DNA from: an uncultured virus (IMG/VR IMGVR_UViG_3300020048_000041)
Taxonomy: Duplodnaviria; Heunggongvirae; Uroviricota; Caudoviricetes
Direction: 5' to 3' (one strand)
IMG/VR virus record: IMGVR_UViG_3300020048_000041
Length of the DNA stretch: 64,000 nt
This document shows, piece by piece, positions 1 to 64,000 of this stretch. Position 1 is the stretch's first letter. Every line of letters starts with the position of its first letter. The position numbers and the translations under genes were made by a program. Under the pieces are notes generated by a model that had not been told where the DNA came from, ran no database searches, and saw only the letters and a list, made by a program, of their open reading frames with translations.

Positions 1-110
1 TAAACCGTTTGTGTTTTAGCAGGTTTAGTCCATGTGCCAGACGTTAAGAATTCTTGAGTTTTAAGCGTTCCACCACCTGCGCCAAGAAGTGTATCCATTT
101 GTAAAGTCAT
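1..110 (-). CDS. 5' part of a Gly-rich tail-fibre-associated protein (runs off the window)
   Basis: ATG at 110 with SD GGA; reads MTLQMDTLLGAGGGTLKTQEFLTSGTWTKPAKTQTV; TSGTWTKP is typical of phage Gly-rich fibre domains. Confidence 0.6.
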   Translation of the reverse strand, partial: MTLQMDTLLGAGGGTLKTQEFLTSGTWTKPAKTQTV

Positions 111-122
111 ATTATTTTCCTA

Positions 123-812
123 TTAAAGAGTAATTATCCAGCCTTTAGTTGCACCTGAGTACACTAAGGTTACATTTCTACTGGACACATTTAAGATTAA
201 TGTCTGAACAGATCCCATTAAATTCAAAGCGTTAGAATTCACTGTTAGGTTATTGGTTCCAAATGTTCCAGAATAATCAGCAATAGTCACAAAATCATTA
301 ACTGCCGGAGATGCTGGGAGTGTAATCGTAAATGCGGTACTAGAAGTATTGGCAAGTGTATAACTATTAGCAGTGGCAGTAAAAGATGTCGCTTGTATTG
401 TCCAAGCTGGTATTAATGATAAAGCCGCTGAAGTCCATGTAGTTCCATTACTAGTTAGGATATTACCTGAAGTTCCTGGAGCAACAGCAGCAAGGTAATC
501 TGTTCCCGCAACAGCATTTGATAAAGCACCACCAGAATTAGCCTTTAAAAGTGATGTCCCAGTAGGCGGCGCCAAATAATCGGTTCCAGGAGTTGCCACA
601 GTTAACAGATTTGTTCCATTACCTTTAGCAATACCGCTGATGGTTCCAATCGGCGCTTGGTAATCTGTACCGGAAATAGCAGCAGTGAATCCTGATACTC
701 CGTTTGCTTTCACAACGCCGGTTAGCGTAACAACACCTGTTCCGCCAAATGGGACTGGAAGAGGTGTCCCAGTCGATCCACCTCTTATAATATTTGAAAG
801 ACTTTTTGCCAT
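123..812 (-). CDS. Tail fibre protein
   Basis: Gly/Thr/Ala-rich; AGTDY repeats shared with 3259..5487; C-terminal FTITLPASP...D..GTF.TNNLTV module of T4 gp34-like fibres. Confidence 0.7.
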   Translation of the reverse strand: MAKSLSNIIRGGSTGTPLPVPFGGTGVVTLTGVVKANGVSGFTAAISGTDYQAPIGTISGIAKGNGTNLLTVATPGTDYLAPPTGTSLLKANSGGALSNAVAGTDYLAAVAPGTSGNILTSNGTTWTSAALSLIPAWTIQATSFTATANSYTLANTSSTAFTITLPASPAVNDFVTIADYSGTFGTNNLTVNSNALNLMGSVQTLILNVSSRNVTLVYSGATKGWIITL

Positions 813-823
813 TTCTTATTTCC

Positions 824-1303
824 TTATGGTTGAGTTGGCCAAATCACGTTAAACGGAAATCCTTCTTGACCAGTAATATCTCTTAGTTCCTGTCTATATA
901 TCGACCAAGCATCTTTATCAACTGGAGCATCCAATACTTGAGTCCAATCAGTGTCCTTCAATAACTGGTTTCTTGTGTTTCTTACCGAAGTACCTTGTTG
1001 GTCATCAATTCGTGCTTTGTATTCAGTTTCTTGTTCAAGTGCAGTTTGATTTTCATTATCAGTAAAGACTGGTCCCAAACTATACTTAGTAAAATATTGA
1101 CCTTTGACTTTCTTAACACCATCACGGAATGAATATTGATAAGGCGTAGTCGGAACAGCTTGTTCACCTTCAAGAACTGGAGCAGCACCAAAATCTGCTA
1201 GGATATCTTCAGTAATGATTGGAGGGAAACTAGTGTTAGCATTAAGGTTTCTGAATTCCTGTTCAGAAACCACTTGTTGAGTTTTTGTAAAGATAATTTC
1301 CAT
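824..1303 (-). CDS. Tail fibre assembly chaperone
   Basis: Start placed at MEIIFTK (SD AGGA); C-terminal RNQLLKDTDWTQ...W..YRQELRDIT...GFP..V.WP.QP motif. Confidence 0.8.
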   Translation of the reverse strand: MEIIFTKTQQVVSEQEFRNLNANTSFPPIITEDILADFGAAPVLEGEQAVPTTPYQYSFRDGVKKVKGQYFTKYSLGPVFTDNENQTALEQETEYKARIDDQQGTSVRNTRNQLLKDTDWTQVLDAPVDKDAWSIYRQELRDITGQEGFPFNVIWPTQP

Positions 1304-1311
1304 TTGATGTC

Positions 1312-3255
1312 CTATGATATGGCAAGGAAAATGTAAGATACCCCAGAAGCATTTGCTGAGGCAGTTGTTTGGTTTACCGTAAATCCAGGCGCATAAGGAT
1401 CTAACCAATCTTCACCGGTAACTTCAGCCGCTGTTGAATTAAGAGATAATCTTGGATCATTTCCAGATACGATTCCTCTAGCAGTATCTGCCACTAACCA
1501 GTCACCAGTAGTTGAGGTAGCTTTTACCAAGACAAATCTTGCGCCTGCTGCAAATCCACATTCGATATTTTGACTTGTTCCGTTACCTGTGTAAGAACCT
1601 ACTTTGCTGATTCCAGCTAGTGTGGCGAATAGGTAGGCAACAAATGTCCGCCCTGAGTTGTTTGCATAGCCATTGTTATTGACCGAAAACTGCGTTGCAG
1701 TCGGCCGACTTGCAAGATTGAATGGGTAACTGTAAGTTGCCACGCTGTTTGTTAGATCCATGTACATCTCACTATGGGCGGTTGATGTAAAATCAAAATC
1801 CACTGCCCAAGAATTCCCCGCCGCATTCCGAGGCTTCATTATCAAAAGTTCTGGGGACGTACCGAGATTGTGCGCTATCGCCTGTGAGCTTGCCCCAGTC
1901 CCCGTATAACAAACCACATCAAAGAATCCGGGGGCGCGTTTGAACATCCAAGAACGATACGCAGAATCGTGGGCAGCATTTGTAGCCCAACCATTCATAT
2001 AAGCATAATCATAATGAGCGCCTGCAGATGAAGCAGCGGTTGTATTTGTAAATAAGTAAGTGCCTTGAGTTAATCTAGTTGATGTGCCTCTATTACCGCC
2101 ATTGACATTTGTACTAATTGACATATCAACTGGAAAATTAGAAATGTATTCAGGATTTGTAAGTAAACTTGTCGCGGTGGCATAAACCTGCGTCCCCGTT
2201 GTAGGCGGCTTGTTAGGTCTGCGGATTGCCATGTAGATGTAACCAGTACCATTGCTATTCCATACTGACGTTCCTACACTAAACCCAGTGCTATTAAGAC
2301 GTATAGCTTCACCACCTAAAATAGATTCAGCAGCACTTGAATTTGCCAGTAACCAATTTGTATTACCGGTATTTAAACCTCTCATGGTGTCAGCGATACC
2401 CCAACCGGTAACATCTGAGGTTTGACTTGTTTTCTTTACCAATACGAATTGTGGTTCAAACCCAGTATTTATAGTTTTAGAATAATTTGTTGTACCATCT
2501 CCAACATAATACCCACATTTTATTATGCTCTCTGTTCCAGATGCACCAAATCCTCCAGCATCACTGGCAAAAATATATGCCACATAAGTGCCACCAGATG
2601 CGTTAACACTAGCTACCGTCCCAACAGTAAAATTTGAGCTAGTTGCATCAGTGTTATTCCACCACCCAATATTGTTATTTACAAGTGTTGTGTTATTCAA
2701 TTCAAGGAAATTTTCTCCAGGAATTGTGGTTAAATAAGCTCCAGTTCCTTTTGCATACGTTAAATCTTGATGATATACGTTCCAAGCACCTAAGGCATCA
2801 GTACGCTTAACAATAATCATTCCCGGAGCAACACCTAAACTATGTGCAATCGTTCTTACACTACCTGTCCCCGTGTAAGTCACCACATCAAAAAACTTCG
2901 GAGCCTTGCGGAATGTCCATGAGGCGTAATTATCAGTAGAGGCATTAAAGTCACCTTGATTACCAGAAATAGTGAACCCATTAGAATTAAAAGCAGTTAC
3001 ACCATTTGTTCCACCTCTGTTGTATTGAGCTGCTGTCGAATTAGATACCAAATCATAATTCCCTCTAAGTGTGTCCCATAGATGATTGTCTTGAGCAGAT
3101 GTTCTTGACCGTTGCCAAACCAACCCACCTTTCCCAGCCAAGTCAATGCCGTTAGTGATGGTTTGCGTTGAGCTATTGCCGGTGTAAAGATACGTACTAA
3201 AGACATCATCGACATAAAGTTTATCATCATCAGAGTTTGAAGCTATTGGAAACAT
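1312..3255 (-). CDS. Tail-fibre-associated (receptor-binding-like) protein with internal duplication
   Basis: Repeated FFDVV.YTGTG...IAH.LG..P..I..K and YTGNG...I..GF units; lies between fibre and chaperone genes. Confidence 0.65.
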   Translation of the reverse strand: MFPIASNSDDDKLYVDDVFSTYLYTGNSSTQTITNGIDLAGKGGLVWQRSRTSAQDNHLWDTLRGNYDLVSNSTAAQYNRGGTNGVTAFNSNGFTISGNQGDFNASTDNYASWTFRKAPKFFDVVTYTGTGSVRTIAHSLGVAPGMIIVKRTDALGAWNVYHQDLTYAKGTGAYLTTIPGENFLELNNTTLVNNNIGWWNNTDATSSNFTVGTVASVNASGGTYVAYIFASDAGGFGASGTESIIKCGYYVGDGTTNYSKTINTGFEPQFVLVKKTSQTSDVTGWGIADTMRGLNTGNTNWLLANSSAAESILGGEAIRLNSTGFSVGTSVWNSNGTGYIYMAIRRPNKPPTTGTQVYATATSLLTNPEYISNFPVDMSISTNVNGGNRGTSTRLTQGTYLFTNTTAASSAGAHYDYAYMNGWATNAAHDSAYRSWMFKRAPGFFDVVCYTGTGASSQAIAHNLGTSPELLIMKPRNAAGNSWAVDFDFTSTAHSEMYMDLTNSVATYSYPFNLASRPTATQFSVNNNGYANNSGRTFVAYLFATLAGISKVGSYTGNGTSQNIECGFAAGARFVLVKATSTTGDWLVADTARGIVSGNDPRLSLNSTAAEVTGEDWLDPYAPGFTVNQTTASANASGVSYIFLAIS

Positions 3256-3258
3256 AAT

Positions 3259-5487
3259 TTAACCCACGTTCAATTTAATGCCAGTATTAACCAAATAGAA
3301 ATTGGTTCCGTCTGTACTTGCTACAACAAAAGTAAATACATCAATCTTGCCACTTGTTCCAGTTAATGTAGGAGCAGTAGCAGCCGTCCATTTCATATTA
3401 GCATTCCATGATATTGTACTGCCACCATTATACCGTACAATTGCTTCATATTGATTGCCAACTAAACTGCTTAATGTTCCATTCAAATTGAATGCAGTAA
3501 TATTAGCATTCAGATTGATTCTGAAAATCTGATTAGTGGTCAAATCCCATGTAACTGCATTAGTTGATGGGGCAGTTTCTGCTGAAGTAGAAGGAGTTTG
3601 TGGTTTTGTAAAGGTTGTAGCAGTCCCTGGAGCAACATAATCTGTGCCGGCAGTTGCAGCAGTTAAAGCATTAGCACCATTTCCTTTTGCTAATCCAGAT
3701 ATTGTTCCAATAGGAGATTGGTAATCTGTTCCAGCAACAGCATTCGCTAAAGCGCCACCAGCGTTAGCCTTTAATAACGCTGTTCCTGTAGGCGGAGCAA
3801 GATAATCAGTTCCAGCAGTTGCTGCTGTTAACGCATTAGCACCATTGCCCTTTGCTAATCCGCTAATAGTTCCGATAGGAGCTTGATAATCTGTTCCAGC
3901 AACAGCAGTCGTTAAATCTTTTCCAGTTCCTTTGGTTATACCGGCTAATGTAACTGCTGATGTAACGTTACCTAATACACCATATGGAGTTTGTAATAAT
4001 TTCCAGTTTGTTCCTGTTGCGTTATAAACAAAAGAAGCATATGTTCCGTTGATATCAAGATAAACTAGGGTATCTCCTTCAACAGTATTTGTACCGCCGC
4101 GTGCCACATTCAAATTATATGTATAAAATGTTCCAGCCACGTCAACGATATTTACGATACTTCCATCTGCTGGACTTGTTGGTAAGGTGACAGTAAAACT
4201 GCCTAGAGTCGTATCACAACGAACCAATTCTCCAACTGAAGCATTATAACTTGCCACTTTAATCGGAGTTGTAAATGTTCCAGTTCCAGTAGGCGTTTCT
4301 AAAATTCTCCAGTTTGAATTTACCGAATTGTACACTAACGAGATATATGTGCCATTCATATCAAGAATTAAAGAAGTTGCATCTCCTTCAATCGTTTTAG
4401 AACCCGCCGCTAAAACTGTCAAATTGTAAGTATTAAACGTTTGGTGTGTATCAACTACACCAACGATATCACCATCAGTAGGAGAAGATGGTAAAGTAAT
4501 TGAAAACGCACCGCCGGTTGTATTACATCTAACAAGGTCATTTGCAGCAGCAGTATAACCGTTTGCAGTTTGAATAGAAGTAGCAGTTAAACCACCTCCG
4601 CCGATAGATCCCCATTTAGCGCCGTTATAGCCTTCAAATACTGCTAGGTCGGTATTGAATCTCAAGTTACCTGCGGCTGCTGTTCCTGGACGAGCGCCAG
4701 TATTGCCAGTTGGTAAGCCTAAACTTGGTGCAACGATATTAAGGGTTGATGGAGAATAAACATCACCTCGATTAATATATAACGCATAGTTTGATGCGCC
4801 ACCAGTTGCATCACCATACAGACCAATATTCATGCCGCCTGAGTGAGCATCGTTAGCGTAACCGCGAACACCGATAGCAGAACCAGCATCTAAACTAGCA
4901 GAAACGTGACCTTCGCCAACTACACCGCCAGATCTTGCGCCGCCGTTTGTATAACCAGAACCATAAAGACCAATACCATAATTGGCAAATGTAACCGTCC
5001 CAGAAACAGCACCGGTATTATTAGCTGATAATGTTATTGTCGTTCCGCTGATACCAGTAACAGTTGCATTTGTTGCGATACCAGTACCACTAACACCTTG
5101 CCCTGCTATAACGCCTGCATTTACCGCGCTAAGAGAAATTGTATTAGCACCATTAGAACCAGTAGCAGTTGATGTTGTAGTCGAACCAACACCCTCAGCA
5201 AGCAAACCAATTCTGTGAGGTTCATTTTGTTGATTTGTTGTAATGTTACTGACAATTGAAATTGTATTAGGGAATCTAGTGGTTGTTGCACCAGAACCAA
5301 TCAAAACATTACCAGAAAAAGTTGGGCTGTTATTTAATACAGGAGAACCAGTACCGGTTGGAGTCGGCAAAGTATAAGGTGTTGCGTTTGTTCCACCTAA
5401 AGCAACAAGTAAATTGGTAAAATTGGCATCCACCTCTGCGTTTGTTAGTGGAGACCCTTTCGCCGTTCTGAGGGTAAGCGTTGACAT
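3259..5487 (-). CDS. Tail fibre protein
   Basis: N-terminal LR..KGSPLTNAEVDANF; LRFNTD...FEGY.G..WGSIGGG motif; two TLP.SP.DG repeats; AGTDY repeats. Confidence 0.8.
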   Translation of the reverse strand: MSTLTLRTAKGSPLTNAEVDANFTNLLVALGGTNATPYTLPTPTGTGSPVLNNSPTFSGNVLIGSGATTTRFPNTISIVSNITTNQQNEPHRIGLLAEGVGSTTTSTATGSNGANTISLSAVNAGVIAGQGVSGTGIATNATVTGISGTTITLSANNTGAVSGTVTFANYGIGLYGSGYTNGGARSGGVVGEGHVSASLDAGSAIGVRGYANDAHSGGMNIGLYGDATGGASNYALYINRGDVYSPSTLNIVAPSLGLPTGNTGARPGTAAAGNLRFNTDLAVFEGYNGAKWGSIGGGGLTATSIQTANGYTAAANDLVRCNTTGGAFSITLPSSPTDGDIVGVVDTHQTFNTYNLTVLAAGSKTIEGDATSLILDMNGTYISLVYNSVNSNWRILETPTGTGTFTTPIKVASYNASVGELVRCDTTLGSFTVTLPTSPADGSIVNIVDVAGTFYTYNLNVARGGTNTVEGDTLVYLDINGTYASFVYNATGTNWKLLQTPYGVLGNVTSAVTLAGITKGTGKDLTTAVAGTDYQAPIGTISGLAKGNGANALTAATAGTDYLAPPTGTALLKANAGGALANAVAGTDYQSPIGTISGLAKGNGANALTAATAGTDYVAPGTATTFTKPQTPSTSAETAPSTNAVTWDLTTNQIFRINLNANITAFNLNGTLSSLVGNQYEAIVRYNGGSTISWNANMKWTAATAPTLTGTSGKIDVFTFVVASTDGTNFYLVNTGIKLNVG

Positions 5488-5543
5488 TATTAATTCCTTT
5501 AAAGTTGGAGGTGTTACCGTTATTATTTTTCAACAATTTATAA

Positions 5544-5550
5544 TATTTAG
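5544..5550 (-). promoter_or_regulatory. T4-type late promoter (CTAAATA)
   Basis: Upstream of the fibre gene. (C/T)TAAATA also precedes genes at 16633, 23570, 30614, 42434, 47785, 48558, 60365, 61739 (minus) and 30625 (plus). Confidence 0.6.
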
Positions 5551-5561
5551 TGTTGAAATAC

Positions 5562-5634
5562 AACTTTACTTTATGTTGCTAAACACGTATAATAGCCTAG
5601 TCGGGCGTGAATTGAGGTTAAGCGCTTAAAAATA
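5562..5634 (+). repeat. Copy 1 of promoter plus conserved non-coding element
   Basis: TTTACT-N17-TATAAT then AGCCTAGTCGGGCGTGAATTGAGGTTAAGCGCTTAAAAATA; 69/73 identical to the reverse complement of 54793..54865. Confidence 0.9.
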
Positions 5635-5665
5635 AAGCCGGTAAACTGTTAAGTCATACCGGCTT
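5626..5665 (-). terminator. Intrinsic terminator (possibly bidirectional)
   Basis: AAGCCGGTA/TACCGGCTT stem with T-tract on the minus strand after ORF 5673..5876. Confidence 0.7.
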
Positions 5666-5672
5666 ATGAATA

Positions 5673-5876
5673 CTATTTTGATAAGACTTGTCTAAGTAAA
5701 TTCTTTAATTCTGATAGTTCTGATTTAAGGCTAACCACTTCAGAAGATAAAGAATGTGTTTTATTATTTTCCTCACGCATTTCCTTAAATTTACGCATTT
5801 CATTAATGTCTACATTCAATATAGAATTTGACCGTTCATCACGTTTTAAACTAGGATTATCTTTTACACTTATCAT
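5673..5876 (-). CDS. Conserved small coiled-coil protein following DUF4815 genes
   Basis: VKDNPSLKRD..SNSILN...LKSELSELKNLL pattern of T4-like phages. Confidence 0.7.
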   Translation of the reverse strand: MISVKDNPSLKRDERSNSILNVDINEMRKFKEMREENNKTHSLSSEVVSLKSELSELKNLLRQVLSK

Positions 5877-7732
5877 GACGTTGCTATAGCTCTCAAATTT
5901 TTAACTCTAGGGAAATTAACAGGGTTATCCGAATACATCACCACTTTGACAATAAAGGTTTTGAACGAGCTGTGATTTACCTTTCCAAGTTGATAATAAA
6001 AATCATCAAGTTTGTACTCATCAATAACAAAATCATTATCGGTTGATGAATACTGCACATCACCTTTTAATGGAATTTGTATATACGAATGGTCTTCAAA
6101 CGTAGCGAAATCATCACCGGCAACCGCCTTAAAGAAAACTTCAACAGATGTTCCATGTAGTCTATTTACATCAAGCAAAACTCTAATTCCAGTAGCATCA
6201 AATCCATCAGCCAATACTACTTTTTTCGTCACGTATTTAGCCGCCGCGCCGCCCTTATTAGGATCGGTTTCATCAACCAATAAATCCAGTTTGGTGTTAA
6301 TAGCGTTCTGAAAAAATTTCATATTAATCTTATCTTTCTGAATAACAGGAGAAAGATTAGTACTGGTTGACGATAGGTTAAACTTAACATAAGGCGTTGT
6401 CGCAGAAGATAAAGTCGTTCTGGTTGCTAGTTTCGTATTTGTATTATTGTTGATTGGGATGTAATCGCCACCCAATTTAGAATAATATTTCAACGATGTA
6501 CCGGCAATTTCTTTATCAGGCGAAGTGATGCTAATCATATCAGATATAATAGAATCTGAATCTTTGATTAAGGGTATTTCAACATCAAGAGAAGAAGTAT
6601 TAAATACACACTTATGGATATTAAACATCATATCTTTAGTTTGGTCAGCAGTCCATGTTCTGGCGTTTTGCGACATAAAGAATGACCCGACATTACCGTC
6701 TGGATTTGTTGAAATTAGCTTATCTGTAGCCAAATCTGTAGAACCCAATTCCGAAACGAAAACGCGGTATTTTGCGTTGTCCGAACCAACAACGATAGCA
6801 TATTCTCCAGCTTCAAGATGAATAGGATCGCTAAATGTAAACGTTGTTGCTGCAGGGATAGGAGCTATGCTAGTTCCTGTTGGTAAATTAACAGAAGCGT
6901 ATGGCTTTTCAACTCTTGAGTTTGTGATATACGAATCAGAAGAAGGATACCCGTTAACTGTTTTTGTTATGTAAATCCAAGCAGTAGAGTTTGAACCAGT
7001 TTCAGGTTTTTGCGAAAAATAGACATCTGCTTTAGAAAGGAATAAGCCGTTAGGGTATTCTTTTGGGTTTACATAAAATGATTGTGCAACTGGATCAATA
7101 GAAACATTTAATAATGCAGCAGCCGTTCCTATTGATATATATTGATTTGTGACTACATCTTCAGTTGATAATCCTATAGAGCTTTCACTTGAGTTATGGT
7201 CATCTCCATTTATAAAAATATAAAATGATGTTGACGGTGCTATAAAAACACCGTCAAATCTAATATCGTCTTTACCTGGAACAGAAGTTTGTGTGCCTGT
7301 AATAGATTGCCCAGTCGTCCACGCAGTATCACTAGTGCTGAAAGATAATGCAATAGCAGAGCCACCTTTACTTACAGGATGTGGCTTAGTTGAAAGATAA
7401 TAAACTGTTATATTTTGACCAACTAAATTATTTGAAATTTGAACTGTTACCCTTCCTCTCCACCCATATATACCTTTATCATTTGTCTCTCCTGATATGC
7501 TAATTATATTTTTTTGTATCCCAAAACTTTTTGTTGTAGAATATTTCGGATAATCGACATTCACAGGTATTGCTGTGTTTGTGGAATTTATAGAAAATAC
7601 AAAATTTCCATCAGTAGGTGAAAATGTTGATATGATCGGGGTGGATTTAAAATCGACTGCACATCTTATGGAACCAGCTAAATCTGTTCCCGTAACTTGA
7701 CCAACAGGCAATGTACCTTTAAATTTTGACAT
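5873..7732 (-). CDS. C-terminal part of DUF4815/VrlC-like virion structural protein
   Basis: DPVAQSFYV...GLFLSKADVYF, GSFFMSQNARTWTADQ..DMMF, AKYVTKKVVL, final PRVKNLRAIA; own SD AAGGA. Confidence 0.75.
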   Translation of the reverse strand: MSKFKGTLPVGQVTGTDLAGSIRCAVDFKSTPIISTFSPTDGNFVFSINSTNTAIPVNVDYPKYSTTKSFGIQKNIISISGETNDKGIYGWRGRVTVQISNNLVGQNITVYYLSTKPHPVSKGGSAIALSFSTSDTAWTTGQSITGTQTSVPGKDDIRFDGVFIAPSTSFYIFINGDDHNSSESSIGLSTEDVVTNQYISIGTAAALLNVSIDPVAQSFYVNPKEYPNGLFLSKADVYFSQKPETGSNSTAWIYITKTVNGYPSSDSYITNSRVEKPYASVNLPTGTSIAPIPAATTFTFSDPIHLEAGEYAIVVGSDNAKYRVFVSELGSTDLATDKLISTNPDGNVGSFFMSQNARTWTADQTKDMMFNIHKCVFNTSSLDVEIPLIKDSDSIISDMISITSPDKEIAGTSLKYYSKLGGDYIPINNNTNTKLATRTTLSSATTPYVKFNLSSTSTNLSPVIQKDKINMKFFQNAINTKLDLLVDETDPNKGGAAAKYVTKKVVLADGFDATGIRVLLDVNRLHGTSVEVFFKAVAGDDFATFEDHSYIQIPLKGDVQYSSTDNDFVIDEYKLDDFYYQLGKVNHSSFKTFIVKVVMYSDNPVNFPRVKNLRAIATS

Positions 7733-7808
7733 AGTATTCCTTTATGTTTAACTTTGGAATTTGGCGGGTTAATGTAAAACCCGCCAAATAATTCAATTAA
7801 TTAATGCG

Positions 7809-10800
7809 TTAAATGTACATTTTCCGTATAGGAAGGACTGAAACTGTTGGACCAGCACCCATAAAACTTGGGCTGACTTGACCGTCTTGTTTGTACGAAT
7901 GATACAAGCCTTTATTATCAAAATACCAAAAGAATGGAATATTCTCTAAAATAATAGGATAGGATAGTGTGTTTGATTTTGAAAATCCACTAAACACATT
8001 CATCATACGTTTATCTGGAATAATCCAGTCATTATACCAATCAGAAACACCTAATTCTTGATTATTTAGTTTATCCACATAATCTTTAGCTTCCTGGAAA
8101 TTACTAACATAGGTTCTAAAATTTATGTCGTATTTTATAATAAACTTGGTATTTGGAATTTCTTTACCGGCGCTATCTACGTCAAACCAAGTTTTGTTTC
8201 CATAAACCGTTAAGCCGTCTGAAGTATCAGTTCCTTCAATCCATTTTTTTCTAGAACCGTTAACAATTGGACTATTCAAATCAACAAATGTAACATTATC
8301 CACAGTTATACCTTTTGGAGGAGTTAAAGTCCAATTTAATGGAGTTTTGCTATTAAATCCTGTGGTATCAACATTAAATGTTATTAATTTACTTGTCGCA
8401 TATAATAGGTTATCTTTAGTTGTTACATTAATCGTCCCATCAGATTTTTCTTCTAAAATATTTAAAAACGCATTTAATGAAGTTGTTGCTGCAGCCGGTC
8501 TATTTAAGAAAAACATAGCCTGAGCAATCATATCTAAATTCAATTTATTAGGCAATGCTCTAAATTTGAATTTATAATGAGATGTTGCATTAGATCCATA
8601 AGTTATAATTCCTGCAACTTCTTTTGACACATTTGTAATATCACTAACTAATGGTTCAATATATTCAACCAAATCCGCAGAGAAATTTAATGCGCTTGGT
8701 AACACATTGTTATACCCCTGCACAACAAAATATTCATTATTCTTAACTTGCGTTATCGAATTTCCATTCATATCAAAAAAGTTGATAGTCTGGTTCGGTG
8801 TTGATGAATTAACAACAAATGCTGATGATGTGACAACAGAACCGTTCGTCGTATACGCCGTATCTTTAGGGTAAACTGTTAACAATATTTCTGTGCTTTG
8901 GTCAACAATTAAATTATCGTCTAATTTGAATTTAACTTTATTTTCAGTCAATAAATTTCTAGCGTAAACTGTAGTTGTTGCAACAGGAGATATTGTAGTA
9001 GTAACACCGTCGCCACTTTCTTCAATTAAGCTAAATTTTCTACCATTTTTAGTTGCTAACGTAAAGTTATACAAATCAGTAACAGATGCGTTTTTAGGCG
9101 TAATCGTAAATGTTACAATTTCTCCTTCTTTTTTAGCATTATTCGCAGAAGATGAATCGTTAGTGATTACAAAGGTTTTCTTTAATCCCGCATTTTGAGA
9201 AACGTTTATTGGGAAAAACGCAACAGAACCATCAGAACCAACAAATTTAATTCTACACTGCTTAGGTACTGTGGCAGAAGAGTTAAATCCAACAGGAATA
9301 TAATATTTAAATTTCGCGACGTTCCCAGGCATCGCTATATTGCTACTGTTAAACGTAACCAATCTAGAAGTTAAATCTTCAACAATTGTTGTGCCATTAA
9401 GGTCTGTGTATGAAATATGAACACCAGCAGAACCTTGTATACCAACATAAGATCCTGAAGAATAATCAAACACACCAACTTGATATGTTGTATCAGTAAG
9501 CCTTGGCGTAATTTGTACTTCCCAAGCCTGCACTTCATTTACATCCTTATCTGCTGATATTAAGATGCCTTTGTTTGTGTCTACTAATGTAGTAGATTTA
9601 ATTGTAGCATCAGCAACATTTACAATTTTAGATTCTACATAGCCTACTGCATCAGATTTAGAAGTCACCTTAATCGTTACTTTATCATTCCCTGTCAATG
9701 TAATTGAAGGAGTTAATACCCCACTTGCATTGATAGCAGTTACCGCTGTTCCGTTAACCCAAACATTTATATCTGAAGCTAAAGTTACACTGTGCAAAGG
9801 TAGCGTTAAAGTATGCGTATCACCACTAGCAAAATTCTCTGGCGAATATTCCATGGTAACAGAACCGCCGTTATAAATTGTCATTGGCAACGATGGTTTA
9901 TAAGCTTTAACTGGAGCTGCAGCAATAGTAGAAGTCACTAAAGATGAAGCCAAATAGGTTAAATCATTTGCTCTGATAATATAGCATGTCAAACTGACTT
10001 TATCATTCGCGGTAATTGAACCAGTGTTAACTTTGAATTTTACAAGGTCATTTGCATAAGTCGTTACATCATATAACAATCCAGTTGTAGGAATCACAGC
10101 GTTTAGTGCCGCGTTTGTTGTTGTATGAGAAGAAATAACCGTAGCAGCTGAACCACCATTTGGTGTAATTGTAAAATTAGAAGCTGTTAATGCTGTTGTA
10201 TTGCCCGCTAACGGATTAATAACAAAATAAACCTTATCTGTAGATGTATTGATAACAGCAGTTTTATTAACGAAAATATCATAATCACCACCGATTATAA
10301 TACTAAATGCAGACTCACCAGCATATCCATTTCTGTAAATAGATAAAGCATCAGAAACGATAGATTTAGTTTTTACTGTTAAGGTTTGTTTCGTTGCCAA
10401 TTGTTTAATTACACCAGAAACCTTAGCAGAACTCAGAGTTAGCGAAATATCATTACCGGCTTGTAACGTGCTAGTGTTCTTTTTAATCCAGAATGTAGTT
10501 GATGCTATTTTGTTAGAATCTACTTTATTATCAGTAACAGGTATAGAGTAAACCGCGCTTCCTGTAGGTGATATGAATAAATCTAAAGATTTCGTTCCAG
10601 CTTGAATTGTATACGATACCAAATCTCCAGAAGTAAAATCTCCAGAATAAATATCAGCTCTAACCATATAAGGGTTAGCAGAATCTGGTAAAGTCAAAAA
10701 CGATGTTATTTCAGAACCTGATACATCGTAAAATTTAATCACAGGTAATGGAGTCGCAACAGATACCATCGTCATTTCTGAATTTGTTCCTGTAGGAACA

Positions 10801-13800
10801 ACGCCGCCTGCGTCAACAACAGTCAACACGATAGCTTTATTCGTAGGATACCCAACAGAATTTCTTGTTATTGCTGCAGTTAAAGAACCACCAACAGAAA
10901 TCGTACCAGAACCACTGTATGTGCTAAAATAGGTTGAAATATCACTAGCATCAGCAAAGGCAATAGACCAAGTTACGTTTCTAGATGTATTTTCATTTGC
11001 AATAGTAACAGTGTAATTTTTAGTTGCGCCGGCGGCTATCGTAGCAGAATCTTTTGCTATTGTAAACGCACGAGCAGAATTATTCAAATACAGTGTACTT
11101 GTTCCAGACAAACCCCCACGAACAGCAGATTTTACTTCTGCTTTTAATGTAATATTACTTGGAACCGCAAGGGTGAACCCTACATCAACTAAATTAGATG
11201 CAGCAGTTAACGCCGCAACGGTCATAGTTTGAGAAAATGTGTTGGTATTTCCACTAAATACATACCCAGAAGTTGGCATTGGACTTGGTGTTATTGTAAT
11301 AGTTACATTTTCTGTAGTAGGTAGCGCTGTTTGAGTGATTAACAATTTAGCAGAAGAAGCCGTACCGCTTGTGCTAGTTGGATTAATCGTAGTCAAATCT
11401 GCTGTGTTAGTACTGTTTCTAAATTTAGTAGATAAAGTAGGTTGAACTGATTTAGATAAGTTATATGTGCTAGATGTTAACGTATCTTTATCATTATACA
11501 ACATAGTGACATTAAAGGTTTTATCTAATGTAGCAGTTCTTAAAGCAACCGCAGTCAAACTAAATGTAAACACACCAGAACTATTCAACACACCAGAAGT
11601 AGCATTTAAGGTATATTCATTAGATGCTAAATTTGAAACTTTGATTCCTGTAACTTTAGTGCCAGCAGCAGCAGAACCATAACTTGATGTTACTGTGAAG
11701 TTAATTGTTTCACTATCAGCAATACTAGCATTGGCAGATTTATTTGCTGTTAACGTAGAAGTTTCGGCATCATTTTGAATATAACAAATAGAATTAGTGC
11801 CTTTCCCTTTGTTCGTTCCAGTTAACTCCAATTTCAACGTTTTTGGCGCAGTTAATACTAAGCTATTAGAAACTGCGACAGATACAACCAAAGTTGTTCC
11901 TGTGAACGAAGTAATAGCAGGAGAAACTGTATAACCGGTTAAAGTTGTTACATCAACATCATTAGCCGTAATAATAAACGGGATTGTGTCAGATGACGCA
12001 TTTGTTGTATAATGATTAGTTTCTAACGCAAAGGTTATTCTAGATCCTTGAGCAACATTAGAAGAATAAGCGTTATTTGACAATTTGTAATATTTCGTGT
12101 CAAATATACCTATGATTCTAACAATATGTTCTTTAGAGTTACCAGAAGCGTCAGTAAAGACGTATCTATACTGACCATTTTTATCTTTGTATACAGTTTG
12201 ACCAGAAACATCATCAGAAGAAACATTTCGCGTTAATACGTGACTTGAACTTGCGTTAGATGTGTTAAACGGATTTGCTGTAGAAAACGATGATGTGATA
12301 TCAACTTCAGCGGCGCTTCCGATTTTCTTATAAACTTTATACGAAATAGGAATATCCGCTTCAGCATTAGTGGACTGGAATGTCACATTAACGGTATCAG
12401 TTGTCCCTACTGAAATTGGACCAGTTACAGAATATTCAGTTTTTACAGGATTCAACAATTTAATCGTAGACGATAAAGATGTACCGTATAAAAATTCAGG
12501 ATATTTCGTAATGTCTCTGCTAGATTTATTATGCGGAGTAACCGTTAGCGTAATTTTTCTAGCAGCTTGAGATACCCCATCATCTGTTACTTTCAATTTA
12601 ATGACTGCTTTACCAGCTGAATCAACGTCAAACGTAAACGATGCCAAAGATGTAATTGCTGTTCCATTTACAGTTTTAGAATCAAAGGTAGCCGTTCCAT
12701 CTGTTACAACAACTGTGCCAGTAAAGTCGCCTTTCAAATCATAGTTGACCGCGTTAAACGTAAAGGTGAATATCTCTGCTTCACTAACAACATAACTAGA
12801 TGGTTCAATGGTATAAGTAGAAGTTGGTTTAGGAACTTTTAACTCAGTCACCGTAGCAGTGCCAACTTGGTCGCCTGTAACAACAGTAATAGGTTTTTCA
12901 TCAGCATATTTTGCGCTCATGTCAACGTAATAGTTAACAGAAACATATGATGATGCGTATTCTTTACCAGCCGGACTATTAGAGAAAGTAATTACAAAAG
13001 TAGATCCTTCTTTCCCCTCAGGAATAACGATATAACCGGTCGCGTTGCCAGAATCATCTGTAGCAGGTGGAGTCGTTAAAAATACAGAACCTGTTGCGTT
13101 TGTTACAAACCCGTCTTCTTGCAATTCTTTACCAAAGAAATAATACAAATTGGTGTTAGCCAACATGTTAGTTACTTTATATTGGATAACGCGCTCACGT
13201 GTAACAGGAATAATATTTTTAGTGAAATTATATGTTGTTCCTGATACAACTTTATTTTTTGAAGTGGCAATATCAATAAAATCAGCATCGGCAGAAGTTA
13301 TAGCAGATGTAGATAAAGTAGCGCCTGATTTCGGATCCCAAGCATTCCATACTGTAACCGGCACAAGGTCTGATGTTCCAGCTAATTGTTTAATTGTATC
13401 AGCATCGTTTACAGGCAACAACTCTTTAACCCAGTGGTCTGTATCTGGAACCAAAGCAGCAGAACCAGACACTGTAACAACATTATAAGGGTTAACTGAT
13501 ACTGTTGTTGAATACGAATCCACACCGGTTAATTTTGTTGAAGTATAGGGTAAAGTGATTGTGTTAGAATTTATACCCGTTCCAGTCGTAGCTAAATTAG
13601 CATGAGCTGTTTTAGTATAGAATTTTGGTCTTAATTCATTTTTGTCATAATCAATCTCAGTTTGCATATCTGGATTGGTAACGTCAGCAACATTTTTACC
13701 TTGAAAAGAATCAACTAAGAACCCGTTGTTGAATAATGGAGTGCCATTATCATCAGTAAAGGTTTTAGATGATGTATCTTTTTCAAGCATAGACAACGAG

Positions 13801-16592
13801 GTATAATATTCCACATTCTCAATTCTGCCTTCTAATGCTCCGATATCTTTCATCGTATATCTTTTATTTTTAACTAAAGATAATTTTGTCGATTTTTCAT
13901 CGTCAGTATAAGCATCATAGGTAATAGAACAAATATCCATAGCATCTGGGTTAGATGCTGGATTGGTAGGTTGTCTAGCAGGAATACCTTGTATGATTTG
14001 ATATTTACCTGTTTTGTCTAAAGACAATTTGTCGATTCTACCAAGATAATAATCAACATCTAAAATAGCATTAGAATATGGCAAAGTGAATGTATCAAAC
14101 CCCGCCGCGTCTTCTTGTTGAACTGGTCTAAAGTCTAAACAGTTTCTCAATTTGTACGTTGAAAACGACACACTATCGTAATAATCTCCAATATCAGAAT
14201 ATGAAACACCAATAGCGTTATTTACAACCAGAGGTCCTTCACCAGAATGTAAATAATAGTCAAATACAACCAAAACTGTTGTTGCTACTGTGAACACAGA
14301 TGTTCTGCTTATTGACCCATTACCGTAATAAGAATCAGTTTGACCGTTATCAATTTGGAATTTAGAAGCAATATTTTCATATGCAGTTGTTCCTAATGTA
14401 GTTCCTGTAATATCATACAGTTTACCGTTACGCATAACAACAGAATTAGAAGCATATGTGACTAATGGGTCATATGTACCGGCGTAAGTTTTACTTGCAA
14501 CTACATAAGCGCCCGTGAATTTATGAATATCAGAAACACCCAAACTTTGTTTAACCGCTGAGTTTGCTGCAAAACTGACAGTTTTTCCATAATTTACCAC
14601 TAAGGTTTTTGTTCTTGTAGCCTGTCCAGTTATATTTACAGTGGCTATGATATCAACAGTCCCATTAAATGACGAATCATTAAAGTCAAAACTCACAGAA
14701 GAATTTGTTAATGGATTTGTGCTAACTGTAATATCTGCGGTAGACAAATCTAATATTGTGTCAACCGTATAACCAGTGCCAGATGACAAAGTCAATAAAG
14801 ATATTGTATAATTAATATTGTTAAATGAACCAGAAGATGGAACAAAATCTTTAGTCAATGAATCTGAAGTTAAAGAACAAACGCCACCGTAAACAGGAAC
14901 AGATTTGAATAATCTTTTAGATTCATAAGAAGCTGTAGAAACGGTTTTAATATTACCAAGTGGAATTGGGAACACCAATAATCTATTTGCTGTATCAGAT
15001 ATTTTAGACGAAATAAGGGTAGCTGTGAATTCTCCTGAAATTTCGCCAATAGAAACAACAGAAGCAAACGATTCAGCAGTTAATACAACATCATCTAGAT
15101 AAAGTTGATATTCTCCATAAGAAACTGGAAGTAAGTTTATAACTCTAGCAGTCCCAATAACAACATCACTGGAAGAATAAAAATTAATTGAAGATGAACT
15201 TGTTATATCAGGCAGATTACCGGTTATTTCACTGACAGTGATGTAGTTACCATATTGAGTTGCAACTGTGTAATCTAATGTAGATGCGAAAGTTCTTGGT
15301 TTTGTTAACTCAATAGAAGTTACGCCATTTTTTTCAATCTCGTAGCCTTTAACATAAGCTTTTCCTGGTGCGACATTTAAAGTTAATAATGTATCATCTG
15401 GGTTAGCTTTTACCGTAGGTAATAAACCATTTACAATATAATCTCCAGATTCGTCATATGTTCTACGAGCGAATATATCTTCAAGATTTGAATAGATAGG
15501 TAGGCGTTGGTCTGATTCAACAACACCATTTTTAATGTGGCAAATATCAATGAAATCTTCAGAAGATAAAGATTGTTCTTGATAGGAAACAGCAGATGCT
15601 TCTAAAGATATGAAATATCTATCTGCACCTGGAGCAGCATAGTTGTACGAACCGAAAGAAGGATCTAATAAAGTTGAATCTGTATCAGAAGTAATAATTG
15701 ATTCAACTGCTTTTAATCCGATAACTTTAGACAATGGAACCGTATATGATGTTGCATCTGTTACTAAAGTGTTAGCATTATTTTTAAGGGTTAAATGTGT
15801 ATTATCTGCGATACTTAATACAGTTCCGATAAGTTTATTATCAGATGTAAAAATATCATCACCAATAGCTAATTCAGTTGTAAATAATGTTCCAACGCCG
15901 GTAATACTAGCAGAACTTGTTATTGCTGTAATTGTTCCCGTATAAGGCAAATTAGCATATTTAGAAACAACAATAGTTTGCGTCGGGCAATATACAAATG
16001 AATTTTTAGTATAAAAAATGCCTTCGTCAATACCAAATAAAACAGAATTTCCAGATACATTATCTCCAGTTGCTTCAGTAGAAAAAGATCTAAAAATAGA
16101 AGTCGTGCCTATAACTGGGTTTGGAACAGAATACACATCAAGACGAACACCAGTAGACACATATTTTGATGACGATCCTGTAGAGCCACCAGAAAGGAAA
16201 GTAGCATAAATTGTTTTTGGGTCTGTGCCAGTTTTTTGTGTAACTGCTTTAATTAAAAACTTTCTATTATCTGGTTTAAGTACATCTTCACTATTTACAA
16301 CGATAGTTTTACCAACTAAAGTATCATCAAAAACGATAGCACCGCTATTAAACGAATCTGAGATTTTAAAATAGGTTACGTTAAAATCAATTGTGTGCGC
16401 AGCACCATCAACAACTGAACCATCTTCAAAAATATGGTCAGCAAATTTTGTTACTTGGTTTTGAAGAATTGATTGTATCTGCGTAAGCTCACGCGCTTGG
16501 ACTGCGACTCCTGGTTTAAAAAGTATCTTATGGAATCCTTTTTTATGATCATAATCATCATAATAAGGATCTATGTTCAAATTCTTTGGCAT
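7809..16592 (-). CDS. Giant DUF4815/VrlC-like baseplate or fibre-attachment protein with long Ig-like extension (2927 aa)
   Basis: N-terminal NLNIDPYYDDYD...ILFKPGVAVQARELTQIQSILQNQ; APGADR; ARRTYDESGDY; RYTMKDIGALEGRIENVEYYTSLS; then ~1700 aa of Thr/Ser-rich beta repeats. Confidence 0.8.
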   Translation of the reverse strand: MPKNLNIDPYYDDYDHKKGFHKILFKPGVAVQARELTQIQSILQNQVTKFADHIFEDGSVVDGAAHTIDFNVTYFKISDSFNSGAIVFDDTLVGKTIVVNSEDVLKPDNRKFLIKAVTQKTGTDPKTIYATFLSGGSTGSSSKYVSTGVRLDVYSVPNPVIGTTSIFRSFSTEATGDNVSGNSVLFGIDEGIFYTKNSFVYCPTQTIVVSKYANLPYTGTITAITSSASITGVGTLFTTELAIGDDIFTSDNKLIGTVLSIADNTHLTLKNNANTLVTDATSYTVPLSKVIGLKAVESIITSDTDSTLLDPSFGSYNYAAPGADRYFISLEASAVSYQEQSLSSEDFIDICHIKNGVVESDQRLPIYSNLEDIFARRTYDESGDYIVNGLLPTVKANPDDTLLTLNVAPGKAYVKGYEIEKNGVTSIELTKPRTFASTLDYTVATQYGNYITVSEITGNLPDITSSSSINFYSSSDVVIGTARVINLLPVSYGEYQLYLDDVVLTAESFASVVSIGEISGEFTATLISSKISDTANRLLVFPIPLGNIKTVSTASYESKRLFKSVPVYGGVCSLTSDSLTKDFVPSSGSFNNINYTISLLTLSSGTGYTVDTILDLSTADITVSTNPLTNSSVSFDFNDSSFNGTVDIIATVNITGQATRTKTLVVNYGKTVSFAANSAVKQSLGVSDIHKFTGAYVVASKTYAGTYDPLVTYASNSVVMRNGKLYDITGTTLGTTAYENIASKFQIDNGQTDSYYGNGSISRTSVFTVATTVLVVFDYYLHSGEGPLVVNNAIGVSYSDIGDYYDSVSFSTYKLRNCLDFRPVQQEDAAGFDTFTLPYSNAILDVDYYLGRIDKLSLDKTGKYQIIQGIPARQPTNPASNPDAMDICSITYDAYTDDEKSTKLSLVKNKRYTMKDIGALEGRIENVEYYTSLSMLEKDTSSKTFTDDNGTPLFNNGFLVDSFQGKNVADVTNPDMQTEIDYDKNELRPKFYTKTAHANLATTGTGINSNTITLPYTSTKLTGVDSYSTTVSVNPYNVVTVSGSAALVPDTDHWVKELLPVNDADTIKQLAGTSDLVPVTVWNAWDPKSGATLSTSAITSADADFIDIATSKNKVVSGTTYNFTKNIIPVTRERVIQYKVTNMLANTNLYYFFGKELQEDGFVTNATGSVFLTTPPATDDSGNATGYIVIPEGKEGSTFVITFSNSPAGKEYASSYVSVNYYVDMSAKYADEKPITVVTGDQVGTATVTELKVPKPTSTYTIEPSSYVVSEAEIFTFTFNAVNYDLKGDFTGTVVVTDGTATFDSKTVNGTAITSLASFTFDVDSAGKAVIKLKVTDDGVSQAARKITLTVTPHNKSSRDITKYPEFLYGTSLSSTIKLLNPVKTEYSVTGPISVGTTDTVNVTFQSTNAEADIPISYKVYKKIGSAAEVDITSSFSTANPFNTSNASSSHVLTRNVSSDDVSGQTVYKDKNGQYRYVFTDASGNSKEHIVRIIGIFDTKYYKLSNNAYSSNVAQGSRITFALETNHYTTNASSDTIPFIITANDVDVTTLTGYTVSPAITSFTGTTLVVSVAVSNSLVLTAPKTLKLELTGTNKGKGTNSICYIQNDAETSTLTANKSANASIADSETINFTVTSSYGSAAAGTKVTGIKVSNLASNEYTLNATSGVLNSSGVFTFSLTAVALRTATLDKTFNVTMLYNDKDTLTSSTYNLSKSVQPTLSTKFRNSTNTADLTTINPTSTSGTASSAKLLITQTALPTTENVTITITPSPMPTSGYVFSGNTNTFSQTMTVAALTAASNLVDVGFTLAVPSNITLKAEVKSAVRGGLSGTSTLYLNNSARAFTIAKDSATIAAGATKNYTVTIANENTSRNVTWSIAFADASDISTYFSTYSGSGTISVGGSLTAAITRNSVGYPTNKAIVLTVVDAGGVVPTGTNSEMTMVSVATPLPVIKFYDVSGSEITSFLTLPDSANPYMVRADIYSGDFTSGDLVSYTIQAGTKSLDLFISPTGSAVYSIPVTDNKVDSNKIASTTFWIKKNTSTLQAGNDISLTLSSAKVSGVIKQLATKQTLTVKTKSIVSDALSIYRNGYAGESAFSIIIGGDYDIFVNKTAVINTSTDKVYFVINPLAGNTTALTASNFTITPNGGSAATVISSHTTTNAALNAVIPTTGLLYDVTTYANDLVKFKVNTGSITANDKVSLTCYIIRANDLTYLASSLVTSTIAAAPVKAYKPSLPMTIYNGGSVTMEYSPENFASGDTHTLTLPLHSVTLASDINVWVNGTAVTAINASGVLTPSITLTGNDKVTIKVTSKSDAVGYVESKIVNVADATIKSTTLVDTNKGILISADKDVNEVQAWEVQITPRLTDTTYQVGVFDYSSGSYVGIQGSAGVHISYTDLNGTTIVEDLTSRLVTFNSSNIAMPGNVAKFKYYIPVGFNSSATVPKQCRIKFVGSDGSVAFFPINVSQNAGLKKTFVITNDSSSANNAKKEGEIVTFTITPKNASVTDLYNFTLATKNGRKFSLIEESGDGVTTTISPVATTTVYARNLLTENKVKFKLDDNLIVDQSTEILLTVYPKDTAYTTNGSVVTSSAFVVNSSTPNQTINFFDMNGNSITQVKNNEYFVVQGYNNVLPSALNFSADLVEYIEPLVSDITNVSKEVAGIITYGSNATSHYKFKFRALPNKLNLDMIAQAMFFLNRPAAATTSLNAFLNILEEKSDGTINVTTKDNLLYATSKLITFNVDTTGFNSKTPLNWTLTPPKGITVDNVTFVDLNSPIVNGSRKKWIEGTDTSDGLTVYGNKTWFDVDSAGKEIPNTKFIIKYDINFRTYVSNFQEAKDYVDKLNNQELGVSDWYNDWIIPDKRMMNVFSGFSKSNTLSYPIILENIPFFWYFDNKGLYHSYKQDGQVSPSFMGAGPTVSVLPIRKMYI

Positions 16593-16649
16593 ATTCTAAT
16601 TCTCTTTTTGTTGTTATGTGTTAACGATAAATTATTTAGCCTATTTCAT

Positions 16650-18269
16650 TTAAAATCTTATCACTGTTTGTAAAGAAATAGTTTGCTCATTTGATTGATA
16701 AAACGCATATCTGTTATCTATATAAAGCATATCCCCACTAAACACATCTACACTTGGAACAACCAAAGCATCAATTCTGAAAATAATACTTGAGTTTGTT
16801 GTTATAGCTAAATTGTCTGCTGTTGTTATCACAGCATTATCTTTAGGTTGTAATAGTAAAGAACCGCCGGTTGTTTCCGTTTTTGCTGAAATAACAACAA
16901 ATTCTTTTCCAACGTAATTACCAGTTGTCAAATTAACGATTGTATCGTTAGGATAATCTGCTAAATTGAACGAACCAAATGTAGTAGCTTTATAACAATT
17001 TGAACCAAGCGTCCCAGTATAAGGTAATGAATCTGCCCCTAGTGGATTTCTAATTAATCCGAATTGTCTATAATCGTTATCAATAGTAAAGCCGTTAATA
17101 TTATCATTATGGATAGATGTTGAGAACATAAGGCGGTTACCAAATAATTCTTTAATCGCATTTCTACCGTGTCCACCGTATGGAGAAATAATAGCACGGG
17201 CAGTTGCTGTATGACCAATTGTGTCTATAATTGTTACAGTAGCATGAGTGTAATCATATCCAGGATTTGTTATTCTAATTGACTCAATTTGATTAGATAC
17301 GTTAAGCACAGCAACAGCAGTACATCCTTGGCCATCGCCTTCGATTACAACTTGTGTAGTTGACGCACTGTAATCGTACCCACCATTTACAACCTTTATT
17401 CTTTCTATGCTACCATTTACAGATGCCAACTCAACGTTAGATTGTTGTGTTGTCACAGAACCATAATCAGTTGATGATGTTAATACAGCACCAGTCCCAG
17501 GAGTTGCGTTTCCGTCTGTAATTTGATATTCAACGTCAAGATATCCTTCACCATGGTCGTTAATTATAACGCCGGTTATTTCTCCTGTTACATTATCAAC
17601 ATCAGGAGAAATAGAAGCACCTGTACCAGTTTGAGAAATAATTGTTATTTCTGTTGTAGTTTGGTGGTAACCAGAGCCACCGTCTAATACAACAACATTA
17701 TCAATACCGCCGTTGTTATAATATCTGGATGACATAGAAGTCGAAACAGGTAAAAACAACGGCGTCATAAATTTACGCTGGAAAATGATAGGTATAGCGT
17801 ACATAAATTTCCAGATGTAACCATCAACCTCCTTAAATGCTGCAGTATCTGTATTAGATGGCTGCACAGTTGATGGTCTACCGCCGTTGTTGTTTATGCA
17901 TTTATAAACACGATTTGATGAATTTACAACATAAAACTTAGCAGTTTCAAGTGAATTTGCTCCAGAACTAGCCAAGTTTGTTGTCGAATATAAATCGTCG
18001 TAATCATCATAAACTGTACCGCTGACCCAGTTAATTCTAGGAATAACGTAAGAAATATCGTTCACAGCAACCTGTTTAACAAAAACAACATCACGTTTTG
18101 TTTGTTGCTCATAGACGAATGTTTTTGTAGGGTTTTCTGGTTCATCTGTAATACTATAAGGTAAACTTTTCCCCAAATAATAATAAAATTTTACAGTGTT
18201 ACTTTTAATATCACGATAAGTTGATTCAGCTAACGCTATGTGAAACCCTTGACTAAGTACGGAACTCAT
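16650..18269 (-). CDS. gp8: Baseplate wedge subunit gp8
   Basis: VIPRINWVSG..YD.Y, FYVVNS..RVYKCINN, DGYIWKFMY, GDMLYIDNR motifs. Confidence 0.85.
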   Translation of the reverse strand: MSSVLSQGFHIALAESTYRDIKSNTVKFYYYLGKSLPYSITDEPENPTKTFVYEQQTKRDVVFVKQVAVNDISYVIPRINWVSGTVYDDYDDLYSTTNLASSGANSLETAKFYVVNSSNRVYKCINNNGGRPSTVQPSNTDTAAFKEVDGYIWKFMYAIPIIFQRKFMTPLFLPVSTSMSSRYYNNGGIDNVVVLDGGSGYHQTTTEITIISQTGTGASISPDVDNVTGEITGVIINDHGEGYLDVEYQITDGNATPGTGAVLTSSTDYGSVTTQQSNVELASVNGSIERIKVVNGGYDYSASTTQVVIEGDGQGCTAVAVLNVSNQIESIRITNPGYDYTHATVTIIDTIGHTATARAIISPYGGHGRNAIKELFGNRLMFSTSIHNDNINGFTIDNDYRQFGLIRNPLGADSLPYTGTLGSNCYKATTFGSFNLADYPNDTIVNLTTGNYVGKEFVVISAKTETTGGSLLLQPKDNAVITTADNLAITTNSSIIFRIDALVVPSVDVFSGDMLYIDNRYAFYQSNEQTISLQTVIRF

Positions 18270-18276
18270 AATAATC

Positions 18277-18723
18277 CTAAGAAATTGTGATTACCCATGT
18301 GATTGTGATTGTATCACCAGCTTCTTTTGTGATAACAGGAAACACAGTTCTAGCTAACATATTAGTGGTAACACCGGTAGCATGGTTAAATAGACCGGCT
18401 TCAGTAATTGCGCCCGTATTTTCTCCAGCACCAAACGTAGCAACATAAGTTACCGTGTTCAAATATGCTGTAGTTGATGTCAAAGCTTTACGAGTAGAGA
18501 TTTGAGTTCCTAAAGCAATATCACTTACTGCTGCAGCTGTAGTGCCTGAACCAACGCCCATATAACTCATTGCGCCGGTGCCACCAGATAACAATGTTGC
18601 AATAATATTTTTGCCAGTTGTAACAACTAGGTTAGATACAACTTTGTCTGTTACTTCGTTTTTGCTATTAGTTTTAACAATAGATACAACGCCGGTAACT
18701 GCTGATTGTGAATTTAAAATCAT
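18277..18723 (-). CDS. Conserved virion structural protein (baseplate region)
   Basis: NLVVTTGK...MGVGSGTTA...ITEAGLFN...MLARTVFPVITK. Confidence 0.65.
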   Translation of the reverse strand: MILNSQSAVTGVVSIVKTNSKNEVTDKVVSNLVVTTGKNIIATLLSGGTGAMSYMGVGSGTTAAAVSDIALGTQISTRKALTSTTAYLNTVTYVATFGAGENTGAITEAGLFNHATGVTTNMLARTVFPVITKEAGDTITITWVITIS

Positions 18724-18732
18724 TTTTATTCC

Positions 18733-20670
18733 TTAAAATGTTGTGGTTGTTGTGCCTTCAGCATAATCTACTGAGTAAACTTCTAAAAAGTAAGTAATTG
18801 CTGGTGTGTTTAAAGATATAGAACCTGTATCTGATTGTGATACAAAATCAGATACAGGTTTATTGAACAGTGTCGATCTTAACTCAGAAACGTTAATGAT
18901 TTCTGCTAAATTTTTACCTAAAATTTTATATGATGATTCAGTATGGGCAACATTTTCTGAAAAGTTTTTGTTGACCAATTTATAATAATTGTCTGGTACA
19001 CTAATAGTATCTGTTGATAATGCTTTCCCAAATAATTTAGAATACACATCACTTTTATTTACAACATCATTAAACGGTTTTTCTATTAATTTAGAATTTG
19101 TATCAGTGAATAATAAAATTTCTTTGAATAATTTTTTGAAGAAATATCCAACTTGTTCAATAGAAATTGACACATCAATATTATTATTTAACGTGTATTC
19201 ACCAAACATTAAATAGCCGGCTGGATTAACTACATTTTTAACAATATTTTTATACAGACTAATATCTTCTGCGACTTTAATAGCATATGAATATATCTGA
19301 TAATAATGGTTGTCCTGTAAAACAAACGCATCAGATACAAACCCGTTGCTGGTTATGTATGTTCCAGGATATTTACGAATAACACCCATTTGAACCTGAA
19401 CAATAGCCGTATTTTCGTCTGGGATATAATATCCTGGAGTTACGCTATAGTCTGAATGGAAAGTTTTTAAAATGGTGCCACTATAATCAGCAGCAACATA
19501 TTCTATAAAATAATTTTGATATGTGATAATACCATCTTCAATAAAGCCGCCGGTATAATCATACAAATTAGATGGGTTGAATGTTTCAGATTTATTAAAC
19601 CCAGATACCAAATTGAAGTAAGAGTCATCAATGTAACCAGACCCAAATGAAACTAATTGGATTGATTCTATTCCACCATTTGGAGTTATCTTAACAATTT
19701 TACATTTAGCGCCGTTTCCGTTCACTTCATTTAAATCAAACAATTGACCAAGTTTGAATTTAGAACCTTTCTTTTCAATTCTTATATTTGCTATAGTTGG
19801 TTGAATAACACACCAAATATCTTCAAACAGAATAGAGTTGTAACTTTCTAAATCGTCGTGGAAAAATCCTTCAATGAATATTTCATACTGCCCGTTGTTA
19901 ACCGCCCTAACTCTGCTAATATAAACTTCGATTGTTTTTAATGCAGTTTTAATGTTAACATATTTACCAGTTAGCGAATACACATCTGCAACTGAAGTTT
20001 TGTATTGTATAGAAGAAACAGTATCTATGTATGCTTGATCAACTAAAGTCAAAACAGTATTAGATTGAATTGATTGTACTGTGCCAATGATAACATTTGT
20101 ATCGGTTCTATGTAACATAGAACCTATTTGCAGTTGAGTGAACTGTGTGTTATAACCGGTTACAATTCTGCTGGTTTTTGATGTCGATATAGACCCACTT
20201 TGATATGTGTATGTTTTATCGTTGAGCCATGAAGATGAAATACCTTTATCATTAGAATTCACTGTTACAAGAACAGATACTTCTTGTTTCCATCTACCAT
20301 CAGATGCTTTTAAAATGAAATCTTTAGGGTAAAAAACTTCAATCTCTTTCCCAAACAAATGTCTAAAAAGAATTCTTAATGATTCTTCTGAACCTTTAGC
20401 GGAATAAAATTCTTTAATGTGGCTAAGTAATAGCCTATCATCTGTTGCATTTATAGCAGGAATATCTGAAATACCAAGTTCAGATTTAATATGCTCTACA
20501 AATGTATCCAAAGTATCATCTAAAGATTTTAAGTTACCAAACGCCCTAAAATCTGTTTGTTCAATATACGAATAATACAGTTCTAAAAATTTTATGAAAT
20601 TGCCATATTTTGGTATGGTAAATTCAGGAAACTGAGACGATATTATCGAGGATAGTTTAGTTTTATCCAT
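18733..20670 (-). CDS. gp7: Baseplate wedge initiator gp7-like
   Basis: QFPEF...FIKFLELYY; IKEFYSAKGSEES..ILFR.LFG; LQDNHYYQIYSY; between gp6 and gp8. Confidence 0.75.
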   Translation of the reverse strand: MDKTKLSSIISSQFPEFTIPKYGNFIKFLELYYSYIEQTDFRAFGNLKSLDDTLDTFVEHIKSELGISDIPAINATDDRLLLSHIKEFYSAKGSEESLRILFRHLFGKEIEVFYPKDFILKASDGRWKQEVSVLVTVNSNDKGISSSWLNDKTYTYQSGSISTSKTSRIVTGYNTQFTQLQIGSMLHRTDTNVIIGTVQSIQSNTVLTLVDQAYIDTVSSIQYKTSVADVYSLTGKYVNIKTALKTIEVYISRVRAVNNGQYEIFIEGFFHDDLESYNSILFEDIWCVIQPTIANIRIEKKGSKFKLGQLFDLNEVNGNGAKCKIVKITPNGGIESIQLVSFGSGYIDDSYFNLVSGFNKSETFNPSNLYDYTGGFIEDGIITYQNYFIEYVAADYSGTILKTFHSDYSVTPGYYIPDENTAIVQVQMGVIRKYPGTYITSNGFVSDAFVLQDNHYYQIYSYAIKVAEDISLYKNIVKNVVNPAGYLMFGEYTLNNNIDVSISIEQVGYFFKKLFKEILLFTDTNSKLIEKPFNDVVNKSDVYSKLFGKALSTDTISVPDNYYKLVNKNFSENVAHTESSYKILGKNLAEIINVSELRSTLFNKPVSDFVSQSDTGSISLNTPAITYFLEVYSVDYAEGTTTTTF

Positions 20671-20672
20671 AA

Positions 20673-22487
20673 TTATCTGCTCTTAGTGAATACATAATTG
20701 GAACCACCAAACGCAGTTGAATCAACAACAGCATCAATAGTGATGTTATTTGTATCTAATTGTACTATGTTATGTTGTCTTGATATAACATCATTAGAAG
20801 CCGGCTTAATTAAGAATTCAAATTTACCATCAACTAATCTTGAAATTGACACTTCGGTTAAGCTAATTGTGCCACCGGAATAATTAACAGTTCCAAATGT
20901 CCCTGCAGAATAAATTTTGTTAAATTCAGAATCTAAGGTGTACTTTTTAAGGTTGCCAAGTCCATCATCTTCCATATAAAATACAGTTGTTGTATCACCT
21001 GTTATATAGAACCCTGTTGTAGTTACCGCTTCTTCAGGTACACCAGCAGCATAAATTGGATTATGCAAATCAATAGCGTATGGAGTTTTCGTATTGAAGT
21101 AAACGTTAACCGGTCTACGAATTAAAACATTGGTGATATTTGAAAGTATGGCTGGATCAACAGAATCAATCAATTTTAAGAATTTTGAATATCTAAATAC
21201 AGAATCGAATTTCTTTAGGTTATTATCGTTGTAATCTCTGACGATAGTATCAATAGCAGATATCAAATCATTTTTGGTTCTGCTTGTAGCCGCCTTATCA
21301 TAATGAGCAACAATATTAACCTGTAAATTGATATAATTTGGATCAACAAACTCTGGCGTGACGCCAATAACATTTCTATTTTTAAGTAAATCAATCTGTA
21401 TTAATTCTTTTTCAGCAGCAGATAATTTGCTGGAATATTTTGGTTTAATACACATAAACACTTTACCGTAAACCGGCGGAATATTATCTTCACCTCCCCA
21501 AACATTAATGGTATCAATGTTAGTGTAGTTAGCCTTTATAACAGACAAATAGTCGTTAGCCGTAACCGCTCTATTATGAGAGTTCAATAACTTTGGTGCG
21601 TTAAATCTAATTTCAGAAGCAGTTTCAGGTTCATCTCCCCCAGAAGAAGGCAGTACCGTAATAACAAAAGAAGAACCGCCTAATTCAACAATGCTTCTGG
21701 TTAACGCAAACTGGCGAATATCGTTAGCATCTGCTCTGTTAGTAATAAAATATTCAATCGTTACGATGTTACCATTAGTAAGAGCTTTTCCAAATTTATC
21801 ATTACCAAACGTCACTTCAAAATTATTGTCGTAGATTTCTTTAAGGAAAAATACAGTATCTGTTCCCTTTACATCAATGATATCAGTTGCTAGTGTATAT
21901 GATGTAATTGTGGTAGATGATGTAGATTCTTTTACAATTACCTTTACTGTATCAATGTCAACATTTTTGTTTGAAATTATATATTTGGTTGTATCAGAAA
22001 CGGTGTATGTTTCATAATTTGGTAGCCCTTCTTTAATCTCAATAGCATTTGCTCTATATATCCCGTTTGTTGGAACCAAAGAAATATCTTCTGTGTTATA
22101 GAAAAAGTAAGATTTTCCATTAGCCGTACATGAAAACGCAGAATATTTCGGCAAAATAGCTGAAGCCGGCGTTAACGTAGGGTTAGAGATAATCAAATCG
22201 ACAGTAGCAGTTGCGCATTTTGCCGAGCGCGGTAAGTAACCTAGCATAGTTGCCAAAGAAACAACACTTTCCCTTTTAGATGCTGTATCTAAAAAAGATT
22301 CGTTAAGCGCCATATTGGTATACAGTGAATTGTAATGCGTATTGTATGCAAGCAAATCAACTAAGATAGATAAACCAGAACCCTCAAAATCATAATCAGA
22401 TAAAGTTGATTGACCCTTTAGAAAGTTTTTTAGATTATTTTTTATGTTATCAAAGTCAAGTTCAGAAACATTTATTTGTTTATTCAT
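20673..22487 (-). CDS. gp6: Baseplate wedge subunit gp6
   Basis: ELDFDNIKNNLKNFLK.Q...DYDFEGSGLS.L.DLLAYNTHY; RAVTANDY; VWGGEDN.PP.YGKVF. Confidence 0.92.
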   Translation of the reverse strand: MNKQINVSELDFDNIKNNLKNFLKGQSTLSDYDFEGSGLSILVDLLAYNTHYNSLYTNMALNESFLDTASKRESVVSLATMLGYLPRSAKCATATVDLIISNPTLTPASAILPKYSAFSCTANGKSYFFYNTEDISLVPTNGIYRANAIEIKEGLPNYETYTVSDTTKYIISNKNVDIDTVKVIVKESTSSTTITSYTLATDIIDVKGTDTVFFLKEIYDNNFEVTFGNDKFGKALTNGNIVTIEYFITNRADANDIRQFALTRSIVELGGSSFVITVLPSSGGDEPETASEIRFNAPKLLNSHNRAVTANDYLSVIKANYTNIDTINVWGGEDNIPPVYGKVFMCIKPKYSSKLSAAEKELIQIDLLKNRNVIGVTPEFVDPNYINLQVNIVAHYDKAATSRTKNDLISAIDTIVRDYNDNNLKKFDSVFRYSKFLKLIDSVDPAILSNITNVLIRRPVNVYFNTKTPYAIDLHNPIYAAGVPEEAVTTTGFYITGDTTTVFYMEDDGLGNLKKYTLDSEFNKIYSAGTFGTVNYSGGTISLTEVSISRLVDGKFEFLIKPASNDVISRQHNIVQLDTNNITIDAVVDSTAFGGSNYVFTKSR

Positions 22488-23545
22488 TATCGTGTACGTT
22501 CCAGTGTTAGGTTAAGCGTGTATGGCAAATTAGATTCTGTTATGTAAAATTCAATACTAATATTTGCCAAATTTTTATTAGATTCTGGACTAATAACAAC
22601 ATCAACATTTGTTAAGGTAGCTCTAGGCTCATATGCTGATACCACCTCTCTAATTGTACGTTTAATAATTTCAGCGTAAACCGGAGAAGAAGATTCAAAT
22701 AAAAGGCTGGTGATTTGCGAGCCTAGATTTGAATTAAACGGGCGTTCATAATTCATTGTTCTGACAAGATGCTCAATAGAAGTTTTAACCGCGTTTGCAT
22801 CAATCTTAAAGGTAATATCACCAGGATGCGAAAATGTAAAATTAGCATCTGACACTGTAATATGATTAGTTGAATCAGCAAGTTCCAATACGAATATCGC
22901 ATGTTCTATGTTTTCAAGAACGTTATCGGTCACAGTTCTTATTTGAACATATGCCGTGTAAACATCTTGAGCCTTTTCATAAAATGCTAAAGTCCCGCTA
23001 AGGTAATCCGAAATGTTAAATGTATTATCAGAATTTCTAGGATATTCACCAACAACGTCAAAAGAATCTAACCCTAAAATTCTATATTTGACAGGATAAT
23101 TTTCTGTATCAGGGTAATCTGTATCAACATCAAAACGAATCAAATTTGACTCTATCTGATTGTTTGATAGGTTAGACACATTAAAAAAGTATTCTGTTCC
23201 ATCCTTATTGAATGTAAATGTACCATTGGATACTGTTGACTCTGTCACCTGTAAGTATGTTTCATCATACAAATCCGTCATTATCGAAAGTAAAGCGTTT
23301 CCGTATAGTGTTAAAAATGAGTCAGATTCTATAGATTTAATTTTACCTATGAATGAATTAGACACATAAAGATTATCATCTATAGAAAGGTAACGGGTGA
23401 ATTCTGTATCAAACCCAACCACAATTGGCGATCCAGAGTTGTAATTAAGATATCCTTTACCTGAAATGCGTTCAAATGCTGAAGGGTTAGGCATGAAGTT
23501 GAGGTCGATATCCTTGTAGCGTTTTATCGTTGACATATTCGGCAT
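22487..23545 (-). CDS. gp25: Baseplate wedge subunit gp25 with ~215-aa internal insertion
   Basis: N-terminal YKDIDLNF; C-terminal AVKTSI..LVRT..YERPFN..LGS...LLFE...YEPR...LERTR. Confidence 0.8.
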   Translation of the reverse strand: MPNMSTIKRYKDIDLNFMPNPSAFERISGKGYLNYNSGSPIVVGFDTEFTRYLSIDDNLYVSNSFIGKIKSIESDSFLTLYGNALLSIMTDLYDETYLQVTESTVSNGTFTFNKDGTEYFFNVSNLSNNQIESNLIRFDVDTDYPDTENYPVKYRILGLDSFDVVGEYPRNSDNTFNISDYLSGTLAFYEKAQDVYTAYVQIRTVTDNVLENIEHAIFVLELADSTNHITVSDANFTFSHPGDITFKIDANAVKTSIEHLVRTMNYERPFNSNLGSQITSLLFESSSPVYAEIIKRTIREVVSAYEPRATLTNVDVVISPESNKNLANISIEFYITESNLPYTLNLTLERTR

Positions 23546-23598
23546 TAAGTTAAAAGTGTTAGATATAAATATTTAGCGTTAAAAATCTAAAAAAATAA

Positions 23599-23667
23599 AA
23601 CTTTACTTTTTACTCCTAGAAGCGTATAATAGCTTAGTCGGGCGTGAATTGAGGTTAAGCGGCTAAA
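23599..23667 (+). repeat. Copy 2 of promoter plus conserved non-coding element
   Basis: TTTACT-N17-TATAAT then AGCTTAGTCGGGCGTGAATTGAGGTTAAGCG; 38/39 identical to copy 1 over 23623..23661. Confidence 0.9.
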
Positions 23668-23699
23668 TTAATCATGATATTAACTTTATTGGGGTATTT

Positions 23700-24077
23700 A
23701 TGGAAATTGAAACTATTACACTAGATGAAGAACGAATTGAACGATTCTTAAATGAATTTAAAGGTGAAGTTCAACCGTGGACAAAAGATAATCTATTAGA
23801 AAAACAAATGTTCAAAGGTTTGTTTGTGACTAGACAGGCGGCTATTGAATACCTGTATAAGATGGATGCTGATGTACTAAAGCGTGAAGAATATAAATAT
23901 ACCGGTATTATGTTACGCAGAGTCAAAGAACCTAAATCTGGAACCATTTACACAGAAAGAAGTAAAGAAGGGTTTCCTGGAATATGCTATGATTATTTGT
24001 GTTGGTTGATATCAAGTTGGGTGCCAAAATCGGATATAGATATAACACAATTTAAAACACCCAAACCAGATAAATGA
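23700..24077 (+). CDS. Hypothetical early protein, antisense to the baseplate genes
   Basis: 125-aa ORF with SD GGGG, upstream promoter and downstream hairpin. Confidence 0.75.
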   Translation: MEIETITLDEERIERFLNEFKGEVQPWTKDNLLEKQMFKGLFVTRQAAIEYLYKMDADVLKREEYKYTGIMLRRVKEPKSGTIYTERSKEGFPGICYDYLCWLISSWVPKSDIDITQFKTPKPDK

Positions 24078-24081
24078 ATTT

Positions 24082-24110
24082 ATTAGGCGGCTAAATACCG
24101 CCTAATTTTT
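24082..24110. terminator. Terminator between convergent genes
   Basis: ATTAGGCGG/CCGCCTAAT stem with T-tract. Confidence 0.75.
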
Positions 24111-26877
24111 ATTTGTATAATATAAATGTGCCGTGTGTATATTTACCATTCACACCGGTCATTTTACCAATTCCTTTCTTATCCGTATTTGTATGGTCTT
24201 TGTTATACGCGATATGTAACCAATTCCATCCTTTATTTGTATCATACTCAAGAATCATCTGAGAGTAAGCCGGTAACAATTTATCTAATGTGACCGCTAA
24301 GTTATACATATCCTCATGAGATCTAGCTGGATTATACCTAATATCCATAGCCATACCTTTAAAATGGTCAGATGTTTTAGACCCGCTTTTATTTCCTTCT
24401 GTTCTAATACCATCATTAATTGACCATTTACCACTAGGATCTTGTGCTGCATATTTACCGCTTGTTGGTCCAAGTAAATCATAAATTGGTTCAGCTATGT
24501 TTTCAGCAAGATAGGCTAAGTTATCAACCAACTCAGAAACGGTGTATTTTCTCATTGCGGAGCCGCCACCGTATATAGATCCTGGAGGTAACATAATATC
24601 AGCGATATTTGTTCCTGGTTGTACAAAATTACCAAGACAAAAATGTTTAGAAATTTTAAAGTTTAATGGGAACGATTTGTTTGAAGCAATCGTGTTATGT
24701 AAATTTGAGTCGCTTGATGAGTTCAATTTAGATCCTGGTTTCAATGCATATCCTCCAAGTGATGAATTTGTTAAAGCATCACTCCCTTCCGCGTTAGGCG
24801 TTAACTCGTCTTGTGTATCAATTTCTTTTTCAGATTGACCTCCATCTAATGCTGACCGTTCAGCATTTTGTTTATCAATAAGCGCCTTTCCAGCTGGACT
24901 GCTATTGATTTCTTCTTCAGACTCAAACTTCATAGCAGAATCACAACGGCGTTCGCCCGTTTTTAAAGGCTCTAAATTAACGCCAGAACTAGCACGTTTA
25001 TCAGGGTATTTGCCTGTCAATGTACTGCGTTTAAAGTAGATAGATTCTGATGTGATATTCGTGGTTTGGTCTTCATCACCAACAACAACATTGGATTGTG
25101 GATTATATGTAATTGTAAGTTGGTTAGGTGTCGTTGGCTCAGTATTTGTTCCTTTACCGGCTTCAGTTAATTGTGTATGCGTATCCCCTCTAGAATCTGT
25201 TGCTGTTAGTTTAACATATTTTTCAAGTGGCACGTTATCGCCAGATAAATTTATTGTACTTGCTTTGATAGATGCATTTGTAGGAGTGTATAATAAAAAA
25301 TCACCCTTTGAGTTTATCGTTGTAGTTGTAGCGGACTCCATTCGAATAGCCGCACCCGCCTTAAAGGTTATATCGCTAGGAGATTCAAAGGCTAATTTAC
25401 CATATGGAGTTTTAAAAGTCATACCGCCGTATGTTTTCTTTTCCTTATCCTCTTCGTCAGGTAACTCATCAATTTTACCATATTCAATGTTGAAGTTTTT
25501 GCCTACCGAAATCTCAAAGTTTTCTGCTACATTAATCGATAAGTTATTAGCAACACCAATTGTAGCATCACCGTGATATATCATTTCGGTGTTGCCGTTA
25601 ACCTCTACCGTTGAATCTCCTTGACATAAAAGATTCATATCACCAACGATTGTTACATTACAAGCGCCCTTAATATAAACATTACCATTTCTTTCTGTAA
25701 TCCAATAACCATCACCAATGATTTGATTTACCTGTGTGCCGTTTTCATCAACTTCGGTATAAGTACCGGCTCTATGGAATAGGTTAATCCTTTCAGCATT
25801 AGGTGAATCGTCAAACTCTAAAATGTGTCCACTTTCGGATTCCATTACTTTATTGAATGGGTACATAGTAGAGTAAGGCGCTGACGGCTGAGAAAACGAT
25901 GAATCATTAACCGAAGGAATATCTGTGTTACGCATTGAATCTTTAAATTCAACACAGGTATTTTTAATCATTCCACGAGCAAGCCGGTTTGTGTCAGCTT
26001 CGTTCATGTATTCCCGTAAAGGGTATTTCCCGAATGGGTCTGTGAATCCATTTTTACTTAGGTTTCCGTCACGGTTATCGGTAAGCGCTTCTTGTTTATA
26101 TTTGGGATGAGTTTTAATTTCTTCTAAAGAGTGTTGTGCGTCAGTTCCGCCAGCATTTTTGTTTGTTGGTTTTGGGTTAATGATAGAATCAACGATCGGA
26201 ACCGTACCTTTACCGCCGCTAAGAAAAAACTCATAATATTTTCTTTTTTGCGCGATTTGCCCAGCGGGTTCTCCTGGATTAAAATACCGTTCAATAATGT
26301 TGAAAATATTAGGATCTGTTTGTCTACTTTGTAGTTTAGCTAAAGAACCAAACTTACATACCAACAAACATATAAGCGCCCGCGTATCGTTATTATTTTC
26401 ACTGCTTAATGCTATTTCAGGATTCTTAACAAAATCTAAATCATCCCACCCCATACCTTTGGCGGCTTTAGTTGCAGCTGAATAAGTAGCAAACCCCGTT
26501 AACTGTACGAACCCTCTACCAAAATACCTAGATCCTTCTTGGTAACTTCCGTGTGGATAACTTGTTCCATACAACCAACCAAAAAACTGTTCCTTTGTTT
26601 TTCTACCGGCTTTAACTGAACCACCATATTCTTGTCGTGCGGCTTCAGTTGCCCGTTTGAATTGCCCTAGTGCAGCATAGCTATAAAATGCGGATTCTTC
26701 TGTTGCTAGAAACGTACATTCTCGCATAAGAATACCACAAATCGCGGCTTGACAATTATCGTTTGTTATTCCTGATGCTTCAAGCTGAGCGATAATACGT
26801 TTAAAATTGTTAATTCTAAGTTCACGTTGAGCGCCCTTATTGTAATCTCCAGGAAGATTATCTGTTGCTATAGTCAT
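24109..26877 (-). CDS. gp5: gp5 spike C-terminal part: GH19-type lysin, beta-helix and peptidase M15 domain
   Basis: YFGRGFVQLTG (GH19); YPFNKVMESESGHILEFDDSP.AERI...HR.GTY.E (gp5); SDHFKGMAMDI and WLHIAY (M15 Zn peptidase). Confidence 0.8.
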   Translation of the reverse strand: MTIATDNLPGDYNKGAQRELRINNFKRIIAQLEASGITNDNCQAAICGILMRECTFLATEESAFYSYAALGQFKRATEAARQEYGGSVKAGRKTKEQFFGWLYGTSYPHGSYQEGSRYFGRGFVQLTGFATYSAATKAAKGMGWDDLDFVKNPEIALSSENNNDTRALICLLVCKFGSLAKLQSRQTDPNIFNIIERYFNPGEPAGQIAQKRKYYEFFLSGGKGTVPIVDSIINPKPTNKNAGGTDAQHSLEEIKTHPKYKQEALTDNRDGNLSKNGFTDPFGKYPLREYMNEADTNRLARGMIKNTCVEFKDSMRNTDIPSVNDSSFSQPSAPYSTMYPFNKVMESESGHILEFDDSPNAERINLFHRAGTYTEVDENGTQVNQIIGDGYWITERNGNVYIKGACNVTIVGDMNLLCQGDSTVEVNGNTEMIYHGDATIGVANNLSINVAENFEISVGKNFNIEYGKIDELPDEEDKEKKTYGGMTFKTPYGKLAFESPSDITFKAGAAIRMESATTTTINSKGDFLLYTPTNASIKASTINLSGDNVPLEKYVKLTATDSRGDTHTQLTEAGKGTNTEPTTPNQLTITYNPQSNVVVGDEDQTTNITSESIYFKRSTLTGKYPDKRASSGVNLEPLKTGERRCDSAMKFESEEEINSSPAGKALIDKQNAERSALDGGQSEKEIDTQDELTPNAEGSDALTNSSLGGYALKPGSKLNSSSDSNLHNTIASNKSFPLNFKISKHFCLGNFVQPGTNIADIMLPPGSIYGGGSAMRKYTVSELVDNLAYLAENIAEPIYDLLGPTSGKYAAQDPSGKWSINDGIRTEGNKSGSKTSDHFKGMAMDIRYNPARSHEDMYNLAVTLDKLLPAYSQMILEYDTNKGWNWLHIAYNKDHTNTDKKGIGKMTGVNGKYTHGTFILYK

Positions 26878-27665
26878 TATGTTGCCTGTTTATCTGTCGT
26901 TGGAACAATTTTGTCAGCAGGGTTAAAATTCTGATTGAAGAACATCAGCATAGTATTATCACCATCTGGAGCAAAAAAATATTTAGATTTATGTCCGTCA
27001 ACTGGTTGCTCAAATAAAGATTGTTTATCAGCTGCCCATTGCGCAGGATTTTCTAAATGTAATATGTAAGAACTCAATTCTGAGTCATATGTACCTGAAG
27101 CAACAATATCGCCGTTCCCTTGAGTTTCAACTATGCGCCATTCATCAATACCTAATACTTCATTAGTTGTATTGATTAATTGATACACACTATCTGGCAT
27201 CGTTTCATCTAGATTAGATTCTTCTGATACAACACCATTGACTATATCCATCACTTTACCAGCCATTTTTTCAACTTCAGCCGCCGCGTTAGGGTTACCA
27301 GATGTTGTGCCTAATATACCATTTTCATCAGTAAAGATAACTTCATTATGAGATTCTGTATATAACTGAGCAGAAAGTGTTTGAGGAATACCGCCTATGC
27401 TACCCAACATCAATGGTTGTTGTTCGTATTCATCTACGAAAACTACGACAACCCATGTTCCTGTTACCACACCGGTTGGGCTCCATCCTATGCCATTCAT
27501 AGATGCGTTGTTGATAGGCATTACCGGATATGCCCAAGGTAGCATATCTGTTGGAAGTTCCTCTTTATTTTCTGTATGTTTTCCAACAACCCTAACTCTA
27601 CATCTACCAAGCATTAGTGGATCAAGTCTTGATTCAACCACTCCAAAGAAAAAATTACTCATCAC
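26877..27665 (-). CDS. gp5: gp5 N-terminal OB-fold domain encoded as a separate gene
   Basis: FFFGVVESRLDPLMLGRCRVRVVG.H......LPT..LPWA...GTWVV..F.D...QQP..LGSI. Confidence 0.85.
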   Translation of the reverse strand: MMSNFFFGVVESRLDPLMLGRCRVRVVGKHTENKEELPTDMLPWAYPVMPINNASMNGIGWSPTGVVTGTWVVVVFVDEYEQQPLMLGSIGGIPQTLSAQLYTESHNEVIFTDENGILGTTSGNPNAAAEVEKMAGKVMDIVNGVVSEESNLDETMPDSVYQLINTTNEVLGIDEWRIVETQGNGDIVASGTYDSELSSYILHLENPAQWAADKQSLFEQPVDGHKSKYFFAPDGDNTMLMFFNQNFNPADKIVPTTDKQAT

Positions 27666-29020
27666 GCCGCCCGTTCAACTTCGTTTAAATCTATTGATAA
27701 ACTATCTTTCATTAATAACATCACACACTGATGATTTTGGTTTGTTATTATGTGCCTAATTGCTGTTATAAGATAGTTACCGCTTAATAATTTATCTTCT
27801 TGTTCATCTTCTAATTCAAGATTACATACTTTATACAATACAAAGCTGACTCTTTGACCCACAGTATAATCTGTTCTTCCTAATACCGTAATTTCAATTT
27901 GCTGTGTATCCATCAAATTCATTAAAGAAAGCCGGCGCTGAGCAATTTTTGAATTAGAGATATCGTGATTTCCTTCAAAAATAGCATTTGCCTTTTCCAT
28001 CATAATGTAGGCGTTTTCTTTTGTATTGATAGACTGTTTAGAAATAGGAGCAAATTCGTTTAGTCTAATTTCTTTATCATAGTTGGTCTTATAATCAAAC
28101 GCAATATTCCGATAGGTTTTATTGGTTATGTTATGTACGATAAGGTTAGACGCAAAGGTTCCACTTCTGTTTCTATCGATATAACTAAAAGATTCAACCA
28201 CGTTGAAGTCTAACACTCTCGAATAGTTTTTCTCAAAGTCGAACGTTGTAGTTCTGTTTTCTTTATCTGTAGGGATATCTCTGGTAAAGTTGTCTTTTCT
28301 AAACTCACGTGTTATATCGTTTCTGAATAAAGCTTCTAATGAAATAAAGTTTAAGCCGTTACGATTTTCAAAAAACAAAAATGTTGGAGATCCTTCTGTC
28401 ATTGTACCGTTATTATTTGCCGGCATACTAATAGCGTGTTCAGCAAGGTAATTGAGATTTTTAACAGGTGACCAAAAATTAGAAACGTAAGCGTGACCAT
28501 TTGATGTTTCTTCAATATTAAATCTTTCCAGCTGTTCTTCAGTTAATTCTTTAGAATCATTTTGGAAATACGAATATTGCTTAAGAATATCTGATGCAAT
28601 GTCCGAAATCTTACTAGCATTAAACCCCTTTGAAAGTTTAATATTCATATCCAGTAAAGCTTCAACAGAAACAAAATGAAGAATATAGCTAACTAAACGA
28701 TCATTTGTGTATTGTCTATCAGATACTTTATAAACATAAAAGCGCCCATGAATTGAATGCTTTTTATCCTCATCAGGAAATCCTGGAGTAACGATATCTA
28801 AATCAAGAAATTCCTCACCAACAATAGGCAATTTATTGATGAGCGCATTAGCATCTTGAATTACAAGTGTTCCATTTATAAACGGCGCAAATATGTCTTC
28901 ATAAACGTTTATCCCAAGAAACATATTTTGTAGGTCAACCACAAAAGACGTATTAATGGATACAATTTCCATTTTGTTTATTACAACTTCGCCGGCGAAT
29001 GTTAAATTTCTAGTGGTCAT
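27662..29020 (-). CDS. Putative baseplate hub/tail protein (gp27-like)
   Basis: NVYEDIF.PFI.G...I.D...LI..LPIVGEE; FLFFEN..G.NFISL; LSGNYLITAIRH; between gp53 and gp5. Confidence 0.65.
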   Translation of the reverse strand: MTTRNLTFAGEVVINKMEIVSINTSFVVDLQNMFLGINVYEDIFAPFINGTLVIQDANALINKLPIVGEEFLDLDIVTPGFPDEDKKHSIHGRFYVYKVSDRQYTNDRLVSYILHFVSVEALLDMNIKLSKGFNASKISDIASDILKQYSYFQNDSKELTEEQLERFNIEETSNGHAYVSNFWSPVKNLNYLAEHAISMPANNNGTMTEGSPTFLFFENRNGLNFISLEALFRNDITREFRKDNFTRDIPTDKENRTTTFDFEKNYSRVLDFNVVESFSYIDRNRSGTFASNLIVHNITNKTYRNIAFDYKTNYDKEIRLNEFAPISKQSINTKENAYIMMEKANAIFEGNHDISNSKIAQRRLSLMNLMDTQQIEITVLGRTDYTVGQRVSFVLYKVCNLELEDEQEDKLLSGNYLITAIRHIITNQNHQCVMLLMKDSLSIDLNEVERAA

Positions 29021-29577
29021 AAGTCGTTCAGTTCTCTAATAATATAAGTGATTATTTCTTTTGGGATGTATTTCAAATACCGTTTCTCTTCATTCAAAAC
29101 GGTTTCATAATCGTAATTAGTTACCCCGTATGAACTGATGTAGTTTAGATAAGCCGTATATTCCGGAGTCGTCACAGAAGGATACCCCACAGGCTGTTCT
29201 AGTTTAACCGGAGTTGTTATTTTTATCACATTTCCATCAATTATTTTTTGGCAATGATGGATACCGTGGATATCGTCATATTTATCGCTAAGATATTTGT
29301 CAAAAACTTTAACCGGTATTGGGAAATCTGTTAGATAATCAAATCTGTCATTAAGAAGCATAAGCGCCCAATGATAGTTTGGTGTGCCATAAATTTTTTC
29401 AGATATAACTTCAGGCGTATCACCGTCTTGTATTGTATAGTATTCATATGACGTGATTTTATCTTTAACAATTTCTTTGAATCTGACATTATGTGTGATG
29501 TCTTTTAATACGATTAACTGTTCTTCATCGTTAATCGTAAAAGGGTAATACAGAGTTGGCACGTTTGTGAAATACAT
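29017..29577 (-). CDS. gp53: Baseplate wedge subunit gp53
   Basis: MYF...P.L.Y; YTIQDGDTPE.IS.KIYG...YHW..MLLN; TNYDYE..LNEEKR. Confidence 0.88.
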   Translation of the reverse strand: MYFTNVPTLYYPFTINDEEQLIVLKDITHNVRFKEIVKDKITSYEYYTIQDGDTPEVISEKIYGTPNYHWALMLLNDRFDYLTDFPIPVKVFDKYLSDKYDDIHGIHHCQKIIDGNVIKITTPVKLEQPVGYPSVTTPEYTAYLNYISSYGVTNYDYETVLNEEKRYLKYIPKEIITYIIRELNDL

Positions 29578-29579
29578 TA

Positions 29580-30566
29580 TTAATATCCTCCATTTAGAAC
29601 AGAATCTTTATCAAGTGTCGCCAATTCTTTAAATTCTAAAGTCATTGTTATATGATTTGGAGAACCATCATTAAATGTAGAAAATTGTCCAATAGGAGAA
29701 TAATTGATTGAAACCTTTTCAAGCACACATGTGGTGTGCTGGTGTACGTTATTATTCAAATCTTTATCAAAATAGTAATAGATGTCAAATTCTGCTGGAT
29801 ATTTATACATCAATGTGCCTACTGTTAATTCAGGCATCATGTTACCTTTAAATTGACGAATAATCTCTTGGACTGTATCTGATTCTTTTTTACTTTTTGG
29901 TGAAAACGTGTATGAAAAAGAGAACGTTCTAAAATCAACCCCTTTGAATAATAATTCTTGTTGGGGATTCAATAACATTCTAGAACCAAGTTTAAGCAAA
30001 TCAGGCGTATTTTTAACCGCTGAATTTACACCCTCTTTCATCTTGTTAATCATTTCTGTTTTTTTTGCGTCCTTTGCGTTCATTCCATTTGTTGGAGTAG
30101 CAGTTAACGTTGGCAGAACAAATAATCTATCAGTCAAACTCATTGATTCATAATTAGCGCTGTATGTTGAACTAAGCGCCGGTGGTGTATAAAGTACGAT
30201 ATTACAAAATCCATTTTTAAGTGGAGTTGGGATAAATGGACTTTCTTTACCGCTAACTCCACGCGCAGCAACAGCCGCTTGTTGAGCAGCTGATTGAGAA
30301 CGCTGACCGCTACCTGCAGACCATTCACTAGATAATGAATCTAAAGAAGAAAAAACAGTGCCTAAGATATTTCTTGCCGATGGGTTATCTAATGTATTGA
30401 GAGCATTAGATATAATTTTTGCCTTTTTACTTTCTAATGTTTTTAATGGGTTTCTAAACGAGGAGTCTGACAGCACAAACATGACATAGTTCGCACCGTA
30501 AGGGTTATCTGTTTCCGAACGAAGATCGTCGGGATAGATTAGTGTTTGCACGTAAGGCGAAGCCAT
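29580..30566 (-). CDS. gp48: Baseplate tail-tube cap gp48
   Basis: NPQQELLFKGVDFRTFSFSYTFSPKS..ES..V..II..FK; YPAEFDI.Y; CVL..VSINYSP; L.FKEL. Confidence 0.85.
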   Translation of the reverse strand: MASPYVQTLIYPDDLRSETDNPYGANYVMFVLSDSSFRNPLKTLESKKAKIISNALNTLDNPSARNILGTVFSSLDSLSSEWSAGSGQRSQSAAQQAAVAARGVSGKESPFIPTPLKNGFCNIVLYTPPALSSTYSANYESMSLTDRLFVLPTLTATPTNGMNAKDAKKTEMINKMKEGVNSAVKNTPDLLKLGSRMLLNPQQELLFKGVDFRTFSFSYTFSPKSKKESDTVQEIIRQFKGNMMPELTVGTLMYKYPAEFDIYYYFDKDLNNNVHQHTTCVLEKVSINYSPIGQFSTFNDGSPNHITMTLEFKELATLDKDSVLNGGY

Positions 30567-30613
30567 GGGTATAAAATCCTTTTAAATAAGTTAAATAAAC
30601 CATTCATTTATAT

Positions 30614-30631
30614 TATTTAAGCCGCTAAATA
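30614..30631. promoter_or_regulatory. Divergent late promoters
   Basis: TTAAATA on minus (30614..30620) and CTAAATA on plus (30625..30631) between gp48 and gp4. Confidence 0.65.
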
Positions 30632-30636
30632 AAATT

Positions 30637-31104
30637 ATGAGAAAAACGAGATTTCCAAAACCCCGAAAATGGTTTCCCAAAAACCCAGAAAAATATGTTG
30701 GTGATGTAACTAATATCATATCAAGAAGCAGCTGGGAAACTAAATTTTTAAATTGGGCAGATAATAACCCTGCTATAATTTCATATTCATCTGAAGAAAC
30801 GGTTATACCTTACATATCTATAACGGATATGAAACCACATAGATATTATCCTGATTTTAAAATTAAGGTAAAAGATGCACAAGGTAATATTAAAACCTAT
30901 ATCGTTGAAATTAAGCCTAATTCACAAAGAAATCCTCCTATATATAAAGGAAAGAAAACCCAAAGATACATAAATGAATGTTCTACATTTATGGTTAATC
31001 AATCAAAATGGAAAGCGGCAGAAAGTTTTTGTAAAGAACGTGGGTTAGGGTTCATTGTATTAGATGAATATGATTTAGGTATAGCACAAAGGAAAACAAA
31101 ATGA
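30637..31104 (+). CDS. gp4: Head completion nuclease gp4
   Basis: PKNPEKY.GD...I..RSSWE..F..W.D.N; HRYYPDF; VEIKP; NQSKWKAA..FC. Confidence 0.92.
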   Translation: MRKTRFPKPRKWFPKNPEKYVGDVTNIISRSSWETKFLNWADNNPAIISYSSEETVIPYISITDMKPHRYYPDFKIKVKDAQGNIKTYIVEIKPNSQRNPPIYKGKKTQRYINECSTFMVNQSKWKAAESFCKERGLGFIVLDEYDLGIAQRKTK

Positions 31105-31844
31105 TACAGCAAGATGTTGAAAGTCCAAGTCCGGCTGCAATTAAAAAACTAAGAACAAAAAATGGGTTAACCTTACAAAAGGCGGCAACTTTAGCCGGCG
31201 TTGCGTCATCTACATTTGAGAAAATGGAGAATGGCGTTATTAAAATGTCAGCTGAGGTTTGGGATAAACTGAATCGTAAGACAGCGGTAAAGCCTAATAT
31301 AAAAGCCACCTTAGAAACATCAACTAATTATGAGTTGAAAGATTTGGTTTTAAAATCTAAAGCGTGGTTTAATTCTGAAGCAAAATCATTAGCAGCATCA
31401 ACCACATTAAAGGTTAGCGGTAGAGCAACTGGTTCTCCTGTTCCTGGAGAAATGTATTCATTTTACTATGATGCTAAACACAAAGATACTTTACCTTACT
31501 GGGATAAATTTCCATTAGTGTTTCCTTTCAGAATTATGCCTGATGGATTTTACGGTATTAATTTACATTACTTACATTACAAAGAACGGATTATATTATT
31601 AGACGCATTGGATGCGGTTGCTACATCCCCTAGAAAAGAAGTATCAAAAAGATTACAAATTTCGTATTCAATATTACAGCAGGCGGCTAAAAATAAAAAA
31701 TTCGAAAAATGTATTCATAGATATTTGTTTGCTCATTTGAAAACCCCGTTAAAAAAGATACATTCAGATAAATGGATTTTAAGCGCGATGCTACCAAACG
31801 AAATGTTTGTTGGTGCGACGACTAAACAAATATGGAGTTTATAG
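31101..31844 (+). CDS. gp2: DNA end protector gp2 with N-terminal XRE-type HTH
   Basis: GEMYSFYYDAKHKDTLPYWDKFPLVFP...GFYGINLHYL; N-terminal IKKLR...GLT...AA.LAGV..ST..KMENG. Confidence 0.88.
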   Translation: MIQQDVESPSPAAIKKLRTKNGLTLQKAATLAGVASSTFEKMENGVIKMSAEVWDKLNRKTAVKPNIKATLETSTNYELKDLVLKSKAWFNSEAKSLAASTTLKVSGRATGSPVPGEMYSFYYDAKHKDTLPYWDKFPLVFPFRIMPDGFYGINLHYLHYKERIILLDALDAVATSPRKEVSKRLQISYSILQQAAKNKKFEKCIHRYLFAHLKTPLKKIHSDKWILSAMLPNEMFVGATTKQIWSL

Positions 31845-32438
31845 ATGAGTAAAGGCAAAGATTTAATTAATTTCATATCATTGGTTAAAAATGACGGGTT
31901 AAGTAAAGCCAGTCATTTTGATGTTGATATTTTTATGCCCAAAGCTTTTGATAACGAAGCCGGTAGATCGTTATTTGACCAATTTAGTCATTTGACAATG
32001 TTATGTGAATCAACTGTACTTCCAGGGATGATGTTGGTCCAAACAGTTTACGAAACCTTTGGTGAGCAAAGAAAAATTCCAACATCTAGACAGTTTAATG
32101 ATATTTCTTTAACATTCATTTGCGATATTGATTTAGTGACGCGCCGGTTTTTTGAAGCATGGACGGAATATGTAATTGACCCTGTTACAAGAACTATGGG
32201 ATATTATGAAAATTATACCACCACTATGACTATAGGTATTAATGATGGTGCTTCTGAAAAATATAATGAGAATCTCGGAGATAAAAAGAGAAGTTCTAAT
32301 CGCAGACTGACGATGACATTGTATGAAGTTTACCCTAAGCAAATTCAAGATATCACATTAAGTTATGATGAAGCAGGATTTGCTAAAGTTACCGTAGATT
32401 TGTCATATAAGTTCCATTCTATTGCTGTTGGTGCATAA
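31845..32438 (+). CDS. gp54: Tail-tube initiator gp54 (gp19-like fold)
   Basis: LCES..LPG; F.DISLTF..D......FFE.W...V; YYENY; L.EVYP..I..I.LSY. Confidence 0.7.
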   Translation: MSKGKDLINFISLVKNDGLSKASHFDVDIFMPKAFDNEAGRSLFDQFSHLTMLCESTVLPGMMLVQTVYETFGEQRKIPTSRQFNDISLTFICDIDLVTRRFFEAWTEYVIDPVTRTMGYYENYTTTMTIGINDGASEKYNENLGDKKRSSNRRLTMTLYEVYPKQIQDITLSYDEAGFAKVTVDLSYKFHSIAVGA

Positions 32439-32439
32439 A

Positions 32440-32862
32440 ATGAAAATTGATGATAATTTGGCTACTGTGTTCAATTTAGATACGAACATAATTGAGGGTG
32501 AGATTGTAGGTGAAGTAACGAAAGCGCCGTTAGTGAGAGCAGAACCGTTTGAAGCTGAGAATGATTTTGAATACGCAAGAGAAAATATAAAATCATTAAT
32601 AGCACAAGGAGAAGACGCGCTTGAGTCTATAATTGACATAGCAAAATCTAGTGAAGCTCCTAGAGCGTTTGAAATTGTAGCCGGTTTATTGAAACAGCTT
32701 TCAGATATGAACCATCAGGTCATAGATTTACATGTTAAGAAAAAAGGCTTAAAGGGTAAAGTTGAAAGTGAATCTCCTAAAACTGTCACCAACAATAGTA
32801 TATTTGTTGGTACAACTAGCGAGTTGAATAAAATGATTAATGATTTGACGAATAAGGGATAG
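32440..32862 (+). CDS. gp16: Terminase small subunit gp16
   Basis: DFEYAREN...LI..G..AL......A..SE.PRAFE; TNNSIFVGTTSEL. Confidence 0.8.
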   Translation: MKIDDNLATVFNLDTNIIEGEIVGEVTKAPLVRAEPFEAENDFEYARENIKSLIAQGEDALESIIDIAKSSEAPRAFEIVAGLLKQLSDMNHQVIDLHVKKKGLKGKVESESPKTVTNNSIFVGTTSELNKMINDLTNKG

Positions 32863-32863
32863 T

Positions 32864-33577
32864 ATGTTACCACAACCTAAAAAAAGCGCCCCAGTTTATA
32901 CAACAAAAATTCCATCTTCTGGCGAAACTATCAAGTTTCATCCATTTTTAGTTGAAGATGAAAAAGCGTTATTAATTGCACAAGAATCAGAAGATCTTGA
33001 TGTAATGATTGATACAATTTTAGACGTAATAAGCCGTTGCGTTCTAAGCCCACTTGACACTGATAAGTTAGCTATATTTGACATCGAATACATATTCCTT
33101 CAAATTAGAGCAAAATCGGTAGGTGAAACCGCAGAGTTAATATTCTCATGTGATGATTGTGTTACACCAACATCTAAGGTTAAAATCAGTTTCAATTTAG
33201 AAAACATCAACGTAGAGAAAAACCCTAAACATACAAAACGAATTTCTTTATTTGATGACGTAGGCGTTATGATGAAATATCCTGCATACAAATCATTGAA
33301 GTTACTGGATTCAAATTTGAAAGATACAGAAATGGAATTCGATTTGGTAATTGATAGCGTTGATTACATTTATGATAAAGAAGAAATACATCACATCTCA
33401 GATTACACTAAAGAAGAAGTTGTTGATTTCTTTAACGCCTTAACAAAAGAAAACTTCAACAAGGTTTATGAATTTTTTGAAACCATGCCACAAATGGTTC
33501 AACGGGTAAAATACAAATGTCCTGATTGCGGTAAAGCGCATAATAAAATTATAGAAGGGATCGAATATTTTTTTTAA
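32864..33577 (+). CDS. gp26: Baseplate hub subunit gp26
   Basis: PFLVEDEKALLIAQES; FDIEYIFLQIRAKSVGE; C-terminal CPDCG...IEG...FF. Confidence 0.9.
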   Translation: MLPQPKKSAPVYTTKIPSSGETIKFHPFLVEDEKALLIAQESEDLDVMIDTILDVISRCVLSPLDTDKLAIFDIEYIFLQIRAKSVGETAELIFSCDDCVTPTSKVKISFNLENINVEKNPKHTKRISLFDDVGVMMKYPAYKSLKLLDSNLKDTEMEFDLVIDSVDYIYDKEEIHHISDYTKEEVVDFFNALTKENFNKVYEFFETMPQMVQRVKYKCPDCGKAHNKIIEGIEYFF

Positions 33578-33762
33578 TGGCAATGAGCCACGATAATTTG
33601 CTGAATTATATGAAGACGAATTTTGCCCTTATTCAATATCATAAATACAGCATAGGCGACATTGAAAGATTAATGCCATTTGAAAGGGAAATATACGTTT
33701 CGTTGTTAATTATGCATTTGAAAGAAGAAAAGGAACGAATAGAAAGGAATAGAAGAAAATGA
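33577..33762 (+). CDS. gp51: Baseplate hub assembly catalyst gp51
   Basis: NYMKTNFALIQYHKYS..DIE.LMPFEREIYV.LL. Confidence 0.88.
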   Translation: MAMSHDNLLNYMKTNFALIQYHKYSIGDIERLMPFEREIYVSLLIMHLKEEKERIERNRRK

Positions 33763-36233
33763 GTAAACGGGATAAAAGTTTGACCGCATTACTGGATAAG
33801 CAGGCAAAACAGGTGTCTGATATCAAAGAAGATACTAATGAACTAAAAGAAAAAGCTGTAGAATTAAAGGAAGAAATAAAAGTAGCCGCCGGAAATGTTT
33901 CTAGCACACCTATTCAAACAGGGACTAAGGTTTTAAACGCCACATCAGATTTGCATTCATTAGTAGATAATTCATTTGAGAATACAGATTTCGGTAAACT
34001 TTTGTCTAGCATAGATAAAGGCATCAACGATAAAAATAGCAATCTATTAAAATTGATGGAATCCTTAAAAGGCAAGTTTTCTTCATCTGTCATTAATAAA
34101 ACAGAAACTAAAGTTAATGAACCAGCGCCGACTCCAGTATTTCAACCACCAATAAGAAAAGAACTCCCAAGTAGGTTCTTTTCTGGTATTGACGCGTTTC
34201 AGAAAAAGCTTGGTGTAAAAGATTATTCTATGCTGAGTAAGCGTGTAAGTAATGCTTTAGCATTTACAAAATACGATTTGAGCGAAAAACAAAAGCCTGA
34301 ATTTGAACAGGTTATACCTGAAAAGAAAGCAAATAAAAGCGCAGTAAAAGCTGTAGAATCATCTGTACAGTTTTCTCCGTTAGCTAAACTCGCCGCAGAT
34401 ACAAAATCACATAAGGCTTATGTCGATAAGGTATTAAAGGAAAATCCTAAGCTTTTGAAAAAGGGTAATACTGAAGAAGTAAAAGGCAAACTGTTAGCTG
34501 AATCAAAGGAACTGAGAAAACAGGCTAAAGAATATGTTGAGTTTGAAAAAGATTTAAAGGTATTAAAAGAAAACAACTTAACACAAGACAGTAAATTGAT
34601 TAAGACCATCGAAACTAAGATGGAAAAAATCAAAAAGTATGTTGAAAAAACTAATAGATTAGAGATAAAAGAAGCGCCGGTAAAGGCTGAATTGGTCAAA
34701 CCAGAATCTACTGTTCCATCAACATCATTAGATGAAGCCGAGCATAAAGACAGTAACACTAAGTCTCAAGAAGAAATCGACAATTCTAAATTCCAAGAAA
34801 ACCTACTTAATCAAAATAAACAGCAGTTAGACCTATCAAGTAAACAATATAAAACCTCTGATGAACAATTAAAAATTCAAACCAAAATATATGAAATTTT
34901 ACAAAGATTTGAAAGTAAAGGTTTTGGTGGAGGAAACAACAAAAATGATGATTCAGTATTTGATGATTTTTTAGGCGGTGAAAAAAGAGACCGAAACCCT
35001 AAACGAAGTCCTACAAGAACTTCTAGAAGAAACCCAAAAGGAAATATATTAAAACGTGGAGCGGCTAATGTTGCGCGTGTAGTAGGCGGTATGGCGGTAG
35101 GTGCGGCAACAGCTGGTAAAGCTGTTCTAGAGTCCGGTAAAGCCGCTGTTGGTGCTATTGGAGCAGCTGCTAAAGGAATACCAACTAAAGCCGTAGAGCT
35201 TGCCGAGACTGCTAAGGGTTCTGTGTCAAAGGTAGCAGGTGCAGCTAAAACTGGTGCTGCTAAAGTAGTAAAATCTGAAGCGTTAAAAGATACAGGTAAA
35301 CTGATATCAGAATCTATAGCAAAACGCCTACCGAAAGCCGCATTGAAAGCCGCTGGAAAATCTATCCCAGGAATAGGTGCATTGATAGGATTAGGTGCTG
35401 CTGCTGTCTCATTAGCTGAAGGTGATAAGGTAGCCGCCGGATTAGAAGCTGTCAGTGGATTAGGTTCAGCGGCAACTGCTATTCCTGCTACAGCGGCATT
35501 AGTCGCTAAAGAAGTTTATGAAGATGTTTACGGAATTAAACCGGAAGAAGACCCAGAAGCTGGAACCAGATTAACTGAAGTCAAAAACCAAGTTTGGGAA
35601 GAGATGAAAAAGTTAACTGGCACTGAAGAACCAAAAGCTGAGGAAACACCTAAAGAAGACGCGGGTAAACTATTAGAAGGAATTAAACCGGAAGATAAAC
35701 CAAACGCTGATACTGCGCAAACAACAGAAGCTACGGTAAACGGTCAACCGGTAAAGGCTGAACCTGCAACAAAAGATTACAATACTGAGTTTAAGAAGGT
35801 TGAGGAAGAACGAGTCAAAGCCGCAAAACAGTTATCTGAATCATCAAATACTGAAGAAGATATAAAAATCTTTAAAGAACAATTAAGTAAGGTTGAAGAT
35901 ATGAAAGTTAACCTACTTGCTGAAAGGGATAATAAGCCTAAAGACCAAATTAGAAAAATGTTGGAAGATAATGAAGACCCAACGACTGCTAGATTTTATC
36001 AATTAAAACCTACTGCTGAAAAAGTTGATTCATCAAGAGAATTAATTAAAGCAAGTACAGAGTCTGAAGATGCTAGAATGGCGGCGGGTAATAACGGTGA
36101 TTCTGGTACGACTATTATATCACCAACAACGATAACAAACTCTAATCAAACTAATGTAGTAAGAAAGGATGTTAAAAATAATGATGGTTCGTTAAACCGG
36201 TTGTTTGATAGCCGATACAAATTTAATTCATAA
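33759..36233 (+). CDS. Probable tape measure/baseplate hub protein (gp29-like)
   Basis: Follows gp26-gp51; helical Lys/Glu-rich with Ala/Gly-rich KSIPGIGALIG segment and Asn/Thr-rich C-terminus. Confidence 0.65.
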   Translation: MSKRDKSLTALLDKQAKQVSDIKEDTNELKEKAVELKEEIKVAAGNVSSTPIQTGTKVLNATSDLHSLVDNSFENTDFGKLLSSIDKGINDKNSNLLKLMESLKGKFSSSVINKTETKVNEPAPTPVFQPPIRKELPSRFFSGIDAFQKKLGVKDYSMLSKRVSNALAFTKYDLSEKQKPEFEQVIPEKKANKSAVKAVESSVQFSPLAKLAADTKSHKAYVDKVLKENPKLLKKGNTEEVKGKLLAESKELRKQAKEYVEFEKDLKVLKENNLTQDSKLIKTIETKMEKIKKYVEKTNRLEIKEAPVKAELVKPESTVPSTSLDEAEHKDSNTKSQEEIDNSKFQENLLNQNKQQLDLSSKQYKTSDEQLKIQTKIYEILQRFESKGFGGGNNKNDDSVFDDFLGGEKRDRNPKRSPTRTSRRNPKGNILKRGAANVARVVGGMAVGAATAGKAVLESGKAAVGAIGAAAKGIPTKAVELAETAKGSVSKVAGAAKTGAAKVVKSEALKDTGKLISESIAKRLPKAALKAAGKSIPGIGALIGLGAAAVSLAEGDKVAAGLEAVSGLGSAATAIPATAALVAKEVYEDVYGIKPEEDPEAGTRLTEVKNQVWEEMKKLTGTEEPKAEETPKEDAGKLLEGIKPEDKPNADTAQTTEATVNGQPVKAEPATKDYNTEFKKVEEERVKAAKQLSESSNTEEDIKIFKEQLSKVEDMKVNLLAERDNKPKDQIRKMLEDNEDPTTARFYQLKPTAEKVDSSRELIKASTESEDARMAAGNNGDSGTTIISPTTITNSNQTNVVRKDVKNNDGSLNRLFDSRYKFNS

Positions 36234-36235
36234 TG

Positions 36236-36272
36236 AAAGACCCGATTCCGGCTAAGGTTTCGGGTCTTTTTT
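36236..36272. terminator. Terminator at convergence of late and early blocks
   Basis: AAAGACCCGA/TCGGGTCTTT stem plus T-tract. Confidence 0.8.
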
Positions 36273-36273
36273 G

Positions 36274-36483
36274 TTATATCTCATCACCGTAAATCCATTC
36301 ATATCGATGATTCAATTTTACGATTGATAATAAATTTATACATTGAAGCGCTACCGTAGTGACAACCCACCAATTATAATATGAGTTGATTGCCATAAAT
36401 ACAATAATAGCATTTAGCACTACACTTAGAACAACCATTGAGCGAATTTTTAATTTTAATAAATTTTGTTTGTTTGAAACCAT
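36274..36483 (-). CDS. Small membrane protein
   Basis: Start MVSNKQ just after the upstream stop; two hydrophobic segments. Confidence 0.6.
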   Translation of the reverse strand: MVSNKQNLLKLKIRSMVVLSVVLNAIIVFMAINSYYNWWVVTTVALQCINLLSIVKLNHRYEWIYGDEI

Positions 36484-36484
36484 A

Positions 36485-37174
36485 TTATTTCCGATGTCTA
36501 AAGCTTTGTTTAAGGTCAAACCCATGAGCAAGAATCTTGTCTTTATTTTCAATTTCTACGGGCGGTTTAATATCAGGAGATCCTCTCATAACATTACCCA
36601 TAAAATATGAGATATCCTGAAATAGTTTATCTGCTGGGTAAATAGAAGCAAATCCAAGTTCAGATAAAATTGGAGCTTTATATTTAGATTCGTAAGAGTC
36701 ACCAATAAATAACAGTTCACCAAACCCTGTGTGGTCAAACCAAAACACTGGAGTATTTAATTTGGCATGAATACCGGTTAACTCTTTAACAAAGTTTGCA
36801 TTACCTACTAAGTCTTCATACGAACGTTTTTTTCTAAAACGATGTATATCTTTAGGAAAGAAAAAGTCATATTGTTCACTGGTAAAAACTTTATATGGAG
36901 AATTGGCATACATCAACCTTTCTCTGTATACCAAATACAAAATACCATTGACTGAAAGCCATCTGTAATTTGAGCTTTTTTCGTTGCCAATACTAAACAG
37001 TTTGTTATCTAATGCATATTTATATTCTCTGACCAATTCTAATGTTTCCTTTAGAATAGATTTAGTTTCATCATTGTTAGGAATAGGCTTTCTGTTAAAA
37101 ACGATTTTCTCATCAACGCCATATTGGTGAGAAAGATAATCATAATAATCTTTAAAGTCGCTGATAATTTTCAT
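36485..37174 (-). CDS. Hypothetical protein
   Basis: MKIISDFKDYYD start overlapping the upstream stop; C-terminal KILAHGFDLKQSFRHRK. Confidence 0.75.
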   Translation of the reverse strand: MKIISDFKDYYDYLSHQYGVDEKIVFNRKPIPNNDETKSILKETLELVREYKYALDNKLFSIGNEKSSNYRWLSVNGILYLVYRERLMYANSPYKVFTSEQYDFFFPKDIHRFRKKRSYEDLVGNANFVKELTGIHAKLNTPVFWFDHTGFGELLFIGDSYESKYKAPILSELGFASIYPADKLFQDISYFMGNVMRGSPDIKPPVEIENKDKILAHGFDLKQSFRHRK

Positions 37175-37407
37175 TAATATTTTTCCCATAATACTTTATT
37201 GTGGAAAGCCATCATATCGATAGCTAAATCTTCTGCGTTCAAATTATATAACTTGCCAAAGGCATAAGGCTTTAGCTGGTCAAATTCTGCTAACAAATCT
37301 TTAATTTTATCAAGGCGTTCTTCGCTAGAATTAATTTCATCATCAAACTTCATCAACAATCTGCCTAATGTTGGTCCGATATGATTATAAAACATTGTAT
37401 CAGACAT
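37174..37407 (-). CDS. Hypothetical protein
   Basis: 77-aa ORF tiled in the early operon. Confidence 0.65.
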   Translation of the reverse strand: MSDTMFYNHIGPTLGRLLMKFDDEINSSEERLDKIKDLLAEFDQLKPYAFGKLYNLNAEDLAIDMMAFHNKVLWEKY

Positions 37408-37543
37408 TAGCAGTTCTCACAATTTCTTGTTGAATCACAACCCATTCCATTAGTTCTTTTTGAGTGTTGGTTTTAGCCTGCATAGGTTCAGGTTTAGCGC
37501 CGGCGGTTTGTAACGTTTTTTCTAACACAGATTTAAAATTCAT
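37400..37543 (-). CDS. Hypothetical protein (47 aa, not in ORF track)
   Basis: SD GAGGT; MNFKSVLEKTLQTAGAKPEPMQAK...; directly downstream of an early promoter. Confidence 0.6.
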   Translation of the reverse strand: MNFKSVLEKTLQTAGAKPEPMQAKTNTQKELMEWVVIQQEIVRTANV

Positions 37544-37571
37544 TTAACACCTCAATTTTTAAGTTCAAGGA

Positions 37572-37602
37572 ATTATACCTTAATTTTAATTTAAAGTAAA
37601 GC
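37572..37602 (-). promoter_or_regulatory. Early sigma70-type promoter
   Basis: GCTTTACTTT...TATAAT with 17-bp spacer. Confidence 0.8.
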
Positions 37603-37608
37603 TTTATT

Positions 37609-37764
37609 TTAATTTATCTCTTCAGATTGGTAAGTTGTTTCGCACGCATTACATACGTGCCACTCATAACCGGCGGGTGGATTGTTATCATAATAAAACA
37701 TATTTGAGCCACAATCACATATGAATGTTTCGCCGTCAATTTTTAGGAAGTGTGTTTCATTCAT
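37609..37764 (-). CDS. Small Zn-finger-like protein (51 aa, not in ORF track)
   Basis: MNETHFLKIDGETFICDCGSNMF...VCNACETTY; start overlaps the upstream stop. Confidence 0.65.
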   Translation of the reverse strand: MNETHFLKIDGETFICDCGSNMFYYDNNPPAGYEWHVCNACETTYQSEEIN

Positions 37765-37994
37765 TACTCGACCCATCCCATGAGCACATCAAACTCTGAA
37801 TATTTTTGATAGACCGGTTTAAGCGTTTCAGAAAAATACTGAACAGTCTTTACATAAAACTTATCAGAATCATTAATTCTTAGTTTCTCATTGAGTTCTT
37901 TAACCGTTTTAAACTCAAATGATGATTTAACTTTAACAACGCCGTCAACGGTATCTCTGTTACAAATAATATCTCTGTATCTAAATGTTGCCAT
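37764..37994 (-). CDS. Hypothetical protein
   Basis: Start MATFRYRD with SD AGGAG; the longer track ORF overlaps the upstream gene. Confidence 0.65.
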   Translation of the reverse strand: MATFRYRDIICNRDTVDGVVKVKSSFEFKTVKELNEKLRINDSDKFYVKTVQYFSETLKPVYQKYSEFDVLMGWVE

Positions 37995-38007
37995 GGTATT
38001 CTCCTGA

Positions 38008-38670
38008 TTAAGCGTAAATTGTATTGTCGATGTATTCGTAGTGAACCTGTTTACCATCAAGATCCGAATAGACCTCGCGAAGTTTACCTTTAATTTTTCT
38101 GCCAGGCTCAACTTTCCATTTAACTCCAGGAGAATAAAAGAATTCTGCGGTATCAATATCCATACCAGAATTAACGATTTTATTCCACTGACGAGCATCG
38201 CTCCATTTCCATACGGAATTAGTAGGCGTTTCTCCTTCTTTAACTGCGACAACAATTTTACCGCCTTCCGGAACCAATTTTGAAATAGCGGTATTTTGAG
38301 TTCTAGACAGCATGCAGTAAAGGTAAGCAACCTCAACGCCATTTTGAACCCAGCTTTTACCTATAGAGCAGTTGCCACCGAAAAGTTGGTTAAACTCTTC
38401 AAACAAAGAAGTTTCGATTTTGTATTTACCTTTGATAACAGACGAACGGTTATCGTCTTCATCATATGGTAGGTATTGACCGCCCATATAAACTTGTTCT
38501 CCCCATTGATACCCATCGCAAGGCGCATGAAAACGACCATCTTTACCGATGGTTGGCGCAACGCCGGCGCTTTCAACAAGAGATTTAAATGCGTTCTCAC
38601 GACGAGTATCGTAAGCAGAAACAGCGGTTTCAACAGCAGCTTTGATAACAGAAAAAGTTAATTTAGACAT
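38008..38670 (-). CDS. Hypothetical early protein
   Basis: 220 aa, SD GGAG, GRFHAPCDGY.W motif, behind an early promoter. Confidence 0.8.
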   Translation of the reverse strand: MSKLTFSVIKAAVETAVSAYDTRRENAFKSLVESAGVAPTIGKDGRFHAPCDGYQWGEQVYMGGQYLPYDEDDNRSSVIKGKYKIETSLFEEFNQLFGGNCSIGKSWVQNGVEVAYLYCMLSRTQNTAISKLVPEGGKIVVAVKEGETPTNSVWKWSDARQWNKIVNSGMDIDTAEFFYSPGVKWKVEPGRKIKGKLREVYSDLDGKQVHYEYIDNTIYA

Positions 38671-38716
38671 AATATACGCTCCGAAAATTAGGATTTAAGT
38701 TCAATTTATAGATTCT

Positions 38717-38746
38717 ATTATACTACTATTTTTGTAAAAGTAAAGC
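38717..38746 (-). promoter_or_regulatory. Early promoter cassette
   Basis: GCTTTACTTT...TATAAT. Confidence 0.8.
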
Positions 38747-38819
38747 TTTTTTTATCTTTTTTTAAAAATAATTTACATTGCGTCAAGGTGTAAATTCATA
38801 CTCATTATAAAGTCTCCAA

Positions 38820-39008
38820 TTAAATTAATTCAACAAGGTCTTCATCTATTTCTAACGTTGGCGTAAGGCTATGTCCAGATTCCAGATAGGTATCGCCTAC
38901 ATTATTAACATCACCAAAAATATAATTGGTTCCATTTTGAACGCGCTTAACTGTAATGATATTTTTACCATCTCTGGTTCGGTATGATTTATTTGTTTGC
39001 AGTTTCAT
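38820..39008 (-). CDS. Hypothetical protein
   Basis: MKL...KSYRTRDG...DLVELI, a common small phage ORF pattern. Confidence 0.7.
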   Translation of the reverse strand: MKLQTNKSYRTRDGKNIITVKRVQNGTNYIFGDVNNVGDTYLESGHSLTPTLEIDEDLVELI

Positions 39009-39222
39009 TATCTTTCAACCCGTAATGTTCTTTAATAGCAGCATCAACATTTTTTGCCACAGTTCTACCGGCTTCATAATTGACTTCATCTTCAACATAA
39101 TATAGAACATCCTCTATAACCAGTTTTACAAGTTTAGCCATTTGTTCTCCAAATTCTTCATTTTCATCAACTAAGGATTCGTCCCATCTTTTAATCAATT
39201 TTTCAATTTCAGTTTTCATCAT
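38989..39222 (-). CDS. Hypothetical protein (IKEHFG-type family)
   Basis: KLVKLVIED...IKEHYGL; similar to 40346 and 40863. Confidence 0.65.
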   Translation of the reverse strand: MMKTEIEKLIKRWDESLVDENEEFGEQMAKLVKLVIEDVLYYVEDEVNYEAGRTVAKNVDAAIKEHYGLKDNETANK

Positions 39223-39230
39223 TTACTCCG

Positions 39231-39503
39231 TTATAACCCTAACAATTTTCGTTCTTCTAACGTTAATCTTGAAATTAATTCTTCTCGTTTTTGTTCTTTA
39301 AGTTTTGGATCGTATTCATCAAATGATTCATAAACATTCCATGATTTTGAAATTGTAACTGTCTTAACGTTTCGATAACCTTTTTGTAATTCTGCACATC
39401 TACGCGCATCTACTCCGTTTTCAAAATAGGCTATAGTGCTTCTGGTGTATCCATCAGATTCAGTTACTTCATATGCGGTAAATTGAACATTGTAAGTTTT
39501 CAT
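39231..39503 (-). CDS. Hypothetical protein
   Basis: Start MKTYNVQF; C-terminal LTLEERKLLGL. Confidence 0.7.
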   Translation of the reverse strand: MKTYNVQFTAYEVTESDGYTRSTIAYFENGVDARRCAELQKGYRNVKTVTISKSWNVYESFDEYDPKLKEQKREELISRLTLEERKLLGL

Positions 39504-39625
39504 TATTTTCTCAAATGGTAGGTATAATAAACATGAGTTCCGTTTCGGTGTTCCATTTTCATACAACGAGGGTTAGCTAACCCGCCGAGTGTACAAAAAT
39601 ATAGATAGGTTATTTCATTATGCAT
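39503..39625 (-). CDS. Hypothetical protein (40 aa, not in ORF track)
   Basis: MHNEITYLYFCTLGGLANPRCMK...; stop overlaps the next start. Confidence 0.5.
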   Translation of the reverse strand: MHNEITYLYFCTLGGLANPRCMKMEHRNGTHVYYTYHLRK

Positions 39626-39638
39626 CGTATTATCCAAT

Positions 39639-39965
39639 TTATAATAGTTTCTCAACGCGACTAACTTCATAAATTTCAATAGTTTCTATTGTATGGAAAC
39701 CATATTCTGTTACAGGAAGAAAATCCCAAAATATATCAAGAACTTCTTCGTCTTCTTCAGCCGTTTCTTGGTTTACATATACATCATATGCATGTTCGCC
39801 ATCATCGCAATTTTCGTTATAATTGAAATTATGATAGCTTGAATTAGATTTAATCTTTTGAATTAAAGGCATTATAATCGCTAATGTTTCATCGCTGATT
39901 GCAGTAAACTTACTTGCATAATCACCATCATTCATATCTACTTTTACTAAAATATAATTTGCCAT
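39639..39965 (-). CDS. Hypothetical acidic protein
   Basis: Start MANYILVKVDMNDGDY. Confidence 0.7.
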   Translation of the reverse strand: MANYILVKVDMNDGDYASKFTAISDETLAIIMPLIQKIKSNSSYHNFNYNENCDDGEHAYDVYVNQETAEEDEEVLDIFWDFLPVTEYGFHTIETIEIYEVSRVEKLL

Positions 39966-39966
39966 T

Positions 39967-40329
39967 TTATTTCTCACATCCAGGATATTTACAAAATAGG
40001 TTATGTAATGGACAAACGCCATTTACTTTTTCAGCACACTGTTTTCGCGCATCAGGTTGTTTTCTGCGTCGCGGGTAATTAATTCCCCACGTGTTAATAA
40101 ATTCTATTGCATCTTCATCAGTTTGGCAGTATACATAACCCATATTGCCCCATTCTCTGGTAGCACTTTCCTCGCACCATAATTCTAATTCATCTCTTTG
40201 GTTGCCGCCATAATATGTCATTTCAAAACAATATTTGAATCTGTTTTTATCCGGATTATATGGAAGCATACATTTGATTGTAGTTCTAGGTAATGGTTTG
40301 GCTATTTCACTATCATAATCAGTTGTCAT
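39967..40329 (-). CDS. Hypothetical protein with C-terminal Cys cluster
   Basis: C...NGVCPLHNLFCKYPGC. Confidence 0.65.
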   Translation of the reverse strand: MTTDYDSEIAKPLPRTTIKCMLPYNPDKNRFKYCFEMTYYGGNQRDELELWCEESATREWGNMGYVYCQTDEDAIEFINTWGINYPRRRKQPDARKQCAEKVNGVCPLHNLFCKYPGCEK

Positions 40330-40345
40330 GTTGTTTAGCTCTAAT

Positions 40346-40591
40346 TTATTTTAAATCAAACCGGTTTCTAATTCTTTTCGCGCATTCATCCACAATAAAT
40401 CCATCCGCTGTACCGTAATGTTCAGTTCCTGTTATAGACAAACATTGACCGATACATTCTTGAATAATCAACTTGGCAAACCTATCTATTATCTCTTGCG
40501 GTATACATGGTGTAGAATCTTCTGATATATCCCAGTTTTGTTTATATTCAGTAACCGATTGCTGTAATAATTCCAATACTTTATTATTCAT
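40346..40591 (-). CDS. Hypothetical protein (FAKLIIQEC family)
   Basis: Similar to 40863..41090. Confidence 0.7.
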   Translation of the reverse strand: MNNKVLELLQQSVTEYKQNWDISEDSTPCIPQEIIDRFAKLIIQECIGQCLSITGTEHYGTADGFIVDECAKRIRNRFDLK

Positions 40592-40863
40592 CGTTCAACT
40601 CCAAAATGTTTAGATATAATTTCTCTGCTGATTTTTAATGCTGTATCATCGAGAAAACGATCGTAATAATCTAAGTCGTCATATGAGTCAAAGGAATCGC
40701 TTGCGCTCATTGTTTTATCGCCCTCATTACAATTTTCTTTTTTAAGTTTGTATATTTGACATTCCAGCTGTTTAACATAAACATATATTGAATGCGGCAC
40801 TTTAAAATGCTCTGATAATTTAGTTTCTATATTCGTACAACATATAAAATATGAGAATGCCAT
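40588..40863 (-). CDS. Hypothetical protein
   Basis: Tiled ORF ending ISKHFGVER. Confidence 0.6.
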   Translation of the reverse strand: MAFSYFICCTNIETKLSEHFKVPHSIYVYVKQLECQIYKLKKENCNEGDKTMSASDSFDSYDDLDYYDRFLDDTALKISREIISKHFGVER

Positions 40864-41090
40864 CAGTTTACTCCAAAGTGTTCTTTAACGTACCTAATAA
40901 TCTCCGTTGGTTCTTCTGGATGAATTCTGTAGATGGGATTTTTCCATCCATTTTGTAATATAACCGTACAGCATTCTTGGATAATCGATTCAGCATACTT
41001 TTCAACGTCCCGAGTCAAGTTAGAAGTATTCCATCCGTCATCATCAAGTAATTTAACTTGGTATGCAATTTCTTTAATTTTATCTTTCAT
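40863..41090 (-). CDS. Hypothetical protein (FAKLIIQEC family)
   Basis: MKDKIKEIA...EKYAESIIQECC...VKEHFGVN. Confidence 0.7.
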   Translation of the reverse strand: MKDKIKEIAYQVKLLDDDGWNTSNLTRDVEKYAESIIQECCTVILQNGWKNPIYRIHPEEPTEIIRYVKEHFGVN

Positions 41091-41102
41091 AATTCTTTCT
41101 CC

Positions 41103-41399
41103 CTATAGTTTAGCAAGAGCATTTAATACTCTTTTTGAACCACCAGATTTATTCATAACAAATAAACCGTTAGACATCGCAGATACGGCACCAATACCGC
41201 CGCCGTCAGTTCCCCAAATGCTACCAGGAGAGGTTTGTGGTAATAAACCAAGAATAGAGTAGTATTCCATATCAGCGGTTACAAATTCTTCTCTGCCGCT
41301 AATAGGTTTTTTGATGGTCAAAATAGGACCGCGAACTTCAACAGTCCAACCTAAACGAACAGCGGTTTCTTTAATAGAAAGGGCAACTTCTTTACTCAT
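41103..41399 (-). CDS. Hypothetical early protein
   Basis: SD GGAG; GSIWGTDGGGIG motif. Confidence 0.75.
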   Translation of the reverse strand: MSKEVALSIKETAVRLGWTVEVRGPILTIKKPISGREEFVTADMEYYSILGLLPQTSPGSIWGTDGGGIGAVSAMSNGLFVMNKSGGSKRVLNALAKL

Positions 41400-41401
41400 C
41401 T

Positions 41402-41477
41402 TACACACTCCAAATAATTTAATTACGGTTTAACTTCATTACGATCTATTATACTACTAATTTTGGAAAAGTAAAGC
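41402..41477 (-). promoter_or_regulatory. Early promoter plus conserved leader
   Basis: GCTTTACTTT...TATAATAGATCGTAATGAAGTTAAACCG...TTTGGAGTGT. Confidence 0.85.
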
Positions 41478-41483
41478 TTTATT

Positions 41484-41819
41484 TTAAATTATTTTCAACA
41501 TACCCTTGATTCGAAATGTTTTATTTTGTTTTTCTAGAACGTATGGGCAATTTTCTGAATTGAAATCTCTACTAAACCATCCTTCAACAAAAAATTTATT
41601 AGTGTCAAAAAATTTTCCAAACTGGTCAAATACAACCACTGCTTCTCCACAAATTTTGATTTGGTTAACACCAGCATAAGTTTTTACATCCACTATTCTA
41701 ACGATATCGCCGGTACTTAGTAAGTCACCGTTTGAATCTTTCATGTTGGTTAAAATACCAACATGACAATAATCCATCCATTTACCACCGCCACATAAAG
41801 TTTGTATCATTTTCATCAT
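41484..41819 (-). CDS. YopX-like hypothetical protein
   Basis: T.MKDSNG..L..GDIV resembles YopX TGLKDKNG.EIYEGDIV; SD GGAG before 41819. Confidence 0.5.
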   Translation of the reverse strand: MMKMIQTLCGGGKWMDYCHVGILTNMKDSNGDLLSTGDIVRIVDVKTYAGVNQIKICGEAVVVFDQFGKFFDTNKFFVEGWFSRDFNSENCPYVLEKQNKTFRIKGMLKII

Positions 41820-41821
41820 AC

Positions 41822-41891
41822 TCTCCAAATAATTCATTAAGGTTTTACTTCATTAAGATCTATTATACTCGATTATTTTTAAAAGTAAAGC
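41822..41891 (-). promoter_or_regulatory. Early promoter plus conserved leader
   Basis: GCTTTACTTT...TATAATAGATCTTAATGAAGTAAAACCTTAATGAATTATTTGGAG. Confidence 0.85.
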
Positions 41892-41927
41892 TTTTTTTAA
41901 TTATTTTTAAAATAAATTTTTGGCGTG

Positions 41928-41951
41928 AAAAAGCCGACATATAGCCGGCTT
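41928..41951 (-). terminator. Intrinsic terminator
   Basis: AAGCCG...CGGCTT hairpin plus T-tract; same family at 47812, 61784, 63682. Confidence 0.75.
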
Positions 41952-41955
41952 GATT

Positions 41956-42426
41956 TTATTTATTGTTAAATTTGTCGGCTAATGCCTTTAATCTAATTTC
42001 GCCTTCTTCTTTGCTTATTTTTCCAGTTGCTACCAAATTTTTGATGCCCCAAGATTTAACGATAGCTCCCGTTGCTGAATTTTGAAAGTCTTTATGTGCC
42101 TTTTCCTTTGCAGCCAGTTCTTTTTCTTTTCTTTGCTCTTCTGCTGTTTTCCCAAATTTATCACCTACAGTTTCAATTCCTAGTTGTTTAGCTAACGTTT
42201 CAGTCATACCAACAACCATACCGTTTTTAATTGTAAGCTTTTTTCCATCTACTCTAGAACCTTTAGGAAAATTTGGGTGCTCAATAGAATAGTCGCCCCA
42301 ATCTGGGTCTTTTGTTGCTTTTAACGGCGTTACTATTTGTACATTTCCCTGTTTCAATTTAACGGGTTTGACTTGTTCATTTAAATGTCCAGTAAATTCT
42401 TTATAACTTAACATATATTCCTCCAT
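41956..42426 (-). CDS. Probable internal head protein
   Basis: Late promoter upstream; N-terminal MLSYKEF..HLNE like T4 internal-protein leader. Confidence 0.55.
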   Translation of the reverse strand: MEEYMLSYKEFTGHLNEQVKPVKLKQGNVQIVTPLKATKDPDWGDYSIEHPNFPKGSRVDGKKLTIKNGMVVGMTETLAKQLGIETVGDKFGKTAEEQRKEKELAAKEKAHKDFQNSATGAIVKSWGIKNLVATGKISKEEGEIRLKALADKFNNK

Positions 42427-42443
42427 AAAATATTATTTAAAAC

Positions 42444-42480
42444 AAAAAAAGCCGCTCTACCAATTAAGATAGAGCGGCTT
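42444..42480 (-). terminator. Terminator of gp32
   Basis: AAGCCGCTCTA/TAGAGCGGCTT stem plus T-tract. Confidence 0.85.
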
Positions 42481-42498
42481 AACTAATCCTTTTAAGGA

Positions 42499-43428
42499 TT
42501 ATCCGGCGGCGGCAATTCTAGCAAAATATGCCATTACGTCTTCATCATCATCGTCAGACTTTGAAGCCGCAACAGGCGCTGGAGCTGACGCAGTCATATA
42601 AGATGAAGCAGATTCAACCTTAACCGGTGCTTCAGCGTAAGAATTAGTCATAGAGTTCGCGTTAGGTACAGCTGGCGAATCAGGATTAATAACTGAATTT
42701 AATTTTCTAGATAATTCTTCATAAGTTTTAAAGTTAGAAGGCGCTAAAAAGTCATTCAGCTGATATTGTGCATTTACAGCAGCAACAAGTTTGGCTTCGT
42801 CACCACCGAATAATTCGGATGGTTCAGCAAAAACTGATTGGTCATAATTAGGATAACCTTCAACGGTACGGATACGCAATTTAAAATTAGCGCCTTCCCA
42901 TAAATCAAACACATTCACTGGTTTATCATCAGCAAAGGTTGGTTTTGCTTTATCCATAATTTTGTCAAAAATCTTTTTACCAAATTTAAAGATAAACACT
43001 CTGCCGTTATTAGCAGGATTAGCTGGATCGTCAAGAACTACGATATTTGCAAAGTATTGTAGGCGGCGTTTTCTAGCACGTGCTAACTCTTTATCCTTTT
43101 CATTACCGGTATTCCATAATGCTGTATTAGAAATAGAAACGGGATCTTCCTGACCAATAGTGGTTAATGAATTTTCAATAAACCATTTACCGGTTGGTCC
43201 TTGAAAACCATGATTATAGATTTTCACCCAAGGTAAATCATCACCCTCTTTTTTAGGTAAAAAACGAATAACAGCTGAACCGTTGCCAGCTTTATCACGA
43301 GTCAACTTCCAGTAACGTTCATCATCACTATTGTTAGTTTGTGGATTAACGATTTTTTCCATTTCAGCGGTAATAGCGCCGAAGTCAGCATTACGCATTT
43401 TTCTTAAAGATTCGATATTGATTGTCAT
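42499..43428 (-). CDS. gp32: Single-stranded DNA-binding protein gp32
   Basis: DERYWK...DKAGNG.AVIRFLP; HGFQGPTGKWFIENSLTT; FKFGKKIFDKI; GANFKLRIR; acidic tail. Confidence 0.97.
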   Translation of the reverse strand: MTINIESLRKMRNADFGAITAEMEKIVNPQTNNSDDERYWKLTRDKAGNGSAVIRFLPKKEGDDLPWVKIYNHGFQGPTGKWFIENSLTTIGQEDPVSISNTALWNTGNEKDKELARARKRRLQYFANIVVLDDPANPANNGRVFIFKFGKKIFDKIMDKAKPTFADDKPVNVFDLWEGANFKLRIRTVEGYPNYDQSVFAEPSELFGGDEAKLVAAVNAQYQLNDFLAPSNFKTYEELSRKLNSVINPDSPAVPNANSMTNSYAEAPVKVESASSYMTASAPAPVAASKSDDDDEDVMAYFARIAAAG

Positions 43429-43493
43429 ATTATTTCCTTTATTTACGATAGATTACGATGTATTTACGATTAGTCAACTGCCCTAACTTTCAT

Positions 43494-43522
43494 ATTATAC
43501 GTTAATACACTATGAAAGTAAA
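43494..43522 (-). promoter_or_regulatory. gp32 promoter
   Basis: TTTACT-N17-TATAAT. Confidence 0.75.
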
Positions 43523-44091
43523 CTTGATTGTCGATAAACATTTTTCAGTTTATCTAAATCATATTCAACGAATCCGGACAGTTTTTTGATTCGAAGAAAT
43601 TCTTTTTGAAACATTGGATATTCGATATCCAAAAACCCAAACATTTTATTTAATATGTTCATGGTTTCAATAGTAATAAAGCCGCCCATAAACATTCTGA
43701 ACGTTAATGGTATTTCACCATCTTTAAATTCAAACAGGTTTGTTTCACCTTTATCTAGTTCCCATTCAATTTTAGCAAGATCGTCTTTAAAGACGTTAGT
43801 CAAGCTTTGTTTGCGTTTTAGAAAAAGTAAGTAATTATCAACGCACCCATCATCAATAGCATAAATAAAATTAGGATACCCATAAGCAATATTAGCCGCC
43901 GTGAACTGGATAACTTCCATGTCAGATTTAAAGTATTTGCTAACAGCTTCAAACAATTTATAATCCTTTCTGCTCAAATATGCCGAATAGCTTGTTTTTG
44001 TTTTGCCCTTATTAGCAAACACATCATAATTATTTGACGTGAAATGTAGCTTTATAGAACTGTAATATTGATAAATCTGATACCCGTTCAT
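43510..44091 (-). CDS. gp59: Helicase loader gp59
   Basis: Y..Y..IKLHFT...YD...GK......Y..RKD...F; I.IET..IL; adjacent to gp32. Confidence 0.85.
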   Translation of the reverse strand: MNGYQIYQYYSSIKLHFTSNNYDVFANKGKTKTSYSAYLSRKDYKLFEAVSKYFKSDMEVIQFTAANIAYGYPNFIYAIDDGCVDNYLLFLKRKQSLTNVFKDDLAKIEWELDKGETNLFEFKDGEIPLTFRMFMGGFITIETMNILNKMFGFLDIEYPMFQKEFLRIKKLSGFVEYDLDKLKNVYRQSSLLS

Positions 44092-44306
44092 TATACGTCC
44101 AGAGTAGCAACTTTAGGCAACATACCGTTTGCGACAAATTCGTTTTCTAGTTTACCCCGAATAGAGCGATTAAGCATAGGCACAACATCTACTACATCAA
44201 GATAATGCTCTTCGCAATATTCGAGGATAATATCTAGCACAGGTTTTTTAGTTACAGCTGATTTAGTTTCAATAAAAATTGAGAATTCATTAGATGTTTT
44301 AAACAT
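44091..44306 (-). CDS. gp33: Late transcription coactivator gp33
   Basis: FS.FIE......LD.ILEYCEE..LD...V...L...I..KLE.E; start at MFKT (SD GGAG). Confidence 0.8.
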   Translation of the reverse strand: MFKTSNEFSIFIETKSAVTKKPVLDIILEYCEEHYLDVVDVVPMLNRSIRGKLENEFVANGMLPKVATLDV

Positions 44307-44329
44307 AAGTTCTCCATTACAAAAATACA

Positions 44330-44360
44330 ATTATAACTTATTTTAGTCTAAAAGTAAAGC
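44330..44360 (-). promoter_or_regulatory. Early promoter for gp33-gp59
   Basis: GCTTTACTTT...TATAAT. Confidence 0.8.
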
Positions 44361-44361
44361 G

Positions 44362-44847
44362 TCACGCCCGTTCTTTATAAAACCCATGTTGCCCGACTTT
44401 AGTTACTAAGGCAATTCTCATTTGTTTGACGTATTTAAGTTCGTTATCTTTAAAGAAAAACAACGAGCCTTTTGATACATCTCTAAGTTCATGATTATAA
44501 ATCATTCTGGCTAGGTAATAACTGTCAAATCTTTCTTTTCCCGTTTTAGGGATAGGCGGTAAATTCATACATGCCCATGAGAATTGACAAATTAGCCTTC
44601 CATGTTTATGTCCCTTTTGGTGAACCACTTCACATACAGTTTTTGGAAAGGATTTATGACGTAACCGGTTCATTACCACTTGACCGACTAGGACTTTACC
44701 TACCAATGGTTCGGAACGAGATTCTCTAAAGATCGCGTCCCCCAAGCAATTGATTTCTGATTCAAGAAATTTACTTTCTTCATGTTTAGCGTAGACTGCA
44801 GTAGTTGACGATAACACAATTGCTGCTGATAATATTAGTTTTAACAC
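44362..44847 (-). CDS. SleB-like cell-wall hydrolase with signal peptide
   Basis: CL..AIF.ESRSEP..G...V.QVVMNR....FPKTVCEVVHQ...CQFSW. Confidence 0.88.
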   Translation of the reverse strand: MLKLILSAAIVLSSTTAVYAKHEESKFLESEINCLGDAIFRESRSEPLVGKVLVGQVVMNRLRHKSFPKTVCEVVHQKGHKHGRLICQFSWACMNLPPIPKTGKERFDSYYLARMIYNHELRDVSKGSLFFFKDNELKYVKQMRIALVTKVGQHGFYKERA

Positions 44848-44954
44848 AATTATTTTTCCTATTAGTTCAGAGTAAGCCGTACAACAATTAAGCTTACTCT
44901 TTACCCAAATCAGTATATAATGTTCTTACTGGTAATTTGGATTTGGTTATTTTC

Positions 44955-45608
44955 TCATTGACCAGTTGCTTTCCTAAAATCATCCCGACATTGTTTAGCG
45001 GATAACAACCAATTTTTAACAGGTTCCACGAATACTTGTGGATTCTCATCATCAACCGATATTAAAATAACAATTTGGTTTGCCGATAAGCCTGTTCTTT
45101 CTCTAAATGCTAAACTGTAAAAAGCCGCTTGTTGAAAATAGTTTGTGATCCATTCTTTACGTTTCAATTTCCCTGACGTTTTAAAATCAATTACTGATAA
45201 GACGCCATTATAGTCTGCTATACAATCAGCAGTACCCGCTACCTCTAACAAATCAGAATATAATCTGAGTTCATTACCGTGAATATTATCAATAGAATCT
45301 AGTAGAGGTTTCATAGATCTCCATGAATCTAAATCAAAATCTGACGGCGTTATCTCTTTATTGTTGAGATAGTCCTCACATAAAGAATGGATTCGTGTGC
45401 CCCGATTAGAAGCACGTGCGGATATTTTATCAGCTTCAGCATGTCCTACCTTATTCCTCCATTCGTTGATAGCACCCTTGGAAGCATGAGATGTCACCGA
45501 AGTCACTGAAGGATAACGTTTACCCTCCGGTGTTTGGTACCATCTTGAGCCGTTAACGTTAACCCGTGTCAACTGCGTTATTTCAGGATGTGCTATATGT
45601 GTTTTCAA
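44955..45608 (-). CDS. PD-(D/E)XK exonuclease
   Basis: YPSVTSV; RGTRIH...E.YL; AGTADCIA......VIDFKTS; YFQQ...Y. Confidence 0.85.
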   Translation of the reverse strand: MKTHIAHPEITQLTRVNVNGSRWYQTPEGKRYPSVTSVTSHASKGAINEWRNKVGHAEADKISARASNRGTRIHSLCEDYLNNKEITPSDFDLDSWRSMKPLLDSIDNIHGNELRLYSDLLEVAGTADCIADYNGVLSVIDFKTSGKLKRKEWITNYFQQAAFYSLAFRERTGLSANQIVILISVDDENPQVFVEPVKNWLLSAKQCRDDFRKATGQ

Positions 45609-45892
45609 TTTAACCTACTTTTGTCAAAAACTGCTTCAAAATTAACTGTCTTAATATCAATGACAGAATAAATAACGATTTCAGTTGCGATATCTTTAAT
45701 ATGAGAAAATGTCAAATAAAGTTTTCGTAAGGCGTTAATCAATGCGTCTTCATCTTCAGATAAAAACTCTTCATTGCCTTGATACGTTATCTTATCATTT
45801 TTCATAATTTCTTGAATGACAAAATCCTTATCACAACCAGGAATATCATTATTATAATATATTGACATGACAAAGTAAAGTGGTTTTTCCAT
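45605..45892 (-). CDS. Hypothetical protein
   Basis: 95-aa tiled ORF. Confidence 0.65.
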   Translation of the reverse strand: MEKPLYFVMSIYYNNDIPGCDKDFVIQEIMKNDKITYQGNEEFLSEDEDALINALRKLYLTFSHIKDIATEIVIYSVIDIKTVNFEAVFDKSRLN

Positions 45893-45908
45893 AATATATA
45901 ATCCCTTT

Positions 45909-46154
45909 TTATAGTTTAGCTGTTCTGTCTAAACATGAACCTGCGGTTCTGGAATGAATCTTATTCAATACTTCTTTGAATCCACCATCTACCTTTCGAG
46001 TAGCATCAAGTCGGGTTGGATCAATAACTTTTGGCGTTCCAATAACAACATCCAGTTCAGGGTGCTCAAGTTTGTATGCGTCTAATTTGCTGATAGACAT
46101 AAACACTTCAATTGTTTCAGCAGTTTCTTTGTTCTTAAAAGTATAGAACGGCAT
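45909..46154 (-). CDS. FmdB-like small regulatory protein
   Basis: MPFYTFKN..T.E..E.FMSIS...Y...HP...D.GFKEVL.KI. Confidence 0.7.
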   Translation of the reverse strand: MPFYTFKNKETAETIEVFMSISKLDAYKLEHPELDVVIGTPKVIDPTRLDATRKVDGGFKEVLNKIHSRTAGSCLDRTAKL

Positions 46155-46155
46155 A

Positions 46156-46698
46156 TTAAATCTCAGTTAAGTAAAAAGCAAACGCGCCGTCTTTAACACG
46201 TTTTGCCGACCGATTTTTCTTCACGAAATCAATGACCCATGCTTTATCATCATCTACTCTAGAAGCAGACCACCATTCACCAATACCGAATGAATCTTTA
46301 GCCTGCATATAAACCTTTGAAATAATATCTTTATCAGGTAACACGTTACCATTGGAATCTGCCCAGTCATAAGCCGTTTGCCAATTTAATAAGCCGTTAG
46401 AAACGGTCACACCAAATAGTTTATCATCTAATCTGATTTGAAATTTATGGCTTGGAATTTCAACGACTTCAGGCGTTTCAGCTACAACTGGTTCTTCAAT
46501 AACAACTTCTTCAATAACAACTTCTTCTACAACAATTTGTTCCGGTTCAATAGTTTCAACTTGAACCTCTTCAACAACAACTTCTTCAACCGGCGCTACC
46601 GTTTCTGGTGCTGTTGTTGTTGTAATTTCAACTGTATCATCAACAGTAGTAATATCAACGATTGCGTTTTGTACACTTTTTTTAGATGGTCTTTTCAT
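46156..46698 (-). CDS. Glu/Val-rich repeat protein with DUF1566-like C-terminal domain
   Basis: EEVVIEE repeats; NWQTA..WA....LP......WWSAS....KAW.IDF. Confidence 0.6.
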   Translation of the reverse strand: MKRPSKKSVQNAIVDITTVDDTVEITTTTAPETVAPVEEVVVEEVQVETIEPEQIVVEEVVIEEVVIEEPVVAETPEVVEIPSHKFQIRLDDKLFGVTVSNGLLNWQTAYDWADSNGNVLPDKDIISKVYMQAKDSFGIGEWWSASRVDDDKAWVIDFVKKNRSAKRVKDGAFAFYLTEI

Positions 46699-46737
46699 TT
46701 TGTTTCCTTTTTAACGTAATTCAATTTTATATAGGCA

Positions 46738-46796
46738 ATTATAAACTATAATATGTCAAAAGTAAAGTAAAAAAAGCCAGCTTATTAGGCTGGCTT
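46738..46796 (-). promoter_or_regulatory. Terminator hairpin followed by early promoter
   Basis: AAAGCCAGC/GCTGGCTTT hairpin abutting TTTACT-N17-TATAAT. Confidence 0.75.
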
Positions 46797-46802
46797 TATC
46801 AA

Positions 46803-47309
46803 TTAAATGGATTTGTACACCCTGTAATTTATTTCATTAAGACTTGCCATATGCGAGAAGTTGAGTTTTAATTTTTCAGCCACCCTAACAGATGCTATAT
46901 TTTTCTCATCAACATGGTAAAATATTTTCGGATAAAGTTTAAGAAACTCTCTACAAGCTTTATAGCCTATTCCTTTATTTCGATATTCATCTAGTATAAC
47001 AATAGAACCTATCTTATACCAATTATCCCCGTCTAGTTTAAAGGTTTCTTTTTCAGAATCAATAAATGATTTTTTGGGAAAACTTAACCCTACAGGAATT
47101 CCATCTTGATAAATAACCATCATCTTCATTTCATGCGAATTAATTCTTCTATTTAATAATGTAGATTGTAATTTGTATTCCAATACATTATCTGGAATAT
47201 ATCTTATTCTATCGAACCAATCCCTACCGGTAAACTCTGACTCAAACATACTTCTATAAATCGGTAAAAATCGTGAATCATAATCATATGTAAACTCAAT
47301 TGTTACCAT
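46803..47309 (-). CDS. GNAT-family acetyltransferase
   Basis: EYRNKGIG and N.AS.RVAEKL motifs; start MVTIEF with SD GAGGT. Confidence 0.75.
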   Translation of the reverse strand: MVTIEFTYDYDSRFLPIYRSMFESEFTGRDWFDRIRYIPDNVLEYKLQSTLLNRRINSHEMKMMVIYQDGIPVGLSFPKKSFIDSEKETFKLDGDNWYKIGSIVILDEYRNKGIGYKACREFLKLYPKIFYHVDEKNIASVRVAEKLKLNFSHMASLNEINYRVYKSI

Positions 47310-47334
47310 ATACACCTCGTGTAGATTATGAATC

Positions 47335-47760
47335 CTACAATTTGATATGTGATTTAGATATTCGACATTGAATTTGCCCGTTATACCATAAATCAGGATG
47401 CTCAAGTACCTCATGTTGAAATTGCAACTTTGCTTCAAGGTAACTCATCATTCCTTTTGTTTTAATCAAATGTAGGATTTCCCTTTTAAAATTATCTTTC
47501 CCTAACAGTTCAACATCATTTTTCAATTCTATAGAACTGGAATAATAATCTTTCCAATCTGATTCACTGGTTTTTTTGACTCTTTTCTTTTTCTTTTCGC
47601 CACTTTTTAGGGTGACAGTTTTCATAGATGAAGTAAAAGAGTAAAATTGTTTTTTCCCGATATAGCGCCGCCCGTTAGTCAAGTTCGTTATCAAATATAC
47701 GAATCCAATTGCATCGCCGATGTTTTCAGAAATGAATTCCTTTTCATTGTAATGCCACAT
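47335..47760 (-). CDS. Conserved GIY-YIG-fold protein
   Basis: GFVYLITNLTNGRRYIGKK; ESDWKDYYSSS; FKREIL; YLEAK.QF. Confidence 0.8.
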   Translation of the reverse strand: MWHYNEKEFISENIGDAIGFVYLITNLTNGRRYIGKKQFYSFTSSMKTVTLKSGEKKKKRVKKTSESDWKDYYSSSIELKNDVELLGKDNFKREILHLIKTKGMMSYLEAKLQFQHEVLEHPDLWYNGQIQCRISKSHIKL

Positions 47761-47811
47761 AATATATTATCTCCTCAAATAATATATTTAGTGGTGCTGA
47801 ATTTTTGGTGT

Positions 47812-47836
47812 AAAAAAGCCGGCAATTACGCCGGCT
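47812..47836 (-). terminator. Intrinsic terminator
   Basis: AGCCGGC/GCCGGCT hairpin plus T-tract. Confidence 0.75.
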
Positions 47837-47842
47837 ATCTAT

Positions 47843-48199
47843 TTATGCGTTAGGAGGAGGTAATATTTTGCGTTTAACCAATGTTCTTAATATATCTAAA
47901 TTGGCTGTTTGTCTACCATTTTTAGGTCCATTTTCTATTACTGAATTTTTTGTTATCATTTGGTCAATAACGGTTTGAATATCTTTTTTATGTTCATTAC
48001 CACAAGTTTTAGTTAGATATTTTAACAACTCTTTTTTGTAAATATCTTTATCTCCTTGTGATGTACTAGTATTAGTCCATTTTGGATATAAAGCATCCAT
48101 ATCTGATAATAACCTAGCACCTTGTTCTGCTCCAGTTTCTTCGTTTAAAAACGATTCCATTACAATTCGTTTAAAATCTTCATAAAATTCATTCGTCAT
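47843..48199 (-). CDS. Probable internal head protein
   Basis: N-terminal FYEDFKRIVMESFLNE; late promoter at 48558. Confidence 0.55.
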   Translation of the reverse strand: MTNEFYEDFKRIVMESFLNEETGAEQGARLLSDMDALYPKWTNTSTSQGDKDIYKKELLKYLTKTCGNEHKKDIQTVIDQMITKNSVIENGPKNGRQTANLDILRTLVKRKILPPPNA

Positions 48200-48525
48200 A
48201 ATTCACACTTTAAAGCTGATTCCATAACAGACATTTTAAAGTCTTCAAACCCTAATCTTTCGTAACCTTCTTCAAGAGCTTTTTTATCTTTAGCTTTCAT
48301 GTCCCAATAATAGTCAACTTGTTTAGAATTAAATTTTGCGTATATTAATCTAGTTATAATAGCTTCTTTTCCGCCGGCTTCACCCATAGTTTTTGCTGTG
48401 GCTTGTACTCTGCTCATAGAGTTATTATTACGCAATAAAGTTTCAGTATCAGCCTTTTTCCAAGACTTATATGCTTTATGGATTTGTTTCAATTCTCTCA
48501 TATCTGGTGTAAATTCTTTAGTCAT
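48196..48525 (-). CDS. Hypothetical (probable head-packaged) protein
   Basis: C-terminal LGFEDFKMSVMES motif shared with 55129 and 47843. Confidence 0.6.
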   Translation of the reverse strand: MTKEFTPDMRELKQIHKAYKSWKKADTETLLRNNNSMSRVQATAKTMGEAGGKEAIITRLIYAKFNSKQVDYYWDMKAKDKKALEEGYERLGFEDFKMSVMESALKCEL

Positions 48526-48572
48526 TTTGTGTTCCTTTTTTAAAATATAGTAATAACTATTTAGTTAAAATC

Positions 48573-48633
48573 ATTATACTATAAATTGTACCAAAAGTAA
48601 AGGGGCAAACTAATAAAAGTTCACCCCTTTTTT
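48573..48633 (-). promoter_or_regulatory. Hairpin plus early promoter
   Basis: AAAGGGG...CCCCTTT hairpin overlapping TTTACT-N17-TATAAT. Confidence 0.65.
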
Positions 48634-48635
48634 GA

Positions 48636-48809
48636 TTATGGCTTAGTCATATGCGCAACCCTATTTCGAATTTTATTCTTATCTTTAGGTCGTTGGCTCT
48701 TATCATATAGAGCGGCAAGTTGTGTTAAATTTAATAACTTAAGACGAGGTTTCCCGTTTTTAGTTAATAATGGATTCGCTTTTCTGCTACCTTTGCTTAC
48801 TGCTGCCAT
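48636..48809 (-). CDS. Small basic protein (57 aa, not in ORF track)
   Basis: SD AGGAG; MAAVSKGSRKANPLLTKNGKPRLKLLNL... Confidence 0.7.
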   Translation of the reverse strand: MAAVSKGSRKANPLLTKNGKPRLKLLNLTQLAALYDKSQRPKDKNKIRNRVAHMTKP

Positions 48810-48828
48810 AATGTACTCCTAATGTTAA

Positions 48829-48981
48829 TTAATCTTCAAATTCAAAATCATCATCGTCTTGTAATAACGGTGACCCACATACGGGACAAATCGCTATGTC
48901 GTTTAACGTTATTTCTTTTGTTTTAATACTTATTTTTCCGCTTGACTCGCAATGGTCACAGTCGAACTGTTTTGTTGTCAT
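48829..48981 (-). CDS. Small Zn-ribbon protein (50 aa, not in ORF track)
   Basis: SD AAGGA; CDHC...CPVCG with acidic tail. Confidence 0.75.
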   Translation of the reverse strand: MTTKQFDCDHCESSGKISIKTKEITLNDIAICPVCGSPLLQDDDDFEFED

Positions 48982-49017
48982 CTAAATTCCTTTTTGTTAC
49001 CGCAAATTTTATTTATT

Positions 49018-49025
49018 TATAAATA
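49018..49025 (+). promoter_or_regulatory. Late promoter TATAAATA
   Basis: Exact T4 late consensus upstream of the endonuclease gene. Confidence 0.7.
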
Positions 49026-49093
49026 TTAAGGGTGTTACTCGCGGACGGCAATCCCAGTAACTCTAACCATTCTAACAGTAAAAAGGATCTACT

Positions 49094-49975
49094 ATGACTA
49101 GCAAAATTTTACATCAACCATATTTTTATATCATTAGACATATCACATCAAATAAAATGTACGCAGGTTCAAGATGGGCTAAAGGGTGTAATCCTTCTGA
49201 ATTTATGGTTCTTGATGGGTACACCACATCATCCAAAATAATTAATGAAATAATCCAACAAGAAGGATTAGATTCATTTGAAATACTTAGAATTGATACT
49301 TATTGTGACGGTGTCCATGTAAATAAATATGAACAAACTTTTTTAGAAACCAATAATTGTGCATTATCTAATATTTGGTTTAATAAACATAACGGCTTAG
49401 GTTTAGCAGATTGGTTATTTGTTAACGATATCGTTAATGCAATGCAACTACCAGAATGCGTTTTTAAATCTAATAAAACTAAAACTAAAAAATATGGAAA
49501 TGAAAACTACAATAATTCAGAAAAAGCAACACTTTCTAGAATATCTACACTTTTAGAAAAATATGGTGTTGATAATATTATGAAAGTTTCAACAATTTGT
49601 TCAAAAAGCTTATCAAATCGTAATATTTCTAATTTTGAAAAATATGGTGTATCAAACACATCTTCGTTACCAAATGTAAAAAAGAAAATATCTGAAACAA
49701 CTATATCTAATAATCAACAAAAATATGGAGTTAACGGATATTTTGAAACTGAAGAGTTTTCAATAAAATCAAAGAAAACTCTTCAAAAAAAGTATGGTGT
49801 TTCGCATAATAGCCAAATTCCAAGCGTCAAAGAATCAAAAAAACAACATATGTTAGACACATATGGTGTCGAAAATCAAGGACAAATACCGTTTTTGACA
49901 ATTATACAAACAAAAAGAACATATTCTAAGGCAAGTATTTCAAGACATTTTCCATATTTTAAACAATATTATTAA
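49094..49975 (+). mobile_element. Free-standing GIY-YIG-like homing endonuclease with KYGV repeats
   Basis: PYFYIIRH.....MYAGSR...E..FL......WFNK catalytic domain; six (K)YG(V) repeats; opposite strand, convergent with nrdA. Confidence 0.7.
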
Positions 49976-49983
49976 TAATTAGA

Positions 49984-51690
49984 TTAAGAATGACATGCAG
50001 TGCATTCAGATTTATTATCAGAATTTACACCGGTTTCACTTCTGATATAATATAAAGATTTAATGTATGGATCTTTGAACGCTAATTTGTGGACTTCACT
50101 AATATAACGTTCGTCTTCATCAGCCGAAAAGAATAAATTGATACTTTGGGCTTGGTCAATATACCGCTGACGCGCTGATGCCAATCTAATAATTTGTGTT
50201 TGATTAATCTCAAACGCCGTTTTAAACACTGCTTTCTCTTCATCGCTTAACCAATCAACTTGCTGAACTGAGCCGCTATGTGCGATAATATCTTTTACAG
50301 TTTCTTCAGAATACACATTGCGTTCTTTCATCACCCGTAATAATGAAGGATTAACTCTATCAATTTTACCCGCCGCCGTGTTTTGAACATAAGCGTTTTT
50401 GTATATAGGCTCGATGCCCTGAGATACAGCACCGCAAATTAATGCCGAACTCAAATTAGGCGCTACCGCTAATCTATGAGTATTTCGTACACCATAACCT
50501 ACGCACCATTCTGGTTCACCAAATACTTTAGCCATCCACTGAGTTGCGGCTAAGGATTCTTCGTCAAGATGTTTAAAGATTTCTATATTTTTATAATAAG
50601 CATCCATAGATTCAAATGCAATCATATTATCTTGTAGATAAGTATGGAACCCTAATAAGCCTAAACCAAGTGCCCGACTTTTTTCAGCAAAAGCCACTAC
50701 CTTTTCCATTCCCTGTATAGTTTTACCGATTCTAATTAAATCTTGGTTAACACAGTCAAGGAAAACAGTTGCGTCAAATACAGCCGACGTGTTTTTCCAT
50801 TCATCGTATTTAGCCGCGTTCATTGATGATAACACACAAGAATATGTAATATCTTTATCTGAGAATAATGTAATTTCAGTACAAAGTTGAGATGCCTTTA
50901 CGGTTAACCCCTTATCTTTATACATCTGAGGATTTTGTCTATTCGTCTTATCAACAAAAAAGAAATAACCCTTACCAGAAATCATTTTAAGTTTAAGCGC
51001 CTTTTGATAGCGGTCAAGCGCATCTTTATCGCCAGCATCTAGTCTTTCAATAAAGGCATCAGAAACTATCCAACCGATATTTGCATCATCTGGGTTTTTG
51101 CTAATGTAGTTGACTAATTCGAAAAAATCATCATGATCAATCTCGATATATCCTGCCCACGCGCCACGGCGCTGGCTACCTTGGGATATATCTCGTGAAA
51201 CTTGAACGAAATCTTTAAAAACAGGCAATACACCAGATGCGCTCCCTTTCATTCCATTAATCTTTGACCCTCTCGGGCGAATATCACCAAGATAACTTGA
51301 TGTTCCAAACCCATTTTTGGATAATATGGCAACTTCTTTTTGTGAATTGTAAAAGTCGTAAACAGAATCTTGCACATAGTTACCGCTACAACTCACAGGG
51401 CAACCAAAATCCATACCCATATTAGATAAGACCGGCGTTGACGCCGCTAACCAACCTTTCCAAAATAAGTTAAAGAATTTTGTTTCCCACTCATCAGGAG
51501 ATGAAGTATATTTAGCCGCGTGTTTTGCTATTCTGGTATAAACACTTTGTAAATCAGGGTAATCTTTAGAAAGATAATTTTCTTTAAGCATCTGCCAAGA
51601 AGCAGTTGTTACCCAATCTGGTAATTTACCTTGTTCCTGTAACAGTTTGCGTTCTTCGCCTAATTGTTCATAAATACTTAATTCTGCCAT
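49984..51690 (-). CDS. nrdA: Ribonucleotide reductase class I alpha subunit (short, no ATP cone)
   Basis: STPVLSN; SC; SQLCTEI; RALGLGLLG; AVAPN.SS; QRYIDQAQSINLF; KSLYYIR; C-terminal CTAC. Confidence 0.93.
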   Translation of the reverse strand: MAELSIYEQLGEERKLLQEQGKLPDWVTTASWQMLKENYLSKDYPDLQSVYTRIAKHAAKYTSSPDEWETKFFNLFWKGWLAASTPVLSNMGMDFGCPVSCSGNYVQDSVYDFYNSQKEVAILSKNGFGTSSYLGDIRPRGSKINGMKGSASGVLPVFKDFVQVSRDISQGSQRRGAWAGYIEIDHDDFFELVNYISKNPDDANIGWIVSDAFIERLDAGDKDALDRYQKALKLKMISGKGYFFFVDKTNRQNPQMYKDKGLTVKASQLCTEITLFSDKDITYSCVLSSMNAAKYDEWKNTSAVFDATVFLDCVNQDLIRIGKTIQGMEKVVAFAEKSRALGLGLLGFHTYLQDNMIAFESMDAYYKNIEIFKHLDEESLAATQWMAKVFGEPEWCVGYGVRNTHRLAVAPNLSSALICGAVSQGIEPIYKNAYVQNTAAGKIDRVNPSLLRVMKERNVYSEETVKDIIAHSGSVQQVDWLSDEEKAVFKTAFEINQTQIIRLASARQRYIDQAQSINLFFSADEDERYISEVHKLAFKDPYIKSLYYIRSETGVNSDNKSECTACHS

Positions 51691-52676
51691 TCAAATCTCC
51701 CTTCTACCCAATTTCTGTTATAGTCATTACCTTGTGACGAGAAAAAGTCATGTAACACAGATGACTTCAAATCTTTGTAAAACCATTTTTCGATTGGGTT
51801 ATAACTTGGCTTGAAAATAGCCTTATAGCCTAAATTCACCAAACAAATATCTAGTCTTGACTCAACAAAATGTTTTAATTGATTATCAGTAATGCCTTTT
51901 ATGTTACCCTTCTCAAAAATCTTATCGATAATGATAGATTCATGCTCAAAAATAACTTTAGTTGTTTCTTCAAGTTCAGAATGTAAACGTTCTAATTCTG
52001 ATTCAGACATTTGACCATCATCAATAGCTTCTTTTAGTAGAGTTCTAAATAACCACGCGCCGGCTTCAGAATGCATCGTTTCATCATTTACTGAAAAATT
52101 AATACCGGCGTTAACATTCACCAACTTGTTTTTTCCTACACTGTTAAAATGTTTTAGAAAGGCAAATGACGAATAAAGTATAGCGCCCTCTATCATAGAA
52201 AACACACCAATAGATTTTAGCACATTATAAACAGAATCTTTTTTCTCAGTTCTTGCCCCAATCCAAGCCATTCTACTTGCTAGTGTAGGATCTTCTTTAT
52301 ATGAAGAATAAAATTCATCAGTATCTAACCCTAATACGTCATTCAATTTTGAATAAAAGGGAGCATGTACGCCTATCTCAAAAAAGCTGAATGTTGTTGC
52401 CATTCTTTGAATATCTGGTCTAGGAAATAGCTTACACACATAATTTTGCCAATAATCATTTCCGACAGATAACTCATAAATTGTAAACAGTTTAAGCGTA
52501 GAAATAACACCATGATATTCCGCTTCAGTAAATTCTGTTTTTAAACTGTGTAAATCTTTTTCTACTTCAACTTCGTCTGGTAACCAAAATATTTCAGCCT
52601 GTTGTTTAGCAAATTCAATCGCAGTAGGATAATCCACTGTGTATGTTGATTTTGGTGTTAATAATCTTATTGCCAT
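51678..52676 (-). CDS. nrdB: Ribonucleotide reductase class I beta subunit
   Basis: FWLPDEV; E..VH..FY; EG..LYSSFA; DETMH; DFF. Confidence 0.92.
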   Translation of the reverse strand: MAIRLLTPKSTYTVDYPTAIEFAKQQAEIFWLPDEVEVEKDLHSLKTEFTEAEYHGVISTLKLFTIYELSVGNDYWQNYVCKLFPRPDIQRMATTFSFFEIGVHAPFYSKLNDVLGLDTDEFYSSYKEDPTLASRMAWIGARTEKKDSVYNVLKSIGVFSMIEGAILYSSFAFLKHFNSVGKNKLVNVNAGINFSVNDETMHSEAGAWLFRTLLKEAIDDGQMSESELERLHSELEETTKVIFEHESIIIDKIFEKGNIKGITDNQLKHFVESRLDICLVNLGYKAIFKPSYNPIEKWFYKDLKSSVLHDFFSSQGNDYNRNWVEGRFEWQN

Positions 52677-52755
52677 ATCAATCCTATTGTGTTATAATTT
52701 CCATATTCATACGGTATATTCACCGCATATGTCATTTATATATACCGCCATAAAT

Positions 52756-53466
52756 TTACCAGAATTTTAATTTTGAGTAAAATGAACGTTTGGGTTGCTC
52801 AACTGTTAAAACATTTTTAGATAATTCACGCCATGATACTGGGAATAACTTTTCACATTCAGCGCTAATTAACTCAGCAATTTCTTTACATTCTTGTTGA
52901 GCATGTTGGTCTACTCGGAAATACCTTACTCTATCAAAAAATAACAAACTGCCTGTCCAATAAAACTCTGTCATCATATTTTGAGGAAGAACCATTCTAG
53001 CTAATTCAGGGGCAACTCCATCTTTTAATGCATCTTCATATGTAGACAAAGCATATGCAACTGAAGTTTTAATATGTGAGTCGTCAAAAGGTATTACGCC
53101 GCCTGAACCCTGTTTAATTGATTTTTTTGGTCTAGCACGCCATTCAGCAGGAATATAAAACTCTGGTGTTGAATCAACGTATCGGCGGCTAATTTCGTTT
53201 ACAACACCACCTACCTGATGTTTCAAAAGTTGTCTGGCAACAAAAATTGGCACTTTTAATTTAAAAGTTATGGCAGTATGAGCGAAAGGTGTCCAATGTT
53301 TATGTGCCGCTAAGTATCTAATCAATCCTTCATCTTTAGAATCTATATTCGTTTTAAATCTATCATCTTTTGCAGTTGATACCCTAGCAGCATTAACAAC
53401 AGAAGAATCTGTTCCCATGCTAGTAATTAATTCAACCGCCATGTCAACATATTTCACGTCACTCAT
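52756..53466 (-). CDS. thyX: Flavin-dependent thymidylate synthase
   Basis: VVNAARVS; HWTPFAH; PIFVARQLLKHQVG...NEISRRY; APELARMVLPQ; HAQQE. Confidence 0.95.
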   Translation of the reverse strand: MSDVKYVDMAVELITSMGTDSSVVNAARVSTAKDDRFKTNIDSKDEGLIRYLAAHKHWTPFAHTAITFKLKVPIFVARQLLKHQVGGVVNEISRRYVDSTPEFYIPAEWRARPKKSIKQGSGGVIPFDDSHIKTSVAYALSTYEDALKDGVAPELARMVLPQNMMTEFYWTGSLLFFDRVRYFRVDQHAQQECKEIAELISAECEKLFPVSWRELSKNVLTVEQPKRSFYSKLKFW

Positions 53467-53504
53467 TACTTATCCTTTTCAAAATTGGTTCTAATTTAAT
53501 TTAG

Positions 53505-54503
53505 TTAACATTTTTTCCACGAAATAAATCGCATTAATGCTTCAGCGCCGGTAAACGTATTATCAGAAATGACTTGCTGAACATTTACTCCGTTTAACAC
53601 CATCTCGTTAATATCTTTTCCAATCACCTTGTCGTCCCACAAACAAATATCAAAACCGGCTTTAATACTTTTCTCAATTAATTTAGTTATCTCAGGACTT
53701 CTAGGTTCATTATCATAAACCAACGTGATATTATCTTTATTATCACGGGTGAATTTAGTATCGAACGCAGAGCTACCCATCGCAACACAATTATCAATAA
53801 ACAACGAATCAATTTGACCTTCTACAGCAAATATACGTTTTGAAAAATCTAACCGCTCTATGCCAAAGGTTTTAGGCTCATCAACTAACGAAATATGAGC
53901 ATATCTCATCTTATTATCGTCAATCGCCCTACCGGTTAACTGGACAAGTTGTTTATCACGATTGTAACACGGTATGACTAATCTAGGAGAATCACCCTTA
54001 GACATTTTGAACTTATTTGGGATAATTGTATTTATAAACTGAAAGAATGAATCGGAATAATATAGCAAAGGTATCTTATCGTCTGGAATCTTGCGTTTCA
54101 AACAATAAGATAACGCCGCCCGTGATTCAGTTACATGTAGCAGTTTATCCAATAGCGATATAGGTTTAGGTTCAAACTTTGGAGATTCATAAACGAACTC
54201 TGGTTTAGCATGTGCAGCAAATTTATTCGTGTTAGATTTGTATCGTTCAACAACATAATCATCATAATCTAATGGGGAAACCTGCTTTATTAGGTTTCCC
54301 AAAGTGGTAGAATGATTACAGTTAAAACAGTTAAAAAATAGAGCATTTTCTTTTCTGTATATAAAGCCGCGCGATTTCAATTTATTTCGTTTAGAGTCGC
54401 CACAAAAAGGACATCTGAATTGATATTTTGAATCAGCTAACTGTTTAAAATTCTCCAATCTAGATGAGATAAGATTGATGAATTTAACATCTATATGCAA
54501 CAT
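53505..54503 (-). CDS. gp61: DNA primase gp61
   Basis: RCPFCGDS....K.RG; C.NC Zn finger; RLVIP; VEGQIDSLF; DNEPR; KDINEM. Confidence 0.95.
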   Translation of the reverse strand: MLHIDVKFINLISSRLENFKQLADSKYQFRCPFCGDSKRNKLKSRGFIYRKENALFFNCFNCNHSTTLGNLIKQVSPLDYDDYVVERYKSNTNKFAAHAKPEFVYESPKFEPKPISLLDKLLHVTESRAALSYCLKRKIPDDKIPLLYYSDSFFQFINTIIPNKFKMSKGDSPRLVIPCYNRDKQLVQLTGRAIDDNKMRYAHISLVDEPKTFGIERLDFSKRIFAVEGQIDSLFIDNCVAMGSSAFDTKFTRDNKDNITLVYDNEPRSPEITKLIEKSIKAGFDICLWDDKVIGKDINEMVLNGVNVQQVISDNTFTGAEALMRFISWKKC

Positions 54504-54508
54504 AGCAC

Positions 54509-54721
54509 CTACCCTTTAGATTTTGCGAATTCTCTGATTTTTGAAGCTGGTAAATCGTGAATATCATATACACACTTAGGATCTGCTTGGCAAGCTTCAA
54601 ACCTTTGCATATAGTAATTTCCTGGAACATCATCGGTTAATATTACGATAGACAAAATTACGCTAAAGAATAGCAAAATACTTGTGAAAATAAACCATGG
54701 ACTAGCAAAATAATTATACAT
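54509..54721 (-). CDS. Small membrane-anchored protein
   Basis: N-terminal hydrophobic helix; SD AAGGA; own early promoter. Confidence 0.7.
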   Translation of the reverse strand: MYNYFASPWFIFTSILLFFSVILSIVILTDDVPGNYYMQRFEACQADPKCVYDIHDLPASKIREFAKSKG

Positions 54722-54744
54722 AATGTTTCCTTTAAAGAGAGTTA

Positions 54745-54775
54745 ATTATACGGCGAATTGGAACTAAAGTAAAGC
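54745..54775 (-). promoter_or_regulatory. Early promoter
   Basis: GCTTTACTTT...TATAAT. Confidence 0.8.
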
Positions 54776-54792
54776 TTTAATCAATATAGGAA

Positions 54793-54865
54793 TATTTTTA
54801 AGCGCTTAACCTCAATTCACGCCCGACTAGGCTATTATACGTGTTTGAGGACATAAAGTAAAGTT
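54793..54865 (-). repeat. Copy 3 of promoter plus conserved non-coding element
   Basis: Reverse complement is 69/73 identical to 5562..5634. Confidence 0.9.
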
Positions 54866-54940
54866 TTATTTTTACGTCAAATCGCGTTCTATATTTTTGA
54901 CCCCTTACCTTTACCCGTTTTTCATCCCTTAATTTTGTTA

Positions 54941-55020
54941 TTTTGTAAGTCATTGATTTATAACGGGTTTATATTTTAAGCATTTTTAATAAAAGTTAAT
55001 AAAATCAATGACTTACGAAA
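54941..55020. repeat. Inverted repeat of IHF-like sites
   Basis: GTAAGTCATTGATTT (54945..54959) and AAATCAATGACTTAC (55002..55016); each matches WATCAANNNNTTR. Confidence 0.8.
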
Positions 55021-55062
55021 TTTTATGTTAAAAATTATATCTTTTATGAAGTATTAGGCAAT

Positions 55063-55089
55063 AAAAAACCCAGCGGATTAGGCTGGGTT
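55063..55089 (-). terminator. Terminator of the late cluster
   Basis: AACCCAGC/GCTGGGTT stem plus T-tract. Confidence 0.8.
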
Positions 55090-55128
55090 GAAGTGTAAAC
55101 TGCCGTAGCGGTTTAGATTATTTTATTT

Positions 55129-55404
55129 TTATTTAGTTTCGTTTGCGCGTCTTGCAGGGACAACATGTTTTTTGGCTTTTCCTACAGCTTTAGCTCTAGT
55201 GTCTTCAATACCGCTATGGATAACAGTTTCACCTTTGCCATATTTAAAACCATGGACTTGCCATTTATGCCCTTCTGGCGTTTTAGTTGTTCGCCAGCCA
55301 ACCGTATCATATTCACCCTTTTCGCTTTCTTCAATTAATTCATATTCGATATCAGAAGAAAGGCTTTCTAATACAGTTTGTTTAAATTCTTCAAACCCTA
55401 ACAT
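55129..55404 (-). CDS. Probable internal head protein
   Basis: N-terminal MLGFEEFKQTVLES...LIEE. Confidence 0.6.
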   Translation of the reverse strand: MLGFEEFKQTVLESLSSDIEYELIEESEKGEYDTVGWRTTKTPEGHKWQVHGFKYGKGETVIHSGIEDTRAKAVGKAKKHVVPARRANETK

Positions 55405-55853
55405 TATTTTTCCTTATGGTTATTCATAAATTCTATTACAGCAAGTTCTTCAATGATTAGCTGTTCAGATTGTAAAACAGAGAAGAATTTATCTTCAAGT
55501 AAGGCTAAATCCATTTCTGGGTTATCGTAAGATTCTTTAACCAAAAATAGAGAGGTAGCAAGGTGTCGCATATACCAATCACCCATAGGCAGTTTAGCAA
55601 TTAATTTTTTAATGTTAATCACAATTCTATAGAGGTAATTAGTAGCCGCCTTTTCTTCTGCTTTGTTCAATGTATTATAATGTTTCAGGACATTGCCTTC
55701 ACCATCAATAATACCTAGTTTATATGCATCATATTCTGTAAAGGGTTGAATCAAAAGAGTCAAAACCTTTAGCGCCAGCAAGTTATCTACCAGCGGGTTG
55801 AGCGTAATCTGCTTTTTATTTATATTTACATCAGAATGTGTAATCGGTGTCAT
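55404..55853 (-). CDS. Conserved T4-like hypothetical protein
   Basis: LL..PF...DAYKLGIID..G.VLK...RIV.NIKKLI. Confidence 0.75.
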   Translation of the reverse strand: MTPITHSDVNINKKQITLNPLVDNLLALKVLTLLIQPFTEYDAYKLGIIDGEGNVLKHYNTLNKAEEKAATNYLYRIVINIKKLIAKLPMGDWYMRHLATSLFLVKESYDNPEMDLALLEDKFFSVLQSEQLIIEELAVIEFMNNHKEK

Positions 55854-56200
55854 TATAATAATCCTTTAAGTTTTTCAACAGTCAGTTTATCCATATTGGA
55901 TTCGTTATAATTAACTTTGCCAAGATACGCCAGAACTGTAAATACAATAGAATGATATTTTTTATCTAGTTTGAAAAGCAACAATTCCTGTGTTGCGTCA
56001 CCAAATAAATTGTATAGAGTTGTTATGTTATTAACGATTAGTCGTATACAATCATCATCTTTGTATACGAATCTGAATAACAACTTTTTCAACATAACAA
56101 ATAATGCCAAATCTTTTTTAAATTCATCAAAAGAATGACACTGCACATTATCGTAATGTGTTATACAAAACAACATAAAATTGTCGTTATTCAGACCCAT
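55853..56200 (-). CDS. Conserved T4-like hypothetical protein
   Basis: LNNDNFMLF...HYDN.QC....EF..DL...RLI.N.I..LYN.FG. Confidence 0.75.
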   Translation of the reverse strand: MGLNNDNFMLFCITHYDNVQCHSFDEFKKDLALFVMLKKLLFRFVYKDDDCIRLIVNNITTLYNLFGDATQELLLFKLDKKYHSIVFTVLAYLGKVNYNESNMDKLTVEKLKGLL

Positions 56201-56211
56201 AAATTACCTTG

Positions 56212-56793
56212 TTATGCGACAGTTAATGTAGCAGAACTTGAAGTAACAGCTACAGCATTTGTAGCAGTAATAATAACACGATATTTTTTACCGGTTAAAC
56301 CAGTTGTGTTAGAAATATTCAATGTTGCAGTTGTTGCCGTAGTATAAACTCCACCATTAGTGATTGAAGTAAACGATTTAGAACCTGCGTTAGCAACTTG
56401 CCATTGATAACTAATAGAACCGCCACCTGAAGAGATAGCAGCAGTGACACCAAACGTAGTAGCCGCTGGAGCTGTAACTGAACGGTTAACCGGTGCAGTT
56501 GTTACAGATAATACATAAGTATCAGCAGTTTCGATATTGGTATCGCCAATACGATCGCCTGCGGCAACTGCAGTTGCTTTCATTGGGACTAATTGTTCAG
56601 CATAATGACGAAGAGTGCCAGATGAATCTTTACGACTTTCGTATAACCACCATCCTGGTCCGGTAATACCCTTTGCTTTAGTATCTGCGTCAGCTGCTTC
56701 AGTATCATCTACAAAAATAGCTTTTTTACGATCTTCTTCTGACAAATAAGCTGGAACGCCAGCTTCAGTATCTTCTTTTTTCCATAAACTCAT
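56212..56793 (-). CDS. Virion structural protein with C-terminal Ig-like domain
   Basis: MSLW...GPGWW.Y....D..G..RH..E.LV; ISYQWQ...ATTATL.I......G.KYRV. Confidence 0.7.
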   Translation of the reverse strand: MSLWKKEDTEAGVPAYLSEEDRKKAIFVDDTEAADADTKAKGITGPGWWLYESRKDSSGTLRHYAEQLVPMKATAVAAGDRIGDTNIETADTYVLSVTTAPVNRSVTAPAATTFGVTAAISSGGGSISYQWQVANAGSKSFTSITNGGVYTTATTATLNISNTTGLTGKKYRVIITATNAVAVTSSSATLTVA

Positions 56794-56805
56794 TGTTGTT
56801 TCCTT

Positions 56806-57705
56806 TTATTGTGGGCGATGCTTAAATCTAGAGATAGCAATTTGTTTCACTTTGCTAGTTAATTTTGCCGCCATTTTGGCTAGCAGAGGTCCTTTCTTGG
56901 CAATGATTCTTTCCATTCTTTGCTTTTCAGGTAAAGTCAATTCCGCATCAGACTTACCATTAGAAAGTTTTCTTTTTAACAAACCGACCGCAGTTCTACG
57001 TGCGCGGTCTTCAATTCTTTGAGGAGAAGGCATAGTGTGTAAAGCCAATTTCATGCCGCGTTGACGTTTAACCGCGCTTCTGGCAAATACTTGTCTGCGT
57101 TTAATTCTATCCGCTACGGTTAACCCTTTCCAAGCTTCATCAACAGTAGACAATTCTCCCTCTAATGGGTCTTGTTTTGATTTTTTAAGTTTACCCGCAG
57201 ATTCGCCTGCTTCGTCATCATCGTCATCAACAACATCAGCAACAGAATCGCCTGTATCACTCACAACATGCAATTCGTCTGAATCTACGCCACCTAAGTC
57301 AACTAGATCTTCAAGATCGTTAACATCGCCTAGCATATTATCGATTTCTTCATCAGACATATGTTCCATGCCATCTTCAATATCCATATTCACATCTGCG
57401 AATTTACCGGTTTCATCGCCTTGTTTTCCTGCCGCTTTGCGGTCATTGTCTACCGGCTTAGTTATATCAGAAGATGTAGACATAGAAACAGAACCGTGTT
57501 CCATTAATTTTTTTCTAAAATCTTTAAAATTCATAACACTCTCAGATGTCGTTGGCATAAGAATATTCATAGCCGATTGTTTTAATTCTGCCGGCACATT
57601 AGCCGTTTTTAACTTCTTTAATATCTTAGCATTAGCGTCTTTATCTTTAAGGTCAACACCAAAGATATCTGCTAAAATTTTGATTACATCTTTATTCTGT
57701 TTCAT
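56806..57705 (-). CDS. Probable head-internal (core) protein
   Basis: Internal MNFKDFRKKLME, acidic middle, then DEA..L....R.KR...F.R basic C-terminus. Confidence 0.6.
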   Translation of the reverse strand: MKQNKDVIKILADIFGVDLKDKDANAKILKKLKTANVPAELKQSAMNILMPTTSESVMNFKDFRKKLMEHGSVSMSTSSDITKPVDNDRKAAGKQGDETGKFADVNMDIEDGMEHMSDEEIDNMLGDVNDLEDLVDLGGVDSDELHVVSDTGDSVADVVDDDDDEAGESAGKLKKSKQDPLEGELSTVDEAWKGLTVADRIKRRQVFARSAVKRQRGMKLALHTMPSPQRIEDRARRTAVGLLKRKLSNGKSDAELTLPEKQRMERIIAKKGPLLAKMAAKLTSKVKQIAISRFKHRPQ

Positions 57706-58315
57706 TAAGCACCTTAAAGTCTTTATAAGATAATATCGATTCAGTCAAGCCTTTAACGCCTAACCCCTTTTGCGCTAACTTCCAAACGATTTTAGCTTCA
57801 GCATCAGTACAAGGATCTGGTAAAGATTTTCTAAAAGAATCAAAATCGCCCTCAGTAACATATTTGCGCATAGCTGTGCCAGACATACTAGCAGCATCGC
57901 TTTCATCTGCATCTGGATCGCGTTGAAGCGCCATTACCTTTACACTTTTGAATTTGAAATAATCTCGGCTTTCAGCAAAAGCCGGCAAAGATTTACTGTA
58001 TTCAGGATATCTATCCGAACCACATACAATAATTATATTCTCATAATTATGTTCATTTGCATAATGTAATAAGTTACCTATGATTTTGACTTTAGTATCT
58101 GGGTCAAGTTTGACCGTACCACGAGTCCATTTATTCATCAGTTTAGCTTTTACATCATATGGAAGTGGGTTCTTTTTATTTTCTGTATGAGATAAAAATA
58201 CAGCTGGGTCTGCATCATGTTGTTTGGCAATTCTTTCAATTTCAGTAACCAACGCCATATGACCTTTATGAAAAATGTTTGCTCTGCCGAACGCGCATAC
58301 TAATGTCTTTTTCAT
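57692..58315 (-). CDS. HxGH-type (cytidylyltransferase-like) nucleotidyltransferase
   Basis: FGR.N..HKGH; KNPL; GSDR; RDPDA; MSGT.MR. Confidence 0.8.
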   Translation of the reverse strand: MKKTLVCAFGRANIFHKGHMALVTEIERIAKQHDADPAVFLSHTENKKNPLPYDVKAKLMNKWTRGTVKLDPDTKVKIIGNLLHYANEHNYENIIIVCGSDRYPEYSKSLPAFAESRDYFKFKSVKVMALQRDPDADESDAASMSGTAMRKYVTEGDFDSFRKSLPDPCTDAEAKIVWKLAQKGLGVKGLTESILSYKDFKVLNETE

Positions 58316-59217
58316 AATTTAGCTCTGTTTTTAAATTCAGTTGTAGTTATTTTAACTAATTTATCAGATATCTTCATAACGATACCCTCTAAATTTTTAC
58401 CAATCATATCTTTGCCTTGTATGTTTTGATGAGATATAATGTACTCAGCCAACTCATCTTTAAGTTTTTGAAGCATAGCCTTTACCGCTAACTTTTCTTC
58501 TTTATCTGCGGCTTTTCTGCTGTTGATAATTTCAATCGTTCTATCTGTGATTGAATCAAGAGGACTAATAAATCCAGAAATATCAATCTCTTTCATTTTT
58601 AATGTTGGATCAAGAACCTTAATTGAATCGCTTGAAGTAGCATAAAGCGCCTTGAGTATTTCTGCTTCATCAGGATGAGTTTCACCGGTTGATGATACTA
58701 AAACTTTCAAAGGAAATAATGTCATTAAAGAACCCAGTTTAGATTTGTCATATTTGACAGACACAAACTGAATCCAATCATTTTCTTGTTTACCCAATGG
58801 ATTATATAGCGTTTCTACGACAACCTTTGAATCGGTAGGTAAAACGGCGGCAAATTTACTTGATTTAAAATGCTCAAGAACGTCATCATAATGTGCCGAG
58901 CGTTCAAGCACAATAGGATCGGTAACGCCTTTAGATTTATTGAATGAAGTGAACGCGCCTGAATCAAAAATTGGACCAGAACGTGAAGACTCAACGTATA
59001 TTTTACCGGCGTCATTTTTACCTACTCTGAAACCAAATCCATCCACTTTAAGCGCTACCGGTATGTTCTTAAGTTTACCTTTGAGTTCAGATTTAACTGA
59101 ACGCATAAAATTAATAAACTCAACATCCTTCATTCCTTGAAGATGGATAATAGATTCACGACTGGTAGCAACAACTGCTTCGTCTAATTTTGCTCTAAGT
59201 TGACTAAATGTAATCAT
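58312..59217 (-). CDS. ATP-dependent ligase-fold (RNA-ligase-like) protein, probably head-packaged
   Basis: KVDG (motif I), EGIV (motif IV), downstream K (motif V); leader MITFSQL..KLDE. Confidence 0.6.
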   Translation of the reverse strand: MITFSQLRAKLDEAVVATSRESIIHLQGMKDVEFINFMRSVKSELKGKLKNIPVALKVDGFGFRVGKNDAGKIYVESSRSGPIFDSGAFTSFNKSKGVTDPIVLERSAHYDDVLEHFKSSKFAAVLPTDSKVVVETLYNPLGKQENDWIQFVSVKYDKSKLGSLMTLFPLKVLVSSTGETHPDEAEILKALYATSSDSIKVLDPTLKMKEIDISGFISPLDSITDRTIEIINSRKAADKEEKLAVKAMLQKLKDELAEYIISHQNIQGKDMIGKNLEGIVMKISDKLVKITTTEFKNRAKL

Positions 59218-59218
59218 A

Positions 59219-60307
59219 TTACACCTTGTAATTTTTATAGTAATCAGCAATCATCTGTTTGTATTTGTCTAGATTGATATTAGCTTGTTGAGAGAAATAA
59301 TAAACTCCAGGAAACTTCTCATCATAATCACCTAAAGGATTTCCTTTAACGATTCCTTGAGCGCCTTTGCCAAACAATCTTTCAACATAATCGTCAAAAA
59401 TTTCAGCAATTTGTGCATGTGATTTATATTGTTTAACCAGTTTCACTAAGCCTATAAACGATTTCATACTTTCGATATCGGCTTTAGTAGCCTTTTTTTC
59501 AAAATAGATATCAAAAATTGTTTCAAGTTCAGTATGGATTACAGAATCTTTAGCATCAATTTCATCATACACAGGTTTACCGTTTTGCATAACGATATTC
59601 CCAGCATCATCTAAATGCGGAACGTAACGGAGTCTCAAGCCTTTTTGAACAGAGAATGCTAACTTAGTCTTATCAGTTTCTTTAGGCTTTCTGGTTTTAC
59701 CTGTAAGAATAATGATTGGCTCTTTTTTATCTGCTGCTAAACTTTGCATCAAGAATTTATGATGTAAGCCTTTAATTCCTTCAACGATATCTGTCCAAGA
59801 TGATGAATGAGAAAAATTACTCCATTCTGTTGGTTTACCGTTTTTAAAGTCAACCAATTCAAAATCAATCTGAATATTAATATCAAACTGTTTAGAGTAC
59901 CATAATGAAATAAATTGACCAGCAGAATTTTTATGACCGATTAAGGTAAGGTCGCCGTATGTTTGATTGACAGATTTGAGTAACCAATCTTCAATCATAG
60001 GCGTTAATAGAACGTCTGCTTGAGTATCAATATCACCGACAGATTTCTTTTTAGAAGAAAACAGGTTTGAATCGATATGTTTTAAATCGAAAAAGTGAAA
60101 CGCTGAACCAGATAAAAATTCTTTTGATTTAAGTAACTTTGCGTCCCATAAAGGTAAGCCGTTCATTTTAGTGAATGCTGCAGACATTTTATGGAGTGCG
60201 TCATCAAGGACAGGTACAATGTCGTCACGTTTTATTTTTGAGAGGTCGATACGTTCTGCGGAAATGTCACCAATAGATACATTTCCGCCTTCGAATAAAT
60301 AATCCAT
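59219..60307 (-). CDS. Pol-beta-superfamily nucleotidyltransferase-like protein, probably head-packaged
   Basis: LFE-GGN N-terminus; LSGS...GDID and QIDF triad; KG..HK. Confidence 0.6.
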   Translation of the reverse strand: MDYLFEGGNVSIGDISAERIDLSKIKRDDIVPVLDDALHKMSAAFTKMNGLPLWDAKLLKSKEFLSGSAFHFFDLKHIDSNLFSSKKKSVGDIDTQADVLLTPMIEDWLLKSVNQTYGDLTLIGHKNSAGQFISLWYSKQFDINIQIDFELVDFKNGKPTEWSNFSHSSSWTDIVEGIKGLHHKFLMQSLAADKKEPIIILTGKTRKPKETDKTKLAFSVQKGLRLRYVPHLDDAGNIVMQNGKPVYDEIDAKDSVIHTELETIFDIYFEKKATKADIESMKSFIGLVKLVKQYKSHAQIAEIFDDYVERLFGKGAQGIVKGNPLGDYDEKFPGVYYFSQQANINLDKYKQMIADYYKNYKV

Positions 60308-60374
60308 TTTAATTCTCTTATGTTAAGTGTGTAGGAGACGATATATTCATTATCGTGTTTATTATATTTAGGCT

Positions 60375-61715
60375 TTATTGTATAATAATATACAACGCGC
60401 TTGTAGATGTTATTTTCTTAGATGAGAAATAGCAAAACTTCATATTTTCTTCAAAATCTTGTTCATTTTTAGGTAAAACCAAAAAGCTGTAAAGGAAAGA
60501 GATTAAATTGATAAATCTATTTTTGGTTAATGGTGTTCCAGAATCTATTATAGATAAAGCATCAGCATAACTATGGATTGTATTTGACAGTCTAGGATAC
60601 TTATTAAACAATTCCTGTAGTTCATGTTTAGCCGTTTCATAAGCCGCCGCGCTAACCTTACCATTTCTTAAGGAATAGTTAAATTTGTTTTTAATATGAG
60701 CTGGGTAATCTTTAGCATCAACAGCGCCTAACTGGAAACCTGCTCCATTAAATCTTGATTCTAATGAAACGTTTAACGTAGATGCTGATGCTTTAAATCC
60801 ACATCTAACAAGGAATCCAGAATTTGTATGAATTATGAAGTTGGCAAAGGTATCAGATAAATCAACTTTGCTAAATTTAAAGTCGTATTCCAATTTTGAG
60901 TTCAACAACTCATTTGGATCAGTAACACTTAATTTGGCAGAATCTTTTGTAATTTGTTTCAACGAAATAGGAATAACATTTCTTTCCTGAAACGCTACCG
61001 CTAAATTGGTATTCAGTTCTTCAATACTATCCACGTTATAGACTGCGTGTAAATTAAAGCCGGCTTTAATCATCCATACGTCAGCTGGGTTCCAATTATC
61101 GTTAGCTTTCTTAGATAATTTTCTGGCTGTAGCGTATAGATCTTTTGTGTATTTACCGGACTGTCTTTCGTAGGTGTAACCGCCTGTGTGAAGGAATTTT
61201 TTCAATTCAAGAGTTTGCTTCAAAGCGCTTGAGTAATATAACGGGTTGTACAAATCTACAAACTTAGCATCTAATTTACCTACCACATCGTCTTCAGATA
61301 AAATTTTATTATCTTCTATAGCAGACTCAAACATATACATACTGATTAATTCTTTCAATTCAGTCAATAAGTTTGTGTTACTTTTGGCATTTTTGCTGTA
61401 GTGATTGAATAGGGTATTTAGTGATGACGCGCTACCGGTAACGAGTAAAATTTTGTTTGTAGCATCTTGTAAGGCAATTTGGTCTGTACCAGAATTTATC
61501 TGTAAAATGTTATCTGGTGTTTTATCTTTATCTGCTATTTTAAAAATACTTTTTCCTGGCACGTATCCAATGTTTGTGAATTGGCTTGCCATTGTCCCAC
61601 TTAGTTTATCTTTTAAAACTAATTCATGACCTGTACCGTATTTCGTTGCCGCACCTACTATGGTGGCTTCTAATAATGAATCTAGACCAGATCTAAAATC
61701 TTTAAATGTTAACAT
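60375..61715 (-). CDS. Restriction-endonuclease-fold-like protein, probably head-packaged
   Basis: Leader MLTFKDF...LLE; E...WNPADVW...IPISLK resembles PD-(D/E/S)xK. Confidence 0.5.
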   Translation of the reverse strand: MLTFKDFRSGLDSLLEATIVGAATKYGTGHELVLKDKLSGTMASQFTNIGYVPGKSIFKIADKDKTPDNILQINSGTDQIALQDATNKILLVTGSASSLNTLFNHYSKNAKSNTNLLTELKELISMYMFESAIEDNKILSEDDVVGKLDAKFVDLYNPLYYSSALKQTLELKKFLHTGGYTYERQSGKYTKDLYATARKLSKKANDNWNPADVWMIKAGFNLHAVYNVDSIEELNTNLAVAFQERNVIPISLKQITKDSAKLSVTDPNELLNSKLEYDFKFSKVDLSDTFANFIIHTNSGFLVRCGFKASASTLNVSLESRFNGAGFQLGAVDAKDYPAHIKNKFNYSLRNGKVSAAAYETAKHELQELFNKYPRLSNTIHSYADALSIIDSGTPLTKNRFINLISFLYSFLVLPKNEQDFEENMKFCYFSSKKITSTSALYIIIQ

Positions 61716-61783
61716 AAAATCTCCTATTTTGATACTATTATTTAGGTGATAGATTATTTGTAAAGGCAGTGAATTTTATGCGT

Positions 61784-61807
61784 AAAAAAGCCGGCTTAAT
61801 AGCCGGC
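61784..61807 (-). terminator. Intrinsic terminator
   Basis: GCCGGC(T)/(A)GCCGGC hairpin plus T-tract. Confidence 0.7.
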
Positions 61808-61827
61808 AGACTTCGGAGAGTAATGAA

Positions 61828-62316
61828 TTAAATCATAGCAACAACAGCGTTAAATTTAGCTACAGATTCAACGATAGCTTCTTGAACGGTTAATCTTAAT
61901 TCTGGTTTCAATAAATCTAAAAACGATAACACTTTTTCAGCGGTATCAACGTTAACATTAACGCGATCGTTGTTTAAAAACACAACTTGGTAATTACCTT
62001 CAGTGTCAATAGTTTTGTACAATTGGGTACGGATATTTGATTCAAACTCAACATCGTTAGTTTCGATATCGTTATCAGCTAAGTCAACGACAGACACATT
62101 AGGAATAGCGTAGATACCAGTAGATATTCTATTATCACGTTGCCATTTCCATAAAAACGATGGAGCGCCTTTAACGCCGAAATATGCGTTAGTCAATTCA
62201 AAGTCAGTTTTAGTTAAACCAGAAACGCCCTTTGGCGAACGGTTATAAAAGGCAACTGCAACGCCTAAGTATTCGTCAGGAGTAAATTTAGCTTTAGAAG
62301 AAGTTTGGTTAGTCAT
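61828..62316 (-). CDS. Hypothetical early protein
   Basis: Start MTNQTSSK with SD GGAG. Confidence 0.75.
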   Translation of the reverse strand: MTNQTSSKAKFTPDEYLGVAVAFYNRSPKGVSGLTKTDFELTNAYFGVKGAPSFLWKWQRDNRISTGIYAIPNVSVVDLADNDIETNDVEFESNIRTQLYKTIDTEGNYQVVFLNNDRVNVNVDTAEKVLSFLDLLKPELRLTVQEAIVESVAKFNAVVAMI

Positions 62317-62393
62317 TTTATACGCTCCGGATAGTTCATTAAGGTTTAACTTCATTAGACTCTATTATACTCGGTTTTTTCCAAAAGTAAAGC
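62309..62393 (-). promoter_or_regulatory. Early promoter plus leader cassette
   Basis: Near-identical to 62749..62830 including the first codons ATGACTAA. Confidence 0.85.
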
Positions 62394-62420
62394 TTTATTT
62401 TATCTTTTTTAAAAATAATT

Positions 62421-62756
62421 TTACTCGACTTTATGTTTTAAGAAGTGGTTGATATCAGAGTAATACTTAATATCTTCTCTATCCCATGAACCGGCTTGGT
62501 AACTATCGGCATACTGTAATCTTTGTTCAGCATTTGCTTGGCGTTCAATATAATGTTCTTTACCATAAAAGCCGTATGCAACCTGTAATAAAGTGTAGGA
62601 AATATCTTCTGATACCGAATAGGTATTTTCGACCAACTTTCTAATTGCTTTATGTTCAGGGTTGAATTGGTTTTTTATAACTTCTTCAGCAGGTGTTGCT
62701 TTAAACTCAGCTGCGATTAAAGCCACTACTTCAGTCAATTTAATTTTATTAGTCAT
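62421..62756 (-). CDS. Hypothetical early protein
   Basis: 111 aa, SD GGAG. Confidence 0.75.
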   Translation of the reverse strand: MTNKIKLTEVVALIAAEFKATPAEEVIKNQFNPEHKAIRKLVENTYSVSEDISYTLLQVAYGFYGKEHYIERQANAEQRLQYADSYQAGSWDREDIKYYSDINHFLKHKVE

Positions 62757-62830
62757 TTTATACGCTCCGGATAATTCATTAAGGTTTAACTTTAGACTCT
62801 ATTATACTACTATTTTATGAAAAGTAAAGC
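62749..62830 (-). promoter_or_regulatory. Early promoter plus leader cassette
   Basis: GCTTTACTTT...TATAATAGAGTCTAAAGTTAAACCTTAATGAATTATCCGGAGCG. Confidence 0.85.
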
Positions 62831-62836
62831 TTTATT

Positions 62837-63004
62837 TTAATTATTTTCAAATTCTTTTTTACGCAAGGCAATAGTGCCACTTGCCATTAAAGAAATACCC
62901 AGTACCGCTAACCCAAAAATGTTCAGCAAAGAAACAGTAGGTTCAACATCAGTCAAACTTGATGCGCCTAACATAACCAAAAAGCCAATAATAAATCTAA
63001 TCAT
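62837..63004 (-). CDS. Small two-helix membrane protein
   Basis: MIRFIIGFLVMLGA...IFGLAVLGISLMASG. Confidence 0.7.
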   Translation of the reverse strand: MIRFIIGFLVMLGASSLTDVEPTVSLLNIFGLAVLGISLMASGTIALRKKEFENN

Positions 63005-63079
63005 TTTACACACTCCAAATATCATTAAGGTTTAACTTCATTACGATCTATTATACTCGGTTTTTATCAAAAGTAAAGC
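63005..63079 (-). promoter_or_regulatory. Early promoter plus leader cassette
   Basis: Close match to 41402..41477. Confidence 0.85.
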
Positions 63080-63105
63080 TTTTTTTAATTATTTTTAAAT
63101 TTATT

Positions 63106-63294
63106 TTATAAATCACAAAACTCATCATATGATTCATCAACTTCAACTTCAAATCCAGCGTTATCCGAGATTTCATTATAACGGGCAGTTATATCAAATT
63201 CAATCCATTTTCTAACTGTTTCAAACTCAGTAGCACCCAAAGCCGATTCAATTTTAGCGACAATATAATCAGGCAAATCTATTGTAATTTTCAT
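63106..63294 (-). CDS. Hypothetical protein (ribbon-helix-helix-like N-terminus)
   Basis: MKITIDLPD start; SD GGAG. Confidence 0.6.
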   Translation of the reverse strand: MKITIDLPDYIVAKIESALGATEFETVRKWIEFDITARYNEISDNAGFEVEVDESYDEFCDL

Positions 63295-63324
63295 TTTAAC
63301 ACTCCGGTTTATTAAATATGATTT

Positions 63325-63353
63325 ATTATAATTGTTCTGTTATTAAATGTCAA
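63325..63353 (-). promoter_or_regulatory. Consensus sigma70 promoter
   Basis: TTGACA-N17-TATAAT. Confidence 0.8.
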
Positions 63354-63574
63354 GCACTTTTGTAAATTTATCTACGGTATAATACGAGCAACCACCAAAT
63401 GATATTCCATAAGAATACCAAACCGATAATTCTCCGTCAATAATAGATTCAATTTTATTTTTTTTAGTTGATACTACTTTACCGACAAGTGGTTTTTGAA
63501 CCACCAAAATCATACGATACAGTTAACCCAACAACAAAATTAACATCTTTTTTCATCATTTCTAATACAGGCAT
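63343..63574 (-). pseudogene. Frameshifted early gene
   Basis: Stops after 31 codons; removing one A from the run at 63493..63497 restores a 76-aa ORF filling the gap. Confidence 0.5.
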
Positions 63575-63576
63575 TT

Positions 63577-63646
63577 TCAACTCCAATTTAATTACGGTTT
63601 AACTTCATTAGACTCTATTATACTTGATTATTTCTAAAAGTAAAGC
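63577..63646 (-). promoter_or_regulatory. Early promoter plus leader cassette
   Basis: GCTTTACTTT...TATAATAGAGTCTAATGAAGTTAAACCGTAATTAAATTGGAG. Confidence 0.85.
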
Positions 63647-63681
63647 TTTATTTTAATTATTTTTAAATTATTTTTAGGCGC

Positions 63682-63706
63682 AAAAAAGCCGACAATTAAG
63701 CCGGCT
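63682..63706 (-). terminator. Intrinsic terminator
   Basis: AGCCG...CGGCT hairpin plus T-tract. Confidence 0.75.
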
Positions 63707-63712
63707 AATTCA

Positions 63713-64000
63713 TCACGCAAATTTACTATTAATGAAGTTTAAAATCTTTTCTTGGTCAGAGAAGTTTTCATTTTTGAATTCAGTAATTAAATCCATATAG
63801 TCAAAGTTGCCTAGGATATTGCTAATCTTAGTATCCTTAGACTTTAAAAACTGCTCGGGTTGGTTACTACCGCGTTCATCATATCGACTTTGCAAGGTAG
63901 CCTTATCAGCAGAAATAACCAAAATATCAAATTGAGTATTAGGTAAGCTAGAAAAGAAGTCGTACGACTTCTGACCGGTAAGCCTATCGCCCTCAAACAT
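63713..64000 (-). CDS. C-terminal part of a P-loop nucleotide-kinase-like protein (probably starts outside the window)
   Basis: FEGDRL and R...RGSNQ.E.FLK...TK motifs recalled from phage DNA-modification kinases. Confidence 0.5.
   Translation of the reverse strand: MFEGDRLTGQKSYDFFSSLPNTQFDILVISADKATLQSRYDERGSNQPEQFLKSKDTKISNILGNFDYMDLITEFKNENFSDQEKILNFINSKFA

Follow-up and report, generated by a model that had tools for sequence, protein, structure and literature searches.

A Dispersed Early-Promoter Cassette With a Conserved Start Block in a Clade of Freshwater T4-Like Myoviruses

A Dispersed Promoter Cassette

A promoter cassette of about 100 bp is scattered as a family through the genomes of a clade of freshwater T4-like myoviruses, at about eight copies each, whatever lies downstream of the individual copy. 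The cassette consists of an A/T-rich tract, the −35 element TTTACT, a free 17-nt spacer, the −10 element TATAAT and a conserved block of about 32 nt, followed by A/T-rich DNA. Three copies are present in the window (the whole analysed stretch of 64,000 nucleotides, which is a partial genome of an uncultured freshwater T4-like myovirus), and the unit of promoter plus block was found again in 19 related viral contigs. A set of about eight near-identical, evenly spread cassettes looks like a site of common control or launch more than the leader of an ordinary gene. The reading that is tentatively preferred here, with confidence well short of even, is that of a portable early-promoter cassette resembling the PeSLs (promoter-early stem-loops) of T4-type phages, in which a trans-acting factor may recognise the start block by its sequence. 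Near-invariant, coupled to a promoter, evenly spaced and with a 3′ half that differs between lineages, the element provides a concrete handle on two questions in aquatic T4-like phages, namely the ordering of early, middle and late expression and the start of replication. It names about eight sites per genome at which to look for a factor, an R-loop or a small RNA.

No cultured-phage match to positions 5400–5900 was found by blastn among 50,697 phage records, and gp6 shows only 39% amino-acid identity to its nearest cultured relatives. Genes for T4-type gp59, gp32 and primase lie within the window. In the Pfam analysis of 51 ORFs in the 30–64 kb part of the window, MotA, AsiA, N-like and Q-like proteins were not detected, and the only regulator-like result was a helix-turn-helix protein (31101–31844), the role of which is unassigned. 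To our knowledge, the MotA/AsiA system of T4 is absent from T4-like phages of aquatic bacteria.

Structure and Neighbors of the Three Copies

The core TAGTCGGGCGTGAATTGAGGTTAAGCG occurs without mismatch at 5598–5624 (+), 23635–23661 (+) and 54803–54829 (−), and the three copies that a sequence-only reading of the window had placed at these sites are borne out (3/3). None of 100 shuffles contained any match to the core at ≤3 mismatches, and no exact 27-mer common to three copies is expected by chance (0 expected). All three copies carry TTTACT-N17-TATAAT followed by AGC(C/T), as had been described, with the promoter hexamers and spacer at 5565–5593 (+), 23602–23630 (+) and 54862–54834 (−), and the proposal that mismatches fall mostly in the promoter spacer is confirmed for the 17-nt spacer, with copy 2 differing also after +26. 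The view that the remaining early promoters of the window have a different, unrelated leader is likewise supported. The palindrome TTAAGCGCTTAA, reported as the ending of copies 1 and 3, is found in both; it is missing in copy 2 and in several relatives, and is therefore not a conserved feature.

The promoter of copy 1 (5551–5593 (+)) comprises an A/T-rich upstream tract, the −35 TTTACT (5565–5570), the 17-nt spacer and the −10 TATAAT (5588–5593), and is followed by the AGCC discriminator, start block and A-tract CTTAAAAAT (5594–5633 (+)), with the core at 5598–5624 and a predicted start at about 5600. This promoter points straight at a hairpin, AGCCGGTA...TACCGGCT (5636–5664), beyond which lie about 18 kb of antisense late genes. 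As the hairpin has a T-run on the minus strand only, it is assigned as the terminator of the convergent late gene 5873–7732 (−). A late-promoter motif, CTAAATAT (5543–5550 (−)), which serves the gene from 5487 (−), is located 15 nt upstream of the −35 of copy 1.

In copy 2, the promoter (23588–23630 (+); −35 at 23602–23607 and −10 at 23625–23630) leads into AGCT and the start block (23631–23670 (+); core at 23635–23661 and predicted start at about 23637). A 125-aa ORF with no family assigned (23700–24077 (+)) lies directly behind this promoter, which is its predicted driver, and on the other side the motif CTAAATAT (23569–23576 (−)) serves the baseplate operon from 23545 (−). Copies 1 and 2 hence stand back-to-back with late promoters, in agreement with the sequence-only reading, the minus-strand CTAAATA at 5550 and 23576 being ahead of the genes from 5487 and 23545. 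The 3′ end of copy 2, GCGGCTAAATTAAT, is unlike that of the other two copies and similar to the late-promoter motif nearby. A general assignment of the 3′ end of the block as a late promoter was rejected, as it suits copy 2 and some variants and not the commonest form, CTTAAAAATA.

Copy 3 has its promoter, with an A/T-rich upstream tract, at 54834–54876 (−) (−35 at 54862–54857 and −10 at 54839–54834), and its AGCC, start block and A-tract at 54794–54833 (−) (core at 54829–54803 and predicted start at about 54827). An intrinsic terminator of the upstream early unit (55067–55089 (−)) lies about 200 nt before it. A second early promoter in tandem (54745–54773 (−)) begins 29 nt past the core, and is followed on the same strand by a 70-aa ORF (54721–54509) and the primase gene (54503–53505), so that copy 3 and this promoter stand in tandem at the head of an operon. 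The earlier claim that no ORF lies downstream of copies 1 and 3 consequently holds for copy 1, which is followed by the hairpin and then the 3′ end of a convergent gene, and fails for copy 3. Metagenome contigs break within the block of copy 3 at 54819/54820, where depth goes up. Joints at 54872 and 54791 in the DNA runs were rejected as recombinants; their short sides measure 20–46 nt, and they join shared promoter sequence.

Conservation of the Block

Across 34 distinct instances, conservation is 97–100% at −12 to +12 and 65–100% at +13 to +32 and reaches background after +33, with the limit that the search pattern itself dictated positions −6 to +12 of this profile; in the promoter spacer, most positions are conserved at 40–60%. 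A search with the 3′ half only gave 20 true matches among 26 loci, with the 5′ half intact in all 20, and a promoter-anchored search gave one variant core in 27 cassettes (among 73 distinct sequences). The 14-nt core is identical in 26 of the 27, in lineages with flanks that are 56–81% identical. The block begins at the predicted transcription start, which sustains the earlier proposal that the conserved part is the transcribed part, and it is divided in two: the first 12–14 nt are near-invariant, and the next approximately 18 nt occur in lineage-specific versions. TTTACT-N17-TATAAT with upstream AAAATAAAAC is present in 3/3 window copies and in 33/34 distinct instances, the −10 being lost in one. 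In nearly all versions the block is succeeded by an A-rich tract, and a purine-rich RRGG is found at the same place in variants V0–V3. No dyad symmetry was found in the block.

Conservation that sets in with the start site and peaks over the first 12–14 nt, as in 5′-seed small RNAs, would suit a multicopy small RNA or decoy. About eight strong promoters would then all yield one 5′ RNA, about 34 nt long once processing had cut it free within the A/U-rich tract, and its invariant 5′ end would target a host RNA as a seed or mimic one (an antitoxin or CRISPR-repeat-like decoy). The identity of the RNA whatever lies downstream, the high copy number with a tandem pair 90 nt apart and the A-rich tract behind the block also agree with this. 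The element is, however, without a terminator or defined 3′ end, save by accident of context at copy 1, and the RNA folds of five variants are no better than those of shuffles (z = +0.62 to −0.67). An Rfam 15 scan of 5500–5760 with E up to 10 returned only five sub-threshold chance matches, and no complement of at least 11 nt to the element was found in the window and six contigs, which contain scattered 9–10-mers only. The exact 25-mer occurs once in reference prokaryote genome contigs, in a 3.2-kb phage-like MAG contig with the whole promoter cassette, and hence no host array or gene is mimicked exactly. With terminator, fold, Rfam match and complementary target (window and six contigs) all not found, the small-RNA alternative that the sequence-only reading had offered is distinctly unlikely.

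Several narrower candidates were considered. A GCGU/GCGC stem drawn by eye is broken in GCGG variants. Pairing with the conserved class-B early leader began from a 9-bp match found by eye; with RNAduplex, z over 14 leaders is −2.0 at best, this match is lost in the V2 lineage, and the pairing was rejected. Host mimicry of a CRISPR repeat or by a type III antitoxin decoy was set aside after the exact 25-mer search, in which no exact host repeat array or gene was found. The GTG-AAT-TGA minigene that had been suggested keeps its stop in V1 and V3 and has lost its GTG in one copy. GGTTAAGCG may resemble a 23S rRNA 5′ end. A literature search with the core 12-mer returned nothing relevant. In the only RNA run found, 5% of the query words were present, and its contigs were mostly <90% identical, none of them over the element.

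Spacing and Context in Related Contigs

A 161-kb metagenome contig contains eight copies with gaps of 12.0–29.6 kb. Compared with random placement, this spacing is even (P = 0.0016–0.0025 for the minimum gap and P = 0.0002–0.0003 for the CV), the result being that of a single contig under an exact 22-mer scan, by which divergent copies would be missed. Exceptions are provided by another contig with three copies within about 650 bp and by a 9.3-kb gap in contig G006.

An ORF directly follows three of the eight copies, a second promoter follows another three, and two fire antisense into late genes with no ORF; a wider set of about 11 contexts falls into the same three kinds. Where an ORF follows, it lies 10 to 52 nt from the core. 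The sequence-only reading had named, as one outcome that would refute it, that most other copies prove to be plain leaders immediately in front of ORFs; in the 161-kb relative only 3/8 are of this type, which leaves the proposal unrefuted on this point. A terminator stem-loop stands directly upstream of four of these eight copies, two of the four being the hairpin of a neighboring endonuclease cassette; in the window, such a stem-loop is absent at copies 1 and 2 and 200 nt off at copy 3.

Gene Conversion and Rearrangement Junctions

The copies are homogenised by gene conversion, which is seen for spacer and block together in contig G007. Both copies of G007 are variant V2 with the same spacer, whereas the orthologous loci in the 161-kb contig are V0 with different spacers. 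Between loci L184 and L197, the flanks are 91–97% identical and the block only 84%, so that the 3′ half is exchanged more quickly than the sequence around it, as is typical of specificity determinants.

Cassettes sit at indel, rearrangement and homing-endonuclease junctions. In contigs G001 and G005, an 800-bp endonuclease insertion lies exactly after the core, and in G001 the copy 3 cassette runs antisense through the inserted endonuclease gene, up to a strong hairpin with a T-run. In one copy, coding DNA has taken the place of the −35, and a tandem pair is separated by 90 nt. Three elements directly adjoin an endonuclease cassette, which consists of a late promoter CTAAATA, an opposite-strand terminating hairpin, a Shine-Dalgarno sequence and a nuclease ORF; this cassette is a neighbor and not the element itself, only 4/16 short words being common to it and the element region.

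These observations bear on the explanation by a plain strong early promoter. On this view, the block would only tune promoter escape or stabilise the mRNA from its 5′ end as a portable element with a Shine-Dalgarno-like GAGG, in the manner of the T4 gene 32 leader and of STAB-SD elements, and uniformity would come from PeSL-like gene conversion. The conversion between copies, their position at indel, endonuclease and rearrangement junctions, the purine-rich RRGG at one place in V0–V3 and the genes fed by copy 3 and by 6/8 copies of the 161-kb contig are all as such a promoter would have them. Within one cassette, however, the spacer is free (40–60% at most positions) and the block is fixed, a pattern that conversion alone does not explain. 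The core unchanged in 26/27 cassettes despite the divergence of their flanks, the 2/8 copies with no gene to serve and the even spacing also argue against a plain promoter, and this explanation is considered unlikely. Should the element turn out to be no more than a strong promoter and a stabilising leader, it would retain its use as a portable part.

Composition and the R-Loop Origin Model

The block is G-rich and C-poor (G 11 and C 3 in 25 nt, within the top 0.10% of windows), and A+T content is 44% at +1 to +25 and 75% at +26 to +65, compared with 65% in the window. In the R-loop origin model, the G-rich nascent RNA would stay on the C-rich template beside A/T-rich DNA, and the hybrid would serve as primer for the leading strand and allow gp59 to bring in the gp41/gp61 primosome, in the manner of ori(uvsY) and ori(34) of T4; the cassettes would then be identical origins at even spacing. 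Several features fit: the promoter is integral to the unit and in fixed register with the block, the G-rich stretch begins at the transcription start with A/T-rich DNA past it, the unit is indifferent to downstream genes and evenly spaced, and genes for gp59, gp32 and primase are present.

The T4 R-loop origins are similarly elements of about 100 bp composed of a promoter and a downstream element, in which the promoter is integral; they are dispersed and used by a T4-type replisome with gp59 (PMC3016281, in the parts considered here). As far as the same parts of that review describe them, ori(uvsY)/oriF and ori(34)/oriG have no common motif and R-loops are independent of specific sequence (Kreuzer and Brister, 2010; PMC3016281), and for this reason a 14-nt invariant core with lineage-specific 3′ versions is not predicted by the origin model. 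The T4 origins described there have MotA middle promoters, each with an A+T-rich unwinding element immediately behind it (PMC3016281), whereas the cassette has an early-type promoter and an invariant G+C-rich block, its first 25 nt being the least A/T-rich. The contig with three copies inside about 650 bp also disagrees with spaced origins. As there are about eight copies per genome, the proximity to the same genes as T4 origins, which the sequence-only reading had stressed, carries little weight. Overall, R-loop origins are an improbable explanation, on a par with the plain promoter.

A further variant of the origin model, judged to be very unlikely, couples origin firing with late transcription at about eight points. 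The cassettes would be identical, evenly spaced R-loop launch sites at which the 3′ end of a short G-rich RNA serves both as replication primer and as a fixed loading point for the gp45 clamp. In T4, the gp45 clamp activates late promoters from a nick in the non-transcribed strand. In late-gene regions, the template strand of the cassette, which would bear this RNA, is the strand that the divergent late promoter 15–30 nt away leaves untranscribed.

A Start Block Read by a Trans-Acting Factor

Under the preferred reading of a start block recognised by a factor, host sigma-70 RNA polymerase would fire from the cassette promoters early, and a trans-acting partner would read the start block just after initiation, as primary sequence and not as a fold, either in the DNA around +1 to +30 or in the nascent RNA. 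The invariant 5′ part may address a partner common to all lineages, for example host transcription machinery, and the swappable 3′ part a phage-lineage-specific factor. The most likely outcome would be about eight co-regulated early transcription units. Polymerases may be made processive, in which case each copy would serve its own 20 kb or so of genome, in part by transcribing late operons antisense; the other possible outcome is simple on/off control.

Counted for this reading are the exact triplicate with no chance matches, the conserved block beside a free spacer, the absence of RNA structure, concerted variants within a genome, independence from downstream content, even spacing and the antisense firing of copy 1 and in G001. 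Counted against it are the lack of a candidate factor in the Pfam set, the lack of dyad symmetry and of a conserved boxB-like hairpin, the loss of the boxA-like sequence in V1, the derivation of even spacing from one contig beside the exceptions named above, and the G-richness, which it leaves unexplained; moreover, concerted variants could come from gene conversion alone, without a co-evolving partner.

Lambda nut (boxA plus boxB) and ops/JUMPStart are short promoter-proximal elements that are read by factors modifying the elongating polymerase. In elements of this type, one part is conserved for host machinery and another is phage-lineage-specific, and they head long units with any downstream content. 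The two-part promoter-proximal block of the cassette would follow the same logic. It differs from these elements in having no boxB-type hairpin (no conserved hairpin in the five variants folded), no ops consensus and no consistent boxA match: by-eye comparison with the boxA motif indicated that a boxA-like GCGCTT(T)AA is not kept, being GCGGAT in variant V1. A gene for N, Q or an RfaH-like protein was not identified. We know of no nut/ops-type system in T4-like phages.

Relation to PeSLs

PeSLs are mobile regulatory cassettes of T4-type phages, and one of their traits is that mini-circles form between copies flanking a region (Arbiol et al., 2010, PMC2839356; Comeau et al., 2014, PMC4122927). 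In the portions of these two papers drawn on here, to which the comparison is confined, PeSLs resemble the present cassette in being short, conserved sigma-70-type early promoter units with an A/T-rich upstream tract that are repeated through the genome, lie beside sites where close relatives differ by indels or replaced genes, and undergo recombination among themselves (PMC2839356; PMC4122927). As described there, a PeSL starts with a terminator stem-loop and ends in a Shine-Dalgarno sequence and start codon, neither of which is fixed in the cassette, and PeSLs cluster in hyperplastic regions, whereas the copies here are 12–30 kb apart and also lie inside the structural-gene module (PMC2839356; PMC4122927). 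The cassette, unlike the PeSLs so described, carries a near-invariant 32-nt non-coding start block. It extends the PeSL picture to a cassette in which the conserved part is the first 32 transcribed bases and not the ribosome-binding site. The PeSL definition, as given in those portions, fits the other early promoters of the window (class B) better.

The Element in the Window

The element is real, sharply defined, by all indications strongly selected, and oddly regular in spacing. The three dispersed copies claimed by the sequence-only reading share an exact 27-mer, TAGTCGGGCGTGAATTGAGGTTAAGCG, at 5598–5624 (+), 23635–23661 (+) and 54803–54829 (−) (copies 1–3), and 100 shuffles gave no match to it even when up to 3 mismatches were allowed. 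Each copy has the same order: an A/T-rich tract, the −35 TTTACT, 17 nt, the −10 TATAAT and the start block. Assuming the usual 7-nt distance from the −10, the first transcribed base should be the G in TAGTC (near 5600, 23637 and 54827).

By gene content, the window is part of a T4-like myovirus genome: it encodes baseplate wedge proteins, a gp5-like hub/lysozyme, ribonucleotide reductase, thymidylate synthase and primase, as well as gp32, gp59, gp33 and gp53. Its G+C content is ~34%, the public runs containing its DNA are lake and freshwater metagenomes, and among cultured phages it comes closest to Methylophilales phage Melnitz and Pelagibacter phage HTVC008M, with only 39% amino-acid identity in gp6. 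The T4 late-promoter form is TATAAATA, unlike the local motif, (G)CTAAATA, which is seen at 5543–5550, 23569–23576, about 16640 and about 30585–30630; the first two of these sites confirm that copies 1 and 2 lie back-to-back with late promoters. A back-to-back pair of late motifs also lies between two genes that diverge from starts at 30566 (−) and 30637 (+).

The earlier claim that no ORF follows copies 1 and 3 holds for copy 1 but not for copy 3. Copy 1 fires into a hairpin that is the terminator of a convergent fibre-like gene (T-run on the opposite strand only), past which lie ~18 kb of late genes antisense to it. Copy 3 heads the primase, thymidylate synthase and ribonucleotide reductase unit, with a terminator (55089–55067) about 200 nt upstream. 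The gene that copy 1 faces is a 2,927-aa ORF at 7809–16592 (−), which matches phrog_358 and phrog_877 (function unassigned), with a paralogous piece of 619 aa after it at 5873–7732; it is probably a giant fibre or structural protein. In the 263-nt gap that separates the terminator from copy 3, ahead of the primase unit, a perfect 15-bp inverted repeat, GTAAGTCATTGATTT / AAATCAATGACTTAC (55016–55002 and 54959–54945, minus-strand reading), encloses ~42 nt of A/T-rich DNA and may be a protein-binding or origin-like structure; one arm is also present in a 161-kb metagenome relative (L190).

Distribution, Spacing and Composition

Exact matches to the 20-mer number 24, spread over 19 IMG/VR contigs, and all 24 are preceded by TATAATAGC(C/T/A); TTTACT and the 17-nt spacing are intact in 22, the −10 being lost in one locus and the −35 in one. 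Cultured phage records gave no match to the element region, and reference prokaryote contigs gave a single one, a 3.2-kb MAG fragment with the entire cassette. Fourteen copies lie in the 291 kb made up by the window and six partial contigs. In a metagenome scan, the 161,379-bp relative carried eight copies, on the minus strand at 17.7, 42.2, 61.1, 76.7 and 98.9 kb and on the plus strand at 110.9, 130.5 and 149.5 kb; those at 130.5, 149.5 and 17.7 kb correspond to window copies 1, 2 and 3, respectively. In three DNA runs, contigs break inside copy 3 (54819/54820), where spot depth is ~8–16x single-copy depth, a rough figure inflated by relatives and shared promoter sequence.

The eight copies are separated by 12.0–24.5 kb (29.6 kb across the contig ends). 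Among eight random points, a minimum gap at least as large has P = 0.0016 with circular and 0.0025 with linear placement, and a coefficient of variation at least as small has P = 0.0003 and 0.0002, respectively, for this single contig and an exact 22-mer scan that divergent copies would escape. A 9.3-kb gap occurs in the related contig G006, and a 10.8-kb contig has three copies inside ~650 bp, two of them tandem and 90 nt apart and the third with coding DNA in place of the −35.

The first 25 transcribed bases contain 11 G and 3 C, a skew equalled or exceeded in 0.10% of 25-nt windows (both strands counted), and A+T rises from 44% (+1 to +25) to 75% (+26 to +65), against 65% in the window. Such a G-rich start, with its A/T-rich follow-on, integral promoter and spacing, would be accounted for if the copies were R-loop origins, for which T4 offers a precedent (PMC3016281). 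This reading, ranked second of four, is nevertheless unlikely: the T4 origins require no specific sequence, and the invariance and variant types of the block are thus left unexplained. Like the T4 origins ori(uvsY) and ori(34) (oriF and oriG), the element has an integral promoter, but its promoter is of another class, the DNA immediately behind it has another composition, and the copies share a motif.

A multicopy small RNA or decoy, third in the list, agrees with conservation at the 5′ end and is more doubtful still, as it comes with no 3′ end, fold, family or target. Folding of five variants was no better than that of shuffles (z +0.62 to −0.67), an Rfam search of the element region found no family, the window and six contigs contain no complement of at least 11 nt, and duplexes with 14 early leaders reached z = −2.0 at best. 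A literature search for the core sequence returned nothing relevant.

Conservation of the Start Block

In a profile of 34 distinct instances (170 nt each), conservation is mostly 76–100% in the A/T tract and −35, 40–60% at most positions of the 17-nt spacer, 97–100% from −12 to +12 (−6 to +12 being fixed by the search pattern), 65–100% from +13 to +32 and at background past +33. Two less biased searches concur. A 16-mer from the 3′ half found 26 loci, of which 6 are chance matches and 20 are true elements, all with the 5′ half intact. A promoter-anchored pattern that placed no constraint on the start block gave 73 distinct sequences: 26 with the exact 14-nt core, one with an altered core (GTGAA to GTTAA) and 46 unrelated promoters from other phages.

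The 3′ half exists in four versions, V0 (AATTGAGGTTAAGCG), V1 (AATTAAGGATAAGCGG), V2 (AATTGGGTTTAGGCGC) and V3 (AAGTAAGGGTTAACGCC), each with a purine-rich RRGG at a constant place and then an A-rich tract. The palindrome TTAAGCGCTTAA, noted earlier at the end of copies 1 and 3, is not conserved across them. Sequence comparison establishes that the conserved portion corresponds to the predicted initial transcribed sequence and not to a translation start. A GTG-AAT-TGA minigene receives little weight; its in-frame stop is retained in V1 and V3, but GTG is missing from one copy and no ribosome-binding site lies at a working distance. In some relatives (L024 / L188), the copy 2 element ends GCGCTTAAAAAG, then TTTAGCGCTAAATTAAT; the end is shorter at window 23655–23680 and in G001, as if deleted between two TAAGCGCT-like repeats, and a TTTAGCGCT motif also lies immediately upstream of the copy 2 cassette.

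In the related contig G007 both copies have V2 and an identical spacer, whereas the orthologous 161-kb loci have V0 and two different spacers; loci L184 and L197 are 91–97% identical in their flanks and only 84% in the −10 to +32 block. It follows that copies are converted as units of at least ~60 bp, and that the 3′ half changes from one version to another more quickly than the DNA around it, with the 5′ core constant throughout. Conversion is what would keep the element uniform if it were merely a strong promoter or 5′ stabiliser, a reading placed fourth and about as improbable as the origins. Because the spacer varies freely within the same converted unit, it is taken as established, from these comparisons, that selection and not conversion alone preserves the start block.

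Two Classes of Early Promoter and a Proposed Trans-Read Site

Scanning the window for TTTAC[AT]-N16–18-TAnA[AT]T gave 20 sites. Class B promoters have the common form AAAGCTTTACTTTT...TATAAT AGATCGTAATGAAGTTAAACCTTAATGA...GGAG...ATG and flank small ORFs. Six, all on the minus strand (41448–41475, 41862–41889, 62364–62391, 62801–62828, 63050–63077 and 63617–63644), share a leader with a direct repeat of TAATGAA, then GGAG and ATG, that ends in a ribosome-binding site; two others (37572–37600 and 38717–38744, minus) have divergent leaders, and all eight have AAAGCTTTACTTT. The ORF at 41484–41837, between two class B promoters, is replaced by unrelated DNA in the related contigs G001, G002 and G005, which is the classical behaviour reported for promoter-early stem-loop (PeSL) cassettes (PMC2839356, PMC4122927). 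Class A, the element, has AAAAC ahead of the −35 and a start block that lacks a ribosome-binding site and, as first proposed, is unrelated to the class B leader.

On the 161-kb contig, three of the eight copies have a second early promoter 29–36 nt further on, with a gene behind it, two face a convergent late gene at its 3′ end and have no ORF of their own, and only three directly precede an ORF, so that the copies are not mostly ordinary leaders. The ORFs directly served (a 125-aa protein, a phrog_11543 protein and a holin-like membrane protein) are mutually unrelated. The structural-gene region contains all three plus-strand copies, each back-to-back with a CTAAATA late promoter, and about 11 contexts in a wider set are again of these three kinds. 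The element is established as a portable early-promoter cassette akin to PeSLs in evolutionary behaviour, although it lacks the ribosome-binding site and start codon of their definition. The upstream stem-loop of that definition is not a fixed part: one stands directly ahead of four of the eight copies on the 161-kb contig, two of these being the hairpin of a neighbouring endonuclease cassette, and none directly ahead of the window copies.

The reading ranked first, tentative yet the likeliest of the four, is that a trans-acting partner may recognise the start block, close to the promoter, by its sequence. Its 5′ part would be universal and its 3′ part specific to the lineage, and the outcome would be a co-regulated, possibly termination-resistant class of early transcripts. 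Such a site would account for the invariance, for the type switching, for the indifference to what lies downstream and, by way of long units, for the spacing; it comes without a candidate factor and leaves the G-richness unaccounted for.

Homing Endonucleases and Other Neighbours

Precisely after the copy 3 core, G001 and G005 have an 800-bp insertion encoding, on the opposite strand, a 240-aa NUMOD3 homing endonuclease whose stop codon lies inside the 3′ end of the element. The cassette (G001:C1:37201–38003, L033; also upstream of the element at L186 and L191) comprises a late promoter CTAAATATTTTGTAC, a hairpin GCCACTCGCGGGATTGCAGTCCCCAGTGGC that is a terminator for the opposite strand, a ribosome-binding site and an ORF beginning MTSTSIY. 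In the 161-kb contig it directly adjoins two further copies on their upstream side, and it is inserted directly against the early-promoter A/T tract at at least three different loci.

The window also encodes a SegE-type GIY-YIG endonuclease at 47335–47760 (−) (PF19835, 1e-38) and, among the plus-strand late genes at 30637–31844 (+), a protein with a TnsA-like endonuclease N-terminal domain and, after it, a 247-aa HTH_3/HTH_31 protein. The ribonucleotide reductase large subunit gene and the early unit next to it flank a 293-aa homing endonuclease (phrog_3339) at 49094–49975 (+). The endonuclease gene is missing in G001, in G005 and in contigs from two lake metagenome runs, where 48998 is joined to 50019 via 44 other letters; by this comparison it is an insertion polymorphism.
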